This document shows positions 1-64,000 of a DNA stretch of 64,000 nucleotides, piece after piece (within the stretch, counting starts at the first letter, position 1; the number at the start of each line of letters is the position of its first letter). Below the pieces are notes generated by a model, which saw only the letters and a list, made by a program, of their open reading frames with translations, ran no database searches and was not told the DNA's origin. Source of the DNA: a virus (taxonomy: Duplodnaviria > Heunggongvirae > Uroviricota > Caudoviricetes); the IMG/VR virus record IMGVR_UViG_3300045988_150439. One strand, given 5' to 3'. The translations under genes were made by a program, and so were the position numbers.

Positions 1-760
1 GAGGATCGTCACACATAACGGGACAAAAGGTATCTTTTGGGACTTTAGTGATCTTAACGGAGGAACTTTAATTTTTCCAGGCAGTGGTGGTTATCTTAAG
101 ATGGGGAACTGCCTCATGTCGTATGGTGTGCGGGGAAGTAACGCGCTTATTAAGTTTGATTACACCGACACATTACAGATCAAATATGCTAATCATGGGT
201 CAACCATGACATTAACCACACAGGGATCCGCTCACGCTGGCGTAACAACTAGACTATGGGGTAATTCTAGCCGTCCGGTTGTTTATGAAGTTGGCGTAGA
301 TGAGGCTCTGTATATGTTCTACGCACAGAAAACTACCAGCAATACCTACGAATTAACGGTTAACGGCGCGTGCAATGCAAGTGCATTTAATCAAGGCTCT
401 GACCGGGATCTGAAAGACAATATTCAGGTGATCGATAATGCAACCGACCGCATTCGTAAAATGAACGGCTATACATACACGCTTAAAGAAAACGGTATGC
501 CTTACGCTGGTGTTATTGCACAAGAAGCCCTGGAAGCCATCCCCGAAGTCGTAGGGTCTATGATGAAATATCCAGACGGTGGGAGTGGATTAGATGGAGA
601 AGAAGGTGAACGGTATTACACTGTAGATTATTCTGGTGTTACTGGCTTGCTTGTTCAGGTAGCCAGAGAGTCAGACGACAGGATAACAGCACTGGAAGAA
701 GAAAACGCAGAATTAAGACAAAGATTATCTGCAATTGAGGCGGCGCTTGCGTCTAAATAA
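1..760 (+). CDS. tail fibre/tailspike protein, C-terminal fragment with intramolecular-chaperone (peptidase S74-like) domain; 5' end outside window
   Basis: Frame open from window edge into ORF 101..760 (no stop from nt 2). Last ~120 aa show SDRDLKDNI / GYTYTLKENG / GVIAQE then coiled coil ALEEENAELRQRL, typical of self-cleaving fibre chaperone domains. Confidence 0.7.
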   Translation, partial: RIVTHNGTKGIFWDFSDLNGGTLIFPGSGGYLKMGNCLMSYGVRGSNALIKFDYTDTLQIKYANHGSTMTLTTQGSAHAGVTTRLWGNSSRPVVYEVGVDEALYMFYAQKTTSNTYELTVNGACNASAFNQGSDRDLKDNIQVIDNATDRIRKMNGYTYTLKENGMPYAGVIAQEALEAIPEVVGSMMKYPDGGSGLDGEEGERYYTVDYSGVTGLLVQVARESDDRITALEEENAELRQRLSAIEAALASK

Positions 761-766
761 TATTAA

Positions 767-789
767 GGGGCCGAGCGCCCCGTTTTATT
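767..789 (+). terminator. rho-independent terminator
   Basis: Hairpin ggggc-cgagc-gcccc followed by gtttta, directly after the fibre stop codon. Confidence 0.6.
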
Positions 790-802
790 GGGTAGGATGA
801 AA

Positions 803-1087
803 ATGGATATAACACCTTTCCTTCATGCGCTTTGTGCTGTGGCTGCGCAGCTACTGATTGGTCTTTTTACCGGGAACTGGGCTTACGGGGCGATAGCCGG
901 TTGTACGTTCTTCATTGCGCGTGAACACACCCAGGCAGAATATCGCTGGATTGAAATGTTCGGGCATGGCAAGCGTATGAATATGCCGTGGTGGGGCGGT
1001 TTTGATCCGCGCGCTTGGGATGTGGCAAGTCTGATGGATTTTGCGATTCCACTTTTAGCGTGCACATTATTATATATTTTTATTTAA
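803..1087 (+). CDS. small hydrophobic membrane protein (holin/antiholin candidate)
   Basis: ORF 788..1087; ATG at 803 follows AGGA. Product is largely hydrophobic with 2-3 likely TM segments. Confidence 0.45.
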   Translation: MDITPFLHALCAVAAQLLIGLFTGNWAYGAIAGCTFFIAREHTQAEYRWIEMFGHGKRMNMPWWGGFDPRAWDVASLMDFAIPLLACTLLYIFI

Positions 1088-1268
1088 TATAAGATTAACT
1101 GAGATATAGCTTACGCAAAGAAGGTAATAAATATAAAGAGAGATGTTCTGAGGTAATTTATTGTTGGTATTTAAGGTTATTTACAGATAGGTAAGTGCAT
1201 ACCTATATAAAAAAGATAAAATGTGATATAAATCCGCCATCCCGATTTGACTTTTCATGGAGGAAAAT

Positions 1269-1592
1269 ATGTCGAACGAGATGGCGGGCGTAACAACAGA
1301 GCAAGTTGAGCGCATTGCCGCGATCGTTGCTCGGGAGGTTGTCGGCAAATTAGGTAAAGAGCTACGTGAAGAAATTGGCCAGGAGGTCAACGATCAGCTG
1401 AAAACCTACTTTGGTGATATGACCCCGGCGCAACATAGTATTCAACACTCCAACCTGGACAAACTCCTTAACCGGTTAGATTCCATCTCCAGTGGGTTCT
1501 TTGGCGGCATTGTTTCTAAAATAACGTCGTTCATTATTACCGCACTGCTTTTGGGGTTAGCCGCGTATGGCGTGAAAAATGGACTGCAATAA
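1269..1592 (+). CDS. hypothetical protein with C-terminal transmembrane anchor
   Basis: ORF 1257..1592; ATG 1269 lies 5 nt after GGAGG. C-terminal ITSFIITALLLGLAAYGV is a TM helix. Confidence 0.45.
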   Translation: MSNEMAGVTTEQVERIAAIVAREVVGKLGKELREEIGQEVNDQLKTYFGDMTPAQHSIQHSNLDKLLNRLDSISSGFFGGIVSKITSFIITALLLGLAAYGVKNGLQ

Positions 1593-1605
1593 CAGGAGAT
1601 CAAGG

Positions 1606-2298
1606 ATGCAGACTCCGAGAGGCATTCGTAATAATAACCCCGGTAATCTGGATAAAGGATCACCGTGGCAAGGTCTGGTTGCGAATCCAGACGAACCGCG
1701 CTTTTGCACGTTTAAAGACCCTGTTTGGGGGATTCGTGCGCTGGCGGTGACTCTAATTACCTACCACGATAAACGTCGCGCAAAAGACGGCTCAAGTATC
1801 GATACCATTCGTGAAGTTATTGAACGCTGGGCACCGCCGAATGAAAACAATACTGACGCCTACATTAATGAGGTGTCTAAAGCCGTTGGTGTAACCGCAG
1901 ACATGATCATCGATCTGCATGATTACGACATCCTTCGACCTTTAGTTGAGGCAATCATTCGCCACGAGAATGGCCGAGGCCCGCTAAAAACGCTGAACAC
2001 CTGGTATGCGGCAGAAGTTATTGAGGAAGGTCTGCGTCGAGCTGGCGTTGTTAAGCCGGTGAAAACCGTGAAGGCTGTTCCTGTAACTAAAGAAACCGCA
2101 GGCGCAACTGTTACAGCAGGTATTGGTCTGGCGCAGCTGGCCGATGTTATGCCGCAGGTTTCCGCTGCTATGGATAAAGCACAAGGTCATATCTCTAGCG
2201 GGGATACAGTACGCATCATCTTCGGTATTGCCACTATTGTTGTGGCAGGATTCATTGCCTGGTCGCAGGTAAGAAAACACCAGAAAGGGATGGTCTAA
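1606..2298 (+). CDS. membrane-anchored protein of unknown function in endolysin position of a lysis-like cluster
   Basis: ORF 1579..2298; probable ATG 1606 after AGGAG. N-terminal RNNNPGN motif, C-terminal TM helix; no catalytic motif recognised. Confidence 0.4.
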   Translation: MQTPRGIRNNNPGNLDKGSPWQGLVANPDEPRFCTFKDPVWGIRALAVTLITYHDKRRAKDGSSIDTIREVIERWAPPNENNTDAYINEVSKAVGVTADMIIDLHDYDILRPLVEAIIRHENGRGPLKTLNTWYAAEVIEEGLRRAGVVKPVKTVKAVPVTKETAGATVTAGIGLAQLADVMPQVSAAMDKAQGHISSGDTVRIIFGIATIVVAGFIAWSQVRKHQKGMV

Positions 2299-2299
2299 T

Positions 2300-2551
2300 A
2301 TGCTAGGCAGCCTGATGACAAAGCTAAAAGTTGCTTTGATTACGCTGGCTGCCGTTCTTTTCGTTCTTGTCGGCGCTTACACGATGGGCGGGAATGCGGC
2401 GCGACGAGCAATGGAAGAGAAGGCAAAACAGGAAGACAGAAAACGACTTCAAAACACAGTGAAAGTGGTGAATGAGACGAGCAGTAAAATACGTCAGAAA
2501 GATGCTTCTGCCGTTCATCGTGAGTTGTATGATAAGTGGGTGCGTCATTAA
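2300..2551 (+). CDS. i-spanin-like (Rz-like) membrane protein
   Basis: N-terminal TM helix then charged region; 3' end overlapped out of frame by a lipoprotein gene. Confidence 0.45.
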   Translation: MLGSLMTKLKVALITLAAVLFVLVGAYTMGGNAARRAMEEKAKQEDRKRLQNTVKVVNETSSKIRQKDASAVHRELYDKWVRH

Positions 2552-2687
2552 ACCACAAACAGCCAGCGTGTTGTTCTGCGATGGGGCTGAGCCTATCTAT
2601 ATCAGCAATAATGATGTAATGACTGAAGAAACCGAACGCCAAATCCTTTTTCACAATACGATGGGAGAGAGGGTTTGTGGTTGGTGA
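2472..2687 (+). CDS. o-spanin-like (Rz1-like) lipoprotein
   Basis: Signal peptide with lipobox ISGC; overlaps the 3' end of the upstream gene in another frame (Rz/Rz1 arrangement). Confidence 0.45.
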   Translation: MRRAVKYVRKMLLPFIVSCMISGCVIKPQTASVLFCDGAEPIYISNNDVMTEETERQILFHNTMGERVCGW

Positions 2688-2719
2688 TGTCGAAGTTCCC
2701 CTCAAATGAGGGGAACACA

Positions 2720-3241
2720 TTATTCTTCGAACAATTTTTCGATAGATTTTGTAGGATAGAACAAAGAACGCTCGTTGTTACCAACCAGCTGGATAAAGCC
2801 TAAACTTTTATAAAACGCCTTGGCTTTGTCATTTAACGCCTCAACGAAAAGTCCATGAATGCCTACAGCAAGAGATGCATTGTACACAACGCGCATTGCA
2901 TGTGTTACAAGCATTGAGCCAAATCCTTGACCTTGAAGGGACTTGTCCAAAGCCAGCCTACCCAAAGTAACACTTGGAACATTCCGATAAGGAACCTTCT
3001 TTTGTTTGCTTCTTGAAGGTAAGGACTCCTTTTCAAAACAACTACCTGACAAAGTGTAATATCCTAACACTTTTGGCCTTTCTTCTTGAGTGCAAAGCAC
3101 ATAAGCACGAAGAATTTTTCCCTCATGCTGCCTTTTTAAGTGGTTGGCTAAAAAGGCGTTTAGTGACTCTTCGCCGCAATCAAAACCGTTTAGATCATAA
3201 TCTTTCTCTCCAGAGAAAATCTCTATCGTTGTATTGCTCAC
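2720..3241 (-). CDS. GNAT-family acetyltransferase toxin (TacT/AtaT-like)
   Basis: 173 aa, GNAT motif QGQGFGSMLV; GTG start 8 nt after the stop of a DUF1778-type gene on the same strand. Confidence 0.7.
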   Translation of the reverse strand: MSNTTIEIFSGEKDYDLNGFDCGEESLNAFLANHLKRQHEGKILRAYVLCTQEERPKVLGYYTLSGSCFEKESLPSRSKQKKVPYRNVPSVTLGRLALDKSLQGQGFGSMLVTHAMRVVYNASLAVGIHGLFVEALNDKAKAFYKSLGFIQLVGNNERSLFYPTKSIEKLFEE

Positions 3242-3248
3242 GAGTAAA

Positions 3249-3518
3249 CTACTCCATGCTTTTCAGACGATCAGCAGCTCGTTTCAGCTTGTCGTTCGGT
3301 GCCGGAGGATTGCTTATAGCGTCCATAACCAGATTCCAGGATTCTTCATTCAGAACTAGTCTACGGTGTTGCTCTATAACTTTCACGGCACGTTCAGATG
3401 CACTGCTAACCATAAACTGAGTAATGCTCTGGTTAGACATTGCGGCAGCTTCCTCGATGATGCTTTTATCGTCATCGGTTAATCTCAAATCGATGCGCTG
3501 CTTTTTTAGTGCTGACAT
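3249..3518 (-). CDS. DUF1778-type ribbon-helix-helix antitoxin (TacA/AtaR-like)
   Basis: ORF 3249..3557; probable ATG 3518 follows GGAGG. About 89 aa with KKQRIDLRL strand then helices and PPAPN tail; precedes the GNAT gene. Confidence 0.65.
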   Translation of the reverse strand: MSALKKQRIDLRLTDDDKSIIEEAAAMSNQSITQFMVSSASERAVKVIEQHRRLVLNEESWNLVMDAISNPPAPNDKLKRAADRLKSME

Positions 3519-3836
3519 GTATTCCTCCTGATGGCCGTGATATAGGAAGGCCATCAATCTCCTCTGTTCAAACTGAGTTTTCGACTCAAAAATTACTTTA
3601 AAAGGCTATAGCCCATTACGTGTGCATTATCAAATTGTGTACGGCATATCACCGTACTTGTAATATAGAGGTCATTGTTACTTTTTTCAACAGGCAAATA
3701 CAAGCAATGATTGCCAATTGTTAACCACAACCTACCATTTTACCTTTACACCGCAGCCGTAGGCATTTAGGCTATATCACATATAAGAAAACAAGTTGTT
3801 TCAGACGATAATTATATACGCAAAGGGAACTCTCCA

Positions 3837-4505
3837 ATGACCAAGATCTTTGTGGTTGGCGGCACAAAGGGCGGGCCTGGCAAATCCACCGTTGCCCAGC
3901 AAATTGCCGTTTGCCTGAAAGTCAAAAAGAAGAAGAAGGTTTATATCACTGATATAGATATTCAGCGCACGACAACAAGCTGGTGTGAAGACCGTCGACA
4001 GAACGAAGATCTTGAGCTGATTCCTTTTGCATACGTTCAGGATGACATCATTAAGCACCTAAAATCGCTTCAGGGTAGAGCTGAGTTTGTAGTGGTAGAT
4101 GCTGGTGGCTTCGACTCCGAAATTCAGCGACAAGCGATGCTGATGGCTGACGTTATCATTATCCCGCTGCGTCCTAAGCGTCGTGATTTGAAATCTTTAC
4201 GTGACATCGATCCTATTATCGACAATGTTCGCAATGTAAACGATAAAGTGAAGGTCCGCGCGGTCATGAACCAGTGCCCGGCTTTGCCATCACAAGTGTC
4301 TCGCATTCTGGCGGCTAAAGAGATTGTTGAGACGTTTGGAATCGAGTCTGCGCCAGTCAATCTATATAACCGCAACGTCTATGATGATGCGGAAGAGTCT
4401 GGTCGTTCTATCTTTGAAATGACCGGTAGCGAGCGCGACAAAAAGGCGGAAGCCGAGTTTGAAGAATTTGTAGATTATCTGTTGAGTCTGGAGGAAGAAG
4501 AATAA
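3837..4505 (+). CDS. parA: ParA/Soj-type partition ATPase
   Basis: Deviant Walker A GGTKGGPGKST at N-terminus; 222 aa; stop overlaps start of downstream gene (TAATG). Confidence 0.8.
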   Translation: MTKIFVVGGTKGGPGKSTVAQQIAVCLKVKKKKKVYITDIDIQRTTTSWCEDRRQNEDLELIPFAYVQDDIIKHLKSLQGRAEFVVVDAGGFDSEIQRQAMLMADVIIIPLRPKRRDLKSLRDIDPIIDNVRNVNDKVKVRAVMNQCPALPSQVSRILAAKEIVETFGIESAPVNLYNRNVYDDAEESGRSIFEMTGSERDKKAEAEFEEFVDYLLSLEEEE

Positions 4506-4864
4506 TGTCCATGAAAATGGGTGACCTAGCAAAGCGCAAAGAGCCTGATGCACCGGCTAAGAACACAACTCCTTTGCGCCAACCAGTCAGACCACAGGGA
4601 CGCCCGACTCGTGGCAAAGAGAAAATTAAAAGCCGCACAATGTCACTGGAAGACGAATACTTCGAACTGCTGGAGATGATGAAGTTCATCCCTCGCTTCG
4701 AGAAGTTCACTCGTTCTGACGTGATTCGAGCAGCCATTTTCCATCTGGCAGAGAAGTCACCGCAGGAAATCGAGGACATCGTGAAGCTTAACGAGGCGAT
4801 CACAGCTGCCGACGTTACGATGCGTACCGATGAAATTAAACGAGAGTTGATGAAGAAAGGTTGA
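4505..4864 (+). CDS. small partition DNA-binding protein (ParG-like ribbon-helix-helix)
   Basis: 119 aa; basic N-terminus then RHH-like segment RTMSLEDEYFELLEMM...RSDVIRAAI; translationally coupled to parA. Confidence 0.5.
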   Translation: MSMKMGDLAKRKEPDAPAKNTTPLRQPVRPQGRPTRGKEKIKSRTMSLEDEYFELLEMMKFIPRFEKFTRSDVIRAAIFHLAEKSPQEIEDIVKLNEAITAADVTMRTDEIKRELMKKG

Positions 4865-4867
4865 TTA

Positions 4868-4890
4868 TATTGGGCGTTTGTTACGCCCAA
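4868..4890. repeat. perfect inverted repeat ttgggcgt / acgcccaa (hairpin or protein-binding site)
   Basis: Read directly; lies between the par operon and the AT-rich KAP gene. Confidence 0.4.
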
Positions 4891-4915
4891 TATATGAATT
4901 AAAGGATTGATACTA

Positions 4916-6610
4916 ATGGAATCGATAGAATCATTTCTAAAAAATTTTCTAGTTTCAGATCATCGGGTTGCCGTCATAAAAGGAGATTGGGGCGTTGGTA
5001 AAACTCATTATTGGAATAGTTTTTATACTAAGCATTCTGAAGGATTAGATTTTAATGCATATTCGTATGTTTCTTTGTTTGGGGTTAACTCTATTGGTGA
5101 TATTAAAAAAACTCTTTATCATTGTGCCACACCAATTAATGAAAAGAAATATAAAGAACTAATTTTATCTGAAACGGATCGAACTATGATTCGTTATAGA
5201 AATGGGTTTTGGGGATGGTTGAAATACAACTCCTTGTCAAAATTTTTAATACATTTCGGAAAGAACGATTTTTTTGGGTTCAAAACAGATAACCTGCTGT
5301 CATCTCTTGAGTATAAATTTGTTAATAATTATTTGGTTTGTATTGATGATGTTGAAAGAAAAGGTAATTCGCTAGAAGTTAAAGAAATTATGGGGGTAAT
5401 TGATGAATTAGCAAGAAGAAAAGGTTGCAAAGTTGTTCTAATTTTAAATGAAGATAATTTACATGATGAAACTGCAAAAAAACAGTTTTTAGAGTACAGA
5501 GAAAAAGTAATTGATGTCGAAATAAAATACGATCCTACGCCTGAGAAGAACTTACGTAAAGTTTTTTATGAAACTGATTCTGATTTTCTTTTGTTAAAAG
5601 TCTTAGCAAATGACTTAGGCATTAAAAATATCCGTATATTAAATAAAATAAAAACATCTCTGGTTAATCTTAGGAATGAGCTAAGCTTGGCAGAGGATAA
5701 GGTTAGAGAAAGTTTTATCAATAGATTGGTTCTGTTTTCAGTGGTTTACTATTCTGGTGTTCCAGGTGTTGATTATGCCTTGTTTAAAGAATCAATTAAA
5801 AACATACATGTATTTGATTACATGTTAGATGATAAAAAGGATGATTCTGTATATTCATTTATTAATAGTCTTGATATTATTTATGAACGAGCGGAAATTG
5901 CTTTCGATGATGACATAGATTTTTATCTCAAGAATGGTTATCTTTCTACTGAAAGCAATATTCGAGGTATAATAGAAGAAAAAAATAAACAATATAAAGA
6001 ACACAAGGCTTTATGTGAGGTTAACAATGTTTGGGATATTTTTAGTGACTCATTCAAGGACAATGAATCTGAGTTTATTTCTAAGATAAAATGTGTAATT
6101 AACGACAATCTTTCACACATACCTGTTGCTCACTTCATAGGCTTGATTGATATCTTAAATAGATTGTTGATTGATTGTGATAGTTATATAGAGGCATATG
6201 CAGATGCCTTTGTTAGCCAAGATGATGCTTATACTGCTTTTCGGAATTTGTATGTAGAGATATTTGGTAACGAAAAGTTAGGTCTGCTAATTCAAAAAAA
6301 ATTGATGGATAAGAAGCCTGAAGAGACTAATTTAGAGAATGTTTTATACAAAATAATTGAAGGCAAATTTAATCATAGTGACATAGCATATCTTAACAGT
6401 TTCTCTGAAGATGATTATTTAAAGTGGATATTATCCCGCAATCAGGATGCTTTGGATTTAGTGAGAAAGGGGTTGCTCAGATTCAAAAGTATGCAAGAAC
6501 TAACAGAAGAACAGCAAAAAATCACGAATAAAGCAATAGGTGCATTAACGAAACTGGCCTCTAGATCAAGTCTTAACAAACTACGTGTGAGCAGATTGCT
6601 TAATAATTAA
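4916..6610 (+). CDS. KAP-family P-loop NTPase
   Basis: ORF 4907..6610; ATG 4916 follows AAAGGA. Walker A GDWGVGKTHYW near N-terminus, DDVER Walker B-like; coding region clearly AT-rich relative to neighbours. Confidence 0.6.
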   Translation: MESIESFLKNFLVSDHRVAVIKGDWGVGKTHYWNSFYTKHSEGLDFNAYSYVSLFGVNSIGDIKKTLYHCATPINEKKYKELILSETDRTMIRYRNGFWGWLKYNSLSKFLIHFGKNDFFGFKTDNLLSSLEYKFVNNYLVCIDDVERKGNSLEVKEIMGVIDELARRKGCKVVLILNEDNLHDETAKKQFLEYREKVIDVEIKYDPTPEKNLRKVFYETDSDFLLLKVLANDLGIKNIRILNKIKTSLVNLRNELSLAEDKVRESFINRLVLFSVVYYSGVPGVDYALFKESIKNIHVFDYMLDDKKDDSVYSFINSLDIIYERAEIAFDDDIDFYLKNGYLSTESNIRGIIEEKNKQYKEHKALCEVNNVWDIFSDSFKDNESEFISKIKCVINDNLSHIPVAHFIGLIDILNRLLIDCDSYIEAYADAFVSQDDAYTAFRNLYVEIFGNEKLGLLIQKKLMDKKPEETNLENVLYKIIEGKFNHSDIAYLNSFSEDDYLKWILSRNQDALDLVRKGLLRFKSMQELTEEQQKITNKAIGALTKLASRSSLNKLRVSRLLNN

Positions 6611-6620
6611 GTATTCATGA

Positions 6621-6671
6621 CCTGTTTCTGTATATAAATAATAAGTAACTTATTAAATATACGGAAGCAGG
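6621..6671 (+). repeat. AT-loop hairpin element copy 1 (probable terminator)
   Basis: 15-bp stem cctgtttctgtatat / atatacggaagcagg with AT-rich loop; near-identical element at 56885..56941. Confidence 0.5.
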
Positions 6672-6788
6672 TCTTTCAAAAGATACCCACCAGAACAACT
6701 CCCTTCCGTTTCCACTTCCAAAAACTGCCACCAATCGCTATCATCAGCTCATTGTGATAAGTAAGTAACTACCTACCAGGTGAGCCAC

Positions 6789-7529
6789 ATGAGCCAAATC
6801 TTTTTCGACACCATCGACAACGACCAGTACGACTTCATGACAGAGTGGAATACCGCTGTTATGGATAAGTGGGTTGCTGAAAACATTGGTTTGTCGCGCT
6901 GCAAAGACGAGGCTGAACTCTTCGATACGAAGTGGTTTGATTACCGCGACATGCATCCTCTTATGGCCACCTGTCTGTTTACGGAGGCATACAAACGTCA
7001 GTACTCAAATATCATGCTGACGCACGGTCGCGAACACTTTGAAACAGCTCCGTTCACCACCGGGTTAAAACGCCTGCCTTATCAGGAGTTGTCGACTGCC
7101 AATAAAACGTCGCTATGGAAAGCACGCCAGTTTGCTGACCGCTATTGCTGCTCATACGACTACTTTATCTCCACCGTTCTTTCCGCAGCTGCACGACGTC
7201 TGTGGGACAAGCTGCCTCGCCCACAGCATTTGTGGCAGCCAGAACTGATTGAGATATTTGAAGAGAAATTAGCCAGACGCGCAACAACCCGTCTGGATGA
7301 CTCTCTGGTTAGCTTTAAGCATATAGGAGACATGCAGTTCAACCCGATCCAGGAAAGCTATTTTGAGTGGATTCTGGAGCGTTTACGCACCATCCCCCGC
7401 AGCAAGCGCATACGCGCAATTTTCTCCGCTATCTGGCTAATGGAAATCGTTCCAGAGCGCCTTATTTCCGCCCACTTTCCAGAAGAACTGGAAGAAGCAC
7501 GGCGGTTTATTGATCCCCTATCCAATTAA
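6789..7529 (+). CDS. hypothetical protein
   Basis: ORF 6780..7529; ATG 6789 follows AGGTGA; no motif recognised. Confidence 0.5.
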   Translation: MSQIFFDTIDNDQYDFMTEWNTAVMDKWVAENIGLSRCKDEAELFDTKWFDYRDMHPLMATCLFTEAYKRQYSNIMLTHGREHFETAPFTTGLKRLPYQELSTANKTSLWKARQFADRYCCSYDYFISTVLSAAARRLWDKLPRPQHLWQPELIEIFEEKLARRATTRLDDSLVSFKHIGDMQFNPIQESYFEWILERLRTIPRSKRIRAIFSAIWLMEIVPERLISAHFPEELEEARRFIDPLSN

Positions 7530-7572
7530 CTAATACTAGAAAACAATTTGTTTAAAAAACAAAGGAAAGCAC

Positions 7573-8913
7573 ATGACCGAACTTTGCCATACAGGACGCG
7601 GGCTGTCCGAAGAGTTTGATGAAGATTTCCAGAACAGACTGACGGCATATTTTTGTCGTGATCACGAGTTTCTTACTCGTGCGGGAGATCTGGTTGTGCC
7701 TAGCCAATTTGCCAATGCGGCCAATGCCATATTGGTTAATATGGTTTCGGGCTATTACCGTATGTACAAGAGCGCGCCCTCTTCATCTGCAATTCTGGAT
7801 ATGCTTAAGCGTGCGAAACGCGATAAGACTATCCGTGAGGAACTATTCGCCGATGTTGTTGCTGCGTTTAAGCGCATCCTTGCAGAAAAATTGTCCGATA
7901 CCTCGTACATGGTTGACCAGGTATCAACCTTCGCAAAAAGCGTAGCGTTTGATGATGCTCTGATTAAGGCTGCTGAACTGAAAGAGAAGGGCGACTTTCA
8001 GGGGGCGATGGCAATCATGGCCAAGGTTCAGCAGATTGGATCGAACGAAGCGACCGGAATCTATGACTACTACACCTCAGCAAGTGAGCGACTGAAAGCG
8101 CGTGAATATGAGGCCTCAGAGGAGTATGTGCCAAACAGTATTACAACTGGACTCCCTCTTCTCGATAGGTTGCTGTACCAAAAAGGCTGGGCAAAGCGCG
8201 AAATGGTGCTCTTCATGGGGTTCGCTAAATCCGGTAAATCGACCGCAATGGGTGAGTTTTCCATAAACGCAACGCTTGCTGGCTACAATGTTCTGTATCT
8301 CTCGCTGGAGGTTCACACCACCATTTTATCCGACCGTTTTGACGCAAGATTGTCGGAGACAGAAATGTCCAAGCTGGTGGAACGGCGCGATGAGGTTCAT
8401 CGTAAGTTGGCAGAGTTGGGAGCCACGAAGGGGATTGGTAGTTTGTGGGTGGTTGAGCGTCCGTCAGGAAGTATATCACCGGCAGATCTGGATCGTATGC
8501 TCAACAGCATGAAAGCCAATGGCATGGTGCCTGACATGGTTGTTGTCGACTACGCAGATTTGATGCGTGCCAGTTATGACCTTCGTGATGATCGCGCCAA
8601 CATTCGTAGTATCTACACCGATTTGCGTGCTCTTTATGACAAGCATAACGTTGCTGGGATCACGGCATCGCAGACAAACCGTGAAGGTGGCGCGTCAGAA
8701 GTTGCCACAATGATGCACGCTGCCGACAACATCGAAAAAGTACGTATTGCTGACCTGGTAATAACGATCAACAAAACCGAAGAAGAAGAAGCGAAAGGAG
8801 AGGCTCGTCTCTACTTTGCTGGTTCACGTAACCAGCAGGGAGGGATCAGCATTCGCGTTAAACAAAACCTCGAACAAATGCGCTTCATTGAGCGAATCTT
8901 AGACGTTACCTAA
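7573..8913 (+). CDS. DnaB-like replicative DNA helicase
   Basis: 446 aa; Walker A GFAKSGKST mid-protein, Walker B-like DMVVVDYADL, ASQTNREG region; primase gene follows. Confidence 0.7.
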   Translation: MTELCHTGRGLSEEFDEDFQNRLTAYFCRDHEFLTRAGDLVVPSQFANAANAILVNMVSGYYRMYKSAPSSSAILDMLKRAKRDKTIREELFADVVAAFKRILAEKLSDTSYMVDQVSTFAKSVAFDDALIKAAELKEKGDFQGAMAIMAKVQQIGSNEATGIYDYYTSASERLKAREYEASEEYVPNSITTGLPLLDRLLYQKGWAKREMVLFMGFAKSGKSTAMGEFSINATLAGYNVLYLSLEVHTTILSDRFDARLSETEMSKLVERRDEVHRKLAELGATKGIGSLWVVERPSGSISPADLDRMLNSMKANGMVPDMVVVDYADLMRASYDLRDDRANIRSIYTDLRALYDKHNVAGITASQTNREGGASEVATMMHAADNIEKVRIADLVITINKTEEEEAKGEARLYFAGSRNQQGGISIRVKQNLEQMRFIERILDVT

Positions 8914-8994
8914 AAAATAAGCGTGGAGAACACCTCCACGCTTGATTCATTTGTGAAACAACTTTTCTTTTGCCAAACCACAAAAGAAAAACAC

Positions 8995-10173
8995 ATGAGC
9001 CTTTATGTTATATCAACATTTAGGTTGGTCACAATATTGCCTATTAAAAGTGGAATTATCGTGAGCGAGCTGAAAGAGCTAATTACCGAATTAGATTTTG
9101 AACAATGGTTGGACACTGAAGGTATCGTTTATCGACGTGGAGGCGTGAGTGCTCGCGGTCGTGAAGTGAATATCAAGGAGTGTCCGGTATGCGGCAGCTC
9201 CAACTGGAAGGTATATTTCAATCTGACCAGTGGTGTGGGTAAATGTTTCGCTGGCGACCATCCTGAAGAAATACAATTTAATAAGCTGGTGTTCCTCAAG
9301 CACTACAGCGGTAAATCACGGCGACAGTTCGAAGAATATGTGCAGAACGCCCTTCTTTCTCAGGGTTGGGCACCAAAGAAAGAAGAGATAGTGCTTGCAA
9401 GCACAGTCGAGTTAGAGGGGCCACTTGCACTCCCTCGTCATTACGAACTTCCTATAGATGGCCGTCTTCCAGACTATCTGGTTGAACGAAACATATCGCC
9501 TGAAATGGCAAAGTATTTTGACCTACGATACTGCGTCGAAGGTAAGCACGCCTATGTAGATCCGTATACAGATCAGGTTAAAGGACAGATATTCGATATG
9601 CGAATACTGATACCGGTTTACGATCTGGATGGGGTAATGAAGACATTTCAGGGACGAGACATTACCGGTACAGCAGAACGCCGCTACCTCTTTCCTATGC
9701 AGCTTCCAGCTTCAGGTAAATTTCTCTACAACGGCCATAATGCAGTCGGCAAACAGACTGTAGTTGTCTGTGAGGGTGCGTTCGATGTTATGGGGGTCAA
9801 ACGAGCTATTTTCGACGAAGAAACATTACGTGATTACGTGGAGCCAATAGGAACGTTCGGGATGCATCTATCTGGCAACACCACTCAGGATGCAGAAGAT
9901 CAGTTGGGCGCGTTCCTGACGCTCAAAGCGCGTGGATTACGTAATGTGATCATGATGTGGGATAGTGAAAAGCAAGCTATACGTAATACGATGGCCGCAG
10001 CCAGGCGACTGACCAGTATTGGTCTTAATGTCAAAGTGGCGTGTTTGGGCGAGGAAGGACTCGACCCGGGCGATGCAACGCCAGAGCAAATCATCAAAGC
10101 CTATTATCGGGCAAAACCGTATACCAAGCAGTTGGAGTTACAAAGCAAGGTTTTGGGCATTAAGGCTCTATGA
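8995..10173 (+). CDS. DNA primase (zinc ribbon + TOPRIM)
   Basis: ORF 8923..10173; probable ATG 8995 in conserved aaaaacacATG context. Zinc ribbon CPVCGSS..GKC, TOPRIM-like VVVCEGAFDVMG. Confidence 0.7.
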   Translation: MSLYVISTFRLVTILPIKSGIIVSELKELITELDFEQWLDTEGIVYRRGGVSARGREVNIKECPVCGSSNWKVYFNLTSGVGKCFAGDHPEEIQFNKLVFLKHYSGKSRRQFEEYVQNALLSQGWAPKKEEIVLASTVELEGPLALPRHYELPIDGRLPDYLVERNISPEMAKYFDLRYCVEGKHAYVDPYTDQVKGQIFDMRILIPVYDLDGVMKTFQGRDITGTAERRYLFPMQLPASGKFLYNGHNAVGKQTVVVCEGAFDVMGVKRAIFDEETLRDYVEPIGTFGMHLSGNTTQDAEDQLGAFLTLKARGLRNVIMMWDSEKQAIRNTMAAARRLTSIGLNVKVACLGEEGLDPGDATPEQIIKAYYRAKPYTKQLELQSKVLGIKAL

Positions 10174-10251
10174 TAACAATCACCTTTAAAATAAGTAGAT
10201 GATTACTTATCTTTCTGTGAGAATACTTTCATCTGTTAGCTAGGAGTTGGT

Positions 10252-11028
10252 ATGAAAGACGAAATTCAGAAATTAGCCTGCGACATCATTGATAAAACTG
10301 GTTTAGAAATCAGCGAGAGCAATCGGCTAGACATCATTGAAAAAGCCGTAAAAACAGCAATGGATCATATCGCCACTCGTTTGGTCGAGATCCCGCTACC
10401 AGGGCTACCTTATCTGAAAGTTGAGTTACACGTATGGGGTGAACCTTCTTGTTCACGGCGTTCTGCATTAGTTGTTTTTATTAGCAAAGAAAACCCGCTC
10501 AGTCTTAAAGTGCAGGTTGGTGCATGGATGGATGGAAAAGTGATCTACACAAATACCGTTTTTTGTCTTTCAAACGACGAAACTATTGAAGCGGCCATTC
10601 AAGAAGCAGTTCTAGCAATGCGCAGCAGCGGTTTGATGAAGAATAACTACGAAGAGTACTTGCGTTCGATAAGTGGTGAAAAGACATTATCTCTGAAAGC
10701 AGATTTCGTTACCCCGAAAAATCTGTTGGAAGTCTTGCTTAATAAAGGGGCTAATGATGCCGTAAATGTAATCAGAGAGAGTGAGTATGCGTCTCTTTGC
10801 GACATGTGCAAAAGCCAGTTGGATCTGGTGCATATCGTTATTGATGCTGGGAAGGCATGTGATGGCGTAATGGCGGAATTTGCTTGGAAGGTGGTCAGGA
10901 TTGCTAACGAATTACCGATGATAGAGCAAGAGGCCAAATCATACGCCACCAATCATGTCACAGAGCTTCTTGTCCCCTATCGCTTAGAAAGCAATCAGCG
11001 CAAGATGGTTAGCTGGGGAAGTTGGTAA
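10252..11028 (+). CDS. hypothetical protein
   Basis: 258 aa ORF with AGGAG upstream; no motif recognised. Confidence 0.5.
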   Translation: MKDEIQKLACDIIDKTGLEISESNRLDIIEKAVKTAMDHIATRLVEIPLPGLPYLKVELHVWGEPSCSRRSALVVFISKENPLSLKVQVGAWMDGKVIYTNTVFCLSNDETIEAAIQEAVLAMRSSGLMKNNYEEYLRSISGEKTLSLKADFVTPKNLLEVLLNKGANDAVNVIRESEYASLCDMCKSQLDLVHIVIDAGKACDGVMAEFAWKVVRIANELPMIEQEAKSYATNHVTELLVPYRLESNQRKMVSWGSW

Positions 11029-11083
11029 TCTCTCCGCGCGTCGTTTTTTACGCAAATAACGATAGGTAAGTACAAGATTATTT

Positions 11084-11566
11084 ATGGCGGTAGTTGTGAA
11101 AGCTGATTTGTCAAAAATCCCTTCTATTTCAGGAAATAACGGTTATTCACTTCGTTGTGAGGAAGTAAAGATAAACGGTGAGTCGGCATATTGCAGCTAT
11201 TCCGTTTGCCAGCACACCATTCTTGCCTTCAAAGAAAACCGTCTTCCTCGAACTTCTTTCCAGTCGTGCGCAACCGCTATTAAAGCAGGCAAATGCAAGG
11301 CGTTAAAAATGATGGTTGAAGAGATTCGTAAAGGAGAATCTCTGTATTTCGAAGATATGACCGCGCTCATTAAGGAGGTTGAAGAACGGAATAAACAAGC
11401 CAGAACTATAAAACGAAAACGTGACAGTGTAACGATTAATAGCATGGTTAAGAAGAGCACCACATCACAAACAGCGATCACTGACGTGTATGCGGCGTTG
11501 CTTGAAGAAACAACAAAAGAAACACATGAGCAAATCGATCAACATATGGAGGCAAAACAACAATGA
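11084..11566 (+). CDS. hypothetical protein
   Basis: 160 aa ORF, Cys-containing N-terminus, basic C-terminus; stop overlaps ligase start. Confidence 0.45.
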   Translation: MAVVVKADLSKIPSISGNNGYSLRCEEVKINGESAYCSYSVCQHTILAFKENRLPRTSFQSCATAIKAGKCKALKMMVEEIRKGESLYFEDMTALIKEVEERNKQARTIKRKRDSVTINSMVKKSTTSQTAITDVYAALLEETTKETHEQIDQHMEAKQQ

Positions 11567-12885
11567 AAAAGTTGATCGCACTTAAGCATAAGCTGGACGA
11601 AATGAAAGCTATGGGAACCAATGCAAAAAAAGAGGCATTGGCCAACATGGATGACTTCGAGCAAAGCATGGTTTCATTGATGCTCAACCCTTTCATCCGT
11701 TTTGGGGTAAAGAAATACAAAGTGGCAGAGCCGCTTAGTGAGTCCATCCCAAGTGACGAAAAAGCCATTGATGTACTGAATAAGCTGGCCTCTCGCGAGC
11801 TAACGGGGAACGCAGCAATAGCTGCTGTTGAGTCTATCGTGGCGTCAATGTGCGCCGATGGGCAGGACGTGTTCCGTCGTTTCCTCTTAAAAGACCCGAA
11901 AGCAGGTGTTGGGATTAGCCTATGCAACAAGGTTTTTGAAAATCCCATTCCGAAATTCGAGGTGCAGCTGGCGTCACCGTATAAAGAAAAAGGCGACAAA
12001 TACCCCTTCAAGCCAAATCCTAAAGCAAAATGGCCGATGATTGGCAGTCTTAAGCTCGATGGTTTGCGAGTAATTTGTGAGGTTATTGTTGACGAGGAAG
12101 AGGTGAACTTCCTTTCTCGTACTGGTAATCCAATCACGTCTCTCGATCACCTAAAGCCAGCCATGCTCGAATTAGGCAAACTTTCAGGCCACAAACACAT
12201 CTTCTTCGATGGTGAAGGAACAGCCGGTTCATTTAACCAGTCCGTATCTGCATTGCGCAAAAAGAACGTGCAGGCAATTGGCGCTATTTATCATGTTTTC
12301 GACTTCTTCCTACCGGAATGGCGGGCACAGGCTAAATCCAAAGAGTATGCAAAGACAGGTATGAAGCTGAAAGAGCGCCTGGCTATTCTCGTGGCGTTGT
12401 TCAAAAACGATCGCAGTGAAGGCTACGCACAAGACATTCACCTGCATCCGTTCTATATCATCCATAGCCACGAAGATTTCATCGAACGCTTCATGAAACG
12501 CCTGGACGATAACGAAGAAGGGGAGATGGGCAAAGATCCGAACTCTGTTTACGAGTTTAAACGTACCCGCAGCTGGTGGAAGTTAAAAGACGAAGATTCA
12601 GAAGATGGTGAAATTATCGACTTTGAGCCGGGCGACCCGGACTCTGGTTTTGCCAACACGCTTGGAAAAATTGTTATTCGCCTTGAAAACGGTGTGATTG
12701 TTCGTGCGAGCGGCATTAAGCATAAATATCTGGACGAGATCTGGAACAACAAAGAGAAGTACCGTGGTCGTATTGTCGAGGTTCATTGTCACGAGAAAAC
12801 GCCGGATGGCAGCTTACGCCACCCACGACTGAAATGGCCGCGTTGCTTACGCGATACAGAAGATCGAATCGGAGATAAAGAATGA
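11563..12885 (+). CDS. ATP-dependent DNA ligase
   Basis: 440 aa; adenylation motif KxDG (GSLKLDGLRV), FFDGEG motif, C-terminal OB-like region. Confidence 0.75.
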   Translation: MKKLIALKHKLDEMKAMGTNAKKEALANMDDFEQSMVSLMLNPFIRFGVKKYKVAEPLSESIPSDEKAIDVLNKLASRELTGNAAIAAVESIVASMCADGQDVFRRFLLKDPKAGVGISLCNKVFENPIPKFEVQLASPYKEKGDKYPFKPNPKAKWPMIGSLKLDGLRVICEVIVDEEEVNFLSRTGNPITSLDHLKPAMLELGKLSGHKHIFFDGEGTAGSFNQSVSALRKKNVQAIGAIYHVFDFFLPEWRAQAKSKEYAKTGMKLKERLAILVALFKNDRSEGYAQDIHLHPFYIIHSHEDFIERFMKRLDDNEEGEMGKDPNSVYEFKRTRSWWKLKDEDSEDGEIIDFEPGDPDSGFANTLGKIVIRLENGVIVRASGIKHKYLDEIWNNKEKYRGRIVEVHCHEKTPDGSLRHPRLKWPRCLRDTEDRIGDKE

Positions 12886-13061
12886 TGCTCGGCTGGATGA
12901 TTGCATTTTTAGCAGTTGGTTTTTTCATCGGTATTGTGGTGATGTCCAGTTGCATTAATGACTACATTAAAAACGGTGTTATAGAAAGACGCGGTCGCAT
13001 TTATCGCATTGTAGAAATAACCAACACCGTGAAGGAGATTAAGGATGATCGTATTAAGTAA
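12882..13061 (+). CDS. small membrane protein (59 aa), paralog A
   Basis: Below ORF-track cutoff; ATG overlaps ligase stop (ATGA). One TM helix then GRRGRIYRIVEITNT tail. Confidence 0.4.
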   Translation: MMLGWMIAFLAVGFFIGIVVMSSCINDYIKNGVIERRGRIYRIVEITNTVKEIKDDRIK

Positions 13062-13260
13062 ACGGGAGAAGGAAACGCTTCATGAAATCAGTAAGTGGCC
13101 GGAGTTCCCTGAGTACTGGAAGCCTAAAACGCGAGCTAAGTTAGAGCGTTTAGGGTTGGTTGCAAACGTTTCTGAAACGTGGTGTTCGGCCAACTACCAG
13201 TTAACTGATAAAGGGAAAGTATTGCTACAGCAATTAGTAGAATCAGGAGCGTTAAAATGA
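13045..13260 (+). CDS. hypothetical protein (71 aa)
   Basis: ORF in track; part of a translationally coupled gene chain. Confidence 0.45.
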   Translation: MIVLSKREKETLHEISKWPEFPEYWKPKTRAKLERLGLVANVSETWCSANYQLTDKGKVLLQQLVESGALK

Positions 13261-13409
13261 TTCCATACATCTCATTAGCTTTTATGGGTGGCTTCCTTAT
13301 CGGCTTCGGCATCTGTCGTGATTTAATTAAGCAGGAACTTAAAACCAAAACACTGTGCATCGGAAAGCGTGTGTATCGGGTAGTTCATGAAACAAAGGTG
13401 AAAAAATGA
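13257..13409 (+). CDS. small membrane protein (50 aa), paralog B
   Basis: Below cutoff; ATGA overlap with upstream stop. TM helix then GKRVYRVVHETKV tail resembling the 12882..13061 product. Confidence 0.4.
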   Translation: MIPYISLAFMGGFLIGFGICRDLIKQELKTKTLCIGKRVYRVVHETKVKK

Positions 13410-13696
13410 GCAATTTAACTTCTTGGGAATGGTGGTTGGCCACCTATTTCTTAGCGACCGGAGTCGCATTCGCCTTTTACGTAGGTCAGTTAGTCGTAAA
13501 ACTGTTGCTTATTAAATTTGCTAGTCATAAACGTATCGATGATGGTCTGTGGCGTCTTGGTACCCTGGTGGAAACTCGCTACGGGCAACTTAAGGAGAAC
13601 GAAACCATTACTATCCAAGCGAAACGATTCACTGCCACCATCACAAGAACACCTGATCGTAGAGTGGCCTTGATCAAAAAAGTCACAACCGAATAA
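13406..13696 (+). CDS. membrane protein (96 aa)
   Basis: ATGA overlap with upstream gene; N-terminal TM helix WWLATYFLATGVAFAFYVG. Confidence 0.45.
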   Translation: MSNLTSWEWWLATYFLATGVAFAFYVGQLVVKLLLIKFASHKRIDDGLWRLGTLVETRYGQLKENETITIQAKRFTATITRTPDRRVALIKKVTTE

Positions 13697-14086
13697 AAAC
13701 ATGGTGATAAGTATTTACTTACTTATCTTTTATGTATAAGATGACTTTGTTTTCGTTGAGACGCGACTGTTTGAACTTAAATACAAGTGCAAACGAAGAA
13801 GTCTATCTGGCAGTAGCCTAATAAGCCAAACACCAGCGAGGTCAGTTTCCAGCCTCGTTACCGAAATGGGACACACTGAGCGAGTGTGATTGCAGAACGC
13901 AGGAGGGAACATTCATGTTCCCTCCGATGAAGTAACAGAATGGGCGGTTGGTATATTTTCAACTCCATATGACTCCCGGATTCTTAGCCACTGACCGCCC
14001 ATCCTGTTACGTCATTTTGTTCAATTATGTCGTTTATACTGGGTTAAAAAGCGGCGACGTAGCCCGGCTGGTATGGTTAGCCAGCA

Positions 14087-14208
14087 CACAACGTTGAGGC
14101 CATTACATTTTTATCAATTCTAAGGTTCTATTCACAGAGATACCGGCGAGCGTTGATATGTAACATGTTGGGCAAACATTCAATCGGAGTAGTGGCCTCA
14201 ACGTTGTG
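14087..14208 (+). ncRNA. long hairpin unit 0 (possible small stable RNA)
   Basis: Perfect 16-bp inverted repeat cacaacgttgaggcca / tggcctcaacgttgtg enclosing ~90 nt; ORF-free region upstream of tRNAs. Confidence 0.3.
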
Positions 14209-14474
14209 AAGACGGGATTGTTGTGTAGGTTTAACCACTGTTGCCATTGGTGCCTGTTTTCACAACAAATGATTCCATACATCACATTGTATAAATTACA
14301 AAGTAGGTGCTGTCCTCAGAAACATCATCTACTTAAAGATTTTGCCTTCTACTATTGAGCGAAGTCGAAAGCGTCTGGCACTAACGAAAAGTGCAAGTAG
14401 CGGTGCGTTTCCTGGCAGAAACTAAACCGTCGCGATTGGCACTGTTGAGTAATAAATACTGGCAGTGCTGAATT

Positions 14475-14549
14475 GATGGTGTAGCTCAGCGGTAGAGCAG
14501 TTGGCTGTTAACCAACTGGTCGGTGGTTCGAATCCACCCACCATCGCCA
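14475..14549 (+). tRNA. tRNA-Asn (anticodon GTT)
   Basis: Cloverleaf by eye: acceptor gatggtg/caccatc, D-arm gctc..gagc, anticodon stem gttgg/ccaac loop ctGTTaa, T-arm ggtgg-ttcgaat-ccacc, encoded CCA. Confidence 0.85.
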
Positions 14550-14551
14550 AT

Positions 14552-14627
14552 GCCGGTTTAGCTCAGTTGGTAGAGCACCTGCCTTGTAAGCAGGATGTCA
14601 GCGGTTCGATCCCGTTAACCGGCACCA
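14552..14627 (+). tRNA. tRNA-Thr (anticodon TGT)
   Basis: Acceptor gccggtt/aaccggc, anticodon stem cctgc/gcagg loop ctTGTaa, T-loop ttcgatc, encoded CCA. Confidence 0.85.
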
Positions 14628-14720
14628 ACACAACAGGTAAGAGCATTGGGCGAATCGGCGATACTGACCCACAAGCCCGTAAATCGATAGAGTCAGACCA
14701 GTGCTCTTACCGTTGTGAGG
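14626..14720 (+). ncRNA. long hairpin unit 1 (possible small stable RNA)
   Basis: 15-bp stem acaacaggtaagagca / tgctcttaccgttgt (one mismatch) enclosing ~55 nt; shares stem-base cacaac/gttgtg with units 0 and 2. Confidence 0.3.
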
Positions 14721-14764
14721 AAGTGCAGCTCTTTGAAGCAACCAGAAGATAAGCATCTGGCTTC

Positions 14765-14850
14765 ACAACACAACGATAAGATCATTACGGTTAATCGTCG
14801 TTCATGTGCACAATGACTGGTCGAAAGGTAGTGATCTTACCGTTGTGATG
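14765..14850 (+). ncRNA. long hairpin unit 2 (possible small stable RNA)
   Basis: 16-bp stem cacaacgataagatca / tgatcttaccgttgtg (one mismatch); 3' flank cttaccgttgtga[g/t]gaa shared with unit 1. Confidence 0.3.
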
Positions 14851-14947
14851 AATGCACAGGCTGATGTGCCGCAACTACAGTAGTGCGCGCTTTGCGGGGC
14901 TTGCTACAACCCTGTGTCGGAGTTCAGCACCGACCATCACAATAGCT

Positions 14948-15034
14948 GGAGAGTAGGGAGCATGGTGCTCAAGCGGTCTTGAAAACCGTCCCATTGCGCA
15001 AGCGATGATGGTTCGATTCCATTACTCTCCGCCA
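14948..15034 (+). tRNA. tRNA-Ser (anticodon TGA), type II
   Basis: Acceptor ggagagt/actctcc, anticodon stem gcggt/accgt loop ctTGAaa, long variable arm, T-loop ttcgatt, encoded CCA; about 87 nt. Confidence 0.75.
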
Positions 15035-15148
15035 GACACAGCGTTGAGCGGTTTGGCCTTTTAATCACCCAGATTAAGACTCCGCTAACATAAACCAGAC
15101 CGCTCAACGCTGTGATAGACAATTACGGCAGACGTTCTTAACCATAGC

Positions 15149-15177
15149 TTGCTAACATCCTAGCAACACTTTTTTTC
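15149..15177 (+). terminator. rho-independent terminator after tRNA cluster
   Basis: Hairpin ttgcta-acatcc-tagcaa followed by cacttttttt. Confidence 0.55.
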
Positions 15178-15189
15178 AGCGCAAAATTC

Positions 15190-15210
15190 AAAGGGGCTTC
15201 GGCCCCTTTT
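15190..15210. terminator. bidirectional terminator hairpin
   Basis: aaaggggc-ttcg-gcccctttt, flanked by A/T runs on both strands, between plus-strand tRNAs and the minus-strand cassette. Confidence 0.55.
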
Positions 15211-15212
15211 CT

Positions 15213-16424
15213 TCAAAAAAGTTTTATAAATTCATAATTCTGGTCAATTAAGGATTCAATACACACCATGCAAAAATCTACATCGTTAAAATCAGGTGTG
15301 TAATATTCATCCTCATAACATTCATTTAGACCTTCAATCAATTTTTCTTTAAAAACTCCCCACGTTTCAATATGAACCATTTCCATATAAGGCGCATGTG
15401 TATGTACTTGCAATACATCCCAGGTGTCTATAACCTCGATCCGCGGCTTGCAATTAATTTTTTCTAAATATGCCCTCCCAGAATTGTAAATTTTCGACAT
15501 TGATGCCCCAAAACCTGATGGTTGGTAATGAGTGTAAATGTCATAAATTTTTTGTCCTATTCTAGGGAGTTGAGAAGCATTGGATATTTGTGGCGAATGA
15601 AAGTATCGCTCTATGGAAGAAAACGCAGAAACATTAACTAGAGTAATCGTATATGGTGCTAAAGTTCTCTCGTTCAAATTTCTACATAAAATAGCAAACC
15701 CATGGCTATTAGTCTTTTCACCGTCTGAGGACATTTTTGCCATGCTGGCTTTAATAACATTCAATTTCGAATGTAAACGAGAAGTGGAAGTCGGTTGATT
15801 ATACATTTCATCATCATACAAACATATATGAAACCCGCCAAGATGACGAAATGAGAACTTGAGTGCTTCTTCCGCAATAACTAATTTATTAATATCTAAA
15901 GGAGTAAGTGATACGTTACCTTGTAAATCATAGCAAGGTTCTAAACATAGAAAGTTTTTCTTCTGCCACACAATCATATTAAAAATAAAGTGTCTAACCA
16001 AAGGTGGCCAGTCAGGTGATATAAGTACATTGGTAATATCTCCATCAGACAAGTATGACAAGTAACTTTTTAGTTCCGCAGCATATGCCACTAGCTCAGT
16101 TCCAGCTTCCCTTGTTGGTGTTGAAAAATTTTTTAACTCAATAAGAACTAAGGATTCATTCTCTGTTGAATAAGCAACGACATCAGGTCTTAATATCTCA
16201 GATTTTGTTGCTGAGATATTTTCATCATCTGTCATTAAATGTAACAATGTTATATTCTTTAAACAAAACTGATAACTCTCCTTAATTTTTTTCTCTTCGG
16301 GTCTTTTCGGATTAAATTCATTTAATTTATCAATATTGATGATTGAATTATATAATCCATCTTGATCAGATAATTTGTCAATTATCCAATTTTGCATTTC
16401 CTTTTCGCTTAAAAATATTGACAC
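15213..16424 (-). CDS. 403-aa protein with PD-(D/E)xK-like nuclease motif; distal gene of AT-rich two-gene cassette (AbiGii position)
   Basis: GTG start; PDVVAY...SLVLIELK resembles a D..ExK restriction-endonuclease-fold motif; very AT-rich; 26 nt from upstream gene. Confidence 0.45.
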   Translation of the reverse strand: MSIFLSEKEMQNWIIDKLSDQDGLYNSIINIDKLNEFNPKRPEEKKIKESYQFCLKNITLLHLMTDDENISATKSEILRPDVVAYSTENESLVLIELKNFSTPTREAGTELVAYAAELKSYLSYLSDGDITNVLISPDWPPLVRHFIFNMIVWQKKNFLCLEPCYDLQGNVSLTPLDINKLVIAEEALKFSFRHLGGFHICLYDDEMYNQPTSTSRLHSKLNVIKASMAKMSSDGEKTNSHGFAILCRNLNERTLAPYTITLVNVSAFSSIERYFHSPQISNASQLPRIGQKIYDIYTHYQPSGFGASMSKIYNSGRAYLEKINCKPRIEVIDTWDVLQVHTHAPYMEMVHIETWGVFKEKLIEGLNECYEDEYYTPDFNDVDFCMVCIESLIDQNYEFIKLF

Positions 16425-16450
16425 TAATTAGGCTCCCGTTAAACCAAAAA

Positions 16451-17272
16451 TTAAAAATCTTGCTTTACTTTATCCATAGTCAGAATTTTGCTAATAATTG
16501 AAGATTCAAATCCATCTAAACCTGAGAGAAAGTTAATTAGCTTTTGGATATGTTGTTCTTTAGGTATAAGTATATATTTTATATCATTGAACTCAAAATC
16601 AATGCCAAACTTTGAAAATTTTGAGCTAATTTTTGCTTTGTCATCAGAAGTGATAACACGCTCCAAACTCAGACTAGGCCATAAATCACCAATAAAAGGA
16701 GCTGGCACATAACGCCACTCTTTCTCGTCTGCATATATATAATTCTCTATTGTTTTATTATCTTTTCGCTCTAGCTTGCCTCTGTAATTTTTCATATAAC
16801 GCAGTAAATTATATAGATCAGAATATTCTGCTTTCAATTTCTCAAACTCTATTCTGTTTTTGGTATCTAAATTTCCTCTAGCCTTCCAAAGCGGCACCAA
16901 CTTTTTTTTAATAAGTCGAATTCTGGCATTGTATTTAGAAAATATTTCACTGCTCTTATTCATATATAGAACTGGGTGTAGACCTTTCTTTTCCGCCCAA
17001 GACTTAGTTAGCCCAAGACCGAATTCCCCATATTTTCCGCTATGATCTCTGATTTGTGATAGTTTTATGTCACAAAACGATACCATTGGTACTGCAAACC
17101 TCCTGCGTCCCCCGACTCCTCTTATTTCCTCGCGAGCAAGAAATGGTTTAAAATATTTCTCAGCCAATATGCTATAGAAAGCATCTTCGTTTTTTGTAAA
17201 ATGAAACAACGTGGTTGGATGAAGACTATAAACAGATTCAACATTCGCATCAGGATTTTCAAGGATAGTCAT
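16451..17272 (-). CDS. AbiGi-like protein (candidate abortive-infection component)
   Basis: ORF 16451..17317; probable ATG 17272 follows AAGGTG. N-terminal LFHFTKNEDAFYSIL...PMVSFCDIKL...YGEFGLGL pattern resembles what I recall of AbiGi proteins; AT-rich. Confidence 0.4.
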   Translation of the reverse strand: MTILENPDANVESVYSLHPTTLFHFTKNEDAFYSILAEKYFKPFLAREEIRGVGGRRRFAVPMVSFCDIKLSQIRDHSGKYGEFGLGLTKSWAEKKGLHPVLYMNKSSEIFSKYNARIRLIKKKLVPLWKARGNLDTKNRIEFEKLKAEYSDLYNLLRYMKNYRGKLERKDNKTIENYIYADEKEWRYVPAPFIGDLWPSLSLERVITSDDKAKISSKFSKFGIDFEFNDIKYILIPKEQHIQKLINFLSGLDGFESSIISKILTMDKVKQDF

Positions 17273-17561
17273 TTTACACCTTGTGGAAAGCCAGTTTAGT
17301 TCTGTAAATAGTATCACACGACAGGCGGCTATTCTTCTATCAATAAAGGATAGGTAAGCACTTACTTTTTACGCGCGTTAATTGTATAGTTCTTTCGGAT
17401 ACTCACTTGAAAGGACTCAATATGGGAAATAAATGTAAACATGCGCGTCGCGCATCTCGTCAGGTGCAGAAGTCAAATCCATACATTCACGAGCACTACC
17501 ACCTCAGCTCTTTCACTAACCGCTACACGTTCCCCAGCGAAGCGCATAACGAGGCAAGGCA

Positions 17562-17807
17562 ATGACGATCACTATCTACGGACGAGATAACTGCTCATAC
17601 TGCAAACGTGCGGTCGAGCTGGCGAAGCAACTAAAGGGACATGGCTACGGTGATTATGAGTACATCGACATCACCACTGCCGGTATCGACAAGAAAAAAC
17701 TAAGTGAAATTGTTGGTAAACCGGTAGAGACTATCCCCCAGGTACTGATCGATGGCCAACCGATTGGCGGATACACAGAATTTGCTGCTTTTGCGAGCAC
17801 TCTGTAA
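17562..17807 (+). CDS. glutaredoxin-like redoxin
   Basis: 81 aa; CSYC active site near N-terminus; thioredoxin-fold size. Confidence 0.7.
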   Translation: MTITIYGRDNCSYCKRAVELAKQLKGHGYGDYEYIDITTAGIDKKKLSEIVGKPVETIPQVLIDGQPIGGYTEFAAFASTL

Positions 17808-17815
17808 TACAATAC

Positions 17816-17842
17816 GGCTCCTTTTGGGGCCATTTATTATTT
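17816..17842 (+). terminator. rho-independent terminator
   Basis: ggctcc-tttt-ggggcc hairpin followed by atttattatttg. Confidence 0.5.
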
Positions 17843-17902
17843 GTAGCTTTCATCAGCACAGCGTACACTTAGTTACGAGCCATTGAGTAGTTAAGAGGTT
17901 TT

Positions 17903-18511
17903 ATGCGTTTAGAAAATTGCCTAGAAGATATGAGTGTCATTAGCAATGCCCTTGCTACTGTGACCTCTAACGCTTCACGCTTTTCAAACGCAAAGCCTAC
18001 AGCTAAATCTGGGCGTGATTTTATTGAACCGCGTGGATATCGACGCTTCCGTGGCACGATGAAGCCCTCTGCGAAATTCACAGGATTCAAAACACAAACC
18101 TATGTGAGCACTGCGGCTATTCCTGTTCAAGAGAACCGCGATGCGGCACAGCTGGCAAAGATTGAAAGCAAGCTCGCAAAATTGACGGCGAAACACGTTC
18201 GCTTAGCCCATGCCATCTCTGGATGGAAAGCGGAAAAGATTCGCAGCAACTTCGGTGAAAGTCGTTACGAAGAACTGAAGAACGTTGACCTGACCATTCG
18301 TGGTTTGGAGGGATTCGTTAACAAGTTGATTCGCGACTCTGAGCAACCTCATCCATATTTGAAACGCTTGAGCGATTCTGTAACTGAGTATCGTTTAGCT
18401 ATCTCTGATCTGCTATTGATTTTAAATCAGTGTTTTAACGACGTAAACGTCATCGAATCGCAGACTGGCCTCATTGATGAGGACGTCTTCGCCAACTTCT
18501 CATTCCATTGA
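17903..18511 (+). CDS. hypothetical protein (possible antitoxin partner of downstream YafO-like gene)
   Basis: 202 aa ORF, Ala/Lys-rich central helix; ends 10 nt before the downstream gene. Confidence 0.4.
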   Translation: MRLENCLEDMSVISNALATVTSNASRFSNAKPTAKSGRDFIEPRGYRRFRGTMKPSAKFTGFKTQTYVSTAAIPVQENRDAAQLAKIESKLAKLTAKHVRLAHAISGWKAEKIRSNFGESRYEELKNVDLTIRGLEGFVNKLIRDSEQPHPYLKRLSDSVTEYRLAISDLLLILNQCFNDVNVIESQTGLIDEDVFANFSFH

Positions 18512-18520
18512 GGTTGAACG

Positions 18521-18931
18521 ATGAAGATCACATGGAACAGTGATAGTTACGCCCAATTTTTAAAGCCGACCTTCGATATAAAGCCTGACTTAGAGATTAC
18601 GTTACTCAACGATTTCAAGTCGTTTAAACAAGGCATGTACCCAGCCCTATTCGGCAAAGATGGCCCGTATACGGCTCCTGGTGCTATCGTGTCCTCCCGC
18701 GTTTATCACGTTCATCTCTTGTTCACGAAGCAAGAACGAACCAGCAGCCGCAGCAGATTCAATTGCACAAGCGACCGTGCACTCGTTTACAGTCAACATG
18801 CACATTTCCAAGATGTGTATAGCCTATTGGCAATCTTCCCTAACAACGCACATCAGTACGCGAAAGATCCAAAAATTATGGTCGATATCGCTGCCTACGC
18901 GGCCGCATTTCAAGCTCTCACTAACCCTTAA
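18521..18931 (+). CDS. YafO-like toxin candidate
   Basis: 136 aa; FKSFKQGMYPALFGKDG, VYHVHLLF, ALVYSQHAHF, LLAIFPNNAH blocks resemble my recollection of E. coli YafO. Confidence 0.4.
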   Translation: MKITWNSDSYAQFLKPTFDIKPDLEITLLNDFKSFKQGMYPALFGKDGPYTAPGAIVSSRVYHVHLLFTKQERTSSRSRFNCTSDRALVYSQHAHFQDVYSLLAIFPNNAHQYAKDPKIMVDIAAYAAAFQALTNP

Positions 18932-19104
18932 CAATCATATTAATAACGCCTCAGAATTTAAATTCCTCCCTTAAATGATTCCATACCTACTATGTATGGA
19001 ATCATTACTAAAAATGAGTTACTTTGACTCTTGATCCTATAAGAATCTATGCCTAATATACTGTTTACTTATACAGTGTATCGGCGTAACTCGGTGATTG
19101 TCAT

Positions 19105-20208
19105 ATGAAAAATAGCTTTGACAGAGCACGCGCAGCGGAGAACACCTCAAAAGAGGCGATTGAGTATCTCGAAAGAGCATCTCAAATGCAGGCCGTTATG
19201 ATCTCGCAGGTTAGCAATGACATGAGATTCTCAGACGCATTCATGTTATTCACTCGCTTATCTCTGCTAATAACAAGACGTCGGCCAGAGATCGCTGTTC
19301 ACTGTATTTTGATACATGTTTTGCCGCACATTGCTGATGTAAAAGTAAGTGACATTAATAGGTTCATGGTGAACCAACTGGTCAACCCACTAATACTGGA
19401 TGGCAAAATTGTTATGGGCCGCCGCGTTTTCTCTCTGATGAAGCAGTTCCTTAGCTGGTGCGCCTTCCAGGGGATGATAGACGTGTCACCGTTAAACGAT
19501 ATGTCACTTAACAAAGTTGCCGGTGGCGCAAAGCCCACACCTCGCGAGCGGAAGCTGACCGACGCAGAGGTATGGGTGTTCTGGAATATATGGGACTACT
19601 TCAATGTGTGTGCTGGTACAAAATGGGCGGCAAGGCTATGTCTTGTATCCGCAAGACGACCTGATGAAGTACTGCGGGCTAAAAAAAGTGAGTTCAATCT
19701 TAAGCGTGGGGTTTGGAATCAAGGCAAAAGAAACAAGTCAGCACGTGAGCATTCGCTGCCTTTAAGCACATTAATGCGCACATGCATTGAAGAGTTGTTC
19801 GAATACGGTAAAGATAGCCAGTGGCTCGTTCCTTCGAATAAAAAAATCGGGAAAGACCTTCCTATGTCTAAAGTGGCAATAGCCCAGGCATTACGTCGTA
19901 TTCTGGAACGACCAGAACTGATGGAGCTTGAGCCATTTACACCCCGAGATTTGCGCCGTACTGCGCGTAGTTACTTCCCAGCATTAGGCATAAGCCAGGA
20001 GGTATCACGTAAAATCATGAACCACAGTCTTGAGGGGATAGATCGGGTCTACGACCGGCACGATTATATGGACGAGATGCGAGACGCCTTAGAAAGTTTC
20101 TCGACGTACATCGCATCAATCGTAGAGCAACCGGATTTAGACGAAATTGACCACAAATTTAAGGGAGATCGTCTATCAACAGAGCTTATTCGTGTAAATT
20201 TTTCATAG
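19105..20208 (+). CDS. tyrosine site-specific recombinase
   Basis: 367 aa; C-terminal catalytic region with RDLRRTARS, HSLEG, and Tyr motif VYDRHDY. Confidence 0.7.
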   Translation: MKNSFDRARAAENTSKEAIEYLERASQMQAVMISQVSNDMRFSDAFMLFTRLSLLITRRRPEIAVHCILIHVLPHIADVKVSDINRFMVNQLVNPLILDGKIVMGRRVFSLMKQFLSWCAFQGMIDVSPLNDMSLNKVAGGAKPTPRERKLTDAEVWVFWNIWDYFNVCAGTKWAARLCLVSARRPDEVLRAKKSEFNLKRGVWNQGKRNKSAREHSLPLSTLMRTCIEELFEYGKDSQWLVPSNKKIGKDLPMSKVAIAQALRRILERPELMELEPFTPRDLRRTARSYFPALGISQEVSRKIMNHSLEGIDRVYDRHDYMDEMRDALESFSTYIASIVEQPDLDEIDHKFKGDRLSTELIRVNFS

Positions 20209-20589
20209 AGACTTTATGGCCTCAACAACCTTTTGTGATGCGCCTTTCTCTTTACCGAATCGCTCGTTATATGCAGCAAGAACCTGTTTTTCGTCCTCGT
20301 TAAGAGGAGCAGTGCCTTCTTTGTATAAAAATGCTGCGAGTTCGGGTTGACGTTCTTCCAGCACCATCATCATAAGACGACTTGGCTCAATACCCAGTGC
20401 CAGCGCCAGCGGACGAACCTTATCGATAGGCAAAGGAATTTTGCCGCTTTTAATTAAAGAAAGGTTGTTGGCGTTTTTATACCCAATTGTTTTGGCTATC
20501 TGGGCCTGGCTCATAGGTGAGGATTCAATCAACCCTGCGATAAAAGCAGCGTAGCGACTTTCTATAAATTCAATCTTGTTATCAGACAT
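20203..20589 (-). CDS. helix-turn-helix DNA-binding regulator (XRE-like)
   Basis: 128 aa; HTH segment MSQAQIAKTIGYKNANNLSLIKSG; convergent with recombinase gene. Confidence 0.6.
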   Translation of the reverse strand: MSDNKIEFIESRYAAFIAGLIESSPMSQAQIAKTIGYKNANNLSLIKSGKIPLPIDKVRPLALALGIEPSRLMMMVLEERQPELAAFLYKEGTAPLNEDEKQVLAAYNERFGKEKGASQKVVEAIKSL

Positions 20590-20840
20590 GGTTACAACCT
20601 TTGCGCGTTCAATTCTCTCTGGTAAGTGCTTACCGATATTACATCAAAGGTTAGGGTTGTAAAGCTATTATCATTTTTTTCGATAGGCACTTAAAATACC
20701 GGTTAAAGGCCATTGCACGGAGAAAAATTAGCCCAAAATAGGTAAGAAAATCAACTTTCATATGATATGAATGTATTCAGTATTGATACAAATTTTAGTA
20801 GTATTCCTTACCATAGTATAAGTTAGAATGGATTGATTGA

Positions 20841-21053
20841 ATGAAAACCACTATTTCCAGCCTAATCGCTCTTGAGATGGGACACGTACAGAAATTAGCT
20901 GATGAGTGTGTAGCTGACATCCTCACCGATCTGCCGAATGAGCAGATTCAGGTTGGTGTGAATGACACAACTGGCTTTATATTCGAACTTAACAACAAAC
21001 GCTTCACGCTTCTCAATACCGGCTCCTGGTCTTTAGCCGTCAGAATCTGTTAA
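20841..21053 (+). CDS. hypothetical protein (70 aa)
   Basis: ORF only; followed by inverted repeat ctgcgcgaa / ttcgcgcag. Confidence 0.35.
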   Translation: MKTTISSLIALEMGHVQKLADECVADILTDLPNEQIQVGVNDTTGFIFELNNKRFTLLNTGSWSLAVRIC

Positions 21054-21151
21054 CCCCTCTTCTCCCTGCGCGAATGGCTTAGTTCCCTGTTCGCGCAGTG
21101 CTACATTAAACAAACTAGTAAATAATTTGTTTTCATAACAAAGGATTAGCC

Positions 21152-23260
21152 ATGTCTAAAAAACGTTCCATCAAAGAGGTTCAGGACTTCCGTGACAGTG
21201 TAAAACGAGTAGTCGCTCTCCTTTCAGGCAAAAACATCCCTGTTGCAGAACGAGGGGACGACGCTTATGTACGCTATAACGATGATGGAGAGCCAATTCT
21301 CGTAAACATCCCATCAATCCCGGATAACGCAACACCGGCATTGATGAATGCTGTGCGCGGATTTCTCGATCATGAGGTTGCTCACATTTTGTTTACCGAT
21401 ATTCGTGTGTCCAACAAAATGAGAGAAAAAGGACGCGTTCCTTCCTGGTCGCTATGGAATGCCTTAGAAGACGTGTTCATCGAGCGAAAAATGGGTCAGG
21501 TCTTTAACGGAACAAGACGTAATCTGATGGCAACTCAGCGCCTTATAATCGAAAAAGTCTTTAAACCAAAGGCTTCAGAGGCTATTGCTTATTGTGGCAA
21601 AGATCAGCGCGCGCTTTTTCTAAACTTCTTTCTCTGTCCGGTTGTAAGAGCCTGGGATGGCCAAGCACCGTTCGTAGATTTCATGGATGAATATTGGCCT
21701 GTCATTGAGAAACCAATTTCATTATTAAAAGAACATGGTATCGATGTGGCCATGCGTAACATGTCTTGCACCGAGGATTGTGTAAAGGTGGCTGCGACCA
21801 TAGCTAAGATCCTCAAAGACACTGAAAGTGAAAGCAAAGGTAAGGAGTCAGCTCCGGGAAAAACTTCCGATCCTTCAGACGCTGACCAGACGGATGCCTC
21901 TGGAGAAAATAATGAAGATAACGAAGATCATGAGACACCCTCAGCGTTAGATAATCACAAATCTATCAAATCAGAATCACACAGTAAGCACAAACATGAT
22001 AATAACGACAGTGATGATTCAGATAATTCTGAATCATCAGAAACAATATTCAATGATACAGAAAATGATAAAGAGGTATCAGATTCTGATGCTTCTGATA
22101 ACGCGGCGTCAGAATCATTAACCGCTGACCACGAAAAAAGAAAAACGACAGAAGACGGCTCTTCAGATATTCCAACTCCGTCAAAAATGAGTCTGGAAGA
22201 GGCTTTAGAGGTGCTGGATAGCATAGAAGATGAAGTCGGAGGCATGACAGAAGATGCTCTATCCGAAACGATTAAAAGCGAGTTAACAGAAAGCTCGAAA
22301 AGCGAATACAGGCCATACAATCGCTCATACGACTTCATCGGCTCGATTGATCAGGCAGAAGCCCATATCAAACGGCTTATTAAAACATTCTCCGATATTG
22401 ATTTAGGTGGATATCCAATCAGCCGTTATCGCATCGTTCCTGAAGGCAACCAACTCTTCGACAAATATATTGAAAAGCACCTTTCGTCAGGTGTTTCGTC
22501 GACGCTGGCAAAAGACCTGGAACGTGCAATAGCAAGCAGAAACAGAGTTCAGTTTATACCTGGCCAGCGTCGGGGGCGCATTCATGGTTCAAGTATCTAC
22601 AGATTAACAATGAATGATGATCGCGTGTTTCGTAAAAAAGAAGAATCTAAAGCCGTTAACGCCTGTGTTCAACAAGTGATTGATTTATCGGGTTCAATGA
22701 GTGGCGAAACGATAAAACTAGCTCTTGCAAGTGCATATACCATCGCCGATGCACTTGATCGAATAAATGTTCCCAACATTATCACCGGCTTCACTACATT
22801 TGGCAATCATATGGCAGCAGGAGAACTTAAGGCTATCAAATATGAGTTCTCTCGCTTTGAATCTTTAATGCTACCTATCATCAAAAATTGGAATGAAAAA
22901 GCAAATTCTCGCGAAGTTCGCTCACGTATGGGGTGCGTAGGCTACACATTCCCACTTCTTAATAACGTGGATGGTGAAAGCATAGCCAGCCTTGCATCGT
23001 TATTTTCCGGTCGCTTGGAGGACAGGAAGATCATGCTTGTTCTGAGCGATGGCGAGCCGTGGGCTGTTGGGAGAGGTTTTGACGCTCATTTGCGTTCGGT
23101 TGCGAAGCAAATTGAAACGCAGACTGACATTGATTTGATGGCAATTGGCATCATGACTGACGCACCGGAGAGATTTTACTCAAATCATGCCCTGGTAACG
23201 AGCGTTGATAGTCTTGGTTCATCTGTAGTTACTGAACTATCTCGTATCATTTTGAAGTAA
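21152..23260 (+). CDS. CobT-like VWA-domain protein
   Basis: 702 aa; long Ser/Asp/Glu-rich acidic linker; C-terminal VWA with MIDAS motif DLSGSMSG; AAA+ partner follows. Confidence 0.6.
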   Translation: MSKKRSIKEVQDFRDSVKRVVALLSGKNIPVAERGDDAYVRYNDDGEPILVNIPSIPDNATPALMNAVRGFLDHEVAHILFTDIRVSNKMREKGRVPSWSLWNALEDVFIERKMGQVFNGTRRNLMATQRLIIEKVFKPKASEAIAYCGKDQRALFLNFFLCPVVRAWDGQAPFVDFMDEYWPVIEKPISLLKEHGIDVAMRNMSCTEDCVKVAATIAKILKDTESESKGKESAPGKTSDPSDADQTDASGENNEDNEDHETPSALDNHKSIKSESHSKHKHDNNDSDDSDNSESSETIFNDTENDKEVSDSDASDNAASESLTADHEKRKTTEDGSSDIPTPSKMSLEEALEVLDSIEDEVGGMTEDALSETIKSELTESSKSEYRPYNRSYDFIGSIDQAEAHIKRLIKTFSDIDLGGYPISRYRIVPEGNQLFDKYIEKHLSSGVSSTLAKDLERAIASRNRVQFIPGQRRGRIHGSSIYRLTMNDDRVFRKKEESKAVNACVQQVIDLSGSMSGETIKLALASAYTIADALDRINVPNIITGFTTFGNHMAAGELKAIKYEFSRFESLMLPIIKNWNEKANSREVRSRMGCVGYTFPLLNNVDGESIASLASLFSGRLEDRKIMLVLSDGEPWAVGRGFDAHLRSVAKQIETQTDIDLMAIGIMTDAPERFYSNHALVTSVDSLGSSVVTELSRIILK

Positions 23261-23355
23261 TTAAAACAGCCTTAAAGATAAGTAACTACTTACCATAGTT
23301 AATGGTATATTTATATAAGAACTTGAACGCTCATTAGAGAACAAAGGAAAAGCGC

Positions 23356-24591
23356 ATGACTACTACTGCACTGCAAAATGAAAAAAATCATTCTGATTAC
23401 CTTGTTTGCAAGTGGTGCGGCAAATCATTTCACTATTTTAAGTCCCATGTAGCCAATGGTAATTGCGAGGGCATTCCTGAGTCAGTAAAAGATGCCGATC
23501 CTGACACCGTACTGAAAATGTACACAACGCAGTTTCCAGATGAACCAACGCTATCGAAAAAGGCACTTGATGCAATTCAAGCTAAACGTGCCGAGCAAAA
23601 AAGCGAAATGGCGAAATCTTCTGGCTTGACCAGTAGCCCAGGCTACACAGGCACAGTTGAGTACAAGACAGATCTGGTCGCAGCTCACGAACTGCTAAAC
23701 GTAACGGTGGAAGAACTCGGAACAAAACGTGGGACGCCGCTCATGGTTAGCGTCAACGTCAATACGCCGTATCCAGAGTTCGTTCCAGAAGTGAAGAAGG
23801 GCTACGTATATGGCGACTTCGAACTGATCAAAGATATTTTCATGATGCTTGAACTTGGCATACCTGGCTATTTGTGGGGTCATGCAGGAACAGGCAAATC
23901 GTCATTGCCTACACAGCTATGTGCTTTGCTCAATCGTCCGTTGATCCGTGCCCAACATACAGCATCAATGGAAGAGGCACATGTTACGGGGCAAATTCTG
24001 GCGCGTGATGGCTCTACGTATTTCGAACCTGGCTTGCTTGCGCTCGCAATGAAGCATGGCTGGGTTTACCTCGCGGATGAATACGACTTTGCGTTTCCAC
24101 AAATTCTTGGCGTGTATCAGCCAGTGCTGGAAGGTGAGGCGTTGGTCATCAAAGAGGCAACTCCAGAATGGCGTCGCATTACTCCGCATGAACGGTTTGC
24201 TTTCATTGGCACTGGCAACACAAACGGTTCTGGTGATGAAACCGGCTTGTACCAGGGTACAAACATCCAGAACGCCGCGAACTTTTCGCGTTTTGGCATC
24301 GTTTCGAATGTGAAATACATGAGCAAAGACGCAGAGATCAACATGTTGATAAATGCCGGTATCGTGGATGAATACGCTGAAAAGATGGTTAAGTTTGCCG
24401 GTATCGTTCGCGATGGATACGAAGAACACCTTATCAGTCAGCCAATTGGCCCTCGTGAACTTTTGTTGTCGGCCAAGATTGGAATGATGCGAGGCGACTT
24501 TGTGACAGGTATTGAGCGTTCTTTCATTAACAAACTCCCTTCAGCTTCTGCACAAGCGGCTCGTGAAGTTGTTCAAAAAATATTTGGTTAA
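23356..24591 (+). CDS. MoxR/CobS-like AAA+ ATPase
   Basis: Walker A GHAGTGKSS, Walker B VYLADEYD; N-terminal Cys cluster CKWCGKSF. Confidence 0.65.
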   Translation: MTTTALQNEKNHSDYLVCKWCGKSFHYFKSHVANGNCEGIPESVKDADPDTVLKMYTTQFPDEPTLSKKALDAIQAKRAEQKSEMAKSSGLTSSPGYTGTVEYKTDLVAAHELLNVTVEELGTKRGTPLMVSVNVNTPYPEFVPEVKKGYVYGDFELIKDIFMMLELGIPGYLWGHAGTGKSSLPTQLCALLNRPLIRAQHTASMEEAHVTGQILARDGSTYFEPGLLALAMKHGWVYLADEYDFAFPQILGVYQPVLEGEALVIKEATPEWRRITPHERFAFIGTGNTNGSGDETGLYQGTNIQNAANFSRFGIVSNVKYMSKDAEINMLINAGIVDEYAEKMVKFAGIVRDGYEEHLISQPIGPRELLLSAKIGMMRGDFVTGIERSFINKLPSASAQAAREVVQKIFG

Positions 24592-24771
24592 TCGTGCGTA
24601 AAGGATGTTTCGGCTCTCTTATCGCTGCTTCTGAAACTGGCAAGGCTTGTCTGGGGTGTCCAGACAAGCCCGATTGTCACCAATCAGCAAAAGAAGTTGC
24701 GATTTCGATGTATGGGAAGTTCGTAGGCTTCCCCAATGACAAAATCAAAAAAACCAGAAAGGTAAAAACAC

Positions 24772-27700
24772 ATGAAGGCACTGATGGTTCGAACTGACTT
24801 CTCACTTGGGGAGTCGGCTCTAAAAGCAGAAAACGCGGTGAAGATTGCCAGAGAAGCTGGCTACACCGCTGTAATTTCAGCAGATAGCATGAATATTGCA
24901 AGTGTTATTCCACTACAACGTGCCGCTGGTGACGACATGGCGGTTATTTGTGGTGTGAAACTAAACATTGTTGATGATCCCACATACGAGCACCGGGCTA
25001 AACTTGCTAAAGAATCTATGAGATGTATGGAATCATTAGAGCGGGGACGCAACTACTCGTTTACCGCTCTAATTAAAAATGAGCAAGGATATCGCGACAT
25101 CTGCGAACTAATGACGGCGGCCAACACACGAGAACAGTTCTACTTTGTACCGCGTCTCTCGCTCGAACAGTTGGTTTCTACATATGCCAAAGGCAACATC
25201 ATCCTGCTTACTTCCGACATCGGTAGCGTGTTCCAACGCAACGATTTTGCAAAAATCATAAGCACACTGATTACAGCGGGTGGAAAAGACAACTTCTATA
25301 GTGTGGTTTATCCGCACCCTACCCCATTCTACGACCAGATTAACGTCCGGGCGATGAAAGTCGCCAGCGCACTGAAAATAGAGCCAGTAGCGTTTTATCC
25401 CGCTTATTACGAATCGATCGACGATGCAGACATTAAAGACATTGCGCACATGGTTACGAACAACATCAAAATCGACCAGCCGCATCGTCTGCGTATCCCC
25501 CACCAGCGAGATAACGCCATCAATGGTCGTCGCCATCTCCTTGAGGCGCTTAAAGCCTTCTCCGTTCGCATGGATGTGCCGGTAACAGCTGCAATGGCCT
25601 CAACAACGCAGGACTCCATTATCGATGCCTGCACATGGCGCTGGCATGAATTGCCACCAGCACTGCCCAAGATGGCAGACGACGAACCTGCAACGCTGAT
25701 GAAACTGGCTGTTGAAGGGCTGCGTAAACGTCTTACCACAAAAGAGTTTGGATACACACCACCTGCTTCTGAGAACAGGGTTTATGTTGAGCGGCTAAAG
25801 TACGAAATGGACACGCTGACTCGCCTGGGATTCTGTGGTTACTTCCTGATGGTACGCGATCTGATGAATCATAGTCGTGAAACTGGCATTCCCGTTGGGC
25901 CTGGTCGTGGTTCCTCTGCCGGTTCTCTGGTGGCGTGGTGCATAGGCATAACCAACGTCGACCCAATCCGTCACGGTCTTCTGTTTGAGCGTTTCATCAA
26001 CCCTGAGCGTCTCGACTTGCCGGATGCGGACTTGGACTTCAGCCAGGCACGTCGCCATGAGGTGATCGAGTATCTGAATGAACGCTACGGCGAAGATTAC
26101 GTTGCAGGCATTCCGAACTTCACCTATCTGGGCGCGGCATCTGCGCTGCGTGACACTGCACGTATTTACGGTGTCGATGCTGCGGATATGGCGGTATCCA
26201 AAGAGTTCAAGAATATGGAGGACGACAGCCTGTCTCTGGAAGAGCTGCGCGAGCAACTGGCCAGCCTGGACAAATACGCCACGAAAAACCCGGAAGCGTT
26301 CAAAGCGGCGTGTAAGCTGCAAAGCCTGATGCGTGGTTTTGGTCGTCACGCTGCGGGGATGATCGTCGCTGGCGTTCCATTAGTAGAGCGCACGCCCGTC
26401 GAGCTGCGTGGCAATGCTCGATGTATTGCGTTCGATAAACGTTACTGCGAGGCGATGGGGCTGATTAAGTTGGACGTTCTCGGTCTGGCAACACTCGATC
26501 TTCTGGATAGCGCGAAACGCTACATCAAAGAGAGCACCGGTGAAGACATCAATCTCGACGCTATCCCACTGGACGATCGCAAGGTTCTGGATGGGTTCGC
26601 TGCAGGGTACACGCAGGGCGTATTCCAGCTGGAGTCCGGCCCCATGCGTAAGCTGCTTAAAGATCTGGGCGGTGGCATCGAGCCAATGAGTTTCAAAACC
26701 GTTGTCGCAACTACCGCCCTCTTCCGACCGGGACCGATTCAATCCGGCATGTTGGATGACTATGTTTCCGTTGCGAAAGGATTTATGACGCCTACATCAC
26801 TACATCCTGTCTTGGATGAACTGACCTCTGAAACAAATGGAGTGATTCTCTATCAGGAACAAACGATGAACGCAACAAGGCTTCTTGCTGGTTTCACAAT
26901 GGCTGAGGCGGATGGTGTGCGTTCAGCAATCGGTAAGAAGAACATGGAAAAGATGAGGAGCATGGGTGAGAAATTTGTCATTCAGGCTCAAGCTGGGTGG
27001 ATCGACGTAGAGCTTGAAAATGGCGCAATACAACGGATTCATCGCGCAGAACATTTTAAATGCGAGGACGGTACTCTGAGGACAGTTGAAGAGGCGTTGG
27101 AGCATGGAGTGAAGCTGCCAATGCCAGTTGTGCGCGTTACAACGTCACATCCGGGTCTGTCTGAGACGAAGGCAAAAGAGATATGGACTGCATTTGAGAA
27201 AAACGGAGCCTATCAGTTCAATAAATCACACTCCGTTGCTTATTCTTTAATCAGTTATCAGTCTATGTGGCTAAAGACGCACTACCCTGCTGAGTTCTTC
27301 GCAGCTGCGCTCACCATTCTGGGCGAGGATAAGCATCAGGGGCTGGTGAAGGATGCGCTGACCTATGGCATTCGCGTATTGCCACCAGACGTTAATGTGT
27401 CATCTAACCGAATTGAGATCCGCACACTCGAAGACGGCAGTCAGGCACTGTATGCGCCATTCTCTGCTGTGAAAGGCTGTTCTGAAAATGGTTGTCAGGC
27501 AATTATGCGTGCGCGTGAGAAAGTTGGTGGCAAATTCGAGTCAGTGGCACAATTCGATGAAGCGGTCGAGAAGCGTGCATGTAACAGTCGTGTACGCGAG
27601 TCGCTTCATAAAGTAGGGGCTTTTGCGTCAATTGAGCCAGGCAGTCTGCCAGCAACTGATCCTGAACGACTGCGCGACCAGGCTGAGCTGATGGGCAATC

Positions 27701-28290
27701 TCATCATTGACGCTGTTAAAGCATCACGTCCGTTCGAAATGAATCCTAAGCGTTCTGCCGAAATCAACGTACTCATGACACGTATGGCGGTTGAAATGGG
27801 CTTGGGTGAGGAGTTGATACGCCCGACTATTGGTATTAAACCCAAAATCATGATCATTCTGGACAATGCGAACGGCAATGACGCTCGTACCGGCTACTTC
27901 ATGGAGAACGGATACGACGACTTTAAGGCAAAACTACTGACAGTTGGAGATCTGCGCATGGGCGATCTTTATGTCACGGGTGTTTGTAAGAAGGTTAAGG
28001 ACAAAGAGAAAGACTATACCAAAGACGAGATAGGCCAGTTCACAGACTTTATGCGGGAAGAAATTAATCTTGTACGACCAACCTACATTTTGACGTGTGG
28101 TAGTCGTTCAACCGCACTATTTAACAATAAGAGTAAACCATCAGATCTGATTGGTCGTAAGGAGTACTTCCCAGAGCTTGATGCAACCGTCTTCTACGGA
28201 TTTAACCCGAATATCCTGTACTTCCGACCGGAAGAAGGAGAGCGACTGGAGGCCATTCTGGCTGATATCGCGGAGACAATAAATAAGTAA
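24772..28290 (+). CDS. dnaE: DNA polymerase III alpha-like (family C) replicative polymerase
   Basis: 1172 aa; N-terminal PHP-like region; core motif GFCGYFLMVRDLMNHSRETGIPVGPGRGSSAGSLVAWCIGITNVDP and LDLPDADLDF. Confidence 0.85.
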   Translation: MKALMVRTDFSLGESALKAENAVKIAREAGYTAVISADSMNIASVIPLQRAAGDDMAVICGVKLNIVDDPTYEHRAKLAKESMRCMESLERGRNYSFTALIKNEQGYRDICELMTAANTREQFYFVPRLSLEQLVSTYAKGNIILLTSDIGSVFQRNDFAKIISTLITAGGKDNFYSVVYPHPTPFYDQINVRAMKVASALKIEPVAFYPAYYESIDDADIKDIAHMVTNNIKIDQPHRLRIPHQRDNAINGRRHLLEALKAFSVRMDVPVTAAMASTTQDSIIDACTWRWHELPPALPKMADDEPATLMKLAVEGLRKRLTTKEFGYTPPASENRVYVERLKYEMDTLTRLGFCGYFLMVRDLMNHSRETGIPVGPGRGSSAGSLVAWCIGITNVDPIRHGLLFERFINPERLDLPDADLDFSQARRHEVIEYLNERYGEDYVAGIPNFTYLGAASALRDTARIYGVDAADMAVSKEFKNMEDDSLSLEELREQLASLDKYATKNPEAFKAACKLQSLMRGFGRHAAGMIVAGVPLVERTPVELRGNARCIAFDKRYCEAMGLIKLDVLGLATLDLLDSAKRYIKESTGEDINLDAIPLDDRKVLDGFAAGYTQGVFQLESGPMRKLLKDLGGGIEPMSFKTVVATTALFRPGPIQSGMLDDYVSVAKGFMTPTSLHPVLDELTSETNGVILYQEQTMNATRLLAGFTMAEADGVRSAIGKKNMEKMRSMGEKFVIQAQAGWIDVELENGAIQRIHRAEHFKCEDGTLRTVEEALEHGVKLPMPVVRVTTSHPGLSETKAKEIWTAFEKNGAYQFNKSHSVAYSLISYQSMWLKTHYPAEFFAAALTILGEDKHQGLVKDALTYGIRVLPPDVNVSSNRIEIRTLEDGSQALYAPFSAVKGCSENGCQAIMRAREKVGGKFESVAQFDEAVEKRACNSRVRESLHKVGAFASIEPGSLPATDPERLRDQAELMGNLIIDAVKASRPFEMNPKRSAEINVLMTRMAVEMGLGEELIRPTIGIKPKIMIILDNANGNDARTGYFMENGYDDFKAKLLTVGDLRMGDLYVTGVCKKVKDKEKDYTKDEIGQFTDFMREEINLVRPTYILTCGSRSTALFNNKSKPSDLIGRKEYFPELDATVFYGFNPNILYFRPEEGERLEAILADIAETINK

Positions 28291-28296
28291 TAAAGA

Positions 28297-28322
28297 AAAC
28301 CCGCCTGTTGGCGGGTTTATAA
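28297..28322 (+). terminator. rho-independent terminator
   Basis: aaacccgcc-tgtt-ggcgggttt followed by ataaag. Confidence 0.6.
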
Positions 28323-28593
28323 AGAATTATGGCGCTTGTTGAGGAAGTCACTCCTCTTACGCACTTTGTTTTGCCATGCCGGCAGTTAGCTTCTGCCTTT
28401 GACTATTCATGCGGCAACCCCGCATTTCGCCACAATGGGCAATTCACTTTTATGGAATAAACTGGCCGTTGTGTCGATTTAATTAGCATGGCCTTACCAT
28501 GCTAATTTATTCAACTTGTAAAATCCTACAAATCTATCCACTCAGGCTTACACCGTCTTCGTTATTGTAGAAATGAGGATCATCAGCGTTGAA

Positions 28594-28809
28594 TCAGCTT
28601 AGAGCAACGACATTTGCTGCTGCTGGGCCTTTAGCCCCATTCTCGATAGAGAATTCGACCTGCTGGCCTTCTTCCAAAGTGCGGAAATTATTACTCTGAA
28701 TTGCCGAAAAATGTACAAAAACATCTTTACTGCCATCAGCAGGAGAAATAAAGCCAAAGCCTTTATCAGAGTTAAACCATTTTACTAAACCAGTCATTTT
28801 ATTAGACAT
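28594..28809 (-). CDS. cold-shock protein (CspA family)
   Basis: ORF 28594..28905; probable ATG 28809 follows AAGGTAG. About 71 aa with RNP1 KGFGFI and RNP2-like VFVHF. Confidence 0.8.
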
Positions 28810-29138
28810 AGATACTACCTTCTTAATTTTGTGAGCCACATAGTGCGGCGAGAATTTGATCTGTATAGATTGGGACTTACTTAGGCACTTAAGGAGGAGA
28901 CTCACGAAGAAGGGAAATCAGAAGATAACACTGAACTGAGACTGCTTTACTAAAACTGCTTACATAAGGTCTGTCTTGCAAACCAACGATGCTATTAACG
29001 CATACCCCTTCTTTTCATGCAACCTTTATTTTTCAAAGATAACTAATTTTTGTCACCATTGGTTTAGTAAACGTTAACGAACCAGACGATGCCAGACACC
29101 TTTACAGAGAACAGATGCCCGCCAATTGGCGGGCATCA

Positions 29139-29702
29139 TTATGCGCATTTCGCAATATCTTTGCGGCGTTTAATCAGTTTCTCCGCAATTTGCTCTATTT
29201 CGTTGAAATCTTTCGAGACGCTGTTTCGAAGCGCCAGATTCCATTTACTCAAAGTTCGGGCATTTTGGACAATTTGATCGCCCTCTTTAAGTCGTCCGTT
29301 ATTCATGAGCCATTCAGCCACATCAGCCCAATCCCAGAGAGGAGACTGGCCTTTTATGCGTTGTACAGGGCAAGGGAAGTCGCCGCTTCCGCGCTTACCG
29401 TCTTTGAGCAACGCCACTGCCTGGCGAGACAGGTCTGTCAGTTCCGCGATATCGCTTAAGCCCACAAGAGCCGAGTCGACGGATTCAACAATTGCACCGA
29501 TACCGGCTGATTCAATATTGTCGACCGCAGATGCGATAGCTGCATCAAGTGATTGTGCTTCGCGGTCAAATTCTACATAGACGGAGTTTCCATATGCGCA
29601 AATTAGCGCATCGTCACAGCCGTTTTGGTACAGCGCGTCTTCCAGTCCTTCCGTCTCATACGATACGCCTGAGAGCGTCAGAGTGAAGTTATAAAGCGCC
29701 AT
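29139..29702 (-). CDS. HicB-like antitoxin candidate
   Basis: ORF 29139..29738; probable ATG 29702 follows AAAGGA. N-terminal MALYNFTLTLSG..YETEGLEDALYQNGCDDALICAYGNS resembles HicB; HTH-like segment later. Confidence 0.35.
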   Translation of the reverse strand: MALYNFTLTLSGVSYETEGLEDALYQNGCDDALICAYGNSVYVEFDREAQSLDAAIASAVDNIESAGIGAIVESVDSALVGLSDIAELTDLSRQAVALLKDGKRGSGDFPCPVQRIKGQSPLWDWADVAEWLMNNGRLKEGDQIVQNARTLSKWNLALRNSVSKDFNEIEQIAEKLIKRRKDIAKCA

Positions 29703-29762
29703 AGTTTTCCTTTGAAGATAGTTGGACAGTTTCTGCAAAAGGCGGCTAATGCCGCCTTGAAA

Positions 29763-29987
29763 TCATTTACAACGATCAACCATTCGTTTGATCTGTTTGG
29801 CATGGTTTTCGGGATTACCCGGAGTCGACCATACGCTCATTTGGTGAGTTTTGTGTTCACCTTCTGGATTACCGCATCGCAGTCTGCAAAAACAATGTGC
29901 AGCACCACCAGCTGCTACCCAGATCCAGCCTTTACTTAATGCATAGTCAATGGCTGCTTGAATATGCTTATTCGGATGTTGCTTCAT
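29763..29987 (-). CDS. HicA-like toxin candidate
   Basis: 74 aa; GW..H...PG...H pattern loosely like HicA; lies upstream of the HicB-like gene. Confidence 0.3.
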   Translation of the reverse strand: MKQHPNKHIQAAIDYALSKGWIWVAAGGAAHCFCRLRCGNPEGEHKTHQMSVWSTPGNPENHAKQIKRMVDRCK

Positions 29988-30241
29988 TCGCCTCCGATAA
30001 TAGTATTCTATTCACAGTGTTGACATCTGTCAACGGCGACTGAATTTCATCCGTTCATGCCACACCCCCATCCATCTCATGTATGTGACCTAAAGATGGT
30101 CAGCACAGCTTACCAAAATAAGACAACTAATTATCTTCGGTGATCTCAATATTTTCCCCTGAACAAAGTTGACATGACGCCATAAACCCGTTCTCTGTTT
30201 GATATAATTGATACAGATTTTATAAGTAGGAACCTATTAGA

Positions 30242-30673
30242 GTGAACACTGATATTTTTTCTAAAATCATGGCCGATCTGGAGTTCGACCGCGACAACCT
30301 TGAGGAAGTATGGCGTAAACAGCCACGGCTTTTAATGGAGTATGGGTCAAAACTAGCGCAGGCAGATCGAGATGTCGCAGAGGCAAAACTTAACCTTGAA
30401 GCTGTTGAAGCAAAGCTATACGACACAGAGCGTAAGAACTTGAGTATGAACGGCATTAAGTTCAACGAGTCTGTACTGGACGCTAAGGTTAAAACAAACC
30501 CACAGTATCTGTCTAAACGGCAGAAGTTGGATGAAGCACGGCACATAGCAGACATATACAAACATGCTGTCGCCGCCTTTTCGCATCGCCGAGACATGAT
30601 CGTTCAGGCGTCAAAGATGGCCATCGTTGAATTAGAGCGATTAGGCTCTGAACGCTTTATTACTCCCCGTTGA
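30242..30673 (+). CDS. hypothetical protein
   Basis: 143 aa ORF (alternative ATG 30269); helical, charged. Confidence 0.4.
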   Translation: MNTDIFSKIMADLEFDRDNLEEVWRKQPRLLMEYGSKLAQADRDVAEAKLNLEAVEAKLYDTERKNLSMNGIKFNESVLDAKVKTNPQYLSKRQKLDEARHIADIYKHAVAAFSHRRDMIVQASKMAIVELERLGSERFITPR

Positions 30674-30790
30674 TTTTTGATAGATAATAAGTAAGTACTG
30701 ATCTATCATTTAACAGCTCGAAAGAGCCACGAATGAACGAAAGCCCAACGCGCATAGCGCCATCGGCCAAATCACAACAAGGAGAAACAC

Positions 30791-31819
30791 ATGTCTAAGA
30801 CATTACTTGATTTGCTTAACAAAACTCGTGAAGACATTGCCGCCAAACGTGGCAACAACGTTGATCTGACTCGCTTAAAAGACGGCGTCAACTATATCCG
30901 CATCTTCCCGAATAAAGACGACCCAAACGGTAAGTTCTTCCAGACTTTCGGTATGCACTACGTTAAGTATCAGAACGAGGAAGGTAAAGAAGCAACCAAC
31001 GCTTATATTTGTGAGCAACATACTCACGGTCGCGCTTGTCAGCTATGCGAAATGGTTATGGAAGGTCGCGCTCGTCACAAGGGTAACAAAGCAATGGAAG
31101 AACGCATCGGTCAAATGCGTGCCACTCCTCGCTACCTGGTCAACGGCATTCTTTCTGCTCGTGAGGATTTCGCAGATGCTGAGAAATGCCAGTTAATCGA
31201 GCTGCCGTCTACTGTATTCGATGATATCTGCAAAGCAATCACCGAAGACATCGCTGATGATATCGGCAATCCACTGAGCAAAGAGGAAGGCTACGCATTC
31301 CTGATTAAACGTACTGGCTCTGGTCGCGATACCAAATATGACGTCTCGCCTAAGCGTAAAGTCTACAAAGGCGATATCGAAGATAAATTCTGGAACACCC
31401 AGCATGATCTGATCGCATACGCAAATCAGGCTGATGAAACTCGTCTTCTGTCGACAGTTCGCACTATGGGTCGTCTGATTGGTATCGCTGCACCAACTGC
31501 CGCAGCATCTGCACCAGCAATTTCCTCAACCGCGAAAACATCGGCTGCGGCACTACCTGGATTTGGCTCTGTCACTGGTCATACAGAAGGAGCGACGGCT
31601 GTAGCAACCGCGCACACACCGGCTTCTGAACCAACCAGTCTGGTTGATGAAGAAATCCTCCGTGCCGTTGAAACTGAATTTAAACCAGAAGCAAGTTCCG
31701 CTGCCGTTGCCGTATCAGTCAAAGAGTCTGAAGCAGTCGCAGCGACATCTGTAGCAACCGCATCTGCGACGGAAGATGAAGGTCTGGATGACCTACTGAG
31801 AGAGCTGGACTCTCTGTAA
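30791..31819 (+). CDS. single-stranded DNA-binding protein (gp32-like)
   Basis: 342 aa; Cys/His cluster CEQHTHGRACQLC, Ala/Ser-rich linker, acidic tail DEGLDDLLRELDSL; conserved acaaggagaaacacATG start context. Confidence 0.55.
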   Translation: MSKTLLDLLNKTREDIAAKRGNNVDLTRLKDGVNYIRIFPNKDDPNGKFFQTFGMHYVKYQNEEGKEATNAYICEQHTHGRACQLCEMVMEGRARHKGNKAMEERIGQMRATPRYLVNGILSAREDFADAEKCQLIELPSTVFDDICKAITEDIADDIGNPLSKEEGYAFLIKRTGSGRDTKYDVSPKRKVYKGDIEDKFWNTQHDLIAYANQADETRLLSTVRTMGRLIGIAAPTAAASAPAISSTAKTSAAALPGFGSVTGHTEGATAVATAHTPASEPTSLVDEEILRAVETEFKPEASSAAVAVSVKESEAVAATSVATASATEDEGLDDLLRELDSL

Positions 31820-31835
31820 TCCCATTACGTGACCA

Positions 31836-31864
31836 GTAAGGCGTCTACGGACGCCTTACTTTTT
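31836..31864 (+). terminator. rho-independent terminator
   Basis: gtaaggcgtc-tacg-gacgccttac followed by ttttt, just after the SSB stop. Confidence 0.6.
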
Positions 31865-31879
31865 GGAAGGAATGTACCG

Positions 31880-32824
31880 GTGAATTATCTCTTCGTAGAT
31901 GGCAATAGCCTGGGTTATTACCACCAACAATCTGACAAATTGCACAACGGCGAAATGGAAGTTCAGGCTGCTTTCGGCTTTGTTAAGAACGTCCGTCGTT
32001 ATGCCTCCATCCTCCATGCCCGACCTATGATTCTTTGGGATGGATTTAGTGACAAGCGTCGCGACTTTTACCCGGACTACAAAGCAAATCGCGACGACGA
32101 TCCTGATATGAAAAAGATGAAGGAAGGCTTTGCTGTCCAGAAGCCATACATCCTCAAAATGATGACCGCGCTTGGTGTTAACCAAATCATTGCAAAAGAT
32201 GCAGAAGCGGATGATCTGGCCGGACTGCTGGTATCCCGCATGGCACCGCAGCCAACCGTTGAACACATCTATCTATTAACAGGCGATAGCGACTGGCTTC
32301 AGTTAGTTCGCGAAAACGTAAGCTGGGTAAGCCTGCGTGAAGACGCCAAAAACAAGCAGGTTAATTTTGAGCAATTTGCGGAGCTGACAGGATTCGCCAC
32401 GCCTCGCGCATTTTTGGAAGCAAAAGCATTACAAGGCGATAACTCGGACAACATTAGCGGTGTTGGTGGCATTGGTGCTGGCGGTGCGAAAGAGCTGCTG
32501 CATGAATGGGGAAGTGTCGCAACGATGGTACGCGGCATCAACGACGGCTCAATCGTGGTTAATAAAGGGCGTCATAAGACCGCCTTCAACAAACTAGCGA
32601 AGAATGCCTTCAACGAGAAAACAGGCTGTCGAATGCTCGAAGCGTTCAAGAGAAACATCACGCTAATGAACCTGATTGAGACGAAGTTTCCGCCTACCGA
32701 AATCGAAACAATCAAAGGCAATCGTGACGTGAAAGCATTCGAGCAACTGTGCTACGAGCTGAATTTCCGTTCGTTCCTTGAAGACCTTGAAGTGTTTGTT
32801 CTTCCATTCGAAAGGTATTGCTAA
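31880..32824 (+). CDS. 5'-3' exonuclease / flap endonuclease
   Basis: ORF 31829..32824 overlaps the terminator hairpin; probable GTG 31880 follows GGAAGGA. Motifs FVDGNSLGYY, DSDNISGVGGIG. Confidence 0.75.
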   Translation: MNYLFVDGNSLGYYHQQSDKLHNGEMEVQAAFGFVKNVRRYASILHARPMILWDGFSDKRRDFYPDYKANRDDDPDMKKMKEGFAVQKPYILKMMTALGVNQIIAKDAEADDLAGLLVSRMAPQPTVEHIYLLTGDSDWLQLVRENVSWVSLREDAKNKQVNFEQFAELTGFATPRAFLEAKALQGDNSDNISGVGGIGAGGAKELLHEWGSVATMVRGINDGSIVVNKGRHKTAFNKLAKNAFNEKTGCRMLEAFKRNITLMNLIETKFPPTEIETIKGNRDVKAFEQLCYELNFRSFLEDLEVFVLPFERYC

Positions 32825-33090
32825 TGCTTAAATCGATTATTAATGGCGCTACAACCACCCCTACCCAACTGGCAAAAGAGATTGTCTTTTATCACGGTGA
32901 ATACGCTGTCATCGCACTGCCGTCAATTCTGGGCGCTGCCGGAATGAAAGCGACAGATCGCGAGTTTGGATTAGTCAGCGAGCAGGTCGTAAAAATCCTC
33001 GCTCGTGTATCCAGACTCCTTAATCACGATGCGATTGTATTCGACGAATCCGCCGCTTTAAAACGAATCAACGAAACAAAAGGAGCCTGA
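32818..33090 (+). CDS. hypothetical protein (90 aa)
   Basis: ORF only; overlaps FEN stop, ends just before recA. Confidence 0.4.
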   Translation: MLMLKSIINGATTTPTQLAKEIVFYHGEYAVIALPSILGAAGMKATDREFGLVSEQVVKILARVSRLLNHDAIVFDESAALKRINETKGA

Positions 33091-33092
33091 TC

Positions 33093-35432
33093 ATGGCAAA
33101 AGGAAAATCCGCACTGGCACTTGCTCTGAAAAAGAAAATCGGTAGCAACGACGAAATTCAGAAAGTAACTCATTGGATTGACACAGGCTTTCCTCCGTTA
33201 AACAAAGCTATTTCCGGTCGTTACGATGGCGGTTTCCCATGTGGTCGTATCGTAGAAGTATTCGGGCCACCAAGCGCGGGGAAATGTGTTACCGCAGACA
33301 CCATGCTGCTGACGGAGCGTGGAATGGTAACAGTGAAAGAGTTGTTTGAGATTGAAGGGTACAAAGCGACATGCACTACTCGCGATGTAGAGCATAACGT
33401 TGGACTCATCAATGAAAATGGCGTGATAGAGAAGACCTCACACCTGACATGGAACAACCGTCGCAAATTCAAGCGTATTAAGCTGGCATCAGGCGGTTAT
33501 ATCGAGGCTACGTTCCGTCACCCAATCCGTGTGGTTGACGACTTAGGTAATGTCGTCTGGCGACATGCTGAAAAAATCAGTGTAGGCGACACGATTCCTT
33601 CAATGGTTGGCACACATCAATTCGGCGATCAGCACCTGGATGCCAATATCGCAAAACTGATGGGCTATTTAATTGCTGACGGATACGTGGCCTCTGAAAA
33701 TTCAGTGAATTTTTCTAACACAGATCCTTTCATCAAGGATGAGTACTACCGCCTCATTTCGCTGGTATCAGACAAGATGCCAGTTACGAGAAAACATAAC
33801 GGCTCGGAAGACCATGTGCTGTTTAGCAAAGAGGTGCGTTCGCTGCTTTTTAAAGAATATGGTCTGGAGTATGAGAAAGCTGCTGGCAAGCAGGTTCCGT
33901 TGAGTGTGCGTCGCGCCAATAGCGAGGCTCAAATTGCATTCCTTCGCGGCTACTTTGAGCTGGAATGCCACGTCAATGATGGTCGCTGCATTGAGGTTGT
34001 GAGCGCGAGTGGGCTGCTGCTACAGCAAATTCGCCTCATGCTCCTGAATCTGGGGATTACGTCAACTATCTCTGAAAAACACGTCGCGGGTTATGAAAAT
34101 ACATATTACCGGCTGTCATTCAGTGGCTCTAATTACGACCTTTTTCTGTCAACGATTGGTTTCGAATCTCCGGCACGTTTATCAGTGGCAACCAAACGGG
34201 ACATTGGTTTTGACCGCACTTACTCAGGCTATGTTCCGCACATCAGCGGCTTAGTGAAATCACTCTACGAGTCGCTCACCAAGACCACCCGTGAAGACTA
34301 CGCTCTGGTAGACCACGTTATTGGCCGCGGCGATCGTGTCGGAATAGACAAACTGCGAGAAATCTATGTCTCCTTCATTGGCAGAAAGAATCGTTTTAAC
34401 GAGCATCTGTTTGCACAACTGGCAGCGGTAATTGGCTCTAACTTGTTCTACGACGAAGTCGTGGCTATTGAGGAAGGTGAAGCACCAACGTTCGACGTAG
34501 CGATGCCGGAAACACACTCTTTCTGGTCTAACGGGATTATCAGCCACAACACATTCCTTGCAACAGCAGCGATGATCTCCGCACAGAAACAAGATGGTCT
34601 GGCGGTATTCCTCGATCATGAGAACAGTTTTGACGTTGGCCTGGCTGTAGCCAATGGCCTGAACGCAGATGAGGATGACGGTCAGTGGGTATACAAGCAG
34701 CCAGATACCTTCGAAGACTCTGTAGAGTTGATCGGCACAATACTTAAATTGGTTCGTGATGAAGAGCTTATCCCCGAATCAGCACCTATCTGTATCGTGG
34801 CTGACTCTCTTGCGTCTATGGTTCCGAACTCCAAAGCCGAGAAGTTCGAAAAGATGGCTGAAGGCACTGCCAAAGACAAAGATCAGCTAAACATGAACGA
34901 CAATACGGCACTGGCTCGTGCGACGAGTGCGAACTTCCCTACTCTGGCTTTGTGGGCACGCAAATACAACGCCTGCATCATCTTCTTGAATCAGGTTCGC
35001 ACAAAAATCGGTGTAATGTTTGGCGACCCTACTACGTCGCCAGGTGGAGATTCACCGAAGTTCTACGCTTCTGTACGTATCCGTCTTGGTGCATCGGTGA
35101 TGAAGGATGGTAAAGAGAAGATCGGCCAGGACGTAGGCGCAGAATGCATCAAAAACAAAGTTGCACCACCGTATGGCAAATGCACCTGGAAATTCTACTT
35201 CGATCCTACTCGTGGCCTCGACGTTATCGAATCGCTCGTCGAGTACATGCTGGAAGAAGGATACCTGCCAAAGAACGCCAGCGGGCGAGTTGAAATTGGT
35301 GACAAGAAATACACCAAATCGCAGATCGTCGAGATGTATCGGGAGAAGCCATTAGCAGAAATCATTGCTGCGTTACAGACGATAGATGACCGACGAGAGA
35401 AGACATCACCAACAGAAGAACTAGAAGATTAA
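33093..35432 (+). CDS. recA: RecA-family recombinase interrupted by an intein
   Basis: 779 aa; exteins (64 + 293 aa) match RecA: P-loop GPPSAGK|T, IIFLNQVRTKIGVMFGDPTTSPGGDSPKFYASVRIRLG. Confidence 0.8.
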   Translation: MAKGKSALALALKKKIGSNDEIQKVTHWIDTGFPPLNKAISGRYDGGFPCGRIVEVFGPPSAGKCVTADTMLLTERGMVTVKELFEIEGYKATCTTRDVEHNVGLINENGVIEKTSHLTWNNRRKFKRIKLASGGYIEATFRHPIRVVDDLGNVVWRHAEKISVGDTIPSMVGTHQFGDQHLDANIAKLMGYLIADGYVASENSVNFSNTDPFIKDEYYRLISLVSDKMPVTRKHNGSEDHVLFSKEVRSLLFKEYGLEYEKAAGKQVPLSVRRANSEAQIAFLRGYFELECHVNDGRCIEVVSASGLLLQQIRLMLLNLGITSTISEKHVAGYENTYYRLSFSGSNYDLFLSTIGFESPARLSVATKRDIGFDRTYSGYVPHISGLVKSLYESLTKTTREDYALVDHVIGRGDRVGIDKLREIYVSFIGRKNRFNEHLFAQLAAVIGSNLFYDEVVAIEEGEAPTFDVAMPETHSFWSNGIISHNTFLATAAMISAQKQDGLAVFLDHENSFDVGLAVANGLNADEDDGQWVYKQPDTFEDSVELIGTILKLVRDEELIPESAPICIVADSLASMVPNSKAEKFEKMAEGTAKDKDQLNMNDNTALARATSANFPTLALWARKYNACIIFLNQVRTKIGVMFGDPTTSPGGDSPKFYASVRIRLGASVMKDGKEKIGQDVGAECIKNKVAPPYGKCTWKFYFDPTRGLDVIESLVEYMLEEGYLPKNASGRVEIGDKKYTKSQIVEMYREKPLAEIIAALQTIDDRREKTSPTEELED
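33285..34550 (+). mobile_element. intein with LAGLIDADG homing-endonuclease domain (422 aa) inside recA
   Basis: Starts with Cys (CVTADTM), ends His-Asn before Thr +1; dodecapeptide motifs LMGYLIADGYV and FLRGYFELECHV. Confidence 0.75.
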
Positions 35433-35437
35433 TTATC

Positions 35438-35464
35438 AGGCGTCCAAACGGACGCCTTTTTTGT
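35438..35464 (+). terminator. rho-independent terminator
   Basis: aggcgtcc-aaac-ggacgcct followed by tttttg. Confidence 0.65.
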
Positions 35465-35525
35465 ATGTTGAAAATGTATAAGCACTTACTTATCATTAGC
35501 ACACAATAACCACATAGGAAAACAC

Positions 35526-35726
35526 ATGATCAAACTCTATCTTATGGCAGTAGTTACAGGTCTATCTGTAGTTTTCATCTACTGTTTGCTGGTTCCGTCG
35601 CTGATCTCTACTAAAAGCGACATTGCCGTAATGCTTGGAATCATCGTTGCTTTTGGCGCTCCTGTGATCGGGTTTATTGCAGGTCGTAAGTTTCTAAAGT
35701 CACTCATCAATTCGAAGGAGAAGTAA
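35526..35726 (+). CDS. small membrane protein (66 aa)
   Basis: Two hydrophobic segments; conserved ggaaaacacATG start context. Confidence 0.45.
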   Translation: MIKLYLMAVVTGLSVVFIYCLLVPSLISTKSDIAVMLGIIVAFGAPVIGFIAGRKFLKSLINSKEK

Positions 35727-35729
35727 GTA

Positions 35730-36560
35730 ATGAAGAAAGGTTTACTGGCAGTGATCGTGGCCGCTGTTTGCACAATGGGTCTTACTGGCTGTGATCGCGT
35801 GGAGCCTGGATACGTTGGCATCAAAGTAAACAAATTAGGTGAAGACAAAGGGATTGGTGAAGTGGTTGGCGTTGGTCGCCAATGGACAGGTCTTAACACC
35901 GAACTTTACGTATTCCCGACCTTCAAACAAATGAAGACCTACGACGAGCCGTTCACATTCCAGATGAGTGACGGTACTGCTATTGGTCACAAAATTGGCG
36001 TTGCGTATCTGGTTAATCGTGACAAGGTAACGACGGTGTTCCAGACCTATCGCAAAGGCGTAGACGATATCACCGAATCAGATCTGCGTCAGAAAATTGC
36101 CGACTCTCTAAACCGTTTGGCAAGCCGTATGACCACTGACTCATTTATCGACGGTGGTAAGGCACAATTGCTGGACAACGCACTGAAAGATATTCAGAAA
36201 GAGATGTCTCCGGTTGGTATTGAGGTACTGAGCTTGTCATGGGTTGGAAAGCCTGATTACCCAAAAACCGTCATTGAGTCTATTAACGCCAAAGTAACGG
36301 CTAACCAGCGTACTCTGCAACGTCAGCAGGAAGTTGAACAACGTAAAGCTGAGGCGAATATGCTACGTGAACAGGCTAATGGTGAAGCTGATGCTATCCG
36401 TGCTCGTGCGCAAGCAGAAGCAGACGCCATTCGTCTGCGCGGTGAAGCTCTGCGTCAAAACCCGAACGTTATGGAGCTGGAAGCCATCAATAAATGGAAT
36501 GGCCAGTTACCGCAGTACATGACTCAAGGGGCTAACACTCCTTTCATTACAGTGAAATAA
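35730..36560 (+). CDS. SPFH/band-7-like lipoprotein
   Basis: Signal peptide with lipobox LTGC; SPFH-like core; C-terminal Ala/Glu/Arg-rich coiled coil. Confidence 0.5.
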   Translation: MKKGLLAVIVAAVCTMGLTGCDRVEPGYVGIKVNKLGEDKGIGEVVGVGRQWTGLNTELYVFPTFKQMKTYDEPFTFQMSDGTAIGHKIGVAYLVNRDKVTTVFQTYRKGVDDITESDLRQKIADSLNRLASRMTTDSFIDGGKAQLLDNALKDIQKEMSPVGIEVLSLSWVGKPDYPKTVIESINAKVTANQRTLQRQQEVEQRKAEANMLREQANGEADAIRARAQAEADAIRLRGEALRQNPNVMELEAINKWNGQLPQYMTQGANTPFITVK

Positions 36561-36576
36561 CTCCCCTTAAAAGTTC

Positions 36577-36603
36577 AGGCGTCCAGTTGGACGCCTTTTT
36601 TAT
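36577..36603 (+). terminator. rho-independent terminator
   Basis: aggcgtcc-agtt-ggacgcct followed by ttttttat; same stem as 35438 terminator. Confidence 0.65.
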
Positions 36604-36651
36604 CGCAATTATCTTATTAAGAAAATAATTTGTTTAAAAGGATAAGAAAAC

Positions 36652-37077
36652 ATGACTGCTATTAAGAAACTCTACGATGCCGCAAACGTGGCTCTGGATG
36701 TTATTGATGATGAAGTAGCAAAAGGCTTTCCTGAACCTGATTGGGCGCATCAGCTACGAAACGCTATCGCAGAAATGACCCCACCAGATCCAACCCCCGA
36801 CGAGACAGACTGGCAGCGATTCATCCGTATGTACGCTCAGGAAATAGGCCCAACGCCAACGGCAGAGCAGGCAATGCTGCTGAAATACTTCAAAGAGGCG
36901 GGAGAGGATTTACCAATTGATGACTCAGCATATTGGTTCCACTGCGCATGGCGTAAGTATGACGTGATATTCACGCAAGGTATGGGAAGCAAAGATATGG
37001 TTGTGTGGCATCTACTCCATATAGACACAGCCGTTGACAGAGTTATTGAACAGTTTTTCCCTAAACAAGAAGATTGA
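36652..37077 (+). CDS. hypothetical protein
   Basis: 141 aa ORF; conserved aaaacATG context. Confidence 0.45.
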   Translation: MTAIKKLYDAANVALDVIDDEVAKGFPEPDWAHQLRNAIAEMTPPDPTPDETDWQRFIRMYAQEIGPTPTAEQAMLLKYFKEAGEDLPIDDSAYWFHCAWRKYDVIFTQGMGSKDMVVWHLLHIDTAVDRVIEQFFPKQED

Positions 37078-37132
37078 TCGCCTATTCGTAACTAACAAAA
37101 TAAGTAAACACTAACCACAAAAGGAAAAACAC

Positions 37133-37408
37133 ATGAGAGTTTTAGTTCGAATCGTTACCAGCACTGTCTATGACGTGTTTCCGCTTTTTATGGTCAAAGC
37201 CGATGGCCTTAACGACGAAGAAACTGACGCGCTTATCCAGCGTATTCTCGTTGAATATACAGGTCATGACGCTGATTCAGTGATGGTTGATGATGATGGT
37301 GTTTGTTGGCATAACGGCAACTGTTGGTACGTAGAAGAGACTCAACAAATCAGTGATGAAGATGCCGCACATCTTGAGCGTATTTTAAGCATCAGCACTT
37401 TTGAGTGA
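37133..37408 (+). CDS. hypothetical protein
   Basis: 91 aa acidic ORF; conserved aaaaggaaaaacacATG context. Confidence 0.45.
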   Translation: MRVLVRIVTSTVYDVFPLFMVKADGLNDEETDALIQRILVEYTGHDADSVMVDDDGVCWHNGNCWYVEETQQISDEDAAHLERILSISTFE

Positions 37409-37447
37409 GTTTACAGTAAAATTTATATAAGTTAGTATCTACCTATC

Positions 37448-37627
37448 ATGAAGATTTTTATTGAATACTTGTTACTCATCGTGTCAATAGCTTTTGTCAT
37501 CGACTGCATTTTCACTGGTGTCATTCGTAAAGTCTTTTCCCCGGTGAACGACGTAGTCATAAACGCTTTGGCTATCGTGCTCGTATTTAATTCAGCATTT
37601 GATGTAATCAAAGAGGTGGCAGCATGA
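37448..37627 (+). CDS. small membrane protein (59 aa)
   Basis: Below track cutoff; two hydrophobic helices; stop overlaps next start (ATGA). Confidence 0.35.
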   Translation: MKIFIEYLLLIVSIAFVIDCIFTGVIRKVFSPVNDVVINALAIVLVFNSAFDVIKEVAA

Positions 37628-37959
37628 AGGCCATCCCATTCGCGCTGTTGTTCCTTTCTTCGATCGTTGTGGCCGACACCACTGTTTATCAGTGTGAAAT
37701 GTCTGTAGCCGACGTTAAGAATGGCTCTCTTACCGACGTCATAAAAGCACCATATGGAGCGATGGTCGTAGACAGCGGCGACCAGTTCTATGTTGTGCGT
37801 GACGATCGAGTATTGTCATCCCCATATCTCACAAACCGTAATGGCAAATTAACCGGCGTCGGAGAAGACCACTTCGTATACAACAAATACAAGGGCTTCT
37901 ATGGCGTTCACGCTTCTCAGCAAAGCTACCTTTTCGATGACTGCAAGGAGGTTGGATAA
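37624..37959 (+). CDS. secreted protein with signal peptide
   Basis: N-terminal MKAIPFALLFLSSIVVA signal-like sequence; 111 aa. Confidence 0.45.
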   Translation: MKAIPFALLFLSSIVVADTTVYQCEMSVADVKNGSLTDVIKAPYGAMVVDSGDQFYVVRDDRVLSSPYLTNRNGKLTGVGEDHFVYNKYKGFYGVHASQQSYLFDDCKEVG

Positions 37960-38171
37960 TGGCATTAACACTGGCAGGTCTGGAAATCGAGAAAACAAGC
38001 GGATACTGGCGTGCTAAGGGTTTCAAGCAGCCTGGCGTTCTTGAGCGTCTGGAACGTGAAGATGGGTATATCGTCCACCAGCGGCGTGAATGGCGTATGT
38101 ACGATCCAGAAACAGGAAAACTGACTACAAAAGCCGGAACACTTTGGGGCCTGTTGAAGAAAATACACTAA
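37959..38171 (+). CDS. hypothetical protein (70 aa)
   Basis: ORF only; translationally coupled to upstream gene. Confidence 0.4.
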   Translation: MALTLAGLEIEKTSGYWRAKGFKQPGVLERLEREDGYIVHQRREWRMYDPETGKLTTKAGTLWGLLKKIH

Positions 38172-38660
38172 TAGCACCAACCACTGCGGTGAGTAGCCAG
38201 CTCACCGCATTCGTATCAGCTCATTATCCACTGTGGTCTGCAGTCCTCTCTTCCTACATATCTGCTAACCACTGTAGCGAGTAGACAACCTTTCATTCGT
38301 ATCAAACAACCACTATGGTGAGTATTGGAGTGAGATGTCCAGCGAGTATCCACTATGGTGAGTAAGCCTTTGCTGTTTTCAGTGGATATCCACTCGCCAC
38401 AGTGGATACGCTCAAAGATGAGGGCGACAACAACCACTATAGACAGTAAATTTTCCAAGATACCCAGTGACCACTAACCTCGCAGCCCTTGTTTCATCAG
38501 TGTTAGTGATCACTAACATTTAATTCAGTATTTGCATTCTACTGCCTACAGTGGTTATCAACAGATAACGATACTCACTATAGTGGATAGCGAATTACAG
38601 ATATAAGTAAGGCTCACTACAGTGGATAGTGAGCCTTACTACTAACTACAGTGGTTGGGC
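38170..38660. repeat. iteron array downstream of repA (incA-like)
   Basis: About 10 copies of core CCACT(A/G)T(A/G)G in both orientations, e.g. aaccactatggtgagta, atccactatggtgagta, cactatagtggatag, cactacagtggatagtgag. Confidence 0.7.
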
Positions 38661-39715
38661 TATTTGCGAGTCTTTGCCTTGCGCAACTCTTCGAGAAGCG
38701 CCAGTTCTTCTTTACTCAACATGACCATTTTGCCTTCTTTTTCGTCAGGCACAACGTCGATAATGTCATCTTGATTCTCATCTGGGAGGCTATATTCCGT
38801 CTCATCATTATCGATTTTTGTTGATATTTGTGCCTGGCGTAACTTTGGCCGCCTATAGTGGATGACGAAGTAGACCGAGTTTCCGCGCTTAACTTCCGTG
38901 TAATCGAGATATCCTATCTCTCGCAGCTGTTCCATAGCCTTTCTTACCGTCGCATTCTGAGTAATAGTGCGACTTGTCAGATTAAGTCTGGCGCGTAAAC
39001 GGGCTAGTGATATTGGTGCCGGATCAGGCGGCAAACTTTCAATAAAAGTATAAAGCGCCTGAGCGGATTCTTTTCTTGAGAGTTCGTTTATAGCCCGGAG
39101 TTGCAGAAGAACCTTTTTGTCGAACTGGTAGAGTTCGAAAATCTTGGGATCTGCTTTCAGTTCGACCGTATCGTGCTTGACACTATATTTTGCCGTTTGC
39201 ACAAGATGCGTTACGTAAAACTCATCAGAGCCTTTGCTACGGAACGAGATGGTATTTGTGGCAATACGGCTTAGCGAACTGTCCAGGCGTTTGCGTAACT
39301 TCGCTGATGACCTGGCGGTCGGAATGCCACACAGCCTTACAAACTCAACGAACGGCAGCGTGACAGTATCGCCAACGACCTTGTGTTTGGCAAACGCGTG
39401 GATTATTCCCACCCACGTTTTAAAGTCGTTATCCATATCAAGCCGAAGGCCAGAGATCCTTATGTCTTCGTACCCTTCGGCTTTTGCCAGAGACAGCTGT
39501 TTGAGTTCAGCAGAGGCATCCATAGAGACCATTTGCCCCTTTCTTCCTCTGGATGTCGATTTCAGCGTCGGAACGAAGAGGCCCAGACGCATCAAAGCAA
39601 CAGGCTGAACAGTGTTATTAGTGTTAGGAACCAACGTAACAACTTCGCCTGTCTTTTTATCTGTTTCTGAAAATGCTTCAACGATCGCTATGTTTTTATT
39701 GCCGTTTTCGCTCAT
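38660..39715 (-). CDS. repA: iteron-binding plasmid replication initiator (RepA-like)
   Basis: 351 aa minus-strand gene flanked on both sides by iteron arrays; start faces the origin-like region. Confidence 0.6.
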
Positions 39716-39759
39716 TCCAAATGTCTCTTGTTATTCGACGGCTTTGGTGGCCTTTGCTG

Positions 39760-40380
39760 ATTACAGTGGATAGTAGCACTCATCACAGCGGTTATCCTAC
39801 CGTCTATAGTGGTTTTTCTCCTCTCTATAGTGGTTGCTTTGCTCCCTATAGTGGATTATTCGCTCTCTATAGTGGATATCGATCATGTCTGAAGGCAGAT
39901 GGCACAACGGTTTGAGGTGGGCGGGGATCTTATTGGGTCTTTATGGGTCTCTTTGGTTCTCTTTGTGATCTGAATTACTGGATCGGGCCTGTGGATAAAA
40001 ATCAGAGGATTTCAAGAACAGGTAACTCTACTCTTCTGTGGATATTTAAGGACATAAGAATCATGACTAAGAGTAGAGTTTAAAATATATCTATGTATAT
40101 CAGTATGTTAATGAAGAATTAAGTCATTAAGTTATCCATAAAAGACAATGTGCTCTACTCTCTACAGTGGATATATACAGCTCTCCAGAGTGGTTGTTTT
40201 ACTCTTCATAGCGGTTATTCAGCTCTCTACAGAGGTTTCTTTGCTCTCCATAGTGGATGGCAACACCCTTTCAGACCAGTAACCGCAACGGCTAGAGGCG
40301 ATCGGGGATCTCTTTGGATCTTCTATTTGATCTTACTTGGGATCTCTTATTTGGATCTATCCAGTGGATAACTGGGATAA
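39760..40380. promoter_or_regulatory. plasmid-type replication origin
   Basis: Four 21-bp iterons CTCTCTATAGTGG (39801-39884) and five more (40157-40262); perfect DnaA box tgtggataa near 39990 plus two 1-mismatch boxes; AT-rich stretch 40060-40140; GATC clusters at 39915-39985 and 40300-40357. Confidence 0.7.
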
Positions 40381-40458
40381 GTAAAACAGGCAAATGCAGA
40401 TTAAGGTATGCCTAATGAGTTATCGTAGCATCGGCCAATAACTACTGAAAAAACGATT

Positions 40459-41103
40459 ATGGATCTAAAACGCACGCGCTGGGTTCGTCGTCTTGAGGAC
40501 GGCTCCTACACTATCGAATCAAATTCCAACCTGAATAAGCAGAAGTTACTTTGTGATATCTGCGGTATAGCGGCGAAGTGCCCGATCTACGAAACCAGAA
40601 TTAAACTTGATAAGGCTGGTGTGAACTTTCATTTGAATAGTTGTATCAGGTACGTTCCATTGCTCGCATTTCGTAAACCGATCATCGGATTGGATGCGCC
40701 CTACTTCAACACACTCCGTTCAGGAGTAACGTGGCGAGATCGTTTATCACCAGACAAGCTGATTTGCCTCGTATCCGCAGACACAGGGAAAATCATCCGT
40801 TTTGGGAAAGTAGACAAGGTTTACTCAGGCCCAGTTGACGAGATGTTGCGGAAACACAGCCGGTTTAATCACCTCTGCATGGGTGGTGAGAAAATCGAGA
40901 AGGTTGAAGAAGTGATCCGCAAATCCTACGGACACTTCCTGACCAAAGATAGCCTGCTCACTGCAATCTACATCAGACATGTAAAACGTGAGTTCGACCT
41001 TGAATACCATAGCGAAGAAGAACTGAACCTTGTCGATCCACGTCCTAAAGCTGGCGTCATAAGCATAAATGCAGCGCGTAAAAAGCCCACTGACGCGCTG
41101 TAA
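40459..41103 (+). CDS. hypothetical protein
   Basis: 214 aa ORF next to origin; Cys pairs near N-terminus. Confidence 0.45.
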   Translation: MDLKRTRWVRRLEDGSYTIESNSNLNKQKLLCDICGIAAKCPIYETRIKLDKAGVNFHLNSCIRYVPLLAFRKPIIGLDAPYFNTLRSGVTWRDRLSPDKLICLVSADTGKIIRFGKVDKVYSGPVDEMLRKHSRFNHLCMGGEKIEKVEEVIRKSYGHFLTKDSLLTAIYIRHVKREFDLEYHSEEELNLVDPRPKAGVISINAARKKPTDAL

Positions 41104-41357
41104 CCCTCCAGATCGTATATTGGCGTAGATAGAATCTACGCCCCCTCAAAATAGCTCTCATAGCGTTCTACAGTGATCCTGTCTTATTTTTAGTCATACA
41201 GACAAGCAAAGTTGCGCCACGATAAATAGGTATATACTTACTTATAAATTTTGTATATTAAGGCGCTCGTTTCATTCCTAACATACCGTTATGCATAGTT
41301 GTTTACCTTCTCATTGCTCTTAAAATTTGTATCAAAATAACCACAAAGGAAAAACAC

Positions 41358-42443
41358 ATGACTTTGCCATACGGCGTCATTTCTGACTGCCACTACCACA
41401 AATGGGATGCGTTCTCCACGACGAACGCTGAGGGGCTTAACTCCAGACTTGAAATACAGTTGGAAGCAACGAAAGAAGCAGCCATCGCCATGAAGAAGGC
41501 CGGTTGTAAGTACATGTTGGTTGCCGGTGATACATTTCACGTCCGAGGAACTGTGTCCCCTTCTGTTTTGCATTACGTAACTGAAACGTACAAGTGGATT
41601 ATCAACGAGCTTGATCTGACAGTAGTAATGCTGGCCGGTAATCACGATCTTGAAACCAACGATTCAGTATATAGCGCCAACGCAGCAGCATCGCTGAGTT
41701 CTATCGGCGTGGTAATCGTATGTGGCAAGCGCCCACACTCAATAAAAATTGGTGATGTGACTGTCCACCTGATTAGCTGGCGTAACAATCATGCGGAGCT
41801 TATCAGCGATCTGAAAGCATTACGTAAGAGCGTAGAAGGTGATAATCATGACGTTGTTATCCATACATCCATTAACAAAGCCATTCCAACAATGCCTGAC
41901 GTCGGTATCGATGCGCAGGAGTTAAAGGATATCGGCTTTCGTCTCGTGCTTAGTGGGCATTACCACAACCACAAAGAGGTCATTCCTGGAGTTATCAGTG
42001 TCGGTGCACTGACTCATCAAAATTGGGGAGATGTTGGATCTCTGGCTGGCTACATGATCGTAAACCCGGACGGCAGTTTCAGTCACTACGAAACCAGTGC
42101 GCCTAAATTCATTAACCTGGAAGATGATGTTGCTGATGACCAAATTCGCGGCAACTACGTGCGTTTCCGCGCCGTAATTGAGAACGATGAAGAAGGCATT
42201 AAGTACCAGAACATCCTCAAAACAATGGGTGCAAAAGGTGTCGTGTGCAACTTCATCCGTAAGTCATCAATGATGGAAGGGACAGCCAGCACAACAGAAA
42301 CCAGCAAAATCGATAGCCTGGGAGAGTCGGTATCTGCTTATTGCAAGATTGTCCACGATACTGACGGCGGATTTGATCTGAGCAAGTTGGATATTTTGTG
42401 TCAGGAAATCCTCACCGAAGCGGAGAGTTCGGAGGCTGTGTGA
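41358..42443 (+). CDS. sbcD: SbcD/Mre11-like nuclease
   Basis: Calcineurin-like phosphoesterase motifs DCHYH, GDTFH, GNHDLE, GHYHN. Confidence 0.75.
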   Translation: MTLPYGVISDCHYHKWDAFSTTNAEGLNSRLEIQLEATKEAAIAMKKAGCKYMLVAGDTFHVRGTVSPSVLHYVTETYKWIINELDLTVVMLAGNHDLETNDSVYSANAAASLSSIGVVIVCGKRPHSIKIGDVTVHLISWRNNHAELISDLKALRKSVEGDNHDVVIHTSINKAIPTMPDVGIDAQELKDIGFRLVLSGHYHNHKEVIPGVISVGALTHQNWGDVGSLAGYMIVNPDGSFSHYETSAPKFINLEDDVADDQIRGNYVRFRAVIENDEEGIKYQNILKTMGAKGVVCNFIRKSSMMEGTASTTETSKIDSLGESVSAYCKIVHDTDGGFDLSKLDILCQEILTEAESSEAV

Positions 42444-42672
42444 AGCAAAGTCGTTATGGGAGCTTTCGAGACTTTGCCATCACGATGAAAAGACTTGAAC
42501 GAGGCCAGACGGTGATGTTTCACAAGCCCTACCCGCCACAAGGAAATCCCGTAGCGTTTTATCTTGGAAGGTTAACAAGAAAAGGCGTATTGAGGCGCAG
42601 ATCCTTCCCGGCGCATACGGAGTTCAGATTGAAAGAAGGTCAAAAGCTAACACACGGTATCAAAGGTGTTAT

Positions 42673-44589
42673 ATGAAGTTTTTAAAGCTCCAGGTTGAGA
42701 ATTTTATGGCTATCGCCAGCGCGGAGGTCGAGTTAGATCAGCGTGGTTTAGTGCTCATTCAGGGTGTGAATAGTGATGATAGTTCCGCATCAAGTAATGG
42801 CTCTGGAAAGTCAACTCTAATGAATAGCCTGATGTGGTGTCTTTATGGCGAAACAGCTCATGGTGTGAAGGGGGACGATGTGTTGTCTACCGACCATGAA
42901 AAGAACTGTCGTGTTGCAGTAACCATCGAGGATGAAGGCAAGAGATACGCAATCATTCGTCACCGTAAACACAAAGAGTTCAAAAATCGTCTTATCGTTC
43001 GTGGTGAAGATGGCGATATGACGAAAGGCAAAGATGCGCTGACGCAGGAGTTCGTCGAGCGTCTGATCGGTGCATCTAAAGAGGTTTTCATGGCTTCCAT
43101 CTATGCGAGCCAAGAAGCTATGCCAGATCTACCTGGAATGTCCGACAAAAACCTCAAAACCATCGTAGAAGAAGCCGCTGGCGTTGACAGACTGACACGT
43201 GCCTACGCTATTGCTCGTGAACGAGCTAACGCAGCTGCCGCACGCATGGACGTGGTTAAAACCAAATTGGAGTCGACAATCTCGACCATTGAGGCAACAC
43301 AGTCAGAAATTGAGTCCGCGAAAGCTTCCTCTGAATCATGGGAACAAGAGCGTTCTAAACGTTATGACGATGCCCTGGCTGGGCTGGCAAGTGCCGAAGT
43401 TGAGTTAACGGAAGTTGAACTTGAGATCCGCACTCTTCCCGAACAGATCCGTGATACCGAGAAGGCAATCGAAAGTGAGCGCAAAAAGTTAGCCTCAAAA
43501 GAAGAACATGATGCCAAATTGCTCAAAGTGCGTGGTGCGATAACTGATATTCGGGCAAGCATCAAAGCTACAGAAAATAGTCAGGCTGATGCAATGAGCC
43601 GCGCGCGCAATTTTAAGACCAAAGCAGAAGAGGTTGGTACTAAAGTAGGATCACCATGCCCTACTTGTGGCAAAGCCTACTGCGAAGAAGATCTATCAAC
43701 GGTGAAGGAGAATTTCATTGAACAAGCACGTCAGGAAATTGGTCAGGCGAAGACACTTGCAGAGGCAATGGCTAAACACAAAACGAATCTTGAGAAGGCG
43801 TTAAGCATTGAGTCTGCCCTTGTTAAAACGACACCTGATGTAACGGCTATCATTGCCCGGATTGAAGAGCTTACTAAACAACTTTCATCTTTGCGTCATC
43901 GTGAGAAGGAGGTTGTTGCTATTGAGTCTCTTGTGACTCGTGCTCGTACTGAGGTCGATCGTATATCAAAAGAGATTAATCCGTTTACTGCTCTTATCGC
44001 CAGACACGAAGATAACCTGGTATCCAGTAAGTCTACCTTCAAGTCCTTAAAAGATGAGTTGAAGGCTATTCAGGAACAAACGTTGCTATTGGAAAAAGCT
44101 CGTCAGGTCTACTCTCCTGCCGGGGTGCGTTCTCATATTTTGACGTCTGTTACGCCTTTCCTGAATACACGCACAGCCGAATATCTCAATACGTTGTCTG
44201 ACGGGAACATTACTGCTGAGTGGTCGACGATGGATGTCACTAAAAAAGGTGAGTATCGCGACAAATTCAACATTAGTGTGCAGAAGAAAGGTTCAAGTAA
44301 GTCGTTCCAAACCCTCTCTGGTGGTGAGAAGCGGAAGGTTCGCATTGCGTGTTCTTTGGCATTGCAGGATCTGGTTAGTAACCGGGCGAGTAAAAACATC
44401 GATTTGTTTATCGGCGACGAAATTGACGATGCACTCGATACAGCCGGTCTTGAACGCCTCATGGGTATTCTGGAGTCCAAAGCTCGCGAGCGAGGTACTG
44501 TGCTGATTATCTCCCATAAAGAGATGAAGTCATGGTTCAGGGAAACTATTACGCTGGAAGTTAAAGAGGGGCGCAGCTATGTCGTTTAA
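42673..44589 (+). CDS. sbcC: SbcC/Rad50-like ATPase
   Basis: Walker A NGSGKSTLMNS, long coiled coil with CPTCGK hook, signature LSGGEKRKV, Walker B LFIGDEIDDALD. Confidence 0.8.
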   Translation: MKFLKLQVENFMAIASAEVELDQRGLVLIQGVNSDDSSASSNGSGKSTLMNSLMWCLYGETAHGVKGDDVLSTDHEKNCRVAVTIEDEGKRYAIIRHRKHKEFKNRLIVRGEDGDMTKGKDALTQEFVERLIGASKEVFMASIYASQEAMPDLPGMSDKNLKTIVEEAAGVDRLTRAYAIARERANAAAARMDVVKTKLESTISTIEATQSEIESAKASSESWEQERSKRYDDALAGLASAEVELTEVELEIRTLPEQIRDTEKAIESERKKLASKEEHDAKLLKVRGAITDIRASIKATENSQADAMSRARNFKTKAEEVGTKVGSPCPTCGKAYCEEDLSTVKENFIEQARQEIGQAKTLAEAMAKHKTNLEKALSIESALVKTTPDVTAIIARIEELTKQLSSLRHREKEVVAIESLVTRARTEVDRISKEINPFTALIARHEDNLVSSKSTFKSLKDELKAIQEQTLLLEKARQVYSPAGVRSHILTSVTPFLNTRTAEYLNTLSDGNITAEWSTMDVTKKGEYRDKFNISVQKKGSSKSFQTLSGGEKRKVRIACSLALQDLVSNRASKNIDLFIGDEIDDALDTAGLERLMGILESKARERGTVLIISHKEMKSWFRETITLEVKEGRSYVV

Positions 44590-45322
44590 ATTAAGCCGCT
44601 CGCAGTTTTTGCAGGTATTTGCAGTGATGCAGTCGATAAAACTGATCAATGGGCATACTTCCAATGGTGCGGCTCCACGTATTCTGTGGGGCAGCAACAA
44701 TATTGACGGAGTACAATTCGCCGCGTTGCTTGGTCTAATATCCGAGACGCCATTGATGCAAAGTTTGAAATCACTACCACCTGGATGTATTGCGCCGATC
44801 CTGATTAATCCTTTTGTTGAGGGGGGATATCTTCCCAACGTCGGGCCTGGGTTTATTGCATCCCATGAAACTGAAGATCTTAACATTAATAGCGAAGGGT
44901 TCTTTGGGGGAATGGGTGCGCATCACTGTATGGCTTTCACGAACCTTATTCGACTTGCCAATAAGCGGGTTGATAGTTTGGCATCGCCAGGTGATGCTTT
45001 TACTGGTTTCCTTATCCAAAGGAGGGATAAAAAGTACAGTGCGGACAAACTACAGTTTGTTGGTAAGTATGGGGAAATGGTGGAAATCGAACTTCAGCTC
45101 CCTCATGTTTTAGCAAACGATAGTGCAGACAGTCGGAGGCTGTTGGGCATCATGCGTCATTTCATAGCAAGTGGCGTTAAACATGCCGTAGATAAACGTG
45201 TCACGCAGGAAAATGAGTATTCAGACTTTGCAAACTATCCCCAACCAACGTTGCAAACGGCAGTAGTAACCAATTCGTTGGAGGCGAGATTATTGGAAAA
45301 CCCTATATGGGGAACATGGTAA
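44579..45322 (+). CDS. hypothetical protein
   Basis: 247 aa ORF overlapping sbcC stop. Confidence 0.45.
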   Translation: MSFKLSRSQFLQVFAVMQSIKLINGHTSNGAAPRILWGSNNIDGVQFAALLGLISETPLMQSLKSLPPGCIAPILINPFVEGGYLPNVGPGFIASHETEDLNINSEGFFGGMGAHHCMAFTNLIRLANKRVDSLASPGDAFTGFLIQRRDKKYSADKLQFVGKYGEMVEIELQLPHVLANDSADSRRLLGIMRHFIASGVKHAVDKRVTQENEYSDFANYPQPTLQTAVVTNSLEARLLENPIWGTW

Positions 45323-45331
45323 GGAGACTAT

Positions 45332-45901
45332 ATGAGTAAAAAAATCAGCGTAGTTGGTGTTGATCCCTCAATGAGCAACTTTGGGCTTGCTGTGGGCACT
45401 TTAGACCTTGAAACGGACGAACTTGAGATTCACGGCCTTACTCTTGTTGAGACTAAAGCGGGGAGTAACAAAAAGACCGTTCGTGTGAACAGTGACGATC
45501 TGCGCCGTGCCAGTGAAATATGGCGTGTTGCGAAGCCAATCATTGATAAGGCAAATATGGTTTTTTGTGAGCTACCGGTTGGGAGCCAAAACTCTCGTTC
45601 GCAGACGTCTTACGGTATTTGCATCGGTGTACTTGCGTGCGTAGATAAGCCATTGATCCAGGTTACTCCAAACGAAATTAAACATTTTATCGGCAATAAA
45701 CTTACAACATCGAAAGAAGAGATTATCCAGTGGGCTACGAAAAAACACCCTAAAGCACCGTGGCTGCGTCGTAAGCAATCTGGACAGGATGTTCTCGTGA
45801 ACAAAAACGAACATTTGGCTGATGCGGTGGCTGCCATCCATACCGGTATGCAAACAGATCAGTTTCGCCAGGTGCGCGATGTTCTCAAGTCTCTCATTTG
45901 A
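45332..45901 (+). CDS. RuvC-like Holliday junction resolvase candidate
   Basis: 189 aa; N-terminal VVGVDPS, central CELPVGSQN, C-terminal ADAVAAIHTG loosely matching RuvC catalytic blocks. Confidence 0.45.
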   Translation: MSKKISVVGVDPSMSNFGLAVGTLDLETDELEIHGLTLVETKAGSNKKTVRVNSDDLRRASEIWRVAKPIIDKANMVFCELPVGSQNSRSQTSYGICIGVLACVDKPLIQVTPNEIKHFIGNKLTTSKEEIIQWATKKHPKAPWLRRKQSGQDVLVNKNEHLADAVAAIHTGMQTDQFRQVRDVLKSLI

Positions 45902-45935
45902 TCTCATTGATAGGTAAGTGCTTATCTATTAATAT

Positions 45936-45966
45936 GGGCCACTAAATATAGTGGCCCTCTTTATTT
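45936..45966 (+). terminator. rho-independent terminator
   Basis: gggccacta-aata-tagtggccc followed by tctttatttgg. Confidence 0.6.
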
Positions 45967-45974
45967 GGTGATAC

Positions 45975-48290
45975 ATGATAAGCATCGTAAAACGTAACGG
46001 CCAAACAGAGCCGTTATCCGAAGATAAATACAACCGCGTCGTAATGTATGGCGTAGAAGACATTCGTGGCGTAAGCGCATCCGCTGTAGCAATGGGAGCT
46101 GCGGCCAGCATTTTTGATGGGATTACCACCAGCCAGTTGCATGAGGCTTTGGTTAAATCTGCCGCTGATTTGATCTCACCAGAAGCACCAAATTACTCAC
46201 AGGTGGCTGCCCGCCTGAACATTTTTAAAATCCGCAAAGATGCCTTCGGTCGTTACGACTATCCGAACTTCTACCAACACATTGTCAAGAACGTTAACAA
46301 GGGCGTTTATGACAAGGATTTGCTGACACATTATTCATTTGAAGAGATCGAAGAACTCGGCAATTACATTAAGCCTAAACGTGACGATCTTTTTGGCTAT
46401 GCAGCTACGGTGCAATTGCAAAGCAAATACCTCGTTCAAAACCGCGTTACTGGTGAGATTCATGAGGGGCCGCAACATATCTATATGCTGGTAGGCATGT
46501 GTCTGTTCCAGAATTGGGAAGACGACTGCGCTGGCAAAACACGTATGGAGATGGTCAAAGGTTTCTATGACGTTACAAGTACGTTCAAACTGTCTCTGCC
46601 CACACCAATCATGGCCGGCGTCCGTACTCCAACCCGTCAGTTCTCCAGTTGTGTGCTGATTGAGTCTGGCGATAGTCTGAAAGGGATTAGTGCAGCTTCA
46701 GCCGCAATTATCGACTACGTTTCACGTCGTGCTGGAATTGGTATTGGTTTTGGCCGTATCCGTGCGCTGGGCAGCGAGATCCGCAATGGTGAAGCCACCC
46801 ATACCGGAGTTATTCCATTCCTGAAGCATTTCCAGACGGCTGTTAAATCTTGTTCGCAAGGTGGTGTTCGTGGTGGCGCAGCAACAGCGTTTTACCCGAT
46901 CTGGCATCTTGAAGTTGAAAGTCTGCTGGTGGTGAAAAATAACCGTGGTATTGATGAAAACCGCGTTCGCCATCTTGATTACGGCGTCATGAGTAACCGT
47001 CTAATGTACCGTCGACTCGTCAGAAGCGAGAACATCACTCTGTTCAGCCCGCATGATGTGCCTGATATGTACGAAGCCTTCTTCACAGACCAGGATCTGT
47101 TTGAAAAGCTGTACCATAAATACGAAGCCGATGATTCAATTCGCAAGAAGTCAGTACCTGCCATTGAGCTGTTCTCATCTCTGATGCAGGAACGAGCGTC
47201 CACGGGCCGAATTTATATTGCGAACGTCGATCATATTAACGAGCATGGCGCTTTCATTCCTGCTCTTGCACCTGTTCGCCAGTCAAACCTGTGCATGGAG
47301 ATCACTCTACCCACTCGTCCACTGGCATTTACCGACGACCCGAACGGTGAGATCGCGCTTTGCACTTTATCCGCTTTTAACCTCGGAGCCATCCGTTCAC
47401 TGGAGTCTCTTAAAGAGGTGGCGTTCTATGCCGTTGCTGCACTGGATTCGTTACTGGATTATCAAGACTATCCGATGGAGGCAGCCGAAGTGCCAGCCAA
47501 AGCTCGCCGTAGCCTGGGAATCGGTGTAACCAACTTTGCTTATTACCTGGCAAAGAATGGCGTTCGTTATTCTGATACCGCTGGCAATAAACTGGTGCAT
47601 GAAACGTTCGAAGCTATCCAGTATTACCTTCTTGATGCCAGCTGCCGACTTGCTGAAGCAAAAGGTGAGTGTGACTGGTTTGAGCAGACCAAGTACGCAA
47701 TTGGTCAGTTGCCGATCGACCATTATCGTTCTTCATTAGACGAAAGTGGCGAAACCAACTTTGAGTTAAAGATGCCGTGGGAAGAACTGCGTGAACGTAT
47801 TGCAAAATACGGTCTTCGCAACTCCACACTGACGGCACAAATGCCATGCGAGACTTCCAGCCAGATCACTAATTCCACCAACGGCATCGAACCGCCTCGT
47901 GGCCCTGTGTCGGTGAAATCTTCTAAGGACGGCATCGTTAAGATGGTCGTGCCTGAGTTTGAAAAACTGAAGGAACAGTATGAATACCTGTGGGATATGC
48001 CGGACAACCGCGGCTATCTGACAAAGGTGGCGATCATCCAGAAGTTCTTTGACCAGGCTATTTCAGCCAATACCAACTATGACCCTTCTCGCTTTGAAGG
48101 CGATAAAGTCCCAATGATGACGCTACTGTCAGATTTGCTTCTCGCCTACAAGATGGGAGTTAAAACGCTTTACTACCACAACACCAGAGATGGTGCAGGA
48201 AAGCGTGATGACGACGAAGCGCAGAATCCACTTACGCAAGCTGTAGCCGTCGAGCCAGAAGATGAGTGCGACGGAGCCTGCAAAATCTGA
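45975..48290 (+). CDS. nrdA: ribonucleoside-diphosphate reductase alpha subunit (class I)
   Basis: 771 aa; active-site NLCMEITLP, radical-transfer STLTAQMPCETSS, C-terminal cysteines CDGACKI. Confidence 0.9.
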   Translation: MISIVKRNGQTEPLSEDKYNRVVMYGVEDIRGVSASAVAMGAAASIFDGITTSQLHEALVKSAADLISPEAPNYSQVAARLNIFKIRKDAFGRYDYPNFYQHIVKNVNKGVYDKDLLTHYSFEEIEELGNYIKPKRDDLFGYAATVQLQSKYLVQNRVTGEIHEGPQHIYMLVGMCLFQNWEDDCAGKTRMEMVKGFYDVTSTFKLSLPTPIMAGVRTPTRQFSSCVLIESGDSLKGISAASAAIIDYVSRRAGIGIGFGRIRALGSEIRNGEATHTGVIPFLKHFQTAVKSCSQGGVRGGAATAFYPIWHLEVESLLVVKNNRGIDENRVRHLDYGVMSNRLMYRRLVRSENITLFSPHDVPDMYEAFFTDQDLFEKLYHKYEADDSIRKKSVPAIELFSSLMQERASTGRIYIANVDHINEHGAFIPALAPVRQSNLCMEITLPTRPLAFTDDPNGEIALCTLSAFNLGAIRSLESLKEVAFYAVAALDSLLDYQDYPMEAAEVPAKARRSLGIGVTNFAYYLAKNGVRYSDTAGNKLVHETFEAIQYYLLDASCRLAEAKGECDWFEQTKYAIGQLPIDHYRSSLDESGETNFELKMPWEELRERIAKYGLRNSTLTAQMPCETSSQITNSTNGIEPPRGPVSVKSSKDGIVKMVVPEFEKLKEQYEYLWDMPDNRGYLTKVAIIQKFFDQAISANTNYDPSRFEGDKVPMMTLLSDLLLAYKMGVKTLYYHNTRDGAGKRDDDEAQNPLTQAVAVEPEDECDGACKI

Positions 48291-48390
48291 CATATGGTGG
48301 GGTATATCCCCACCTTATCTTTGATTTGTAAGCCTTGTTTAAACACATAAGATAACAACTTGTTTAAACACATCAAAAAAGGAAAAACAC

Positions 48391-49533
48391 ATGTCATATT
48401 CAACGTTCCGTTTGGGTGCTAATGATGCAACCAAAGAGCCTATGTTCCTCGGACAATCTGTCAACGTGGCACGTTACGATCAGCAAAAATACCGTGATTT
48501 TGAAAAGTTGATTGAACGTCAATTGTCTTTCTTCTGGCGGCCGGAAGAAGTTGATATTTCGAGCGATCGTATCGACTTCAACACGAAGCTGCGAGACCAC
48601 GAACGTCACATTTTTCTGAGCAATCTCCGTTATCAAACGTTACTCGATTCAGTTCAGGGACGTAGCCCAAATGCAACGCTGCTGCCGCTTATCTCTATTC
48701 CTGAACTGGAAACGTGGGTTGAAACATGGTCTTTCTCTGAGACTATCCATAGCCGCAGCTACACCCACATTATTCGTGGCATGGTGGACGATCCGAGTAT
48801 TGTTTTTGACGGTATTGTTACGGATGAAGAAATCATCAACCGAGCGATCAGTATCTCTGCTGAATATGACAGGCTTTATGGGATGACCTGCGAGCGCCAG
48901 TCGTTAGGTGAGAAAGAGTTTGAACGTCTGTACGTAAATGAATATGGCTGGGAGCCATACCCTTTGCACCGTCAGCTTTTCCGCACGTTGGTGTCCATTA
49001 ATGCGCTTGAGGCGATCCGTTTCTATGTAAGTTTTGCATGTACGTTTGCCTTTGGCGAACGGAAGTTGCTTGAGGGTAACACCAAAATTATGCGCTTTAT
49101 TGCCCGTGATGAAGCTCTGCATTGCGAAGGAACTGAACGCATGATCCGCTTCATGCGTACCGGTCGCGAAGGTTTATTGTGGAAAGAGATTGCTGCTGAT
49201 GAAGAAAACGTCATTTACGACACCATGAAATCAGTAGCCGAACAAGAAATGAACTGGGCAGACTATCTCTTCAAAGACGGTTCGATGATTGGTTTAAACG
49301 CGGATATTCTGAAGACCTATGTAAAATACCGCACCAATCTGGCTATGAATCGTCTTGGCCTGAAGGCTTTATTTCCAGAAGTTACCACAGATCCGCTGGT
49401 CTGGATGAACAAGTGGTTGTTAACCGACACACTGCAAATTGCACCACAAGAGGCAGAGCAAAGCACATATCTGGTAGGTCAGATCGATTCTACCGTGGAC
49501 AAGGCTTCTCTAAGCCAGTTTGCAGACCTGTAA
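48391..49533 (+). CDS. nrdB: ribonucleoside-diphosphate reductase beta subunit
   Basis: 380 aa; iron-ligand region SYTHIIR and [11 protein letters not shown]...RDEALH. Confidence 0.9.
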
Positions 49534-49610
49534 ACCGATACAAAGCATTATGTGGCCTGGCAACGCTGGGCCACAATGGATCACAAGAATTAAGAAGGAA
49601 CAAAACTAGC

Positions 49611-50480
49611 ATGAACTTTACCAAACTGACTGACCACCTGAAACTTGCCACCGATCGACTCATTGGATTTAAGCCAGAACCATATGAGTTGCATGAAGGC
49701 CATGGTGTAGCCACTGAAAGTATTTACAAGATGGTCGATCAGTTTCATGAACTCTTCCAGCATCCGAGACGCGTTATGCCGACACCAGAGCTGCTTCGTC
49801 TCCGTGCAAGCCTGATTCATGAAGAAGCTGTAGTGGAAGGTATTCCAGCCGCAATGAATGGGGATATTGAGCAACTGCTGGATGCAATGGCCGACTTTTT
49901 ATACGTTGGTGTTGGTACGATGGTCTCCATCAAAGGTGGTATTTCTACCGGCATGACCTATTACACGCAGGAACAGAGCATTGATCGCTTTATGCAGACA
50001 ATTTTTGTGCCCGGTAACACTGTTTTCGATGATATGGCAATGCCATTTCAGGAAGCTCGTGAGGCGTCATGTATGCTCGAAGAGCTGGCAGATAAACTTG
50101 AGAAGAAGACTGTTAAGGATTCTGAGCTGATTCAGGAACTGCGCCGTGTAATGAACAAAATCTATGTGGCGTGCATGATGACTTATCGACTGGCTGATTT
50201 CCTCGGTATCAATGTCGTCGAGCTGGTTGGCGAAATTCATCGGTCTAACATGACAAAATTATGGCCTGCTGATGTTGAGGAACGTCGCCAGGCTGTGGCC
50301 AACTGCAAATACGACTCTTCAGATCTGGGATTCCGCCATGCTGATGGCACCGATAAGATGATCGGTTTTCGAATTTCCGATGGAAAGATTCTGAAGTCTC
50401 CAACCTATAGTGATGTCGATTTATCCTCCTTTGTTGAGCAAGCTAAAGCCTCAGCAATGTATGGAATGATCAAAAAATAA
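49611..50480 (+). CDS. MazG-like NTP pyrophosphohydrolase candidate
   Basis: ORF 49413..50480 overlaps nrdB; probable ATG 49611 follows AAGAAGGA. Acidic helix pattern EEAVVEG...DIEQLLDAMADF. Confidence 0.35.
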   Translation: MNFTKLTDHLKLATDRLIGFKPEPYELHEGHGVATESIYKMVDQFHELFQHPRRVMPTPELLRLRASLIHEEAVVEGIPAAMNGDIEQLLDAMADFLYVGVGTMVSIKGGISTGMTYYTQEQSIDRFMQTIFVPGNTVFDDMAMPFQEAREASCMLEELADKLEKKTVKDSELIQELRRVMNKIYVACMMTYRLADFLGINVVELVGEIHRSNMTKLWPADVEERRQAVANCKYDSSDLGFRHADGTDKMIGFRISDGKILKSPTYSDVDLSSFVEQAKASAMYGMIKK

Positions 50481-50548
50481 TTGTAGGTAGTTATCTATCT
50501 GTGTATATTTAACATGCGTAATAAAACTCTGGAATGACTATTCGTTTT

Positions 50549-50575
50549 GGTGGCCTATGGCCACCATTTTTTTAT
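50549..50575 (+). terminator. rho-independent terminator
   Basis: tggtggcc-tat-ggccacca followed by ttttttta. Confidence 0.65.
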
Positions 50576-50650
50576 CTGTCTGGTCTTGTTCTCTCAATGA
50601 ATGTAAACTCACATGATGAATAAGTAATTACTTATCTTTGTGAGGTTTTT

Positions 50651-51754
50651 GTGTCACTCCTTTTGAATCGTGAGCATACGAACGGTCAGGTAACAAACGC
50701 ATCGTATGCAAAAGTTATTGAGACGGTGCTTAAAAGCGGCGTGCAGGCTGATGATCGCACAGGCACTGGTACTTTAAGCACCTGCTACGTTCCCTCTTAT
50801 TACATGCTTACTGGTGGGACTGTGCCGCTTATTTCTGGAAAGGCGGTAAATCTTAAGCCACTGCTTGTCGAACTTGAGTGGTATCTGAAAGGCACGGGCA
50901 ACATCCAATTTCTCAAGGATAACGGCGTTAAGATTTGGGATGCATGGGCCGATGAGAATGGCGATTTGGGGCCGGTTTACGGTAAGCAGTGGCGTCGATG
51001 GGAAGATACCCGCATCGTGAGCCATAGTGAATATCTGAGCAAGATCGATACTTTCCGTGAACGCGGGTACAAAGTCGAGGGATACCTGGGTATCAGTGAA
51101 GATCGCGTAGTGCTATCCCGTGAAATCGATCAGCTACAGCGTATTGTCGATACACTGCGCACGAACCCTACCGATCGTCGCATCATGCTTAACGCATGGA
51201 ACGTAGGCGAGCTTGAGGATATGAAACTGCCACCTTGCCACTTTGTCTTCTCTTTGTGGAGTCGTGAGCTGGATTTTGAAACCCGTTTAACGATGGCAAC
51301 TGACATTGGTCTTCAACACAGTCGCCTCGGTTACGAGTCTATCTACACCAAGATGCTATACGATCTGGAGATGGACGGCAGTGTTACTGAAGCTGAACTG
51401 GATGAACTTGGAATCCCCAAACGCATCCTCAACTCCTGCCTCGTACAGCGTAGCGTAGACACTTTTGTTGGTATGCCATTCAATATTGCTGGCTATGGCA
51501 TTCTCACTCATTTTCTCGCGAAGATTACGGGTCACATGGCCGGTGCATTTGTGCATTTTGGCTTTGACGTGCATTTGTACAACAACCACATGGAAGGTGT
51601 GTGTGAGCTAATGAAACGACAAGCTCCAGAGCATTCAGATCCGGTCGTTATTTTCCCTCATGAATGGTCAGAGTTGGATGATTTCAAATGGGACGAGGTT
51701 TTAATTCTTGGCTATGACCCTCTACCGTGGATCAAGGTTCCAGTGGCGGTGTGA
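50651..51754 (+). CDS. thyA: thymidylate synthase family protein (long form)
   Basis: Motifs DRTGTGT, ELEWYLKG, DLGPVYGKQWR, catalytic Cys in KLPPCH, RSVDTFVGMPFNIAGY; 367 aa with insertions. Confidence 0.75.
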   Translation: MSLLLNREHTNGQVTNASYAKVIETVLKSGVQADDRTGTGTLSTCYVPSYYMLTGGTVPLISGKAVNLKPLLVELEWYLKGTGNIQFLKDNGVKIWDAWADENGDLGPVYGKQWRRWEDTRIVSHSEYLSKIDTFRERGYKVEGYLGISEDRVVLSREIDQLQRIVDTLRTNPTDRRIMLNAWNVGELEDMKLPPCHFVFSLWSRELDFETRLTMATDIGLQHSRLGYESIYTKMLYDLEMDGSVTEAELDELGIPKRILNSCLVQRSVDTFVGMPFNIAGYGILTHFLAKITGHMAGAFVHFGFDVHLYNNHMEGVCELMKRQAPEHSDPVVIFPHEWSELDDFKWDEVLILGYDPLPWIKVPVAV

Positions 51755-51755
51755 T

Positions 51756-52169
51756 ATGGCAAGAGGTATGTATGTCTTATGCGAAATTGAAGGTGTGCTG
51801 GCAAATACCAGCCATCGTAAATCTGTATCTGACTCGGATGCAGGCCAATTCATTGCCGGTGATGAACTCATTTTCCCCACCAGCCGTATGTTGCGTGGTT
51901 TTGCTCGCTCAGGGGCTGAAGTGGTGCTTATCAGTAGCCGCTCTGAAACTCTTGAAGCGCCCACTAAACGATGGCTGAAAGATTTTGGTGTTGATTACGA
52001 CTGGCTTCATCTCGTACCGAATAGCACCAGTTATGAGAAGCATATTAAGCGCACATTAGCGGAGCATAAAGGCGATCTGCTTATCGCTGCGCTGGTGCAC
52101 GATCCTCGACTCCGTGCCGCTTTAGCTGACTCTCATCATAGACCGGTCATCTATGAGGTGAGCAAATGA
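51756..52169 (+). CDS. hypothetical protein
   Basis: ORF 51708..52169; probable ATG 51756 just after thyA stop; no motif recognised. Confidence 0.4.
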   Translation: MARGMYVLCEIEGVLANTSHRKSVSDSDAGQFIAGDELIFPTSRMLRGFARSGAEVVLISSRSETLEAPTKRWLKDFGVDYDWLHLVPNSTSYEKHIKRTLAEHKGDLLIAALVHDPRLRAALADSHHRPVIYEVSK

Positions 52170-52642
52170 AGATGATAGCTGCTGTTGGCCGTAACTATGA
52201 GATCGGCATAGCGAACGAACTGCCCTGGCGTTGTTCTACCGATCTGAAGCTATTTAAGAGACTCACCAAAAACGCCACTGTCGTTATGGGGCGTAAAACG
52301 ATGGAAAGTCTCAAACGCCCTCTTCCAGAGCGTCATAACCTCGTTTTGACGCGCTCTCATGGCTTTGTACCAAATGGATTCTACCCTGCTGGTGTGGATG
52401 ATGTGTTGCGATTACCAGAGCCTGTGTGGGTGATTGGCGGGGAACAAATTTACTCGCTATTCATGCCGCATGTTGAAGAGATTTGGCTCTCCCACATCGG
52501 CGTTGATGTGCCAAACGCCGATGCATTCTTCCCGGCAAGCATGATGCGTAATTTAGGCTTTGTGCCTGTTGAAACAGTTTTTACCCAACGAGCCAGCGAG
52601 GAAGAGCCTGGCTTTTCGCAGATCGTATACAGAAGGTCGTAA
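52166..52642 (+). CDS. folA: dihydrofolate reductase
   Basis: 158 aa; MIAAVGRNYEIG..ELPW, GRKTMESL, WVIGG. Confidence 0.85.
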   Translation: MKMIAAVGRNYEIGIANELPWRCSTDLKLFKRLTKNATVVMGRKTMESLKRPLPERHNLVLTRSHGFVPNGFYPAGVDDVLRLPEPVWVIGGEQIYSLFMPHVEEIWLSHIGVDVPNADAFFPASMMRNLGFVPVETVFTQRASEEEPGFSQIVYRRS

Positions 52643-53286
52643 TGGATTACCGGATTGGGATCACTGGTGCTCAGGGCAGTGGGAAAACAACCCTGGCTAA
52701 ATATATCGACAAACATTACGGAATCCCTTACGTGGATGCTGGTGTCGGAAGTTTGATGAGCCGCCTCGGTGTTCGAGTAGGTGATTCTATGCCTCTATAT
52801 GAGCGGCTTCAGATTCAAATGGAAATAGCAAAGCATATAGAGCTACTTACGCGTGGTGTTGAAGGCTTTGTTATCGATCGCACACCTGCTGATGTTATGG
52901 CCTACACGTTGGATTTGGTCGGCCATACAAATGAAGATCGGTGTATTGAGTTAGCCCTCGATATCGAAAAGTTTTGCCACAAAACTGCTATTTCAAACTT
53001 TAACGCCATTGCTGGCCTACGCCCGGGGGTCGCTCTCTCAGAGCGAGATTACTTGCGGTCACAACGAGCATCATTAGACCGTCTGTATGTCGCTCGTATT
53101 GATGCGTTGATGTGCGGGGAACTGACAAAAATTCACCTGCATCCGCAAAGGGGAGATCTGCAAACCTTCGTCGTTTCCAACCGGTATCGCACAGTTGAAG
53201 CAAGAGCCAGATCAGTGATGAGAATGCTAGATAACGCTGTAGAAAAGATAGAAAACCGGTTCTGTGGCCGAGTGACCGTTCATTAG
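52642..53286 (+). CDS. P-loop nucleotide kinase candidate
   Basis: N-terminal Walker A GAQGSGKTT; 214 aa; sits in nucleotide-metabolism operon. Confidence 0.5.
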   Translation: MDYRIGITGAQGSGKTTLAKYIDKHYGIPYVDAGVGSLMSRLGVRVGDSMPLYERLQIQMEIAKHIELLTRGVEGFVIDRTPADVMAYTLDLVGHTNEDRCIELALDIEKFCHKTAISNFNAIAGLRPGVALSERDYLRSQRASLDRLYVARIDALMCGELTKIHLHPQRGDLQTFVVSNRYRTVEARARSVMRMLDNAVEKIENRFCGRVTVH

Positions 53287-53347
53287 AAATTGTTCGCCTC
53301 TTCGACATTGCGACAATAAAACTCTCAAAATGGGTTAAGGATAAAAA

Positions 53348-53767
53348 ATGTTTAGTGAAATGTTGCTTGAAGATGAACTGGATCGGAAAACAACAGAGGC
53401 TTTGATTCGTGTAGCGGACGAACATTCCCGGTCGCTTATGAGCGATCGAGAGGCTCGTCTGGCTATTCGTGCCATATTCGAAACTGCGCAGGGGCTTGTT
53501 GGTACACAAGTGGGTGAAGCCATTAACATCGCCATGTCTCAGTTCAGTGAAGGCAGTAAAAAGCCTCTGTTTCCTATGCATTTGATGCTGGCTGGTGGCA
53601 CGGTGCTTTATATCTCTGTTTGTCTGGATAGCAACCAAATCAATATTCTCAACACTGTGTCAGGTAAGTGGAAAGATCCGATTGTCTGTGAAACCAGTGA
53701 AGAAACTTTGAAAAAAGCGGCTCAATTTGTACGTAGCGCACTACTTAAGGGCGCTAAGAAGTTGTAA
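53348..53767 (+). CDS. hypothetical protein
   Basis: 139 aa ORF; no motif recognised. Confidence 0.4.
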   Translation: MFSEMLLEDELDRKTTEALIRVADEHSRSLMSDREARLAIRAIFETAQGLVGTQVGEAINIAMSQFSEGSKKPLFPMHLMLAGGTVLYISVCLDSNQINILNTVSGKWKDPIVCETSEETLKKAAQFVRSALLKGAKKL

Positions 53768-53776
53768 GGAGTAGTA

Positions 53777-54571
53777 ATGGGACAACCGGTAGACATAACA
53801 GGTAAACGTTTTGGAAAGTTGGTTGCACTTAAATATTCCGGTATTTCAAACAAACAAGGGCGACTTTGGGATTGCATCTGCGATTGCGGCAACACCTGCC
53901 TGGTTAGTTACGGGAAGCTAAATCACGGGGCGACAATATCGTGTGGCTGTGTCTACAACGCACATCGCCGTAGCGTAAAGCCTCATGGTATGAGTAAAAC
54001 GCCAATTTATCGTATATGGCTGGGTATGCGGGAACGATGTGAAAAACCAACCCATCACGCCTATAAGTGGTATGGCGGCCGAGGTATCAAAGTCTGCGAG
54101 CGGTGGCAAATATTTGAAAACTTTTATGCTGACATGGGAGAGCGACCAGAGGGGATGTCTCTTGATCGCAAAGATGTGAATGGTGACTACGAACCTGAAA
54201 ATTGCAGATGGGCGACTTTTGAAGAACAGGCCAATAACACGCGTTCAAACTTAATTTTGGAGCATAAGGGGGAAAAGCTGACTCTCTCACAATGGGCTAA
54301 AAGAGCCGGGATTCAGACATCAACTCTTCACTATCGAATCAAGAAAGGGTGGCCATTAGATCGCGCGCTTAACGCCAGCGTCGACACGTATGCCAACCGA
54401 GATAGTAAGCGTCTGATCGAGTGTCGCGGCAGAACTCAGCGAATTACCGAATGGGCTAGAGAGGTTGGCTTGACTGCGACCATTATATCGCAGCGAATCT
54501 TGAGGGGGTGGGATGTTGAAGCTGCCATCTTCACACCGTCCAAACGACCAGTAAAAGGAGATAAAAAGTGA
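53777..54571 (+). CDS. free-standing HNH-type homing endonuclease
   Basis: Cys-rich N-terminal module, LDRKDVNGDYEPENCRWAT..EQANNTR motif, two C-terminal HTH-like repeats (SQWAKRAGI / TEWAREVGL). Confidence 0.6.
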   Translation: MGQPVDITGKRFGKLVALKYSGISNKQGRLWDCICDCGNTCLVSYGKLNHGATISCGCVYNAHRRSVKPHGMSKTPIYRIWLGMRERCEKPTHHAYKWYGGRGIKVCERWQIFENFYADMGERPEGMSLDRKDVNGDYEPENCRWATFEEQANNTRSNLILEHKGEKLTLSQWAKRAGIQTSTLHYRIKKGWPLDRALNASVDTYANRDSKRLIECRGRTQRITEWAREVGLTATIISQRILRGWDVEAAIFTPSKRPVKGDKK

Positions 54572-55116
54572 TTGCTACAGGGGTGGACATCGAATCAACA
54601 GGTCTTGATTTCCTCTCAGGCCATAAAATCATTGAAATCGCAATGGTGAAGTACGAAATTGAGACACAGACAATGGTTGATAGTTTTGTAATGCGGTTCA
54701 ACCCGCGTCGCAGTATCGATCCGAAAGCGCAAGCGGTACACGGCATCAGTCTTGAAGATTTAGCCGCCGAGCCGTTACTAGCCGATCACGCTTCATCTGT
54801 CGCTTCGTATCTCTCTTCTTCCGATATTTGGATAGCCCACAACGGCGAAGCGTTCGATATTCCGTTTATTAGGCATGAGCTGAAAAGTTACGGTTTTTCG
54901 CTTCCAGACATCCCATTGATTGACACTCTATTTTCCCTGTGGGCCACAGAAGACGGTAAACGTCCACGCCTTGAAGAGTTGGCCTTCTCTCTTGGCTTTA
55001 TATACGATCATGCCAAAGCACATAGTGCCTTATATGACACAAACTTAATGATGCAATGCTTCTTTAAGGCACGTAATAAGTACGGATTTTTTAAATTACC
55101 CTCTGAAATTGTGTAA
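54568..55116 (+). CDS. DnaQ-like 3'-5' exonuclease
   Basis: Exo I GVDIESTG, Exo II WIAHNGEAFD, Exo III YDHAKAHSALYD. Confidence 0.75.
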   Translation: MIATGVDIESTGLDFLSGHKIIEIAMVKYEIETQTMVDSFVMRFNPRRSIDPKAQAVHGISLEDLAAEPLLADHASSVASYLSSSDIWIAHNGEAFDIPFIRHELKSYGFSLPDIPLIDTLFSLWATEDGKRPRLEELAFSLGFIYDHAKAHSALYDTNLMMQCFFKARNKYGFFKLPSEIV

Positions 55117-55120
55117 AACA

Positions 55121-55159
55121 AAAGCCTACTTTAAAAAGTTTAAAGTAGGCTTTCTTTTA
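55121..55159 (+). terminator. rho-independent terminator
   Basis: aaagcctacttt...aaagtaggcttt hairpin followed by cttttaa. Confidence 0.6.
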
Positions 55160-55274
55160 AAGAACAGTCGCCTTTCAATCATTTCCTGCCTGTATTTAAT
55201 ACTTTTCCGCCTGATAGGTTTAGTCAAAATGTAGCCATCGAAACGCAAATGTAACCAAACAGAAGGAGACTTAC

Positions 55275-56084
55275 ATGAGTTCGGTTGAAAATGTAATGAC
55301 AAATTATGATCTGGACGAACTGACAGCCATGTTGCAATCACTTGATGAACCGGTAAAAAAAGCTGCACAGGTTGAAAATACTGATGATATTGACGATCTG
55401 CTGCTCGGCCTAGATGCTGGCGTAGCCATGAGTTCTGATGATGTTGCCGAAGAACTGTTCAATGAAGAAAAAGCAGGTGATTTCAGCTCTGCTTTAAATG
55501 AGTTGGAGTTAGCGCATGAGCCTATAAACGTAATTAACGCTGAAAGTGTTGAAGCTGCCGAAAACGAGCCAGAACAATTGGGATTTATTGAGGTTGAAGA
55601 GTGTGTTGAGGTTAATGATGAATTAAAAGTTCAACAGTCAAATGATAGCAACACAAATAAAAAAGCGCGTACTGCAAGAGGTCCTCGTTTTACTCTAAGT
55701 GATAAAGATGATGCGTTTTTCAATAAAGCGGGTTTAGAGAAAGATATTTTTTTAGATGCTTATGAGAACGCGCCTGTCAAAGCAAAGGATAAGATATTAA
55801 ACCTTCTTAATTGGTTTAGCGGAGGTCCAGATATTAGTGTTTACACGGTAATTTCCATGAGACACCTTCTCACAGAAAAGAAGGCTACAAGTAATAGTAT
55901 TAAGATTGCTTTAATGAGCAATCCAGAAAAACCGTATCCGCTTAACACTGCGTCAACTCAGGCTGGGCAAATGATGGCTGTATTTCCAGCTACAGGAATT
56001 GCTGTTAGAGACGGTGGAAATCTAACATTGAACGAAGAATCACCGATCGTTAATAAGTTTGTCGCGGAGTACACTATTGGATGA
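55275..56084 (+). CDS. acidic hypothetical protein
   Basis: 269 aa, Asp/Glu-rich N-terminal half. Confidence 0.45.
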   Translation: MSSVENVMTNYDLDELTAMLQSLDEPVKKAAQVENTDDIDDLLLGLDAGVAMSSDDVAEELFNEEKAGDFSSALNELELAHEPINVINAESVEAAENEPEQLGFIEVEECVEVNDELKVQQSNDSNTNKKARTARGPRFTLSDKDDAFFNKAGLEKDIFLDAYENAPVKAKDKILNLLNWFSGGPDISVYTVISMRHLLTEKKATSNSIKIALMSNPEKPYPLNTASTQAGQMMAVFPATGIAVRDGGNLTLNEESPIVNKFVAEYTIG

Positions 56085-56162
56085 CGTTCCCCTACTGAAA
56101 ATAAAGCCCATAGAGAGCTTTATAGTGCTGGGTAAGCCAATCACATACCCAGCACCACAAAA

Positions 56163-56208
56163 ACGCGCCAGAGAGCTTCTCGTTTGCATTTCTGGCGCGT
56201 TTTATTTG
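56163..56208 (+). terminator. rho-independent terminator
   Basis: acgcgccaga...tctggcgcgt stem followed by tttatttg. Confidence 0.55.
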
Positions 56209-56267
56209 ATTGCCAGACATAAAATCAAATGCAAAAATAGGTAATCACTTACCTATCGAGAAAGAAG

Positions 56268-56861
56268 ATGATTGCAGCCGAAAAAATCAAACAGCGAAAG
56301 CGCGACAACTCTCTTCGTGACCTCTGGAGAACACCTGATTGGCTGTTTTCTGCCATTCAACGTTATCTTGGAGTGACATTTGATGTTGACGTTGCCTGCA
56401 ACAAGGACAACGCAAAGCTGCCTAATTTCATAGGCATTGAGCGTGATGCTTTGAAATCTGAATGGGGACAGCCAGGTACAATTGCCTTCCTCAATCCACC
56501 CTACTCCAAAATCTCCCCCTGGATTGATGCTGCTATACGTGAGCAGGCTCGCGGAGTTACAACAGTGATGCTAATTCCTCAATCCCTCGATACAAAGTGG
56601 TATGAGCGTGCAACAGAGTATGCGAATGAGACGATTATTCTGTCTGGTGGCCGCGTAGCGTTTGTCGAGCCTGACGTCAATTTGGGTCAGGTAGAAGTAA
56701 ACATCAACCCCGGTGGCAGTATGCTCGTTGTTTTTCGAGGATTCTGTCAGGACGCTGGGCACTCTATAAGCAAGATCCCTTTGGACGTCATGAAAAGTCT
56801 GGGAGGGTATAATCCTGCGAATGTGATCAGGAAAAAAAGACCATCAAAGAAGGCTGCTTAG
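56268..56861 (+). CDS. DNA N6-adenine methyltransferase (phage Dam-like)
   Basis: 197 aa; FLNPPYSKI catalytic motif. Confidence 0.65.
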   Translation: MIAAEKIKQRKRDNSLRDLWRTPDWLFSAIQRYLGVTFDVDVACNKDNAKLPNFIGIERDALKSEWGQPGTIAFLNPPYSKISPWIDAAIREQARGVTTVMLIPQSLDTKWYERATEYANETIILSGGRVAFVEPDVNLGQVEVNINPGGSMLVVFRGFCQDAGHSISKIPLDVMKSLGGYNPANVIRKKRPSKKAA

Positions 56862-56884
56862 TTTGCTCTGGCGTCTGTAATTAG

Positions 56885-56941
56885 CCTGCTTCTGTATATA
56901 TATAAATAACTACATATTAATTATTAATATACGGAAGCAGG
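56885..56941 (+). repeat. AT-loop hairpin element copy 2
   Basis: Stem cctgcttctgtatat / atatacggaagcagg; matches element at 6621..6671. Confidence 0.5.
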
Positions 56942-57024
56942 CTGTTTTGTATCAGAGACTCCAGACCTGAACATCACTACAGAATCCACTAGAACCCCTT
57001 CCCAGACGCTTTAAAATCGATTTT

Positions 57025-57279
57025 ATGAACCACTTTAAGGAAACCAACATGTCATACCCGACTAATGTCGTTGCGCTCGTAGAGAGCGATTTTCTGGCTA
57101 AGGCTCGTGAAATGATGAAAGATCGCGAGCAGGCTTTCAACTTGTACGAATGGGCAATTAAGTGCTTGCATCTTGGGGAGCATCGCGAACTTGTTGAACA
57201 GCTTTTAGGTGAGTTGATCAACGAGGTGTTTGCCTTGAATGTTCAACTACATGGTCGAGAAAATAATCAATCGAAATGA
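57025..57279 (+). CDS. hypothetical protein (84 aa)
   Basis: ORF only; helical. Confidence 0.35.
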   Translation: MNHFKETNMSYPTNVVALVESDFLAKAREMMKDREQAFNLYEWAIKCLHLGEHRELVEQLLGELINEVFALNVQLHGRENNQSK

Positions 57280-57299
57280 TAGATAAGTACAAACTATTC

Positions 57300-57810
57300 A
57301 TAAAATGAATTGTAAGTGCTAAGATCTGATAGTTTCCAGTCGTAGACTGGAGACTCGACCTGATGGGTGGGGGTAAGCGTCACTGGCGTCAGGTTTAAAA
57401 AAGCTCACTACCAGCGTAGAACCGGTGCCGTTTAGGTGTCGGGGAAGGGGGAACCAAAGTGAGCGGAGACAAGGGTCACTTTATGATTGTCGAGTCTGGG
57501 GTGTTTCGAGAGGTTGAATCCAGTACTCCCCTTCATAAAGTGTGGGAAGATCTCGGTTCTGGGGTGCTGTCATCCATAACTTCCCAAGTCTAAGCTGGCA
57601 GTAGACTTAGACCATAGCTTTTCAGGTTATGAAACGACCAGGTTGGTGAGGAATTTTATACTCACCTCCCTGGGAGAGTATTACCTGAAAAGACAACCTC
57701 TCACTTCGTTCGAGGTGAACTTCACTCACTTCGTTCGTTCAGTTCAGGTTTATAAAAACCTGTTCTGGGAAGTAATTTGTTTATTTTAATAATTATTAAC
57801 ACGCACGCGT
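57300..57810. other. ORF-free structured region upstream of rnhA (candidate ncRNA or origin)
   Basis: About 510 bp with no ORF of 60 aa or more on the plus strand; several stem-forming segments and a GC palindrome acgcacgcgtgtgcgcacgcgcg near 57800. Confidence 0.3.
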
Positions 57811-57861
57811 GTGCGCACGCGCGAGGAAAAAATCGGCGCGGCGCTTGATTCAGGAGTTTAT

Positions 57862-58455
57862 ATGACGACGAAGACACCAGCCCGATCGCAAGAAAAAACT
57901 CGCAAAAAAGCCAAAAACAAAAATTCTCCCCGCGCCAATTCCACAACGCCTGTCGTAGAGTTCAATCCCCAGCTTAAAACCGTGAAAATCTTCAGTGATG
58001 GCTCTTGCCTTAAAAATCCGGGTGGCCCGGGCGGTTACGGTATAGTTCTCCAGTATCGTGGTGAGGAACGCGAGTTCTCAGATGGTTTTCATAGCACCAC
58101 CAATAACCGCATGGAGATGATGGGGGCACTTATTGGGCTGGAGCGTTTGAAATATCCATGCAACGTTATTTTGCACTCTGATAGCCAGTATCTGAAAAAC
58201 GGCATGACACAGTGGATGAAATGGTGGAAACGCAATGGATGGGTGACTTCTGACAAAAAACCGGTAAAGAATGTTGATCTGTGGAAGCGTCTGGATGAGG
58301 CCGCAAGTCGACATAATGTTCGCTGGAAGTGGGTTAAAGGTCACGCCGGGCATCGTGAAAATGAAATATGTGATCGACTCGCGAAGATCGCAGCTTTTTC
58401 CGCAGCAGATATGCCTCACAAGAAAGATATTGGTTTTGTTTACAACAAGCAGTAA
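57862..58455 (+). CDS. rnhA: ribonuclease HI
   Basis: ORF 57811..58455; probable ATG 57862 follows AGGAG. Motifs [34 protein letters not shown]; basic N-terminal extension. Confidence 0.85.
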
Positions 58456-58600
58456 GTAAGTGTTTACCTATCATTTTAAATCATGTATCTTATCAGCGTC
58501 AGGATGACAATGTGTCGGTAAGACACAGTTCCAGGATGGAACGAGAAAGGCGGCTGGCAATCGCCAGCCGCAACTCTTTCTGACACTGGATGGAGTCCAC

Positions 58601-59095
58601 ATGGCACGTCAAACCTATTTCACTTCTGCAACTAAACGTCCTCGTTCACTACGTCAAATTTTGGCCGAATTATTTAGCGGTCGTGTTCTGTCACGTCTTG
58701 ATGAACTAGAGACTGCCGTTCGGTTGCTGAATGAACGTTTAGATAAGCAAGCGTCAGTTGTTGCGAACGTGGGGGCGATTGTTACCTCTGGTTCTTCACG
58801 CGAAGCGAAAAGTACACGGCCTTTAGTGAAGGAGAAAAACAACAAGGACAGTTCGAATGGAAAATTTTCAAAGAAAGAGGCTGAAACCAATGGCCTACGT
58901 TCTCATTATAGTTTCACTGGCGACGATAGCCGTTCCAGCCGGCCAGAGCCTTTTGATGCCGGGTTCATCCATCACCACACCTCCGTCGACGACAATTACC
59001 ACCACTCCAGTAGAGCGTCCTGTCACTCTGGATGGGATGACGGTGGATGCGATACCTCAAGTTCATCCAGTTACTCAGGATCATGCTGTGACTAA
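58601..59095 (+). CDS. hypothetical protein
   Basis: 164 aa ORF; helical N-terminus, low-complexity Ser/Asp/His-rich C-terminus; an overlapping frame (58857..59108) encodes a membrane-like peptide, so the true gene structure is unclear. Confidence 0.3.
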   Translation: MARQTYFTSATKRPRSLRQILAELFSGRVLSRLDELETAVRLLNERLDKQASVVANVGAIVTSGSSREAKSTRPLVKEKNNKDSSNGKFSKKEAETNGLRSHYSFTGDDSRSSRPEPFDAGFIHHHTSVDDNYHHSSRASCHSGWDDGGCDTSSSSSYSGSCCD

Positions 59096-59104
59096 GGCGG
59101 TTGT

Positions 59105-59302
59105 ATGAACTGGTTTTCAAATCACTTTGGAAAAACTTGGCTGGCGATTCTGGCTTTCATAGCTCTCATGGCCGCCGGTTGGGTATCGAACATTGTAAAA
59201 CTCGTTTGCTCTGGTGATCTCCAGTTTCAGGCTGGTATGACCTTGGCTCGTGTTGTTGGGATTTTTGTTTTTCCAGTCGGTTCGGTACTTGGTTATTTCT
59301 GA
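59105..59302 (+). CDS. small membrane protein (65 aa)
   Basis: Two hydrophobic helices. Confidence 0.4.
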   Translation: MNWFSNHFGKTWLAILAFIALMAAGWVSNIVKLVCSGDLQFQAGMTLARVVGIFVFPVGSVLGYF

Positions 59303-59395
59303 CGGTTGTTAGTGCATATGCATTGACCGTCTTTTCGTAAGCAATTCATGTAACTAGAAAACAACTTGTTTTAACAAATAATAAAAGGAAAGCAC

Positions 59396-59821
59396 ATGTT
59401 AGGTTTATTCAAAAAGAAAACTCGTAAAGCTGTTATCGAGGTCAAAAAAATGGAGAACCGAGATGCGGTTGAAGCCACCGTGTGGGGCGCGTACATGATC
59501 TCCTATGCCGATGGCACATGCGACGCAAAGGAAATTTCCATTCTTGAGAAAACAATTGCAGCTCTGCCTGCGTTTTCTCCGTTTGCTGGTGAGATTGCCC
59601 AAATGAGCGCCAATATCCGTGCTCAATACGAAGCCTCACCGCGCCGCGCTAATGCCCAGGCTTTACGTGAGCTGGCTGATGTGGCCGGGACTAATGATGC
59701 AGTAGATGTACTGTGTCTGTGCCTTGATATTGCCGACCAAGACGGTATTGGCGAACAAGAAGAGCTGGCCCTGAAAAAGATCGCACAGGCGCTTCAGTTG
59801 TCACTGGATGCTTATCTCTAA
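59396..59821 (+). CDS. hypothetical protein (TerB-like?)
   Basis: 141 aa; helical with YADGTCDAKEISILE and DIADQDGIGEQEELALKKI segments reminiscent of TerB-type domains; conserved aaaggaaagcacATG context. Confidence 0.35.
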   Translation: MLGLFKKKTRKAVIEVKKMENRDAVEATVWGAYMISYADGTCDAKEISILEKTIAALPAFSPFAGEIAQMSANIRAQYEASPRRANAQALRELADVAGTNDAVDVLCLCLDIADQDGIGEQEELALKKIAQALQLSLDAYL

Positions 59822-59979
59822 TGCTTGAGAGATTCCGGCTTGTGACCGTCATTGCTCTTCTGGTGATGGCGGTGTTGGTGGATTTTACGGGAAAGATGAT
59901 GTCTGTCATTTCTGATGGCGTCCTCATTGGTCTGGCGATCTACTTCGCTTATCCGCTAGTCCGTAAAGCAACGTGTTAA
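59821..59979 (+). CDS. small membrane protein (52 aa)
   Basis: Below track cutoff; TAATG overlap with upstream stop; two hydrophobic segments. Confidence 0.35.
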   Translation: MLERFRLVTVIALLVMAVLVDFTGKMMSVISDGVLIGLAIYFAYPLVRKATC

Positions 59980-59981
59980 TG

Positions 59982-60010
59982 ACAAGGGCCAAATGGCCCT
60001 TGTGTTTCGT
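59982..60010 (+). terminator. rho-independent terminator
   Basis: acaagggcc-aaat-ggcccttgt followed by gtttcgtt. Confidence 0.6.
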
Positions 60011-60118
60011 TGACCGAAATAGAGAGTTTGCACCTTTACGTTTAGCTTGCTCCCCTTTTATGCCACATCACAATAAAGCCAATAAGAAAACAACTTGTTT
60101 AAGCATTAGGAAAAACAC

Positions 60119-60688
60119 ATGTGCAAGAAATGCAAAGCGATAGCTGATGAACAAAACGCCTTATTCGAAGAAATGGATGCTAATGAACTGGTCAAAATGT
60201 TAGCCATTCTTCGAGGAATAGAAGACGTTTCCATATTTGAGAGAGTGGTTACAGCACTTAATTTTGAGTCCACCTTTGAAGAGCCAACTCAGGTTGTAGC
60301 TTTAGCACATCATTTCGGTGTTCATTATCTTGCTGAAAAAGAGCGCGCTGATAAGTTGCAGGCGGCTTTGGATATGGTGAGCGAGACTCAACGAACTGAT
60401 GACACTAACAAGAGTGAGGCGATTATTGCCAGCAAAGATCGTGAAATTGCTGGGCTTAAATCCTCTCTAACGATGTTGATGTCTGCGTTCAATCTTATGT
60501 CTTCTCAGGCGGGTTATAAAATGCCATCACTAAACAGTGATGATCCGATGGCCGTTCGTCAGCTTTTGGGAGCAATGGCCGACCAACTCGACGACACAAA
60601 GAGTCGGCTTGAAGACATGATGCGTGAGTTAAGCCATCGACATAACCTCGCAACACAGCCACACAAAGCCTTTCAAAGCTCTAATTGA
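60119..60688 (+). CDS. hypothetical protein
   Basis: 189 aa; N-terminal CKKC; helical; conserved aaaaacacATG context. Confidence 0.45.
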   Translation: MCKKCKAIADEQNALFEEMDANELVKMLAILRGIEDVSIFERVVTALNFESTFEEPTQVVALAHHFGVHYLAEKERADKLQAALDMVSETQRTDDTNKSEAIIASKDREIAGLKSSLTMLMSAFNLMSSQAGYKMPSLNSDDPMAVRQLLGAMADQLDDTKSRLEDMMRELSHRHNLATQPHKAFQSSN

Positions 60689-60743
60689 TCTGATATGGCC
60701 GCATGATCGGCCATATTGTGTTGATAAAAAACAAGGATGAAAA

Positions 60744-61025
60744 ATGGCATACGGTACAGGGATTTACAACAATAAAGGAATTAACGTTACTGGCTTCCTT
60801 ACTCCTATTTTTTTTCTTGATCGATTTACTGCGTCATCAGGCTCTAAGACGTACTCCAATCCGCCACCGGGTAAATCGCTACATGCCGTGTGGTCATTGA
60901 TGCCTCTTAACAACGACAACTACATTAATTTACCTGTTCCAACAGTTACTATTAATGGAAATACGGTTAGTTGGTCAAATTTATATACGGGGCTTGGTTC
61001 TTACATATACACATACTGGGGATAA
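60744..61025 (+). CDS. hypothetical protein (93 aa, Gly/Asn/Tyr/Thr-rich)
   Basis: ATG follows AGGA; beta-rich composition. Confidence 0.4.
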   Translation: MAYGTGIYNNKGINVTGFLTPIFFLDRFTASSGSKTYSNPPPGKSLHAVWSLMPLNNDNYINLPVPTVTINGNTVSWSNLYTGLGSYIYTYWG

Positions 61026-61027
61026 TT

Positions 61028-61642
61028 ATGTTCGGGATGTCAATTACACAATCAGATGGAAGTTTGTGGATGAGTCCAGAATTTACTCCGCAAAATCTGA
61101 TTAATAAAGGGACAATGTCTACATCTAAAGGTTCTGTTTTTCAAACATCAATCCCATCAAACAAATCATGCTTTTTCTTCATAAAAAGCAGTAATAAGGC
61201 GAACATGATGTTTATTCATGAGCATAGTAACGGATACAATGCTCTCAGATTGCATCAGGTAAATGGTAGCCCCGGAACAATAACAGTTTATGCTTTTTCT
61301 GATATGGTGTTACCACATTCTGGCTATGGCATTGCCATGTATAACAGCGCAGGCGCAATGGTGTATCACGGTGAGATGATGCCCCTTGATGCGAAACTTA
61401 TCACTATTTCTGACCCTCAATTTACAATAGATATGGGGTATCCATGTGCGGTAATGCCTGCTATGGTTGGGGTATATAACTATAGACGAACCGATTACGA
61501 CAGACCTGTCTATGTAACAATGACAGGTGCAACTGGAAACCAAGTATATAACGGTCAATGGTATTCCGGTAATGTCACATGGGATATTAAGAAGATTTAT
61601 ACAAACAAAATTCTGGTGATAAATACCTCCAAGTATGATTAG
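61028..61642 (+). CDS. hypothetical protein (204 aa)
   Basis: ORF 60971..61642; probable ATG 61028 after GGGGA and upstream stop; Tyr/Asn/Gly-rich. Confidence 0.4.
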   Translation: MFGMSITQSDGSLWMSPEFTPQNLINKGTMSTSKGSVFQTSIPSNKSCFFFIKSSNKANMMFIHEHSNGYNALRLHQVNGSPGTITVYAFSDMVLPHSGYGIAMYNSAGAMVYHGEMMPLDAKLITISDPQFTIDMGYPCAVMPAMVGVYNYRRTDYDRPVYVTMTGATGNQVYNGQWYSGNVTWDIKKIYTNKILVINTSKYD

Positions 61643-61745
61643 CCAATGCCTTTATTTGAAGGATTGCCTGTTTATTTCTATTTAGTACCTTTTCATTTTT
61701 GAAATAATTGCACCATTAAACAAATCACTTCTTAATGGTGCAATT

Positions 61746-63431
61746 ATGAATACAGCCCTTTCCATCATCGACGATGCCAACTCAAACACTGCTATCGACT
61801 ATCGGCAGGAAATGAACGTCATCCACGAAATTGTGGCCGAGTGCGAGAAAGAGATCGCCTTCATGTATCAGGTACACGACTTCGTTTATGGCGACGAACG
61901 CCACAACATGATTAATCGCCTGCTGAGACTAAACCATCGACCAGATGAAGATCGCTCGCGTTTAAATCGAGGTTGGTTGGATAAAGTCGATCTGGAATGG
62001 GTGAAACAGAATATTTGGGCCGAGTACTGGAGGAAGGTCACGGACATGACTAACGTTTTGCTGATCATGCCAGCTTCCCGTCGAGATGAGTGGCGCGAGC
62101 AGTTTATAGAGGGCAAACAGGAAGTCATCAAAACTGACAGAACCGGCTACCAGATGAAGGTTAAAGAGTTCGTTGGTGTACCGGAGTTCAAAGCAGAAAC
62201 GGTCATACCCACGATGCTTAATTTGCTGAATGACAGGCACAAATATCTCTCTGAGCGCGTGTATGGCTTGTTTAAGGCGCTGAGTCCTGCGCACAAGACA
62301 AATAAGACAAACGGTTTCAGCGAGCGTCTGATAATCGCTGACTGCATTTCTGATTTCTGGCGGGACAGCGTTAGCGTGAACTATCGCAAAGAGGACTACA
62401 TCGACGATCTGCGTGTCTTGCTTCATTTCTTCGCGCACAAAGAATTTATTACCATCAACCGCACTGCTGAGGTGCTATCAGCTGCGTATCGAGCAAACGA
62501 CTGCCAGACCGGTGACTGGATTAACGTCGATGGAAATCTGATGCGCGTGAAGATGTTCAAGAACGGCAACGTTCACTTTGAAATACATCCTGACGTGGCC
62601 TGGAAGTTGAATGAGGTGCTGGCTTACAGTATGCCTGCTGCAATCCCCGCGCCATGCCGAACTGCGCCAAAAACACGGGCACCAAAGCAGTTCGGTTTAA
62701 TCCAGAAGACGATCTCCGTGCAGGTTCGCACTGCGCTTCGTGACGGGCGATTGAGCAAAGACAAAGGCGTATGGTACTTCTCTGATTCAGCTCTCCAGAA
62801 GTCGCAGGTGGAAGAGCTTGAGCGCACACTGAGCTTCATTGGCGGCGTGCAGGAGAAAAAGCACTGGCAGTTCCCGTATGACATCGGCCATACGCTAAAT
62901 ACGATTGTGGCTACCGGTTTAATACCGGATACAAAATCACACCAGTTCTACCCTACCCCACGCTTGATTGCTGAGTACGTTGCCAGAGCCACTGAATTGA
63001 AGCCTGGTGAGAAGCTGTTGGAGCCTCAAGCCGGACGTGGGGATCTTCTGGCCTATATTAACGCCGATCTGGAAGATGTTACCTGCATAGAAATCGCACC
63101 TCTCTTCGCTGATATCCTGCGTGGAAAAGGGTATACGAACACGATTTGCTGCGACTTCATAAAGTGGTCTGAGGACAACGCAGGTTATCAGTTCGACAAA
63201 ATCGTTATGAACCCGCCGTACTCGCTTGGTCGTCATAGAGAGCACACGCTGGCTGCGCTGGGGCATCTGAAAGTCGGCGGGCGTCTTGTAGCAGTATTGC
63301 CGGGCACTGCGCCAATACTGGACTGGATGACGATGGATAATTACGTTTATGCCAGAGGGAAGTCGTTTACCAACGAGTTTGAAGACACAGGGATCACAGT
63401 CAGCGTATACGTTTTCAAACGCGTTAAATGA
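61746..63431 (+). CDS. DNA methyltransferase with large N-terminal domain
   Basis: 561 aa; C-terminal FYPTPR, SAM-binding LEPQAGRGDLL, catalytic VMNPPYS (motif I before IV); N-terminal ~390 aa unassigned. Confidence 0.55.
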   Translation: MNTALSIIDDANSNTAIDYRQEMNVIHEIVAECEKEIAFMYQVHDFVYGDERHNMINRLLRLNHRPDEDRSRLNRGWLDKVDLEWVKQNIWAEYWRKVTDMTNVLLIMPASRRDEWREQFIEGKQEVIKTDRTGYQMKVKEFVGVPEFKAETVIPTMLNLLNDRHKYLSERVYGLFKALSPAHKTNKTNGFSERLIIADCISDFWRDSVSVNYRKEDYIDDLRVLLHFFAHKEFITINRTAEVLSAAYRANDCQTGDWINVDGNLMRVKMFKNGNVHFEIHPDVAWKLNEVLAYSMPAAIPAPCRTAPKTRAPKQFGLIQKTISVQVRTALRDGRLSKDKGVWYFSDSALQKSQVEELERTLSFIGGVQEKKHWQFPYDIGHTLNTIVATGLIPDTKSHQFYPTPRLIAEYVARATELKPGEKLLEPQAGRGDLLAYINADLEDVTCIEIAPLFADILRGKGYTNTICCDFIKWSEDNAGYQFDKIVMNPPYSLGRHREHTLAALGHLKVGGRLVAVLPGTAPILDWMTMDNYVYARGKSFTNEFEDTGITVSVYVFKRVK

Positions 63432-63492
63432 TAGGTAAATACTTACTTAATTTGTGTAAGAATGTAGTTACTAAACGATAAGAGAAAAACAC

Positions 63493-64000
63493 ATGAACAA
63501 CCTCCAGTTAGAGCATTTTAACGTCACAGGCCATTCTGATTTTCCTTTCAAGTTTACATTGAAAGGTTATGCAGAGGATGCGGTAGGCCAGATCATTATT
63601 GATAAAGGCATCGTTAAGTTTGAGGGGAATTTTGATGAATCCGCGAAAACATTCATAGACTTCGTTGCCAAACGTTGGAGCGAGCAATGGAAAGACCTGG
63701 AAAAGCGCGCTAGTGAGTTTGATCGGTTCATGGATGCAATGGATACAGCAAAAGAGGCTCTGGCTGCCGGGACTCCGTTAGATCTGGAGTCACTTTTCAA
63801 CGGCGAAGTGGCATCTGCGATGTTCGCTACCATGTTCGCGGGTGAGTTCGTCCGCAGCGGTGCCAAAAATTACCTTGAGCTGGATTACAACGTCCCTGCA
63901 ATTGGCGATTTCGTCGTTACCATCCAACGCAAAGAAGGTAAGACGCCAGGTGAACGCGTCGCAGAACTTGAGGCTGTTGTGGATCAGCGTAACGGAGAGT
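63493..64000 (+). CDS. hypothetical protein, 3' end outside window
   Basis: Not in ORF track because it has no stop before the window edge; ATG in conserved agagaaaaacacATG context; frame open for ~169 codons. Confidence 0.5.
   Translation, partial: MNNLQLEHFNVTGHSDFPFKFTLKGYAEDAVGQIIIDKGIVKFEGNFDESAKTFIDFVAKRWSEQWKDLEKRASEFDRFMDAMDTAKEALAAGTPLDLESLFNGEVASAMFATMFAGEFVRSGAKNYLELDYNVPAIGDFVVTIQRKEGKTPGERVAELEAVVDQRNGE

Follow-up and report, generated by a model that had tools for sequence, protein, structure and literature searches.

The 64,000 bp stretch of DNA analysed here (the window) is, with little doubt, about 64 kb of a ~110-kb SSU5-supergroup phage-plasmid of E. coli in the pLF82/Cyrano-pSLy3 lineage, a temperate siphovirus that is maintained as a low-copy extrachromosomal plasmid. 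The window represents about 60% of the full phage-plasmid. This kind of element is already known and is ordinary: Cyrano, which is plasmid pLF82 of E. coli LF82 (OV696614), is near-identical, and SSU5 (NC_018843) and pHCM2 of S. Typhi CT18 (NC_003385) are related. The SSU5 supergroup is by definition composed of phage-plasmids (PMC7969092; PMC12977533).

Relationships to known phage-plasmids

Nucleotide searches show that Cyrano is collinear with the window from ~25.5 to 85.2 kb at 96-99% nucleotide identity in all but seven segments, and 106-113 kb non-mobilizable E. coli plasmids match across the window at the same level. Cyrano shares 57 of the 65 window ORFs (98% amino acid identity), and pSLy3 (NZ_CP015915), the type element of the pSLy3 phage-plasmid group, shares 49 (92%), with a backbone that is 96% identical in nucleotide sequence across 45.9 of the 64 kb. 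SSU5 (48/65 ORFs; 78% amino acid identity) and pHCM2 (49/65; 79%) have the same gene order throughout, at ~80% nucleotide identity. An earlier note on this DNA had proposed a phage-plasmid resembling SSU5 and pHCM2, to be tested by searches with the polymerase, RepA and ParA genes together with a synteny comparison; phage-plasmids are the best matches, not a chromosomal prophage or a virulent phage lacking partition and replication functions, and both proposals are thus supported. The highest coverage of the first 25 kb by any record in three collections is 87%, and this exact mosaic is therefore absent among the records searched.

The presence of a tyrosine recombinase gene (19105-20208) would be compatible with a chromosomal prophage integrated through a tyrosine integrase, but we regard this as very improbable. 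All of the records matching at least 80% of two 25-kb queries are 105-127 kb in length, mostly 106-113 kb, and the two checked directly are plasmids (p88COLEC-2, with a plasmid annotation, and the circular plasmid pSLy3). Chromosomal matches are either short mosaic pieces or just 60-80% identical, the latter being read as putative host paralogues. Moreover, the iteron replicon is complete and, like the partition operon, conserved, and there is no chromosomal flank within the 64 kb.

Plasmid replication and partition

The replicon, predicted as such in the earlier note, occupies 38160-40380 and is composed of the following:

38226-38656, downstream iteron cluster, both orientations
38660-39715, reverse strand, repA (Rep3_N and Rep3_C domains, both above cut-offs)
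39761-39877, upstream iteron array with 21-bp spacing
39880-40000, GATC-rich stretch with a DnaA box at 39990
40080-40119, AT-rich stretch (82% AT)
40162-40258, second iteron array
40280-40380, second GATC-rich stretch

The iteron motif CTMYAGTGGWT is present 25 times in the window (4.95 expected; none of 100 shuffles reached 25), with 21 of the 25 copies lying between 38226 and 40369, and the two GATC-rich stretches contain four and six GATC sites against expected counts of 0.5 and 0.4. RepA is 100% identical to that of Cyrano and 91-92% identical to those of SSU5 and pHCM2, and the iteron layout around repA is the same in all three. The pSLy3 initiator differs, being a 404-residue RepB-family protein (rep_cluster_488) only 50% identical to RepA of the window. 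pHCM2 types as IncFIB.

From the sequence and its relatives we predict that the iterons spaced at 21 bp immediately upstream of repA are the binding sites of its product, a Rep_3 initiator of the winged-helix type, and that these iterons together with the adjacent DnaA box, GATC clusters and AT-rich stretch would form the origin. Iteron titration or handcuffing limits copy number in the P1 and RepFIB replicons, and by analogy the second array and the downstream iteron cluster probably cap copy number in one of these ways. P1 is likewise a low-copy phage-plasmid with RepA between origin and control iterons, a partition operon and a tyrosine recombinase; however, it is a functional analogue from a separate phage-plasmid family, a myovirus with an unrelated backbone, type Ia ParA/ParB and Cre-lox, and there is no overall synteny.

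The partition operon contains two overlapping genes:

3837-4505, forward strand, ParA, a ParF-like Walker ATPase (Pfam MipZ/AAA_31/CbiA)
4505-4864, forward strand, 119-residue ParA partner overlapping the parA stop codon (phrog_5111)

The assignment of ParA is firm: its nearest solved structure is ParF of TP228 (1.2e-10), and it matches NCBIfam ParA_partition at 1.9e-33, with a score of 115.7 bits that lies under the 180-bit curated cut-off. Both ParA and its partner are 100% identical to the Cyrano proteins. For ParA, identity is 89-91% with the SSU5 and pHCM2 proteins and 98-100% with that of pSLy3; the partner shares 93-100% amino acid identity with its counterparts in SSU5, pHCM2, pSLy3 and Cyrano. 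The partner has no family assignment beyond phrog_5111 and is not a ParB, a qualification to the partition genes claimed previously. A weak ribbon-helix-helix-type match at residues 54-79 and an AF2 model (pLDDT 67) with a disordered N-terminus and three helices suggest that it is probably a ribbon-helix-helix adaptor; a fold search with this low-confidence model found nothing, and no centromere repeats were found. ParA and this small protein would segregate the plasmid copies.

Toxin-antitoxin pairs, recombinase and candidate repressor

There are at least three candidate toxin-antitoxin pairs, in agreement with the number proposed, as well as the tyrosine recombinase that had also been noted:

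2720-3241, reverse strand, TacT-like toxin (GNAT domains)
3249-3557, reverse strand, TacA antitoxin (TacA1, 8.7e-26)
17903-18511, forward strand, 202-residue protein directly before the YafO toxin
18521-18931, forward strand, YafO-family toxin
19105-20208, forward strand, tyrosine recombinase (Phage_integrase, 4.7e-10)
20203-20589, reverse strand, HTH regulator convergent to the recombinase (HTH_19; phrog_8)
29139-29987, reverse strand, two-gene module (PADLOC PDC-M06A/B) of 74 (29763-29987) then 199 (29139-29738) residues

The TacT/TacA assignment is firm, and the pair is present in Cyrano and absent from SSU5, pHCM2 and pSLy3. The PDC-M06 pair, which pSLy3 also lacks, is labelled HicA/HicB (HicAB) in the Cyrano annotation; neither Pfam HicA nor HicB matches it, and its AF2 model has an alpha-beta-beta-beta-alpha topology. 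The block at 17562-18931 that ends with yafO has phrog_13546 and phrog_1651 matches. TacAT and the other toxin-antitoxin-like pairs may punish loss of the element or serve in defence.

The recombinase and HTH regulator are 99-100% identical to Cyrano CYRAN_44/45, are present in pHCM2 and pSLy3, and are missing from SSU5. The regulator matches phrog_8 (transcriptional regulator, 1.3e-11) and HTH_19 (7.8e-04), the latter at 19.7 bits against a cut-off of 30.2 bits. CYRAN_45 is given as a putative repressor (PMC9928086), and by analogy the HTH regulator is a candidate lysogeny repressor. For the recombinase, the most likely role is multimer resolution, as performed by Cre in P1.

Virion and lysis genes

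The window begins within the tail-fibre gene, followed by the lysis genes:

2-760, forward strand, 3' end of the tail-fibre gene, encoding a Peptidase_S74 intramolecular chaperone at the C-terminus (PF13884, 3.9e-14)
788-1087, forward strand, small membrane protein (phrog_1443) accompanying the tail-fibre tip
1257-1592, forward strand, holin-like protein
1579-2298, forward strand, endolysin (phrog_873, 4.4e-89)
2300-2551, forward strand, Rz spanin (phrog_1026, 7e-25)

The tail-fibre gene reported earlier is indeed present, but only as its last 253 codons, its frame being open from base 2 and running past the window start. The tip is 89-97% identical in nucleotide sequence to those of lambdoid phages (PhiR46_1, Tritos and 2G7b) and is absent from Cyrano. 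The lysis cassette (1257-2551) is 99-100% identical in amino acid sequence to that annotated as holin/endolysin/Rz/Rz1 in Cyrano.

No capsid, terminase, portal or tail-tube genes lie within the 64-kb window, both ends of which fall inside the element. In Cyrano and pSLy3 the terminase, portal, capsid, tape-measure and tail genes are directly upstream of the homologous tail-fibre gene, and the virion genes here would similarly sit upstream of the tail-fibre end at base 1. With the virion module outside the window, this could instead be a defective descendant of an SSU5-like phage-plasmid, with plasmid replication and partition intact but virion production lost; defective and hybrid phage-plasmids are on record (PMC12977533), and one report describes a Klebsiella SSU5-like plasmid that acted as a plasmid and not as an inducible prophage (PMC8969562). 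We consider this unlikely. Cyrano produces virions, and each of the 57 ORFs that it shares with the window is full length (mean amino acid identity of 98%), the lysis cassette and tail-fibre gene end among them, and neither IS elements nor truncations were seen in the 64 kb. Cyrano itself is kept as a plasmid, with 5.5 copies per cell; ciprofloxacin induces it 39-fold, and siphovirus particles that match it have been seen (PMC9928086).

Replication, recombination and nucleotide metabolism

Family matches confirm the phage replication and nucleotide-metabolism module described in the earlier note, listed here with genes that lie among or beside it:

7573-12885, forward strand, replisome genes, including two ORFs without named function
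7573-8913, forward strand, DnaB-like helicase
8923-10173, forward strand, primase
11563-12885, forward strand, ATP-dependent DNA ligase (DNA_ligase_A_M, 5e-13)
17562-17807, forward strand, glutaredoxin
21152-24591, forward strand, CobT-like VWA protein and AAA_5 ATPase, a 'porphyrin biosynthesis' pair conserved in the family
24772-28290, forward strand, DnaE-type DNA polymerase III alpha subunit, 1172 residues (PHP, DNA_pol3_alpha 1.8e-73, finger, HHH_6)
28569-28987, reverse strand, cspA-like cold-shock gene with thermoregulator 5' UTR (RF01766, 183.9 bits; CSD, 4.1e-33)
30242-35432, forward strand, UvsY-like mediator (weak), gp32-like SSB, 5'-3' exonuclease and RecA-like recombinase
41358-45901, forward strand, SbcD-like (41358-42443) and SbcC-like (42673-44589) proteins, one further ORF and RuvC-like resolvase (45332-45901)
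45975-53286, forward strand, NrdA, NrdB, MazG-like, ThyA (367 residues), PNK-phosphatase-like, DHFR and AAA kinase-like proteins
53777-54571, forward strand, free-standing HNH homing endonuclease (phrog_374, 2.1e-79)
54568-55116, forward strand, DnaQ-like 3'-5' exonuclease (RNase_T, 1.3e-22)
56268-63431, forward strand, Dam methyltransferase, RNase H, TerB/TciA-like protein, other ORFs and DUF4942 protein with a methyltransferase-like C-terminus

The helicase and primase are assigned by phrog_19 and phrog_47 and by DnaB_C and Toprim domains. DnaE is 93-94% identical to its SSU5 and pHCM2 counterparts and 95% to that of pSLy3; most of the pSLy3 genes for the replisome and nucleotide metabolism, and its integrase, are 98-100% identical to those of the window. 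The 779-residue RecA-like recombinase is split by an intein with a LAGLIDADG endonuclease; the orthologues in SSU5, pHCM2 and pSLy3 are ~358 residues and cover just 38% of it. The HNH endonuclease is not found in relatives and abuts the DnaQ-like exonuclease, which is 79% identical to those of Cyrano and pSLy3, whereas the adjoining genes there are 96-100% identical. A TciA-like gene is common to P1 and the window.

In its phage mode the element would use a replisome that it encodes itself, made up of a DnaB-like helicase and a primase, DnaE and its DnaQ-like proofreader, gp32-like SSB, RNase H, a flap exonuclease and the ATP-dependent ligase. It would also draw on a recombination set comprising the RecA-like recombinase, UvsY-like mediator, SbcCD and RuvC-like resolvase, a dNTP supply from NrdAB, ThyA, DHFR, MazG and glutaredoxin, three tRNAs, and the holin-endolysin-spanin cassette. 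Large virulent phages, too, carry a replisome, a ribonucleotide reductase, a thymidylate synthase and tRNAs of their own, but that this is a virulent siphovirus, T5-like or other, with incidental plasmid-like genes is so improbable as to be negligible. The T5 polymerase belongs to family A and its ligase is NAD-dependent, while those here are DnaE-type and ATP-dependent; no T5-like records are among the matches, as the earlier note's exclusion of T5 anticipated, and the searches yielded no virulent phage matching the backbone. Furthermore, the candidate HTH repressor, RepA and iterons, ParA and toxin-antitoxin modules are kept across plasmid records, and the backbone is already found in such records, i.e. 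as a resident replicon.

Cargo genes and non-coding RNAs

The genes in two cargo slots and a non-coding RNA region (14088-15034, forward strand) are as follows:

4907-6610, forward strand, KAP-family P-loop NTPase, candidate defence gene (PF07693, 1.6e-05; PADLOC PDC-S49, 6.9e-22)
14088-14207, forward strand, hairpin unit 0
14475-14549, forward strand, tRNA-Asn
14552-14627, forward strand, tRNA-Thr
14630-14716, forward strand, hairpin unit 1
14770-14846, forward strand, hairpin unit 2
14948-15034, forward strand, tRNA-Ser
15213-16424, reverse strand, 403-residue protein (phrog_30092)
16451-17317, reverse strand, AbiGi-family protein (Pfam, 5.2e-25; PADLOC, 6.5e-47)

The KAP NTPase gene has a local GC content of 0.37 and is missing from SSU5, pHCM2, pSLy3 and Cyrano, where CYRAN_30 takes its place. 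The slot at 15213-17317 is 99.7-99.8% identical in nucleotide sequence in four E. coli plasmids; its 403-residue product matches no Pfam, PADLOC or NCBIfam family. The tRNAs are predicted by ARAGORN, with Rfam tRNA matches, and folds in the RNA region have z-scores of -3.7 to -6.3. In the P1 trnA-trnT region the tRNA-Asn/tRNA-Thr block is 84% identical and the following sequence 95.5% identical; SSU5 has tRNA-Asn as its only tRNA. Hairpin units 0 to 2, which are RNA-like and lie around the tRNA cluster, are members of a widespread family that is not in Rfam.

Cyrano carries TacAT, the cspA-like gene, the PDC-M06 pair and the intein-bearing recombinase at 98-100% amino acid identity. Besides the tail-fibre tip and the KAP NTPase, it differs in lacking the two hairpin units between tRNA-Thr and tRNA-Ser, in the AbiGi and 403-residue genes, in the 202-residue ORF and YafO, in a patch within dnaE, and in the HNH endonuclease upstream of the DnaQ-like exonuclease. 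pSLy3 lacks the cspA-like gene and intein, and has a type I restriction-modification system, a group II intron and IS91; SSU5 and pHCM2 also lack the cspA-like gene and intein, together with the window's cargo genes. The designation SSU5/pHCM2-type is correct at the supergroup level, with a backbone like that of pSLy3 and Cyrano, a replicon like that of pHCM2 and pLF82, and a subgroup of either pSLy3 or SSU5_pHCM2. Differences from its relatives are confined to defence-type cargo slots and an exchanged tail-fibre tip.

Relationship to known phage-plasmids

Searching phage records with the window in three parts (megablast) identifies Escherichia phage Cyrano, the plasmid pLF82 of E. coli LF82 (OV696614, 108,379 bp), as a collinear match at 97.7–98.4% identity, covering 73% of bases 1–25000, 99% of 25001–50000 and 92% of 50001–64000; Salmonella phage SSU5 is next, at approximately 80% nucleotide identity. 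By direct blastn against the reassembled Cyrano genome, positions 1170–64000 align to Cyrano 26638–85189, and seven segments are without alignment (1–1169, 4866–6616, 14634–14932, 15217–17550, 17780–18973, 26957–27175 and 53773–54569). We also compared 65 translated window ORFs by tblastn with four relatives, among them SSU5 (NC_018843), pHCM2 (NC_003385) and pSLy3 (NZ_CP015915), and the order of the ORFs is identical between the window and all four.

Window ORFs (of 65) common to four relatives, with mean amino acid identity
Cyrano: 57 of 65; 98%
pSLy3: 49 of 65; 92%
pHCM2: 49 of 65; 79%
SSU5: 48 of 65; 78%

An earlier note had taken this DNA for a phage-plasmid of the SSU5/pHCM2 type and had proposed a comparison of synteny; its observation is confirmed, both the gene-by-gene search and the shared gene order favor that reading, and the collinear repertoire places the element in the SSU5 supergroup. 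The same note was right to set it apart from T5. A virulent T5-like phage would have the family A polymerase and NAD-dependent ligase that are T5 traits; the polymerase here is instead DnaE-type, the ligase has an ATP-dependent domain, and there is no T5-like record among the matches.

In plasmid records and complete E. coli genomes the best matches are non-mobilizable E. coli plasmids, mostly of 105–113 kb, at 97–99% identity, several of which carry an ISEcp1-family transposase. Positions 25001–50000 are covered to 80% or more by 51 records from 5,426 complete E. coli genomes (the 12 listed of these 51 are 106–113 kb in size); approximately 5,400 other records match at 60–80% identity only, and we read these as paralogues in the host (dnaE, nrdAB and csp). 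For the left part of the window, p88COLEC-2 is the closest record and is annotated as a plasmid; pSLy3 is a circular plasmid record. The exact mosaic of the window occurs in no record of the three collections searched, in which the first 25 kb are covered to 87% at best. This type of element is nonetheless already known, and this member of it nearly so.

The element extends beyond the window on both sides. The 64 kb include the lysis cassette and the 3' part of the tail-fiber gene, and no terminase, portal, capsid, head or tail genes; in Cyrano and pSLy3 the virion and packaging genes are directly upstream of the homologous tail-fiber gene.

A pHCM2-type replicon in a pSLy3-type backbone

The backbone is 96% identical in nucleotide sequence to pSLy3 over 45.9 kb, but the 351-residue RepA is only 50% identical to the pSLy3 initiator and 91–92% identical to the RepA proteins of SSU5 and pHCM2. 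The pSLy3 initiator (76358–77572) is a 404-residue RepB-family protein, whereas the backbone flanking it is 96–100% identical to the window; Cyrano, like the window, has a pHCM2-type RepA. On these sequence comparisons the element is best described as an E. coli pSLy3/Cyrano-type phage backbone joined to a pHCM2/pLF82-type replicon, the replicon having evidently been swapped within one backbone lineage. This combination agrees with the published rule of conserved phage genes and variable plasmid genes.

The replication module has the following parts:

38226–38656, iteron cluster in both orientations, downstream of repA
38660–39715 (minus), RepA: Rep3_N 42.2 bits (cut-off 22.4), Rep3_C 22.6 bits (cut-off 21.1)
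39761–39877, iteron array with 21-bp spacing, directly upstream of repA
40162–40258, second iteron array

In RepA the two winged-helix domains of Rep_3 both exceed their Pfam cut-offs, as in a two-winged-helix initiator, and a PDB sequence search found no match to it among solved structures. Around its gene are approximately 20 iterons, together with a DnaA box and stretches rich in GATC or in AT. With one mismatch allowed, the window has 25 copies of the iteron motif CTMYAGTGGWT, where 4.95 would be expected; none of 100 shuffles reached this number, and 21 of the 25 lie within 38226–40369. The first array is followed by an 82% AT stretch and by a GATC-rich stretch (four sites against 0.5 expected) that contains the DnaA box TGTGGATAA at 39990; a second GATC-rich stretch (six sites against 0.4 expected) follows the second array. 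Cyrano, SSU5 and pHCM2 have the same iteron layout around repA, with 19–21 iterons near the gene and 2–6 elsewhere in each locus, and the conservation of these direct repeats at approximately 80% nucleotide identity argues for function.

The array and its GATC-rich stretch are present twice (39753–39965 and 40154–40358), approximately 381 bp apart; 39905–39941 and 40286–40322, for example, are 78% identical. These appear to be two origin-like modules upstream of repA. P1 and RepFIB replicons likewise have iteron sets flanking rep on either side, and pHCM2, whose RepA is 92% identical to that of the window, is typed as IncFIB by MOB-suite. By analogy, the iteron sets may be divided between origin and copy-control roles.

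Partition and maintenance

The partition operon consists of two overlapping genes:

3837–4505, ParA, a small Walker-type ATPase of 222 aa
4505–4864 (plus), ParA partner, 119 aa

ParA has the small size typical of type Ib systems, and its best solved relatives are ParF of TP228 (4dzz) and a ParA protein (5u1g), both at 1.2e-10. The partner ORF overlaps the parA stop codon and is 93–100% conserved across the supergroup, and by analogy it would act in partition. A weak match to a ribbon-helix-helix (RHH) family (residues 54–79, 2.3e-04) is below cut-off, and an AF2 model of low confidence (pLDDT 67) has a disordered N-terminus followed by helices at 48–59, 70–82 and 86–118. No family was assigned to it; Foldseek with this model returned no match, and a PDB sequence search gave matches at chance level only. 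In Cyrano this protein is labeled a 'RelE/ParE putative toxin', a label unsupported by the scans; the weak RHH match and the model hint at a ParG-like adaptor rather than a toxin. A search for centromere repeats around the operon found only short two-copy repeats, in 3500–3900 and 4800–4950, so we propose no parS here; the centromere may be elsewhere. By analogy, the tyrosine recombinase would resolve multimers and the HTH protein would act as a repressor.

Toxin-antitoxin-like and cargo genes

Of the toxin-antitoxin-like genes, TacT/TacA is firmly identified, with Acetyltransf_7/_1 above cut-off, TacA1 at 8.7e-26, and the two genes 7 nt apart on the minus strand. A second pair (29139–29987, minus; 74 and 199 aa) matches both components of the PADLOC candidate system PDC-M06A/B. 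It is labeled HicAB in Cyrano, but neither protein has a HicA or HicB domain or matches any Pfam family at E ≤ 0.01, and the fold search with the 74-residue protein is not significant: its predicted alpha-beta-beta-beta-alpha fold, for which double-stranded RNA-binding domains (dsRBDs) are the best matches (E 0.015–0.3), would be compatible with either a HicA or a dsRBD fold. The YafO toxin (YafO_toxin, 7.9e-22) is preceded by an unrelated 202-residue ORF whose product has no Pfam match above cut-off, no NCBIfam or PADLOC family, and only chance-level matches in a PDB sequence search; it belongs to phrog_13546, of unknown function.

An AbiGi gene (Pfam, PADLOC) adjoins a gene for a larger protein:

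15213–16424 (minus), 403-aa protein, phrog_30092; its family has 54 clusters, none of them annotated or with a Pfam domain

None of the AbiGii models matched it, and in other genomes its homologues are unaccompanied by AbiGi: they stand alone next to integrase genes of P2/186-like prophages, or lie in an integrative element together with ArdA, a genomic pattern suggestive of mobile-element cargo or a defense gene. Since the homologues stand alone next to prophage integrases, the gene of the 403-residue protein is probably a cargo gene in its own right and not AbiGii.

The AbiGi-YafO block is 99.7–99.8% identical in four E. coli plasmids, and a KAP NTPase (PADLOC PDC-S49) occupies the slot after the par operon. 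The cargo genes themselves are known; only their combination here is absent from the collections. The window also has a complete cspA-like cold-shock gene (28569–28987, minus) with a cspA thermoregulator 5' UTR (Rfam RF01766, 183.9 bits), which is present in Cyrano but not in SSU5, pHCM2 or pSLy3.

Exchanged segments and homing endonucleases

The left end of the window is the 3' part of the tail-fiber gene:

2–760, open frame, tail-fiber 3' part, ending in a Peptidase_S74 chaperone domain

Segment 1–1169, which encodes the tail-fiber tip with its S74 chaperone and a 99-residue membrane protein, is of lambdoid rather than Cyrano type. Bases 1–1044 match the lambdoid phages PhiR46_1, Tritos and 2G7b at 89–97%, and not Cyrano, which indicates a tip swapped as a putative host-range, or receptor-binding, module. 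LF82 harbors Tritos alongside Cyrano. After the end of the tail fiber come holin-like, endolysin and Rz genes, and the window also has genes for a replisome, for recombination and for nucleotide metabolism.

Two homing endonucleases are present. An intein with a LAGLIDADG homing endonuclease interrupts the RecA-like recombinase (33093–35432, plus, 779 aa); Cyrano has this intein too, whereas the orthologues in SSU5, pHCM2 and pSLy3 are intein-free and approximately 358 aa long. The other, an HNH homing endonuclease (264 aa, phrog_374, 2.1e-79) encoded by a free-standing gene, is in none of the four relatives; its gene lies directly upstream of that for a DnaQ-like exonuclease, the two together spanning 53777–55116 (plus). 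The exonuclease is 79% identical to its orthologues, against 96–100% for the neighboring genes, and co-conversion during homing may account for this divergence.

Within dnaE, a patch of 219 nt (26957–27175) has no nucleotide alignment with Cyrano, and DnaE is 93% identical to the Cyrano protein, 94% to that of SSU5 and 95% to that of pSLy3; dnaE is thus mosaic. The enzyme labeled 'ThyX' in Cyrano belongs to the ThyA family (PF00303, 2.2e-78; 367 aa, matched in two stretches).

Sequences shared with phage P1 lie near the tRNA genes and farther to the right. The block of tRNA-Asn (14475–14549) and tRNA-Thr (14552–14627), within 14471–14941, is 84% identical to P1 trnA-trnT, the 112 nt before tRNA-Ser (14948–15034) are 95.5% identical to P1 69805–69916, and a TciA/TerB-like gene (59396–59821) is also common to P1. 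Together these point to an exchange of modules between the P1 and SSU5 phage-plasmid families, as judged from sequence similarity.

Hairpin units flanking the tRNA genes

Three hairpin units flank the tRNAs:

14088–14207 (plus), upstream of tRNA-Asn
14630–14716 (plus), between tRNA-Thr and tRNA-Ser
14770–14846 (plus), between tRNA-Thr and tRNA-Ser

The latter two form long hairpins (z −6.3 and −3.7) in 320 nt that Cyrano lacks; the unit upstream of tRNA-Asn is kept in Cyrano, pSLy3, SSU5 and pHCM2. Their conserved stem of approximately 19 bp, (gc)ACAACAGGTAAGAGCATTG...CAGTGCTCTTAYCGTTGTG, encloses a hypervariable interior of 29–50 nt, and the units in the window have the stem variants ACAAC.GGTAAGAGCATTG / CAGTGCTCTTAYCGTTGTG or ACAACGTTGAGGCC / GGCCTCAACGTTGT.

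Related sequence occurs in 937 plasmid records, and a pattern scan found the hairpin in at least 120 viral DNA stretches. In P1 it is found in the ban operon, immediately past trnA-trnT, where the ORFs plp and upl run antisense across it; lambdoid-type contigs have the unit right behind a promoter-terminator pair resembling PR'-tR'. Among the matches listed, 34 distinct units have the stem of approximately 19 bp with one bulged A and 27 distinct interiors of 29–50 nt. Pairing at the seven stem positions outside the search pattern is kept in nearly all 18 stem variants, and five of these seven have double-sided, compensatory changes. One of the 34, which forms only 14 of 18 pairs and is located in what looks like coding sequence, probably matches by chance. 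The plus strand pairs more than the minus strand, through G-U wobbles, which favors an RNA made from the tRNA strand.

The units match no Rfam family at gathering or E ≤ 1 thresholds, and a full-text literature search with the stem sequence gave nothing relevant. C4, AgvB, AsxR and STnc100 were considered and rejected, as were the Pas sRNAs, which end in intrinsic terminators that these units lack. We put forward only tentatively, as a possibility we hold to be rather doubtful, that the units belong to a previously undescribed class of structured phage RNAs, which SSU5-type and P1-type phage-plasmids and lambdoid prophages would share and transcribe together with late genes or tRNAs. They might serve as processing modules of the RNase III type or be released as small RNAs. 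The family is offered as a lead, and it is the only item here that might repay further work.

Discussion

The SSU5 supergroup comprises the SSU5_pHCM2, pKpn, pSLy3 and pMT1 groups of Pfeifer et al. (PMC7969092), and its phage-plasmids are already catalogued in hundreds of Enterobacteriaceae genomes. In tyPPing the pSLy3 group (mostly E. coli) and the SSU5_pHCM2 group (mostly Salmonella) are closely related and have most signature profiles in common (PMC12977533). From the approximately 60% of the element in the window, we classify it at the supergroup level only. According to a 2025 preprint, all but two of the Escherichia and Shigella SSU5-group elements that it analyzed fall in two clades, and one phylogenetic group in clade J, with ISEc9 and blaCTX-M-15, is assigned to the pSLy3 subgroup. 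The PlasmidFinder replicon name IncFIB(pLF82-PhagePlasmid) is found in 13 papers.

As a discovery the element carries little weight, since the near-identical Cyrano has already been studied experimentally: it is described as an SSU5-like phage-plasmid with 5.5 copies per cell, ciprofloxacin induces it 39-fold, and particles with a 76-nm head and a 259-nm flexible tail have been attributed to it (PMC9928086). It serves rather as a worked example of how these phage-plasmids vary, with a conserved phage backbone, a swappable replicon (pHCM2-type here, RepB-type in pSLy3), a few slots for defense-type cargo (the KAP NTPase, AbiGi and toxin-antitoxin pairs), selfish endonucleases (the intein and the HNH gene), and a tail-fiber tip borrowed from lambdoid phages.

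Follow-up and report, generated by a model that had tools for sequence, protein, structure and literature searches.

Near the start of the window (the whole stretch of viral DNA that we analysed, 64,000 nucleotides), we found five open reading frames and two terminator-like hairpins:

767..781, + strand: GC hairpin, terminator-like, 3' of a tail-fibre gene, which it divides from the DNA that follows
797..1087, + strand: small membrane protein of 96 aa (phrog_1443, no assigned function), in a mobile tail-fibre-tip module
1269..1592, + strand: putative holin of 107 aa, so named from its gene position (phrog_5093)
1606..2298, + strand: endolysin of the Enc34/M4Lys type, 230 aa, with a PHA02564 domain and a C-terminal membrane module (phrog_873)
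2300..2551, + strand: i-spanin (Rz-like), 83 aa (phrog_1026)
2472..2687, + strand: o-spanin (Rz1-like) lipoprotein precursor, 71 aa (phrog_1275)
2695..2716, + strand: terminator-like hairpin with a 9 bp stem, between convergent Rz1 and kacT-like genes, which closes the cassette

The last four genes match PHROG families, with E = 8e-69 (phrog_5093, a family without an assigned function), 2e-88, 7e-25, and 1e-24, in gene order. At the DNA level, the block as a whole shares 79-99% identity with SSU5-like phage-plasmids. Given the PHROG matches and this identity, the features of the cassette are not due to chance. Over the cassette, the nearest relatives are Escherichia phages Cyrano (98.7% DNA identity) and PhiR41_1 (93.7%). 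The window is collinear with SSU5 from 25.8 to 84.6 kb, and both Cyrano and SSU5 annotate the cassette genes as Holin, Endolysin, Rz, and Rz1. We conclude, with a probability of roughly 0.92, that positions ~1269-2716 are the late lysis cassette of an SSU5-like phage-plasmid of Enterobacteriaceae, with four genes and an endolysin of the Enc34/M4Lys type. Nothing counts against the identification of the cassette or of the endolysin. This is an ordinary four-gene cassette of a type that is already known, and the enzyme family has been characterised and crystallised. A sigma-70 promoter scan of the AT-rich spacer at 1088-1256 found no promoter-like site.

The original prediction had drawn a lysis cluster from 788 to 2687. 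A lysis cluster with spanin-type overlapping genes is borne out, but its start is not: the cassette proper covers ~1269-2716, and ORF 797-1087 lies outside it. In lambdoid phages, homologues of this ORF are found directly 3' of side-tail-fibre genes (for instance, CPT_21_24 of phage 21, a "putative membrane protein"), and none had lysis-annotated neighbours in the records that we inspected. The block at 89-1044 is up to 96.8% identical in DNA to lambdoid phages. We rejected ORF 797-1087 as a holin: it travels with lambdoid tail-fibre tips and is missing from SSU5 and Cyrano, though both have the same lysis cassette.

At the other end of the cassette, the i-spanin has a transmembrane (TM) helix at residues ~9-31 that is followed by a charged, helical periplasmic part, as expected of this class. 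A motif after the TM helix is common to homologues in other lineages. The protein has the same length as Chi gp004, with weak similarity (E = 0.015). The o-spanin begins with a lipoprotein signal, MRRAVKYVRK-MLLPFIVSCM-ISG|C, in which a basic N-terminal region is followed by a hydrophobic core and by the lipobox ISGC (2532-2543). After processing, 48 aa would remain, starting with Cys-Val; with no Asp at +2, the mature protein lacks an inner-membrane retention residue. The o-spanin is 40% identical to Chi gp005 (E = 1e-18), and its ISGC aligns to VSGC in Chi. [quoted passage not shown] We assign the pair to the two-component "Chi" family, with the overlapped architecture; SSU5 is already listed in that family (Kongari et al. 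2018, PMC6139136). The Rz/Rz1-like overlap with an ISGC lipobox, which had been taken to mark a lysis cassette, is thus present and is backed by the PHROG and Chi gp005 matches. The o-spanin gene had been described as embedded, and here only the overlap holds: because it runs 136 nt past the Rz stop, "overlapped" is the right term.

The endolysin has these features:

1627..1647, + strand: RNNNPGN motif, residues 8-14, of which N11, P12, G13, and N14 are invariant in family alignments
1828..1968, + strand: catalytic signature from alignment, Trp75 (1828-1830), Tyr86 (1861-1863), and Glu121 (1966-1968)
2035..2094, + strand: Lys/Arg-rich linker, residues 144-163, with family mean charges of +5.2 and -1.4
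2095..2175, + strand: helix A, residues 164-190, weakly hydrophobic, 52% Gly/Ala/Ser/Thr, and highly conserved
2209..2295, + strand: helix B (residues 202-222, the true TM anchor, from hydropathy; AlphaFold2 has a helix at 199-226) and the basic tail RKHQKGMV

Judged by its sequence, the product of 1606-2298 is a member of the Enc34/M4Lys (PHA02564) endolysin family. It is similar to the ORF39 endolysin of Hafnia phage Enc34 (PDB 7Q47; Cernooka et al. 2022, PMC8943055), with a phmmer E value of 2.8e-54. With M4Lys, which is gp38 of Salmonella phage BSPM4 (Bai et al. 2020, PMC7143992; BLASTP E = 2e-91), it shares 56% identity from end to end, the membrane module included; with SSU5 gp27, which is annotated as an endolysin, it shares 94%. 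The N-terminal catalytic domain (residues ~1-148) is a PHA02564 glycosidase that matches the all-helical fold of 7Q47, which resembles the alpha-lobe of lysozyme. Its Trp75, Tyr86, and Glu121 align with Trp79, Tyr95, and Glu131 of Enc34, whose roles have been described (PMC8943055), and are invariant in 42 homologues. RNNNPGN is the same in 7Q47 and in 9vvp, the core protein of phage E1004. Both Enc34 ORF39deltaC and M4Lys devoid of its transmembrane domain have been shown to degrade peptidoglycan (PMC8943055, PMC7143992), and we infer from these homologues that the window endolysin cuts peptidoglycan as well.

The original prediction correctly noted a C-terminal TM anchor and RNNNPGN in this protein, but it recognised no endolysin fold and no known lysin family. 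The match to 7Q47, the identity to M4Lys, and the conserved catalytic residues overturn that view. The difficulty is explained by two features of the family: Pfam-A and NCBIfam have no model for it, and its sequences resemble none of the classical families of lysozymes, amidases, or transglycosylases. Indeed, when the five ORFs were scanned against Pfam-A and NCBIfam, neither the holin nor the endolysin nor the spanins had a significant match. This lack of matches is what speaks for a lysin of a new, unassigned fold, but close homologues have a crystal structure and biochemistry, and we give that reading practically no chance.

Another reading would make the gene a virion-associated or ejection peptidoglycan hydrolase instead of an endolysin. 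The same catalytic domain is also N-terminal in ejection or core, tape-measure, and head proteins (phrog_7182, phrog_2276, and phrog_992; 9vvp of phage E1004), and in some records homologues go by the names "virion protein", "structural protein P5", or "internal core protein"; for instance, the PhiR41_1 orthologue is an "internal (core) protein". This reading is very improbable, as the gene lies between the holin-position gene and the spanins, the small size and membrane module fit the endolysin subgroup only, and the orthologous M4Lys causes lysis from within. Also, SSU5 has no other annotated endolysin in positions 1-100,000. A separate endolysin elsewhere in the genome, which would have told against the gene's role in lysis, did not turn up: none is annotated in SSU5 positions 1-100,000, and a Pfam scan of ten window ORFs without SSU5 counterparts, or with weak ones, gave no lysin (two short unmatched ORFs were left out). 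The ten-ORF scan did find a KAP NTPase, AbiGi, a YafO toxin, an integrase, an HTH protein, and TerB.

The C-terminal ~65 residues of the endolysin form a membrane module: the basic linker, helix A, a short loop, TM helix B, and the basic tail. Strong hydrophobicity is confined to one stretch of the protein, residues ~196-223, which is followed by RKHQKGMV. By hydropathy, residues 1-195 contain no N-terminal hydrophobic or SAR segment, so this is not a typical SAR endolysin. Helix A has two acidic residues and one conserved Pro, and AlphaFold2 predicts a helix there with low confidence (pLDDT is below 50 for residues 164-178). A crude additive estimate on the Hessa scale gives about +7.7 kcal/mol for helix A and +0.9 for helix B. 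Across the family, both flanks are basic (net charge +3.7 for the linker and +2.3 for the tail), and helix A with the loop is net acidic. The invariant polar or small residues of the module are A167, G174, Q177, P183, A188, S198, A218, and Q221.

The homologues indicate what the module does. The membrane domain is required for lysis, and the full-length protein alone lyses E. coli (M4Lys, PMC7143992; Enc34, PMC8943055). Removing the last 13 residues of M4Lys abolishes lysis, azide does not block M4Lys lysis, the membrane domain alone is bacteriostatic, and co-expression of a Chi-type holin slows lysis slightly (PMC7143992). The same authors' topology prediction has the N-terminus outside and one TM helix. 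By analogy, the window endolysin presumably needs its membrane module too. The module alone retrieves 168 phage records, and nearly all of the annotated ones listed are endolysin or lysis-protein genes. An exhaustive phmmer search with the module against 1.84 billion representative proteins gave 24 matches, none clearly free-standing: these were full-length endolysins, apparent fragments, and a few weak matches in very long proteins. With neither a match to a PHROGs holin family nor a clear free-standing gene, the idea that the module is a captured holin is not supported.

The gene directly upstream of the endolysin begins at an ATG at 1269, with GGAGG 5 nt to its 5' side. The N-terminal ~75 aa of its 107-aa product are acidic and hydrophilic, and a single TM helix (~residues 81-102) is followed by five residues. 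As a small membrane protein encoded beside an endolysin gene, it has what is expected of a holin by position, and the orthologues in Cyrano and SSU5 are annotated as "Holin" or "putative holin". A charged hydrophilic C-terminal tail is typical of holins. The 107-aa protein has no such tail, and it matches no described holin family in Pfam, NCBIfam, or PHROGs. Nor is it significantly similar to the Chi/BSPM4 holin or to the protein upstream of the endolysin homologue in Alcaligenaceae, with which it shares a C-terminal TM layout. Only about 30 protein clusters make up the family. The long contigs among their sources measure ~100-134 kb, and several carry a plasmid label, which points to SSU5-like plasmids. 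By gene position alone, we consider the protein to be a putative holin. In BSPM4, blocking the holin delays lysis (PMC11657625), and by analogy the 107-aa protein may likewise control the timing of lysis.

How a C-terminally anchored enzyme is oriented and released is a question that is already in the literature. In outline, the PHA02564 domain would cut the glycan strand with the N-acetylglucosaminidase activity of its homologues, with Glu121 as the catalytic acid and Trp75 and Tyr86 positioning the substrate. The C-terminal module, which is indispensable for lysis from within in homologues, would tether the endolysin to the inner membrane. Once the wall was degraded, the spanin pair would disrupt the outer membrane. 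Both the holin-position protein and the endolysin of the SSU5-like group are tail-anchored, with a single true TM helix at the extreme C-terminus and no N-terminal signal.

For the route to the wall, we tentatively prefer a model to which we would give nearly even odds: the C-terminal module is a Sec-free hairpin, and the catalytic domain stays in the cytoplasm until the membrane is breached. The module would insert post-translationally, independently of Sec, with both ends in the cytoplasm. The catalytic domain would be held at the cytoplasmic face, and the wall would come within its reach only once the holin or, at high dose, the module itself had opened a breach in the membrane. The family-wide charge pattern, with a basic linker and tail around a net acidic helix A and loop, is consistent with this topology. 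Also, no signal peptide is needed for a hairpin whose external loop is short, which would account for the azide insensitivity. However, helix A is a poor TM segment by our crude estimate, AlphaFold2 confidence is low in this region, the M4Lys authors placed the N-terminus outside, and a tethered cytoplasmic enzyme must still cross the membrane. That placement of the N-terminus fits instead a C-terminal, SAR-like arrangement, in which helix B alone spans the membrane with the C-terminus inside, and a periplasmic but inactive catalytic domain is freed when the 107-aa protein, as a pinholin, depolarises the membrane. This is possible, if doubtful. Only helix B, with its basic tail, is a strong TM segment, helix A being too polar to span alone, and the overexpressed full-length protein lyses cells without a holin, like SAR endolysins. 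Such a model has been put forward for an endolysin of the same architecture, LysAP of Acidovorax phage AP1, whose lysis was delayed by 10 mM azide (PMC8879335). But M4Lys lysis is not blocked by azide, the window endolysin has no N-terminal signal or SAR segment, and there is no known export route for a ~160-residue N-terminal domain via a C-terminal signal (PMC8943055). The basic linker (+5) would also have to cross the membrane, contrary to the positive-inside rule.

It seems unlikely that the module is itself a holin-like pore former, so that the protein is a holin-endolysin fusion and the 107-aa protein is a timing regulator or antiholin. The behaviour of M4Lys (lysis by the enzyme alone, a bacteriostatic membrane domain, and slightly slower lysis with a Chi-type holin) would fit, and the invariant polar and small residues suggest specific helix packing; the 107-aa protein is an orphan without typical holin features. 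But searches of PHROGs and Pfam linked the module to no holin family, and the short library matches look like endolysin fragments and not like a free-standing module gene. Furthermore, the separate holin of BSPM4 arrests growth when expressed alone, and ORF52 suppression of the holin delays whole-cassette lysis (PMC11657625). The preferred hairpin could also be joined to this idea: lysis would bypass Sec wholly, with the hairpin endolysin (catalytic domain in the cytoplasm) as a built-in holin-like breach and the orphan 107-aa protein as its regulator. We regard this pathway as improbable. If true, it would be a new holin-endolysin logic; with both the family and its puzzle published before, this would count as a mechanistic advance and not as a discovery made from this window.

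The endolysin family was described in 2019-2022, with biochemistry and a crystal structure, and the SSU5 orthologues are annotated as endolysin and spanins. The same catalytic domain is found in 792 phage records. In the literature, the architecture is described as restricted to Chi-like phages and their relatives. We also find it in plasmid prophages of the SSU5-like kind from many Enterobacterales, and in contigs of Pasteurella and Alcaligenaceae that are apparently chromosomal (putative prophages). Among the best 120 homologue clusters, all of the source names shown were uninformative, mostly "hypothetical protein". Because Pfam-A and NCBIfam have no model, scans, whether automated or by eye, will keep flagging this family as unknown.

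Like the SAR endolysins (P1 Lyz and R21 of phage 21), the window endolysin is membrane-tethered and has a weakly hydrophobic, Gly/Ala-rich helix; for SAR endolysins and for the homologues of the window protein, overexpression alone can lyse cells. Unlike them, its anchor is C-terminal instead of N-terminal, it has no Sec-type signal, and its catalytic fold is unrelated. LysAP and HolAP of Acidovorax phage AP1 (PMC8879335) are similar in layout, with an endolysin of ~227 aa whose C-terminal TM is needed for lysis and an adjoining small holin with one TM. By its description, LysAP is set apart from the window endolysin, as its catalytic domain is reported to be GH24 (E15/D24/T30), which is a different family.

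Compared with Enc34, the window catalytic domain lacks two short insertions (of 5 and 6 residues). By sequence, the window "holin" has no relation to the Chi-type holin, and it carries its TM helix at the C-terminus, whereas the Enc34 holin is described as having an N-terminal one. The host element is a ~108-kb phage-plasmid instead of a Chi-like siphovirus. The identity to M4Lys runs through helix A, the loop, helix B, and the basic tail, and BSPM4 has the same gene order of holin, endolysin, and spanins, with a holin of another family. Holin-free lysis, azide insensitivity, and glucosaminidase products are properties tested in M4Lys; the SSU5-group protein is known by its sequence. The closest system is SSU5 gp26-gp30 (NC_018843), an orthologous and collinear cassette (holin ~96%, endolysin 94%, Rz 76%, and Rz1 69% identity). 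The two differ in what surrounds the cassette. Upstream lie cor-like and membrane-protein genes in SSU5, but a lambdoid-type tail-fibre tip with ORF 797-1087 in the window; downstream, SSU5 has two hypothetical genes and the window a KacT/TacA-like toxin-antitoxin pair. As the SSU5 group pairs a C-anchored endolysin with a different putative "holin", it could serve as a comparison system.

The four genes at 1269-2687 are closely packed, all on the + strand (ORF listing and raw sequence), and they form a lysis cassette with a spanin-type overlap, as the original prediction held. In Escherichia phage Cyrano and Salmonella phage SSU5, the same four genes are annotated as holin, endolysin, Rz, and Rz1; this is an already-known system. 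The DNA of the block is 98.7% identical to Cyrano, 93.7% identical to PhiR41_1, and ~82% identical to SSU5. Also, SSU5 is collinear with the whole window (25.8-84.6 kb in SSU5). Judging from this identity and collinearity, the window comes from an SSU5-like phage-plasmid.

Features of the lysis region
101-760, + strand: 3' end of the tail-fiber gene, with a Peptidase_S74 chaperone domain
767-781, + strand: GC hairpin
797-1087, + strand: membrane-protein ORF, 96 aa
1269-1592, + strand: gene at the holin position, 107 aa
1606-2298, + strand: endolysin gene, 230 aa
2300-2551, + strand: i-spanin (Rz-like) gene, 83 aa
2472-2687, + strand: o-spanin (Rz1-like) gene, 71 aa, overlapping the i-spanin gene by 80 nt in a different frame
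2695-2716, + strand: terminator-like hairpin

The original prediction reported no recognizable endolysin fold, but the crystal structure and biochemistry already published for homologs refute this. The RNNNPGN motif and the C-terminal TM anchor that it described are both present, at residues 8-14 and within the protein's one strong hydrophobic segment (residues ~196-223). No model in Pfam-A (2025 copy) or NCBIfam release 20 matches the endolysin, whose catalytic domain is encoded at 1606-2049, which explains why it could not be placed. [quoted passage not shown] A structure for the catalytic domain has been available since 2021, yet these family databases have no matching model. Trp75, Tyr86, and Glu121 correspond to the published catalytic signature of the Enc34 protein (Trp79, Tyr95, and Glu131), and they are invariant across 42 homologs.

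The endolysin is 94% identical to SSU5 gp27 and, over its full length, 56% identical to M4Lys, the endolysin of Salmonella phage BSPM4. Truncated to the catalytic domain, M4Lys and Enc34 ORF39 degrade peptidoglycan, while the full-length protein expressed alone is toxic or lytic; this effect requires the C-terminal membrane domain, and lysis is not blocked by sodium azide (PMC7143992; PMC8943055). M4Lys yields N-acetylglucosaminidase products (PMC7143992). The catalytic domain is found in 792 records of the phage collection, including ejection and core proteins (PDB 9vvp). The C-terminal module is found in 168 phage records, and in nearly all of the annotated records listed, the gene is labeled as an endolysin or lysis protein. 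None of the source names shown among the best 120 homolog clusters was informative; most read “hypothetical protein,” and a few read “membrane protein” or “virion protein.”

A separate endolysin elsewhere in the genome would have counted against the original prediction. No other lysin is annotated in SSU5 positions 1-100,000, and there is none among ten window ORFs with no or weak SSU5 counterparts (two short unmatched ORFs were left out). The products recognized among these ten were a KAP NTPase, AbiGi, a YafO toxin, an integrase, TerB, and an HTH protein. SSU5_101, at 86.9 kb in SSU5 and outside the window, is annotated as a “lysozyme inhibitor LprI family protein,” which is curious beside a lysozyme-like endolysin.

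Accessory genes
2720-3557, - strand: GNAT acetyltransferase toxin (KacT/TacT-like, 173 aa) and TacA-like antitoxin (102 aa)
4907-6610: KAP-family P-loop NTPase, 567 aa, adjoining parA
15213-16424, - strand: 403-aa partner of the AbiGi-family protein
16451-17317, - strand: AbiGi-family protein, in the ~13,700-20,600 block
18521-18931: YafO-family toxin, preceded by a 202-aa ORF
19105-20208: tyrosine integrase
20203-20589, - strand: HTH protein
59396-59821: TerB-domain protein, 141 aa

The GNAT/TacA-like pair sits between the lysis cassette and parA. Cyrano has such a pair, whereas SSU5 (1-100,000) has no counterpart and carries two hypothetical genes there instead. Neither the KAP NTPase nor the TerB-domain protein has a counterpart in SSU5 positions 1-100,000. 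The same is true of the block at ~13,700-20,600, which looks like an accessory island of defense and toxin-antitoxin genes.

The ORF at 797-1087 was rejected as a member of the cassette. SSU5 and Cyrano lack it, yet have the same cassette; SSU5 has cor-like and membrane-protein genes at this position. An AT-rich spacer lies between the ORF and the four-gene block (ORF listing and raw sequence). Its lambdoid-phage homologs, among them CPT_21_24 of phage 21 and those in HannyBb and Tritos, directly follow side-tail-fiber genes, and in the records inspected they do not adjoin lysis-annotated genes. Lambdoid E. coli phages of 42-50 kb (PhiR46_1, Tritos, 2G7b, and HannyBb) match positions 89-1044 with DNA identity of up to 96.8%, and the similarity ends at 1044. 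The tail-fiber tip (with its Peptidase_S74 intramolecular chaperone) and this ORF (phrog_1443) form one block. By these comparisons, the ORF is part of a mobile tail-fiber-tip module. The identity of the block suggests that an SSU5-like phage-plasmid and lambdoid phages recently exchanged a host-range module.

The i-spanin (phrog_1026) has an N-terminal TM segment, and the rest is charged and helical. The o-spanin (phrog_1275) has a lipoprotein signal ending in ISGC, as originally predicted. It is 40% identical to gp005 of phage Chi (E = 1e-18), with ISGC opposite Chi's VSGC lipobox and a shared C-terminal GER-x-CGW. SSU5, Chi, and Enc34 belong to one spanin family, and the Chi and Enc34 pairs are classed as “overlapped” (Kongari et al. 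2018). The pair is therefore overlapped as well, and not embedded as had been proposed. Cyrano's Rz1 is annotated as 39 aa (5384-5503 in the Cyrano stretch compared; 2568-2687 in the window), without the signal peptide and lipobox. Aligning the protein with Chi gp005 favors the longer reading frame that begins at 2472, and Cyrano's short Rz1 probably has the wrong start. Such errors are common for o-spanins and are tabulated by Kongari et al. 2018.

The firm part of the mechanism is a sequence of three steps, in which the holin-position protein would act on the inner membrane, the membrane-tethered glycosidase endolysin on the wall, and the two-component spanin on the outer membrane. How the catalytic domain gets to the wall is an acknowledged question in the literature on this endolysin type. 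Across 33-42 homologs, both flanks of the membrane module are positive (net +3.7 for the linker and +2.3 for the tail), while helix A (residues 164-190) and the loop carry a net negative charge. Under the positive-inside rule, such a pattern agrees with a hairpin whose two ends are both cytoplasmic, and we tentatively favor a hairpin with a cytoplasmic catalytic domain (probability about 0.45). However, helix A is weakly hydrophobic (52% Gly/Ala/Ser/Thr in these homologs). A crude additive estimate on the Hessa et al. 2005 scale gave approximate values of +7.7 kcal/mol for helix A versus +0.9 for helix B, the TM anchor (residues 202-222). AlphaFold2 confidence is also low around helix A. Together, these weaken the hairpin and leave room for a single-span model with the N terminus outside. 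A SAR-like (signal-anchor-release) route, with a periplasmic catalytic domain, is a real but lesser possibility; such a model was also proposed for LysAP of Acidovorax phage AP1, which has a similar architecture. Other routes to the wall seem unlikely. No holin was detectably related to the membrane module, nor was the module found as a clear free-standing gene.

The 107-aa protein is a putative holin by gene position alone. Its N-terminal ~75 residues are acidic and hydrophilic, and its lone TM segment is at the extreme C terminus. It matched no holin family in Pfam-A, PHROGs, or NCBIfam. Its family comprises only ~30 clusters, named “hypothetical protein” in every source; among its source contigs, the long ones span ~100-134 kb, and several are labeled as plasmids. 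The Chi/BSPM4 holin is unrelated and has its TM segment at the N terminus. Because BSPM4's separate holin arrests growth, and its suppression delays lysis by the cassette, a holin-controlled trigger is by analogy likely in vivo, whichever endolysin topology holds.

Full-length homologs of the endolysin, including the membrane module, are found on chromosomal-looking contigs (~450 kb) from Alcaligenaceae and Pasteurella (58% identity). Each of these loci has a small ORF upstream and Chi-type spanins downstream. In the Alcaligenaceae cassette, the upstream protein also has a C-terminal TM segment, but it shows no sequence similarity to the 107-aa protein. These homologs imply a broader distribution than the “Chivirus and relatives” of the literature.

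Follow-up and report, generated by a model that had tools for sequence, protein, structure and literature searches.

An AtaRT/KacAT-type toxin-antitoxin operon carried as an accessory cassette beside the partition genes of an SSU5-like phage-plasmid

What does a toxin-antitoxin gene pair do in a tailed phage, where it has lysis genes on one side and partition genes on the other? The question is raised by a 64,000-nucleotide stretch of caudoviral DNA (hereafter the window). An earlier note on this DNA had placed a DUF1778-type antitoxin gene and a GNAT acetyltransferase toxin gene at positions 2720-3518 and read them as a probable plasmid addiction system. We therefore followed up the pair, its regulatory sites, its carrier and its distribution among related elements.

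Structure of the gene pair

The toxin-antitoxin gene pair is real and intact. Both open reading frames (ORFs) occupy exactly positions 2720-3518 and are read from the minus strand, which had not been given before. The antitoxin gene (3518..3249, minus strand) encodes 89 aa between an ATG start and a TAG stop, with an AGGAGG Shine-Dalgarno sequence at 3529..3524, 5 nt upstream of the ATG. It is followed by the toxin gene (3241..2720, minus strand), which encodes a GNAT acetyltransferase of AtaT/KacT type with 173 aa and a GTG start. The gap of 8 nt described earlier is correct as a stop-to-start offset but not as a spacer, as the sequence from the antitoxin stop codon to the toxin GTG (3242..3248, minus strand) holds 7 intervening nucleotides, TTTACTC. 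The minus strand across this junction reads ...ATGGAGTAGTTTACTCGTG..., and the last bases of the antitoxin ORF, with the stop codon, overlap a GGAG that could act as the ribosome-binding site of the toxin gene. The arrangement is bicistronic, with the antitoxin first, the 7-nt gap and a single promoter-like site upstream; on the coding strand between the two genes no promoter-like site was found.

In the annotation of Escherichia phage Cyrano the antitoxin ORF has 101/102 aa. This longer form was ruled out, because a 1-nt indel in an allele of 90% identity puts the upstream ATG out of frame, and the start of the 89-aa form, which the AGGAGG sequence supports as well, is therefore taken as the real one. 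The alignments with the antitoxins AtaR and KacA begin at residue 1 of the 89-aa form.

Family assignment and conserved residues

Profile searches against the DUF1778 and GNAT families, as the earlier note had proposed, gave matches above the Pfam cut-offs for both proteins. The protein of about 89 aa described as a ribbon-helix-helix protein of DUF1778 type matched PF08681 TacA1 (formerly DUF1778) over residues 8-86, with an E value of 5.7e-26 and 90.7 bits against a cut-off of 21 bits. It consists of an N-terminal ribbon-helix-helix DNA-binding part and a C-terminal toxin-wrapping part (TacA/DUF1778; AtaR/KacA type). The 173-aa toxin exceeded the cut-offs of the Pfam GNAT families PF13508/PF00583 (E ~1e-7), and the QGQGFG motif that had been noticed lies at residues 103-108. 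It has both the GNAT acetyl-CoA motif Q/R-x-x-G-x-G/A, in this form, and the catalytic tyrosine, Y144. No NCBIfam equivalog was matched above its cut-off by either protein, the matches being weak and of RimI-like, MobA and RelB kind; likewise, neither protein matched PADLOC-DB 2.0 (5027 models) at E values up to 0.01.

Comparison with the PDB placed the pair more precisely. The toxin matched AtaT (6GTS, E 1.4e-79, 269 bits; also 6AJM, ~1e-79) and KacT (5ZGN, E 3.9e-75, 255 bits), and the remaining GNAT toxins in the PDB gave at most 81 bits, with TacT-type chains at E values of 1e-11 to 1e-21. For the antitoxin the matches were KacA (E 6.6e-42) and AtaR (E 1e-40). In ungapped alignments over the full length, the toxin is 70% identical to AtaT (120/172 residues), and for the antitoxin the figures are 80% with KacA and 76% with AtaR. 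AtaT and KacT share 66-67% identity (PMC6698736); these two are the closest characterised relatives of the toxin, at about the identity that they share mutually. Every sequence-level test of membership, both in the GNAT/DUF1778 family and in the AtaT/KacT branch, placed the proteins inside the group.

These results support the identification of the pair as a type II GNAT toxin with a DUF1778/TacA ribbon-helix-helix antitoxin, of the TacAT/AtaRT/KacAT kind. This architecture had already been recognised, and the PDB matches to AtaT and KacA narrow it down. By its sequence the pair falls, with good support, in the AtaT/KacT branch (clade A of PMC9177977; clade 1 of PMC9431474). We consider it highly probable that the pair is a functional one of AtaRT/KacAT type.

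The conservation extends to residues of known importance. Mutagenesis or the AtaT-tRNA structure has singled out 21 residues of AtaT that we checked (PMC7595197); of these, 16 are identical in the toxin, including G108, Y144, Y85, R95, F30 and L27. The catalytic Y144 aligns with Y144 of AtaT and Y145 of KacT, and G108 is kept in the acetyl-CoA site. The basic helix through which the tRNA acceptor stem is read is mostly preserved as well, and the tRNA-contact residues H34, R37, S76, S78, K79, K81, K82, Y85, R95 and K165 are retained. The five changed residues are A26S, R40E (a charge reversal), N41G, R71K and K77R. The antitoxin retains R8, D10 and R12, with which KacA reads the bases of its operator (PMC6698736), together with M65 and I68 of KacA. 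At positions 70 and 77 it has N and K, where KacA has Q and R; both follow AtaR.

Promoter, operator and terminator

The antitoxin-toxin operon is served by a sigma-70-like promoter, TTGAAA-17 nt-TATATT (3662..3690, minus strand), which agrees with the consensus at 10 of 12 positions. A predicted operator palindrome, GTACGG-N7-CCGTAC (GTACGGTGATATGCCGTAC; 3639..3657), begins 4 nt past the -10 hexamer and lies over the expected transcription start. The 64-kb window contains a single copy of the palindrome, where chance alone would give 0.04. The operator co-crystallised with KacAT (TGTACGGTTATTAACCGTACA / AAATGTACGGTTATTAACCGTACATGA) spans the kacAT transcription start (PMC6698736), and its half-sites and 7-nt spacer length are the same as in the predicted operator. 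The chromosomal ataRT promoter of E. coli O157:H7 holds GTACGGTGACATACCGTAC, again with these half-sites and this spacing. Since half-sites and spacer length are common to the pair, KacAT and ataRT, we therefore regard them as one operator design in three systems. The distance to the start codon differs, being 26 nt for the ataRT operator and ~120 nt for that of the window.

The leader between operator and antitoxin ATG (3519..3638, minus strand; ~120 nt) contains conserved short palindromes, and one of these, TGATGGCC-N12-GGCCATCA, lies immediately ahead of the Shine-Dalgarno sequence. A structured RNA in the leader was considered and rejected; the whole-leader fold is no stabler than that of shuffled sequences (z = -0.48), and for this reason we make no such claim. 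An Rfam search of the leader found nothing. At the other end of the operon, a GC-rich hairpin of 9 pairs (2695..2716), likely a terminator, lies inside the cassette, in the space where the Rz1 spanin gene and the toxin gene converge.

Comparison with AtaRT and KacAT

The chromosomal AtaRT of E. coli O157:H7 (PDB 6GTS, 6AJM) has the same gene order as the pair, and the two are ~66% identical at the DNA level. It sits between panM and livJ on the chromosome, whereas the pair lies on a phage-plasmid, and AtaT starts with ATG after a gap of 6 nt, whereas the toxin of the window starts with GTG after 7 nt. In PGAP annotation, toxins of the window type are called 'GNAT family N-acetyltransferase' and not AtaT, and their partners 'DUF1778' or 'TacA family antitoxin'. 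All near-identical records of the pair lie on plasmids. On account of the different replicon, the level of DNA identity and the lack of a PGAP ataT name, we do not regard the toxin as an AtaT orthologue. KacAT, which is chromosomal in Klebsiella pneumoniae and has been crystallised with operator DNA (PDB 5ZGN), differs from the pair in host genus and replicon.

The carrier is an SSU5-like phage-plasmid

Around the pair, the window shares 99.7% identity with many E. coli plasmids of 105-120 kb and with Escherichia phage Cyrano (= pLF82), and the replicon is an SSU5-like phage-plasmid of pLF82/Cyrano type, a common one in E. coli. The plasmids among the matching records measure 100-120 kb. The plasmid setting proposed earlier is thus right in that a low-copy extrachromosomal replicon carries the pair, but this replicon is a phage-plasmid of the SSU5/Cyrano type and not a plain plasmid. 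Cyrano is present at ~5.5 plasmid copies per chromosome and is induced by ciprofloxacin (PMC9928086).

The parA gene, whose adjacency had also been pointed out, is divergent from the pair and 318 bp away (3837-4505, plus strand, 222 aa). Its product matched NCBIfam ParA_partition with an E value of 1.9e-33, under the model cut-off, and Pfam MipZ/AAA_31/CbiA over their cut-offs. The gene that follows (4505-4864, plus strand, 119 aa) is more likely the ParA partner, and the two genes form the partition locus of the phage-plasmid backbone (3837..4864). In Cyrano this second gene is labelled 'RelE/ParE toxin', a label that we rejected, as it found no Pfam or PDB support.

In a blastn comparison with SSU5, homology ends at window position 2679, near the end of Rz1, and restarts at 3730. 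The whole cassette (2680..3729, ~1 kb) is therefore delimited by conserved lysis genes on one side and the conserved parA upstream region on the other. It contains the pair with its own promoter, operator and terminator-like hairpin, and its GC content is 41.4%, against ~48% in the flanks. Its upstream neighbours are genes for a tail fibre, holin, endolysin and the Rz/Rz1 spanins, and its downstream neighbours are parA, the gene for the ParA partner, and helicase and primase genes. The same slot holds two unrelated plus-strand ORFs in SSU5 and phage PhiR41_1, and one minus-strand ORF of ~184 aa in pHCM2 (Salmonella Typhi) and a Klebsiella element; none of these alternative cargos had a Pfam or PADLOC match. 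The opposite side of parAB carries a PADLOC defence candidate in every element checked, namely PDC-S49 in the window and in the Klebsiella element, and PDC-S31 in Cyrano and pHCM2.

The toxin and antitoxin of the window are identical to Cyrano CYRAN_26/27, which are annotated as "KacT Acetyltransferase-type toxin" and "putative antitoxin". The pair is already known, since identical proteins are found in GenBank/RefSeq and in a 2023 paper (PMC9928086) under the right family name. It has previously been described by annotation only, as a KacT-like toxin and antitoxin in Cyrano/pLF82. Both genes are transcribed in LF82 lysogens, at 35-fold and 60-fold over the local prophage background (PMC9928086). 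As a discovery the pair has little value, being an ordinary module of the AtaRT/KacAT family, which is structurally and biochemically well understood.

Distribution of the cassette

The PLSDB collection contains the cassette in 145 plasmids, assigned to Escherichia (140), Shigella (3), Enterobacter (1) and an uncultured organism (1), and at least 80% of the cassette is covered in 143 of them. Identity to the window cassette is at least 99% in 61 plasmids, 95-99% in 35 and 90-95% in 49. The parAB backbone was found much more widely, in 731 PLSDB plasmids that include 241 from Escherichia, 8 from Shigella, 307 from Klebsiella, 90 from Enterobacter and 47 from Salmonella. Accordingly, ~57% of the Escherichia/Shigella elements of SSU5 type carry the pair (143/249), while at the search sensitivity used no PLSDB element from Klebsiella or Salmonella, and a single one from Enterobacter, carried the cassette. 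The cassette-bearing elements come from diverse sources, such as chicken, dog, pig, soil and water.

Among deposited phage genomes, the full-length toxin type was found only in three Cyrano-like records; two short phage records of ~2 kb each gave partial toxin matches, with 62% and 77% identity. A survey of 5,426 complete E. coli genomes revealed 152 records with a copy of the pair at 90% identity or more, and 1,626 further chromosomes (~30%) with ataRT, at ~66% DNA identity.

SSU5, pHCM2, PhiR41_1 and L004, the only Klebsiella element examined, do not carry the pair. Elements of SSU5 type persist widely in those hosts, and it follows that the pair is not required for maintenance. Its presence in roughly half of the Escherichia elements of this type provides a convenient natural test of phage-plasmid stabilisation or of competition with incompatible relatives.

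Alleles and selection

Five copies of the cassette were compared, those of the window, phage Cyrano, pMB5646_2, E. coli S56 plasmid B and pHS30-1. No allele has a disrupted ORF in either gene, and the toxin invariably starts with GTG. Both promoter hexamers are likewise identical throughout, and both operator half-sites are kept; the operator spacer varies in the comparison with the 90%-identity allele, the two forms being TGATATG and TAAATTG. For diverged alleles, dS reached 0.49-0.60 in the toxin gene, with a dN/dS of ~0.05, and 0.18-0.25 in the antitoxin gene, with a dN/dS of 0.04-0.05. A dN/dS of ~0.05 at a dS of ~0.5 indicates strong purifying selection on both genes. Among the matches listed (39 of 143), 36 of the 37 annotated full-length records carry the two-gene annotation.

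Proposed mechanism

By analogy with AtaT and KacT, it is near-certain that the toxin would act by acetylating charged tRNAs and thereby block protein synthesis. Its predicted substrates, Gly and hydrophobic aminoacyl-tRNAs with initiator Met-tRNA among them, would become unusable in translation. In vivo, AtaT and KacT target Gly- and hydrophobic aminoacyl-tRNAs (PMC9177977; PMC7595197), and in vitro the range extends to initiator Met-tRNA, Trp, Tyr and Phe (PMC7595197). The C-terminal half of the antitoxin would wrap the toxin so that the acetyl-CoA site and dimerisation are blocked, and a toxin-antitoxin2-antitoxin2-toxin hexamer would bind GTACGG-N7-CCGTAC over the transcription start and repress the operon. 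In the Klebsiella system, KacA blocks the acetyl-CoA site and KacT dimerisation, and a DNA-binding heterohexamer represses the operon with conditional cooperativity (PMC6698736), a behaviour demonstrated for KacAT only.

The GTG start would hold toxin translation low, and the antitoxin would be protease-labile (Lon, as for GmvA). When the phage-plasmid is lost, or displaced by an incompatible relative that lacks the pair, translation would stop and the cells would die or stall. Such death or stalling on loss would raise the vertical retention of the phage-plasmid.

The start codon has a practical consequence. KacT4 with its native GUG start is non-toxic under pBAD and becomes toxic once the start is AUG (PMC9431474). 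A negative toxicity result for the GTG-started toxin would therefore not overturn the identification unless expression is controlled.

Role of the pair

We hypothesize that the pair is a functional type II operon, which the phage-plasmid carries in its maintenance region as an accessory cassette, and that retention is the main role of the pair, with a probability of roughly 0.6. Retention through post-segregational killing or exclusion of incompatible competitors is the route that we favour. The plasmid-addiction role suggested earlier is plausible by analogy; it is based on the place of the cassette within the maintenance region of an episome of low copy number, on expression in lysogens and on the roles of related systems.

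Phage-plasmid P1 carries phd-doc, a type II pair that enforces retention of the prophage-plasmid. Doc phosphorylates EF-Tu, and the proteins and chemistry of phd-doc are unrelated to those of the window pair. Killing following curing has been reported for phd-doc (bioRxiv 10.1101/2023.08.29.555305). An experimental stabilising or post-segregational-killing role is also known for two systems of GNAT/DUF1778 type, the plasmid-borne GmvAT of Shigella pINV and tacAT of E. coli 53638. GmvAT stabilises pINV in a Lon-dependent manner (PMC6519299), and with tacAT synthesised from the E. coli 53638 sequence, survival upon forced curing of the carrier plasmid was 1.4e-4, lower than with any other TA system tested (bioRxiv 10.1101/2023.08.29.555305). 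Both belong to the Gly-tRNA-specific branch (clade D, PMC9177977), which is distant from the AtaT/KacT branch of the window toxin. Work on AtaRT and KacAT, which are chromosomal, has dealt with growth arrest and tolerance and not with the stability of plasmids, and the plasmid-borne GNAT toxins of Klebsiella belong to other clades (PMC9431474). As the studied members of the AtaT/KacT branch are chromosomal, the phage-plasmid location of the pair is a mild twist. In the literature searched, we found no experiment on the pair itself.

A defence or competition role was also considered, in which the pair serves as an abortive-infection or anti-competitor device in an accessory hotspot with other defence candidates. 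Many type II pairs act as abortive-infection systems. An incoming phage would shut down host expression, the labile antitoxin would decay, and the toxin would halt translation. The cassette occupies a variable slot, and PADLOC candidates (PDC-S49, PDC-S31) stand on the opposite side of parAB, which leaves room for this role. However, none of the 5027 PADLOC models recognised either protein, the alternative cargos of the slot likewise lack PADLOC matches, and the literature searched contained no GNAT/DUF1778 pair that protects against phage. We consider this role unlikely, although it is the best of the alternatives to retention.

A benefit to the host appears less likely still. Here, stochastic or stress-induced toxin activity would produce dormant cells that tolerate antibiotics or macrophages. 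Such cells have been reported for TacT in Salmonella. Overproduction of KacT leads to antibiotic tolerance (PMC9431474), and the lysogen of LF82, a strain that survives in macrophages, expresses the toxin gene (PMC9928086). However, the tolerance effects stem from overexpression, other macrophage-surviving adherent-invasive strains do not carry Cyrano (PMC12931692), and the cassette tracks the mobile element over diverse sources and no single niche. It is just as improbable that the pair is a neutral selfish passenger or an attenuated pair, hard to lose, weakened by GTG and R40E and of no measurable benefit to the phage-plasmid: the GTG in all alleles compared, the non-toxic KacT4 with its native GUG (PMC9431474) and the presence/absence polymorphism among otherwise similar elements fit this idea, but the low dN/dS of the toxin gene over a dS of ~0.5 would be unexpected in a decaying toxin, and promoter and operator are conserved.

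Possible cross-talk with chromosomal ataRT

Retention is the preferred reading, and it could be modified by the chromosomal relative. Cross-talk may occur, because the pair and ataRT have the operator half-sites and the DNA-reading residues in common and the toxin-binding halves of antitoxin and AtaR are 71% identical. Cross-neutralisation by AtaR, if it occurs, could blunt addiction, given that ~30% of E. coli genomes have ataRT with the same half-sites. For a depletion of the cassette from genomes with chromosomal ataRT, the summary counts give an upper bound: of 299 plasmid-borne copies, no more than 71 are in a genome that holds a further copy, compared with ataRT in 30% of genomes. Phylogeny and other plasmid alleles confound this comparison, which is not decisive. 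It is doubtful, to about the degree given above for a defence role, that the pair and chromosomal ataRT cross-regulate or cross-neutralise each other, or else that the cassette forms one side of a defence/competition hotspot around parAB.

The operator common to the pair and chromosomal ataRT nevertheless makes cross-talk a concrete and testable hypothesis. If it were true, AtaR would be an 'anti-addiction' factor deciding which E. coli lineages shed or resist SSU5-type phage-plasmids, and the arrival of the phage-plasmid would rewire the chromosomal toxin.

Other features of the phage-plasmid

The genes labelled 'hicAB' in Cyrano, a putative second pair that would make addiction modules redundant in the element, correspond to window positions 29139-29987 on the minus strand; a Pfam search of both ORFs at E values up to 0.01 gave no match. 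The phage-plasmid has tRNAs of its own, for Asn, Thr and Ser. A link between these tRNAs and the toxin was rejected, as Asn, Thr and Ser are outside the Gly or hydrophobic targets of the branch.

Relation of the pair to chromosomal ataRT and its replacement in pTIC

Chromosomal ataRT is present in ~30% of complete E. coli genomes. In the E. coli O157:H7 chromosome (L009), the operator upstream of the antitoxin gene ataR has half-sites and spacing identical to those of the operator predicted for the phage-plasmid pair at 3639-3657. Cross-repression or cross-neutralisation between chromosomal ataRT and the phage-plasmid pair is thus a possibility.

A variant of the pair was found in the ‘uncultured bacterium plasmid pTIC’ (MF554642.1; L008), which, apart from its insert, is a near-identical phage-plasmid. 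At positions 3034-3722 of this plasmid, corresponding to 2723-3411 of the window, exactly 689 bp with aac(6')-Ib-cr were found in place of the pair sequence. The sequence replaced consists of the antitoxin gene from codon 37 to its 3' end and the toxin ORF up to, but not including, its stop codon; the product of aac(6')-Ib-cr is a GNAT as well. The replacement junction falls exactly on the toxin stop codon, and no attC site was visible at the replacement. It looks either engineered or like an unusual product of recombination.

Three tRNA genes (Asn-GTT, Thr-TGT and Ser-TGA) are clustered at 14475-15034 on the plus strand of the window; none of these three classes is among the known targets of AtaT/KacT-type toxins.

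Genes adjoining the partition locus

The 119-aa gene directly 3' of parA (4505-4864, plus strand) is labelled ‘RelE/ParE putative toxin’ in Escherichia phage Cyrano. Searches of Pfam and PDB returned 0 matches for its product, and a weak NCBIfam match was ribbon-helix-helix-like. We consider it more likely to be the partner of ParA, i.e., a centromere-binding protein, than a toxin.

A second variable slot, AT-rich with 30.6% GC, follows directly 3' of parAB (4866-6616, plus strand). It holds an ORF (4907-6610, plus strand) for a 567-aa KAP-family P-loop NTPase, which matched the PADLOC candidate PDC-S49 (E 7e-22). This slot content is not found in Cyrano and was recovered from 23 plasmids only. 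The slot after parAB is occupied by a DUF2971/PDC-S31 protein in Cyrano and in pHCM2 of Salmonella Typhi, and a Klebsiella element has a gene resembling PDC-S49 there. The slot adjoining the partition genes looks like a hotspot for defence candidates.

Further differences from Cyrano and a cspA-like locus

The first ~1,170 nt of the window, which take in an ORF at 101-760, gave no blastn match to the compared Cyrano region, and this suggests that the host-range module differs from that of Cyrano.

By position, two minus-strand ORFs are counterparts of the Cyrano ‘HicB antitoxin’ (29139-29738) and ‘HicA toxin’ (29763-29987). This second toxin-antitoxin annotation is unconfirmed, as Pfam gave 0 matches for both at E values up to 0.01.

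Between the ‘hicB’ counterpart and the DNA polymerase III alpha gene lies a cspA-like locus (28569-28987, minus strand), which by position appears to correspond to a stretch without annotation in Cyrano. It includes a full-length Rfam match (184 bits) to the cspA thermoregulator RNA, preceding a gene for a 70-aa cold-shock-domain protein (28594-28806, minus strand; PF00313, E 1e-33). The phage-plasmid thus has a cspA-like gene of its own, together with the RNA thermosensor of that gene.
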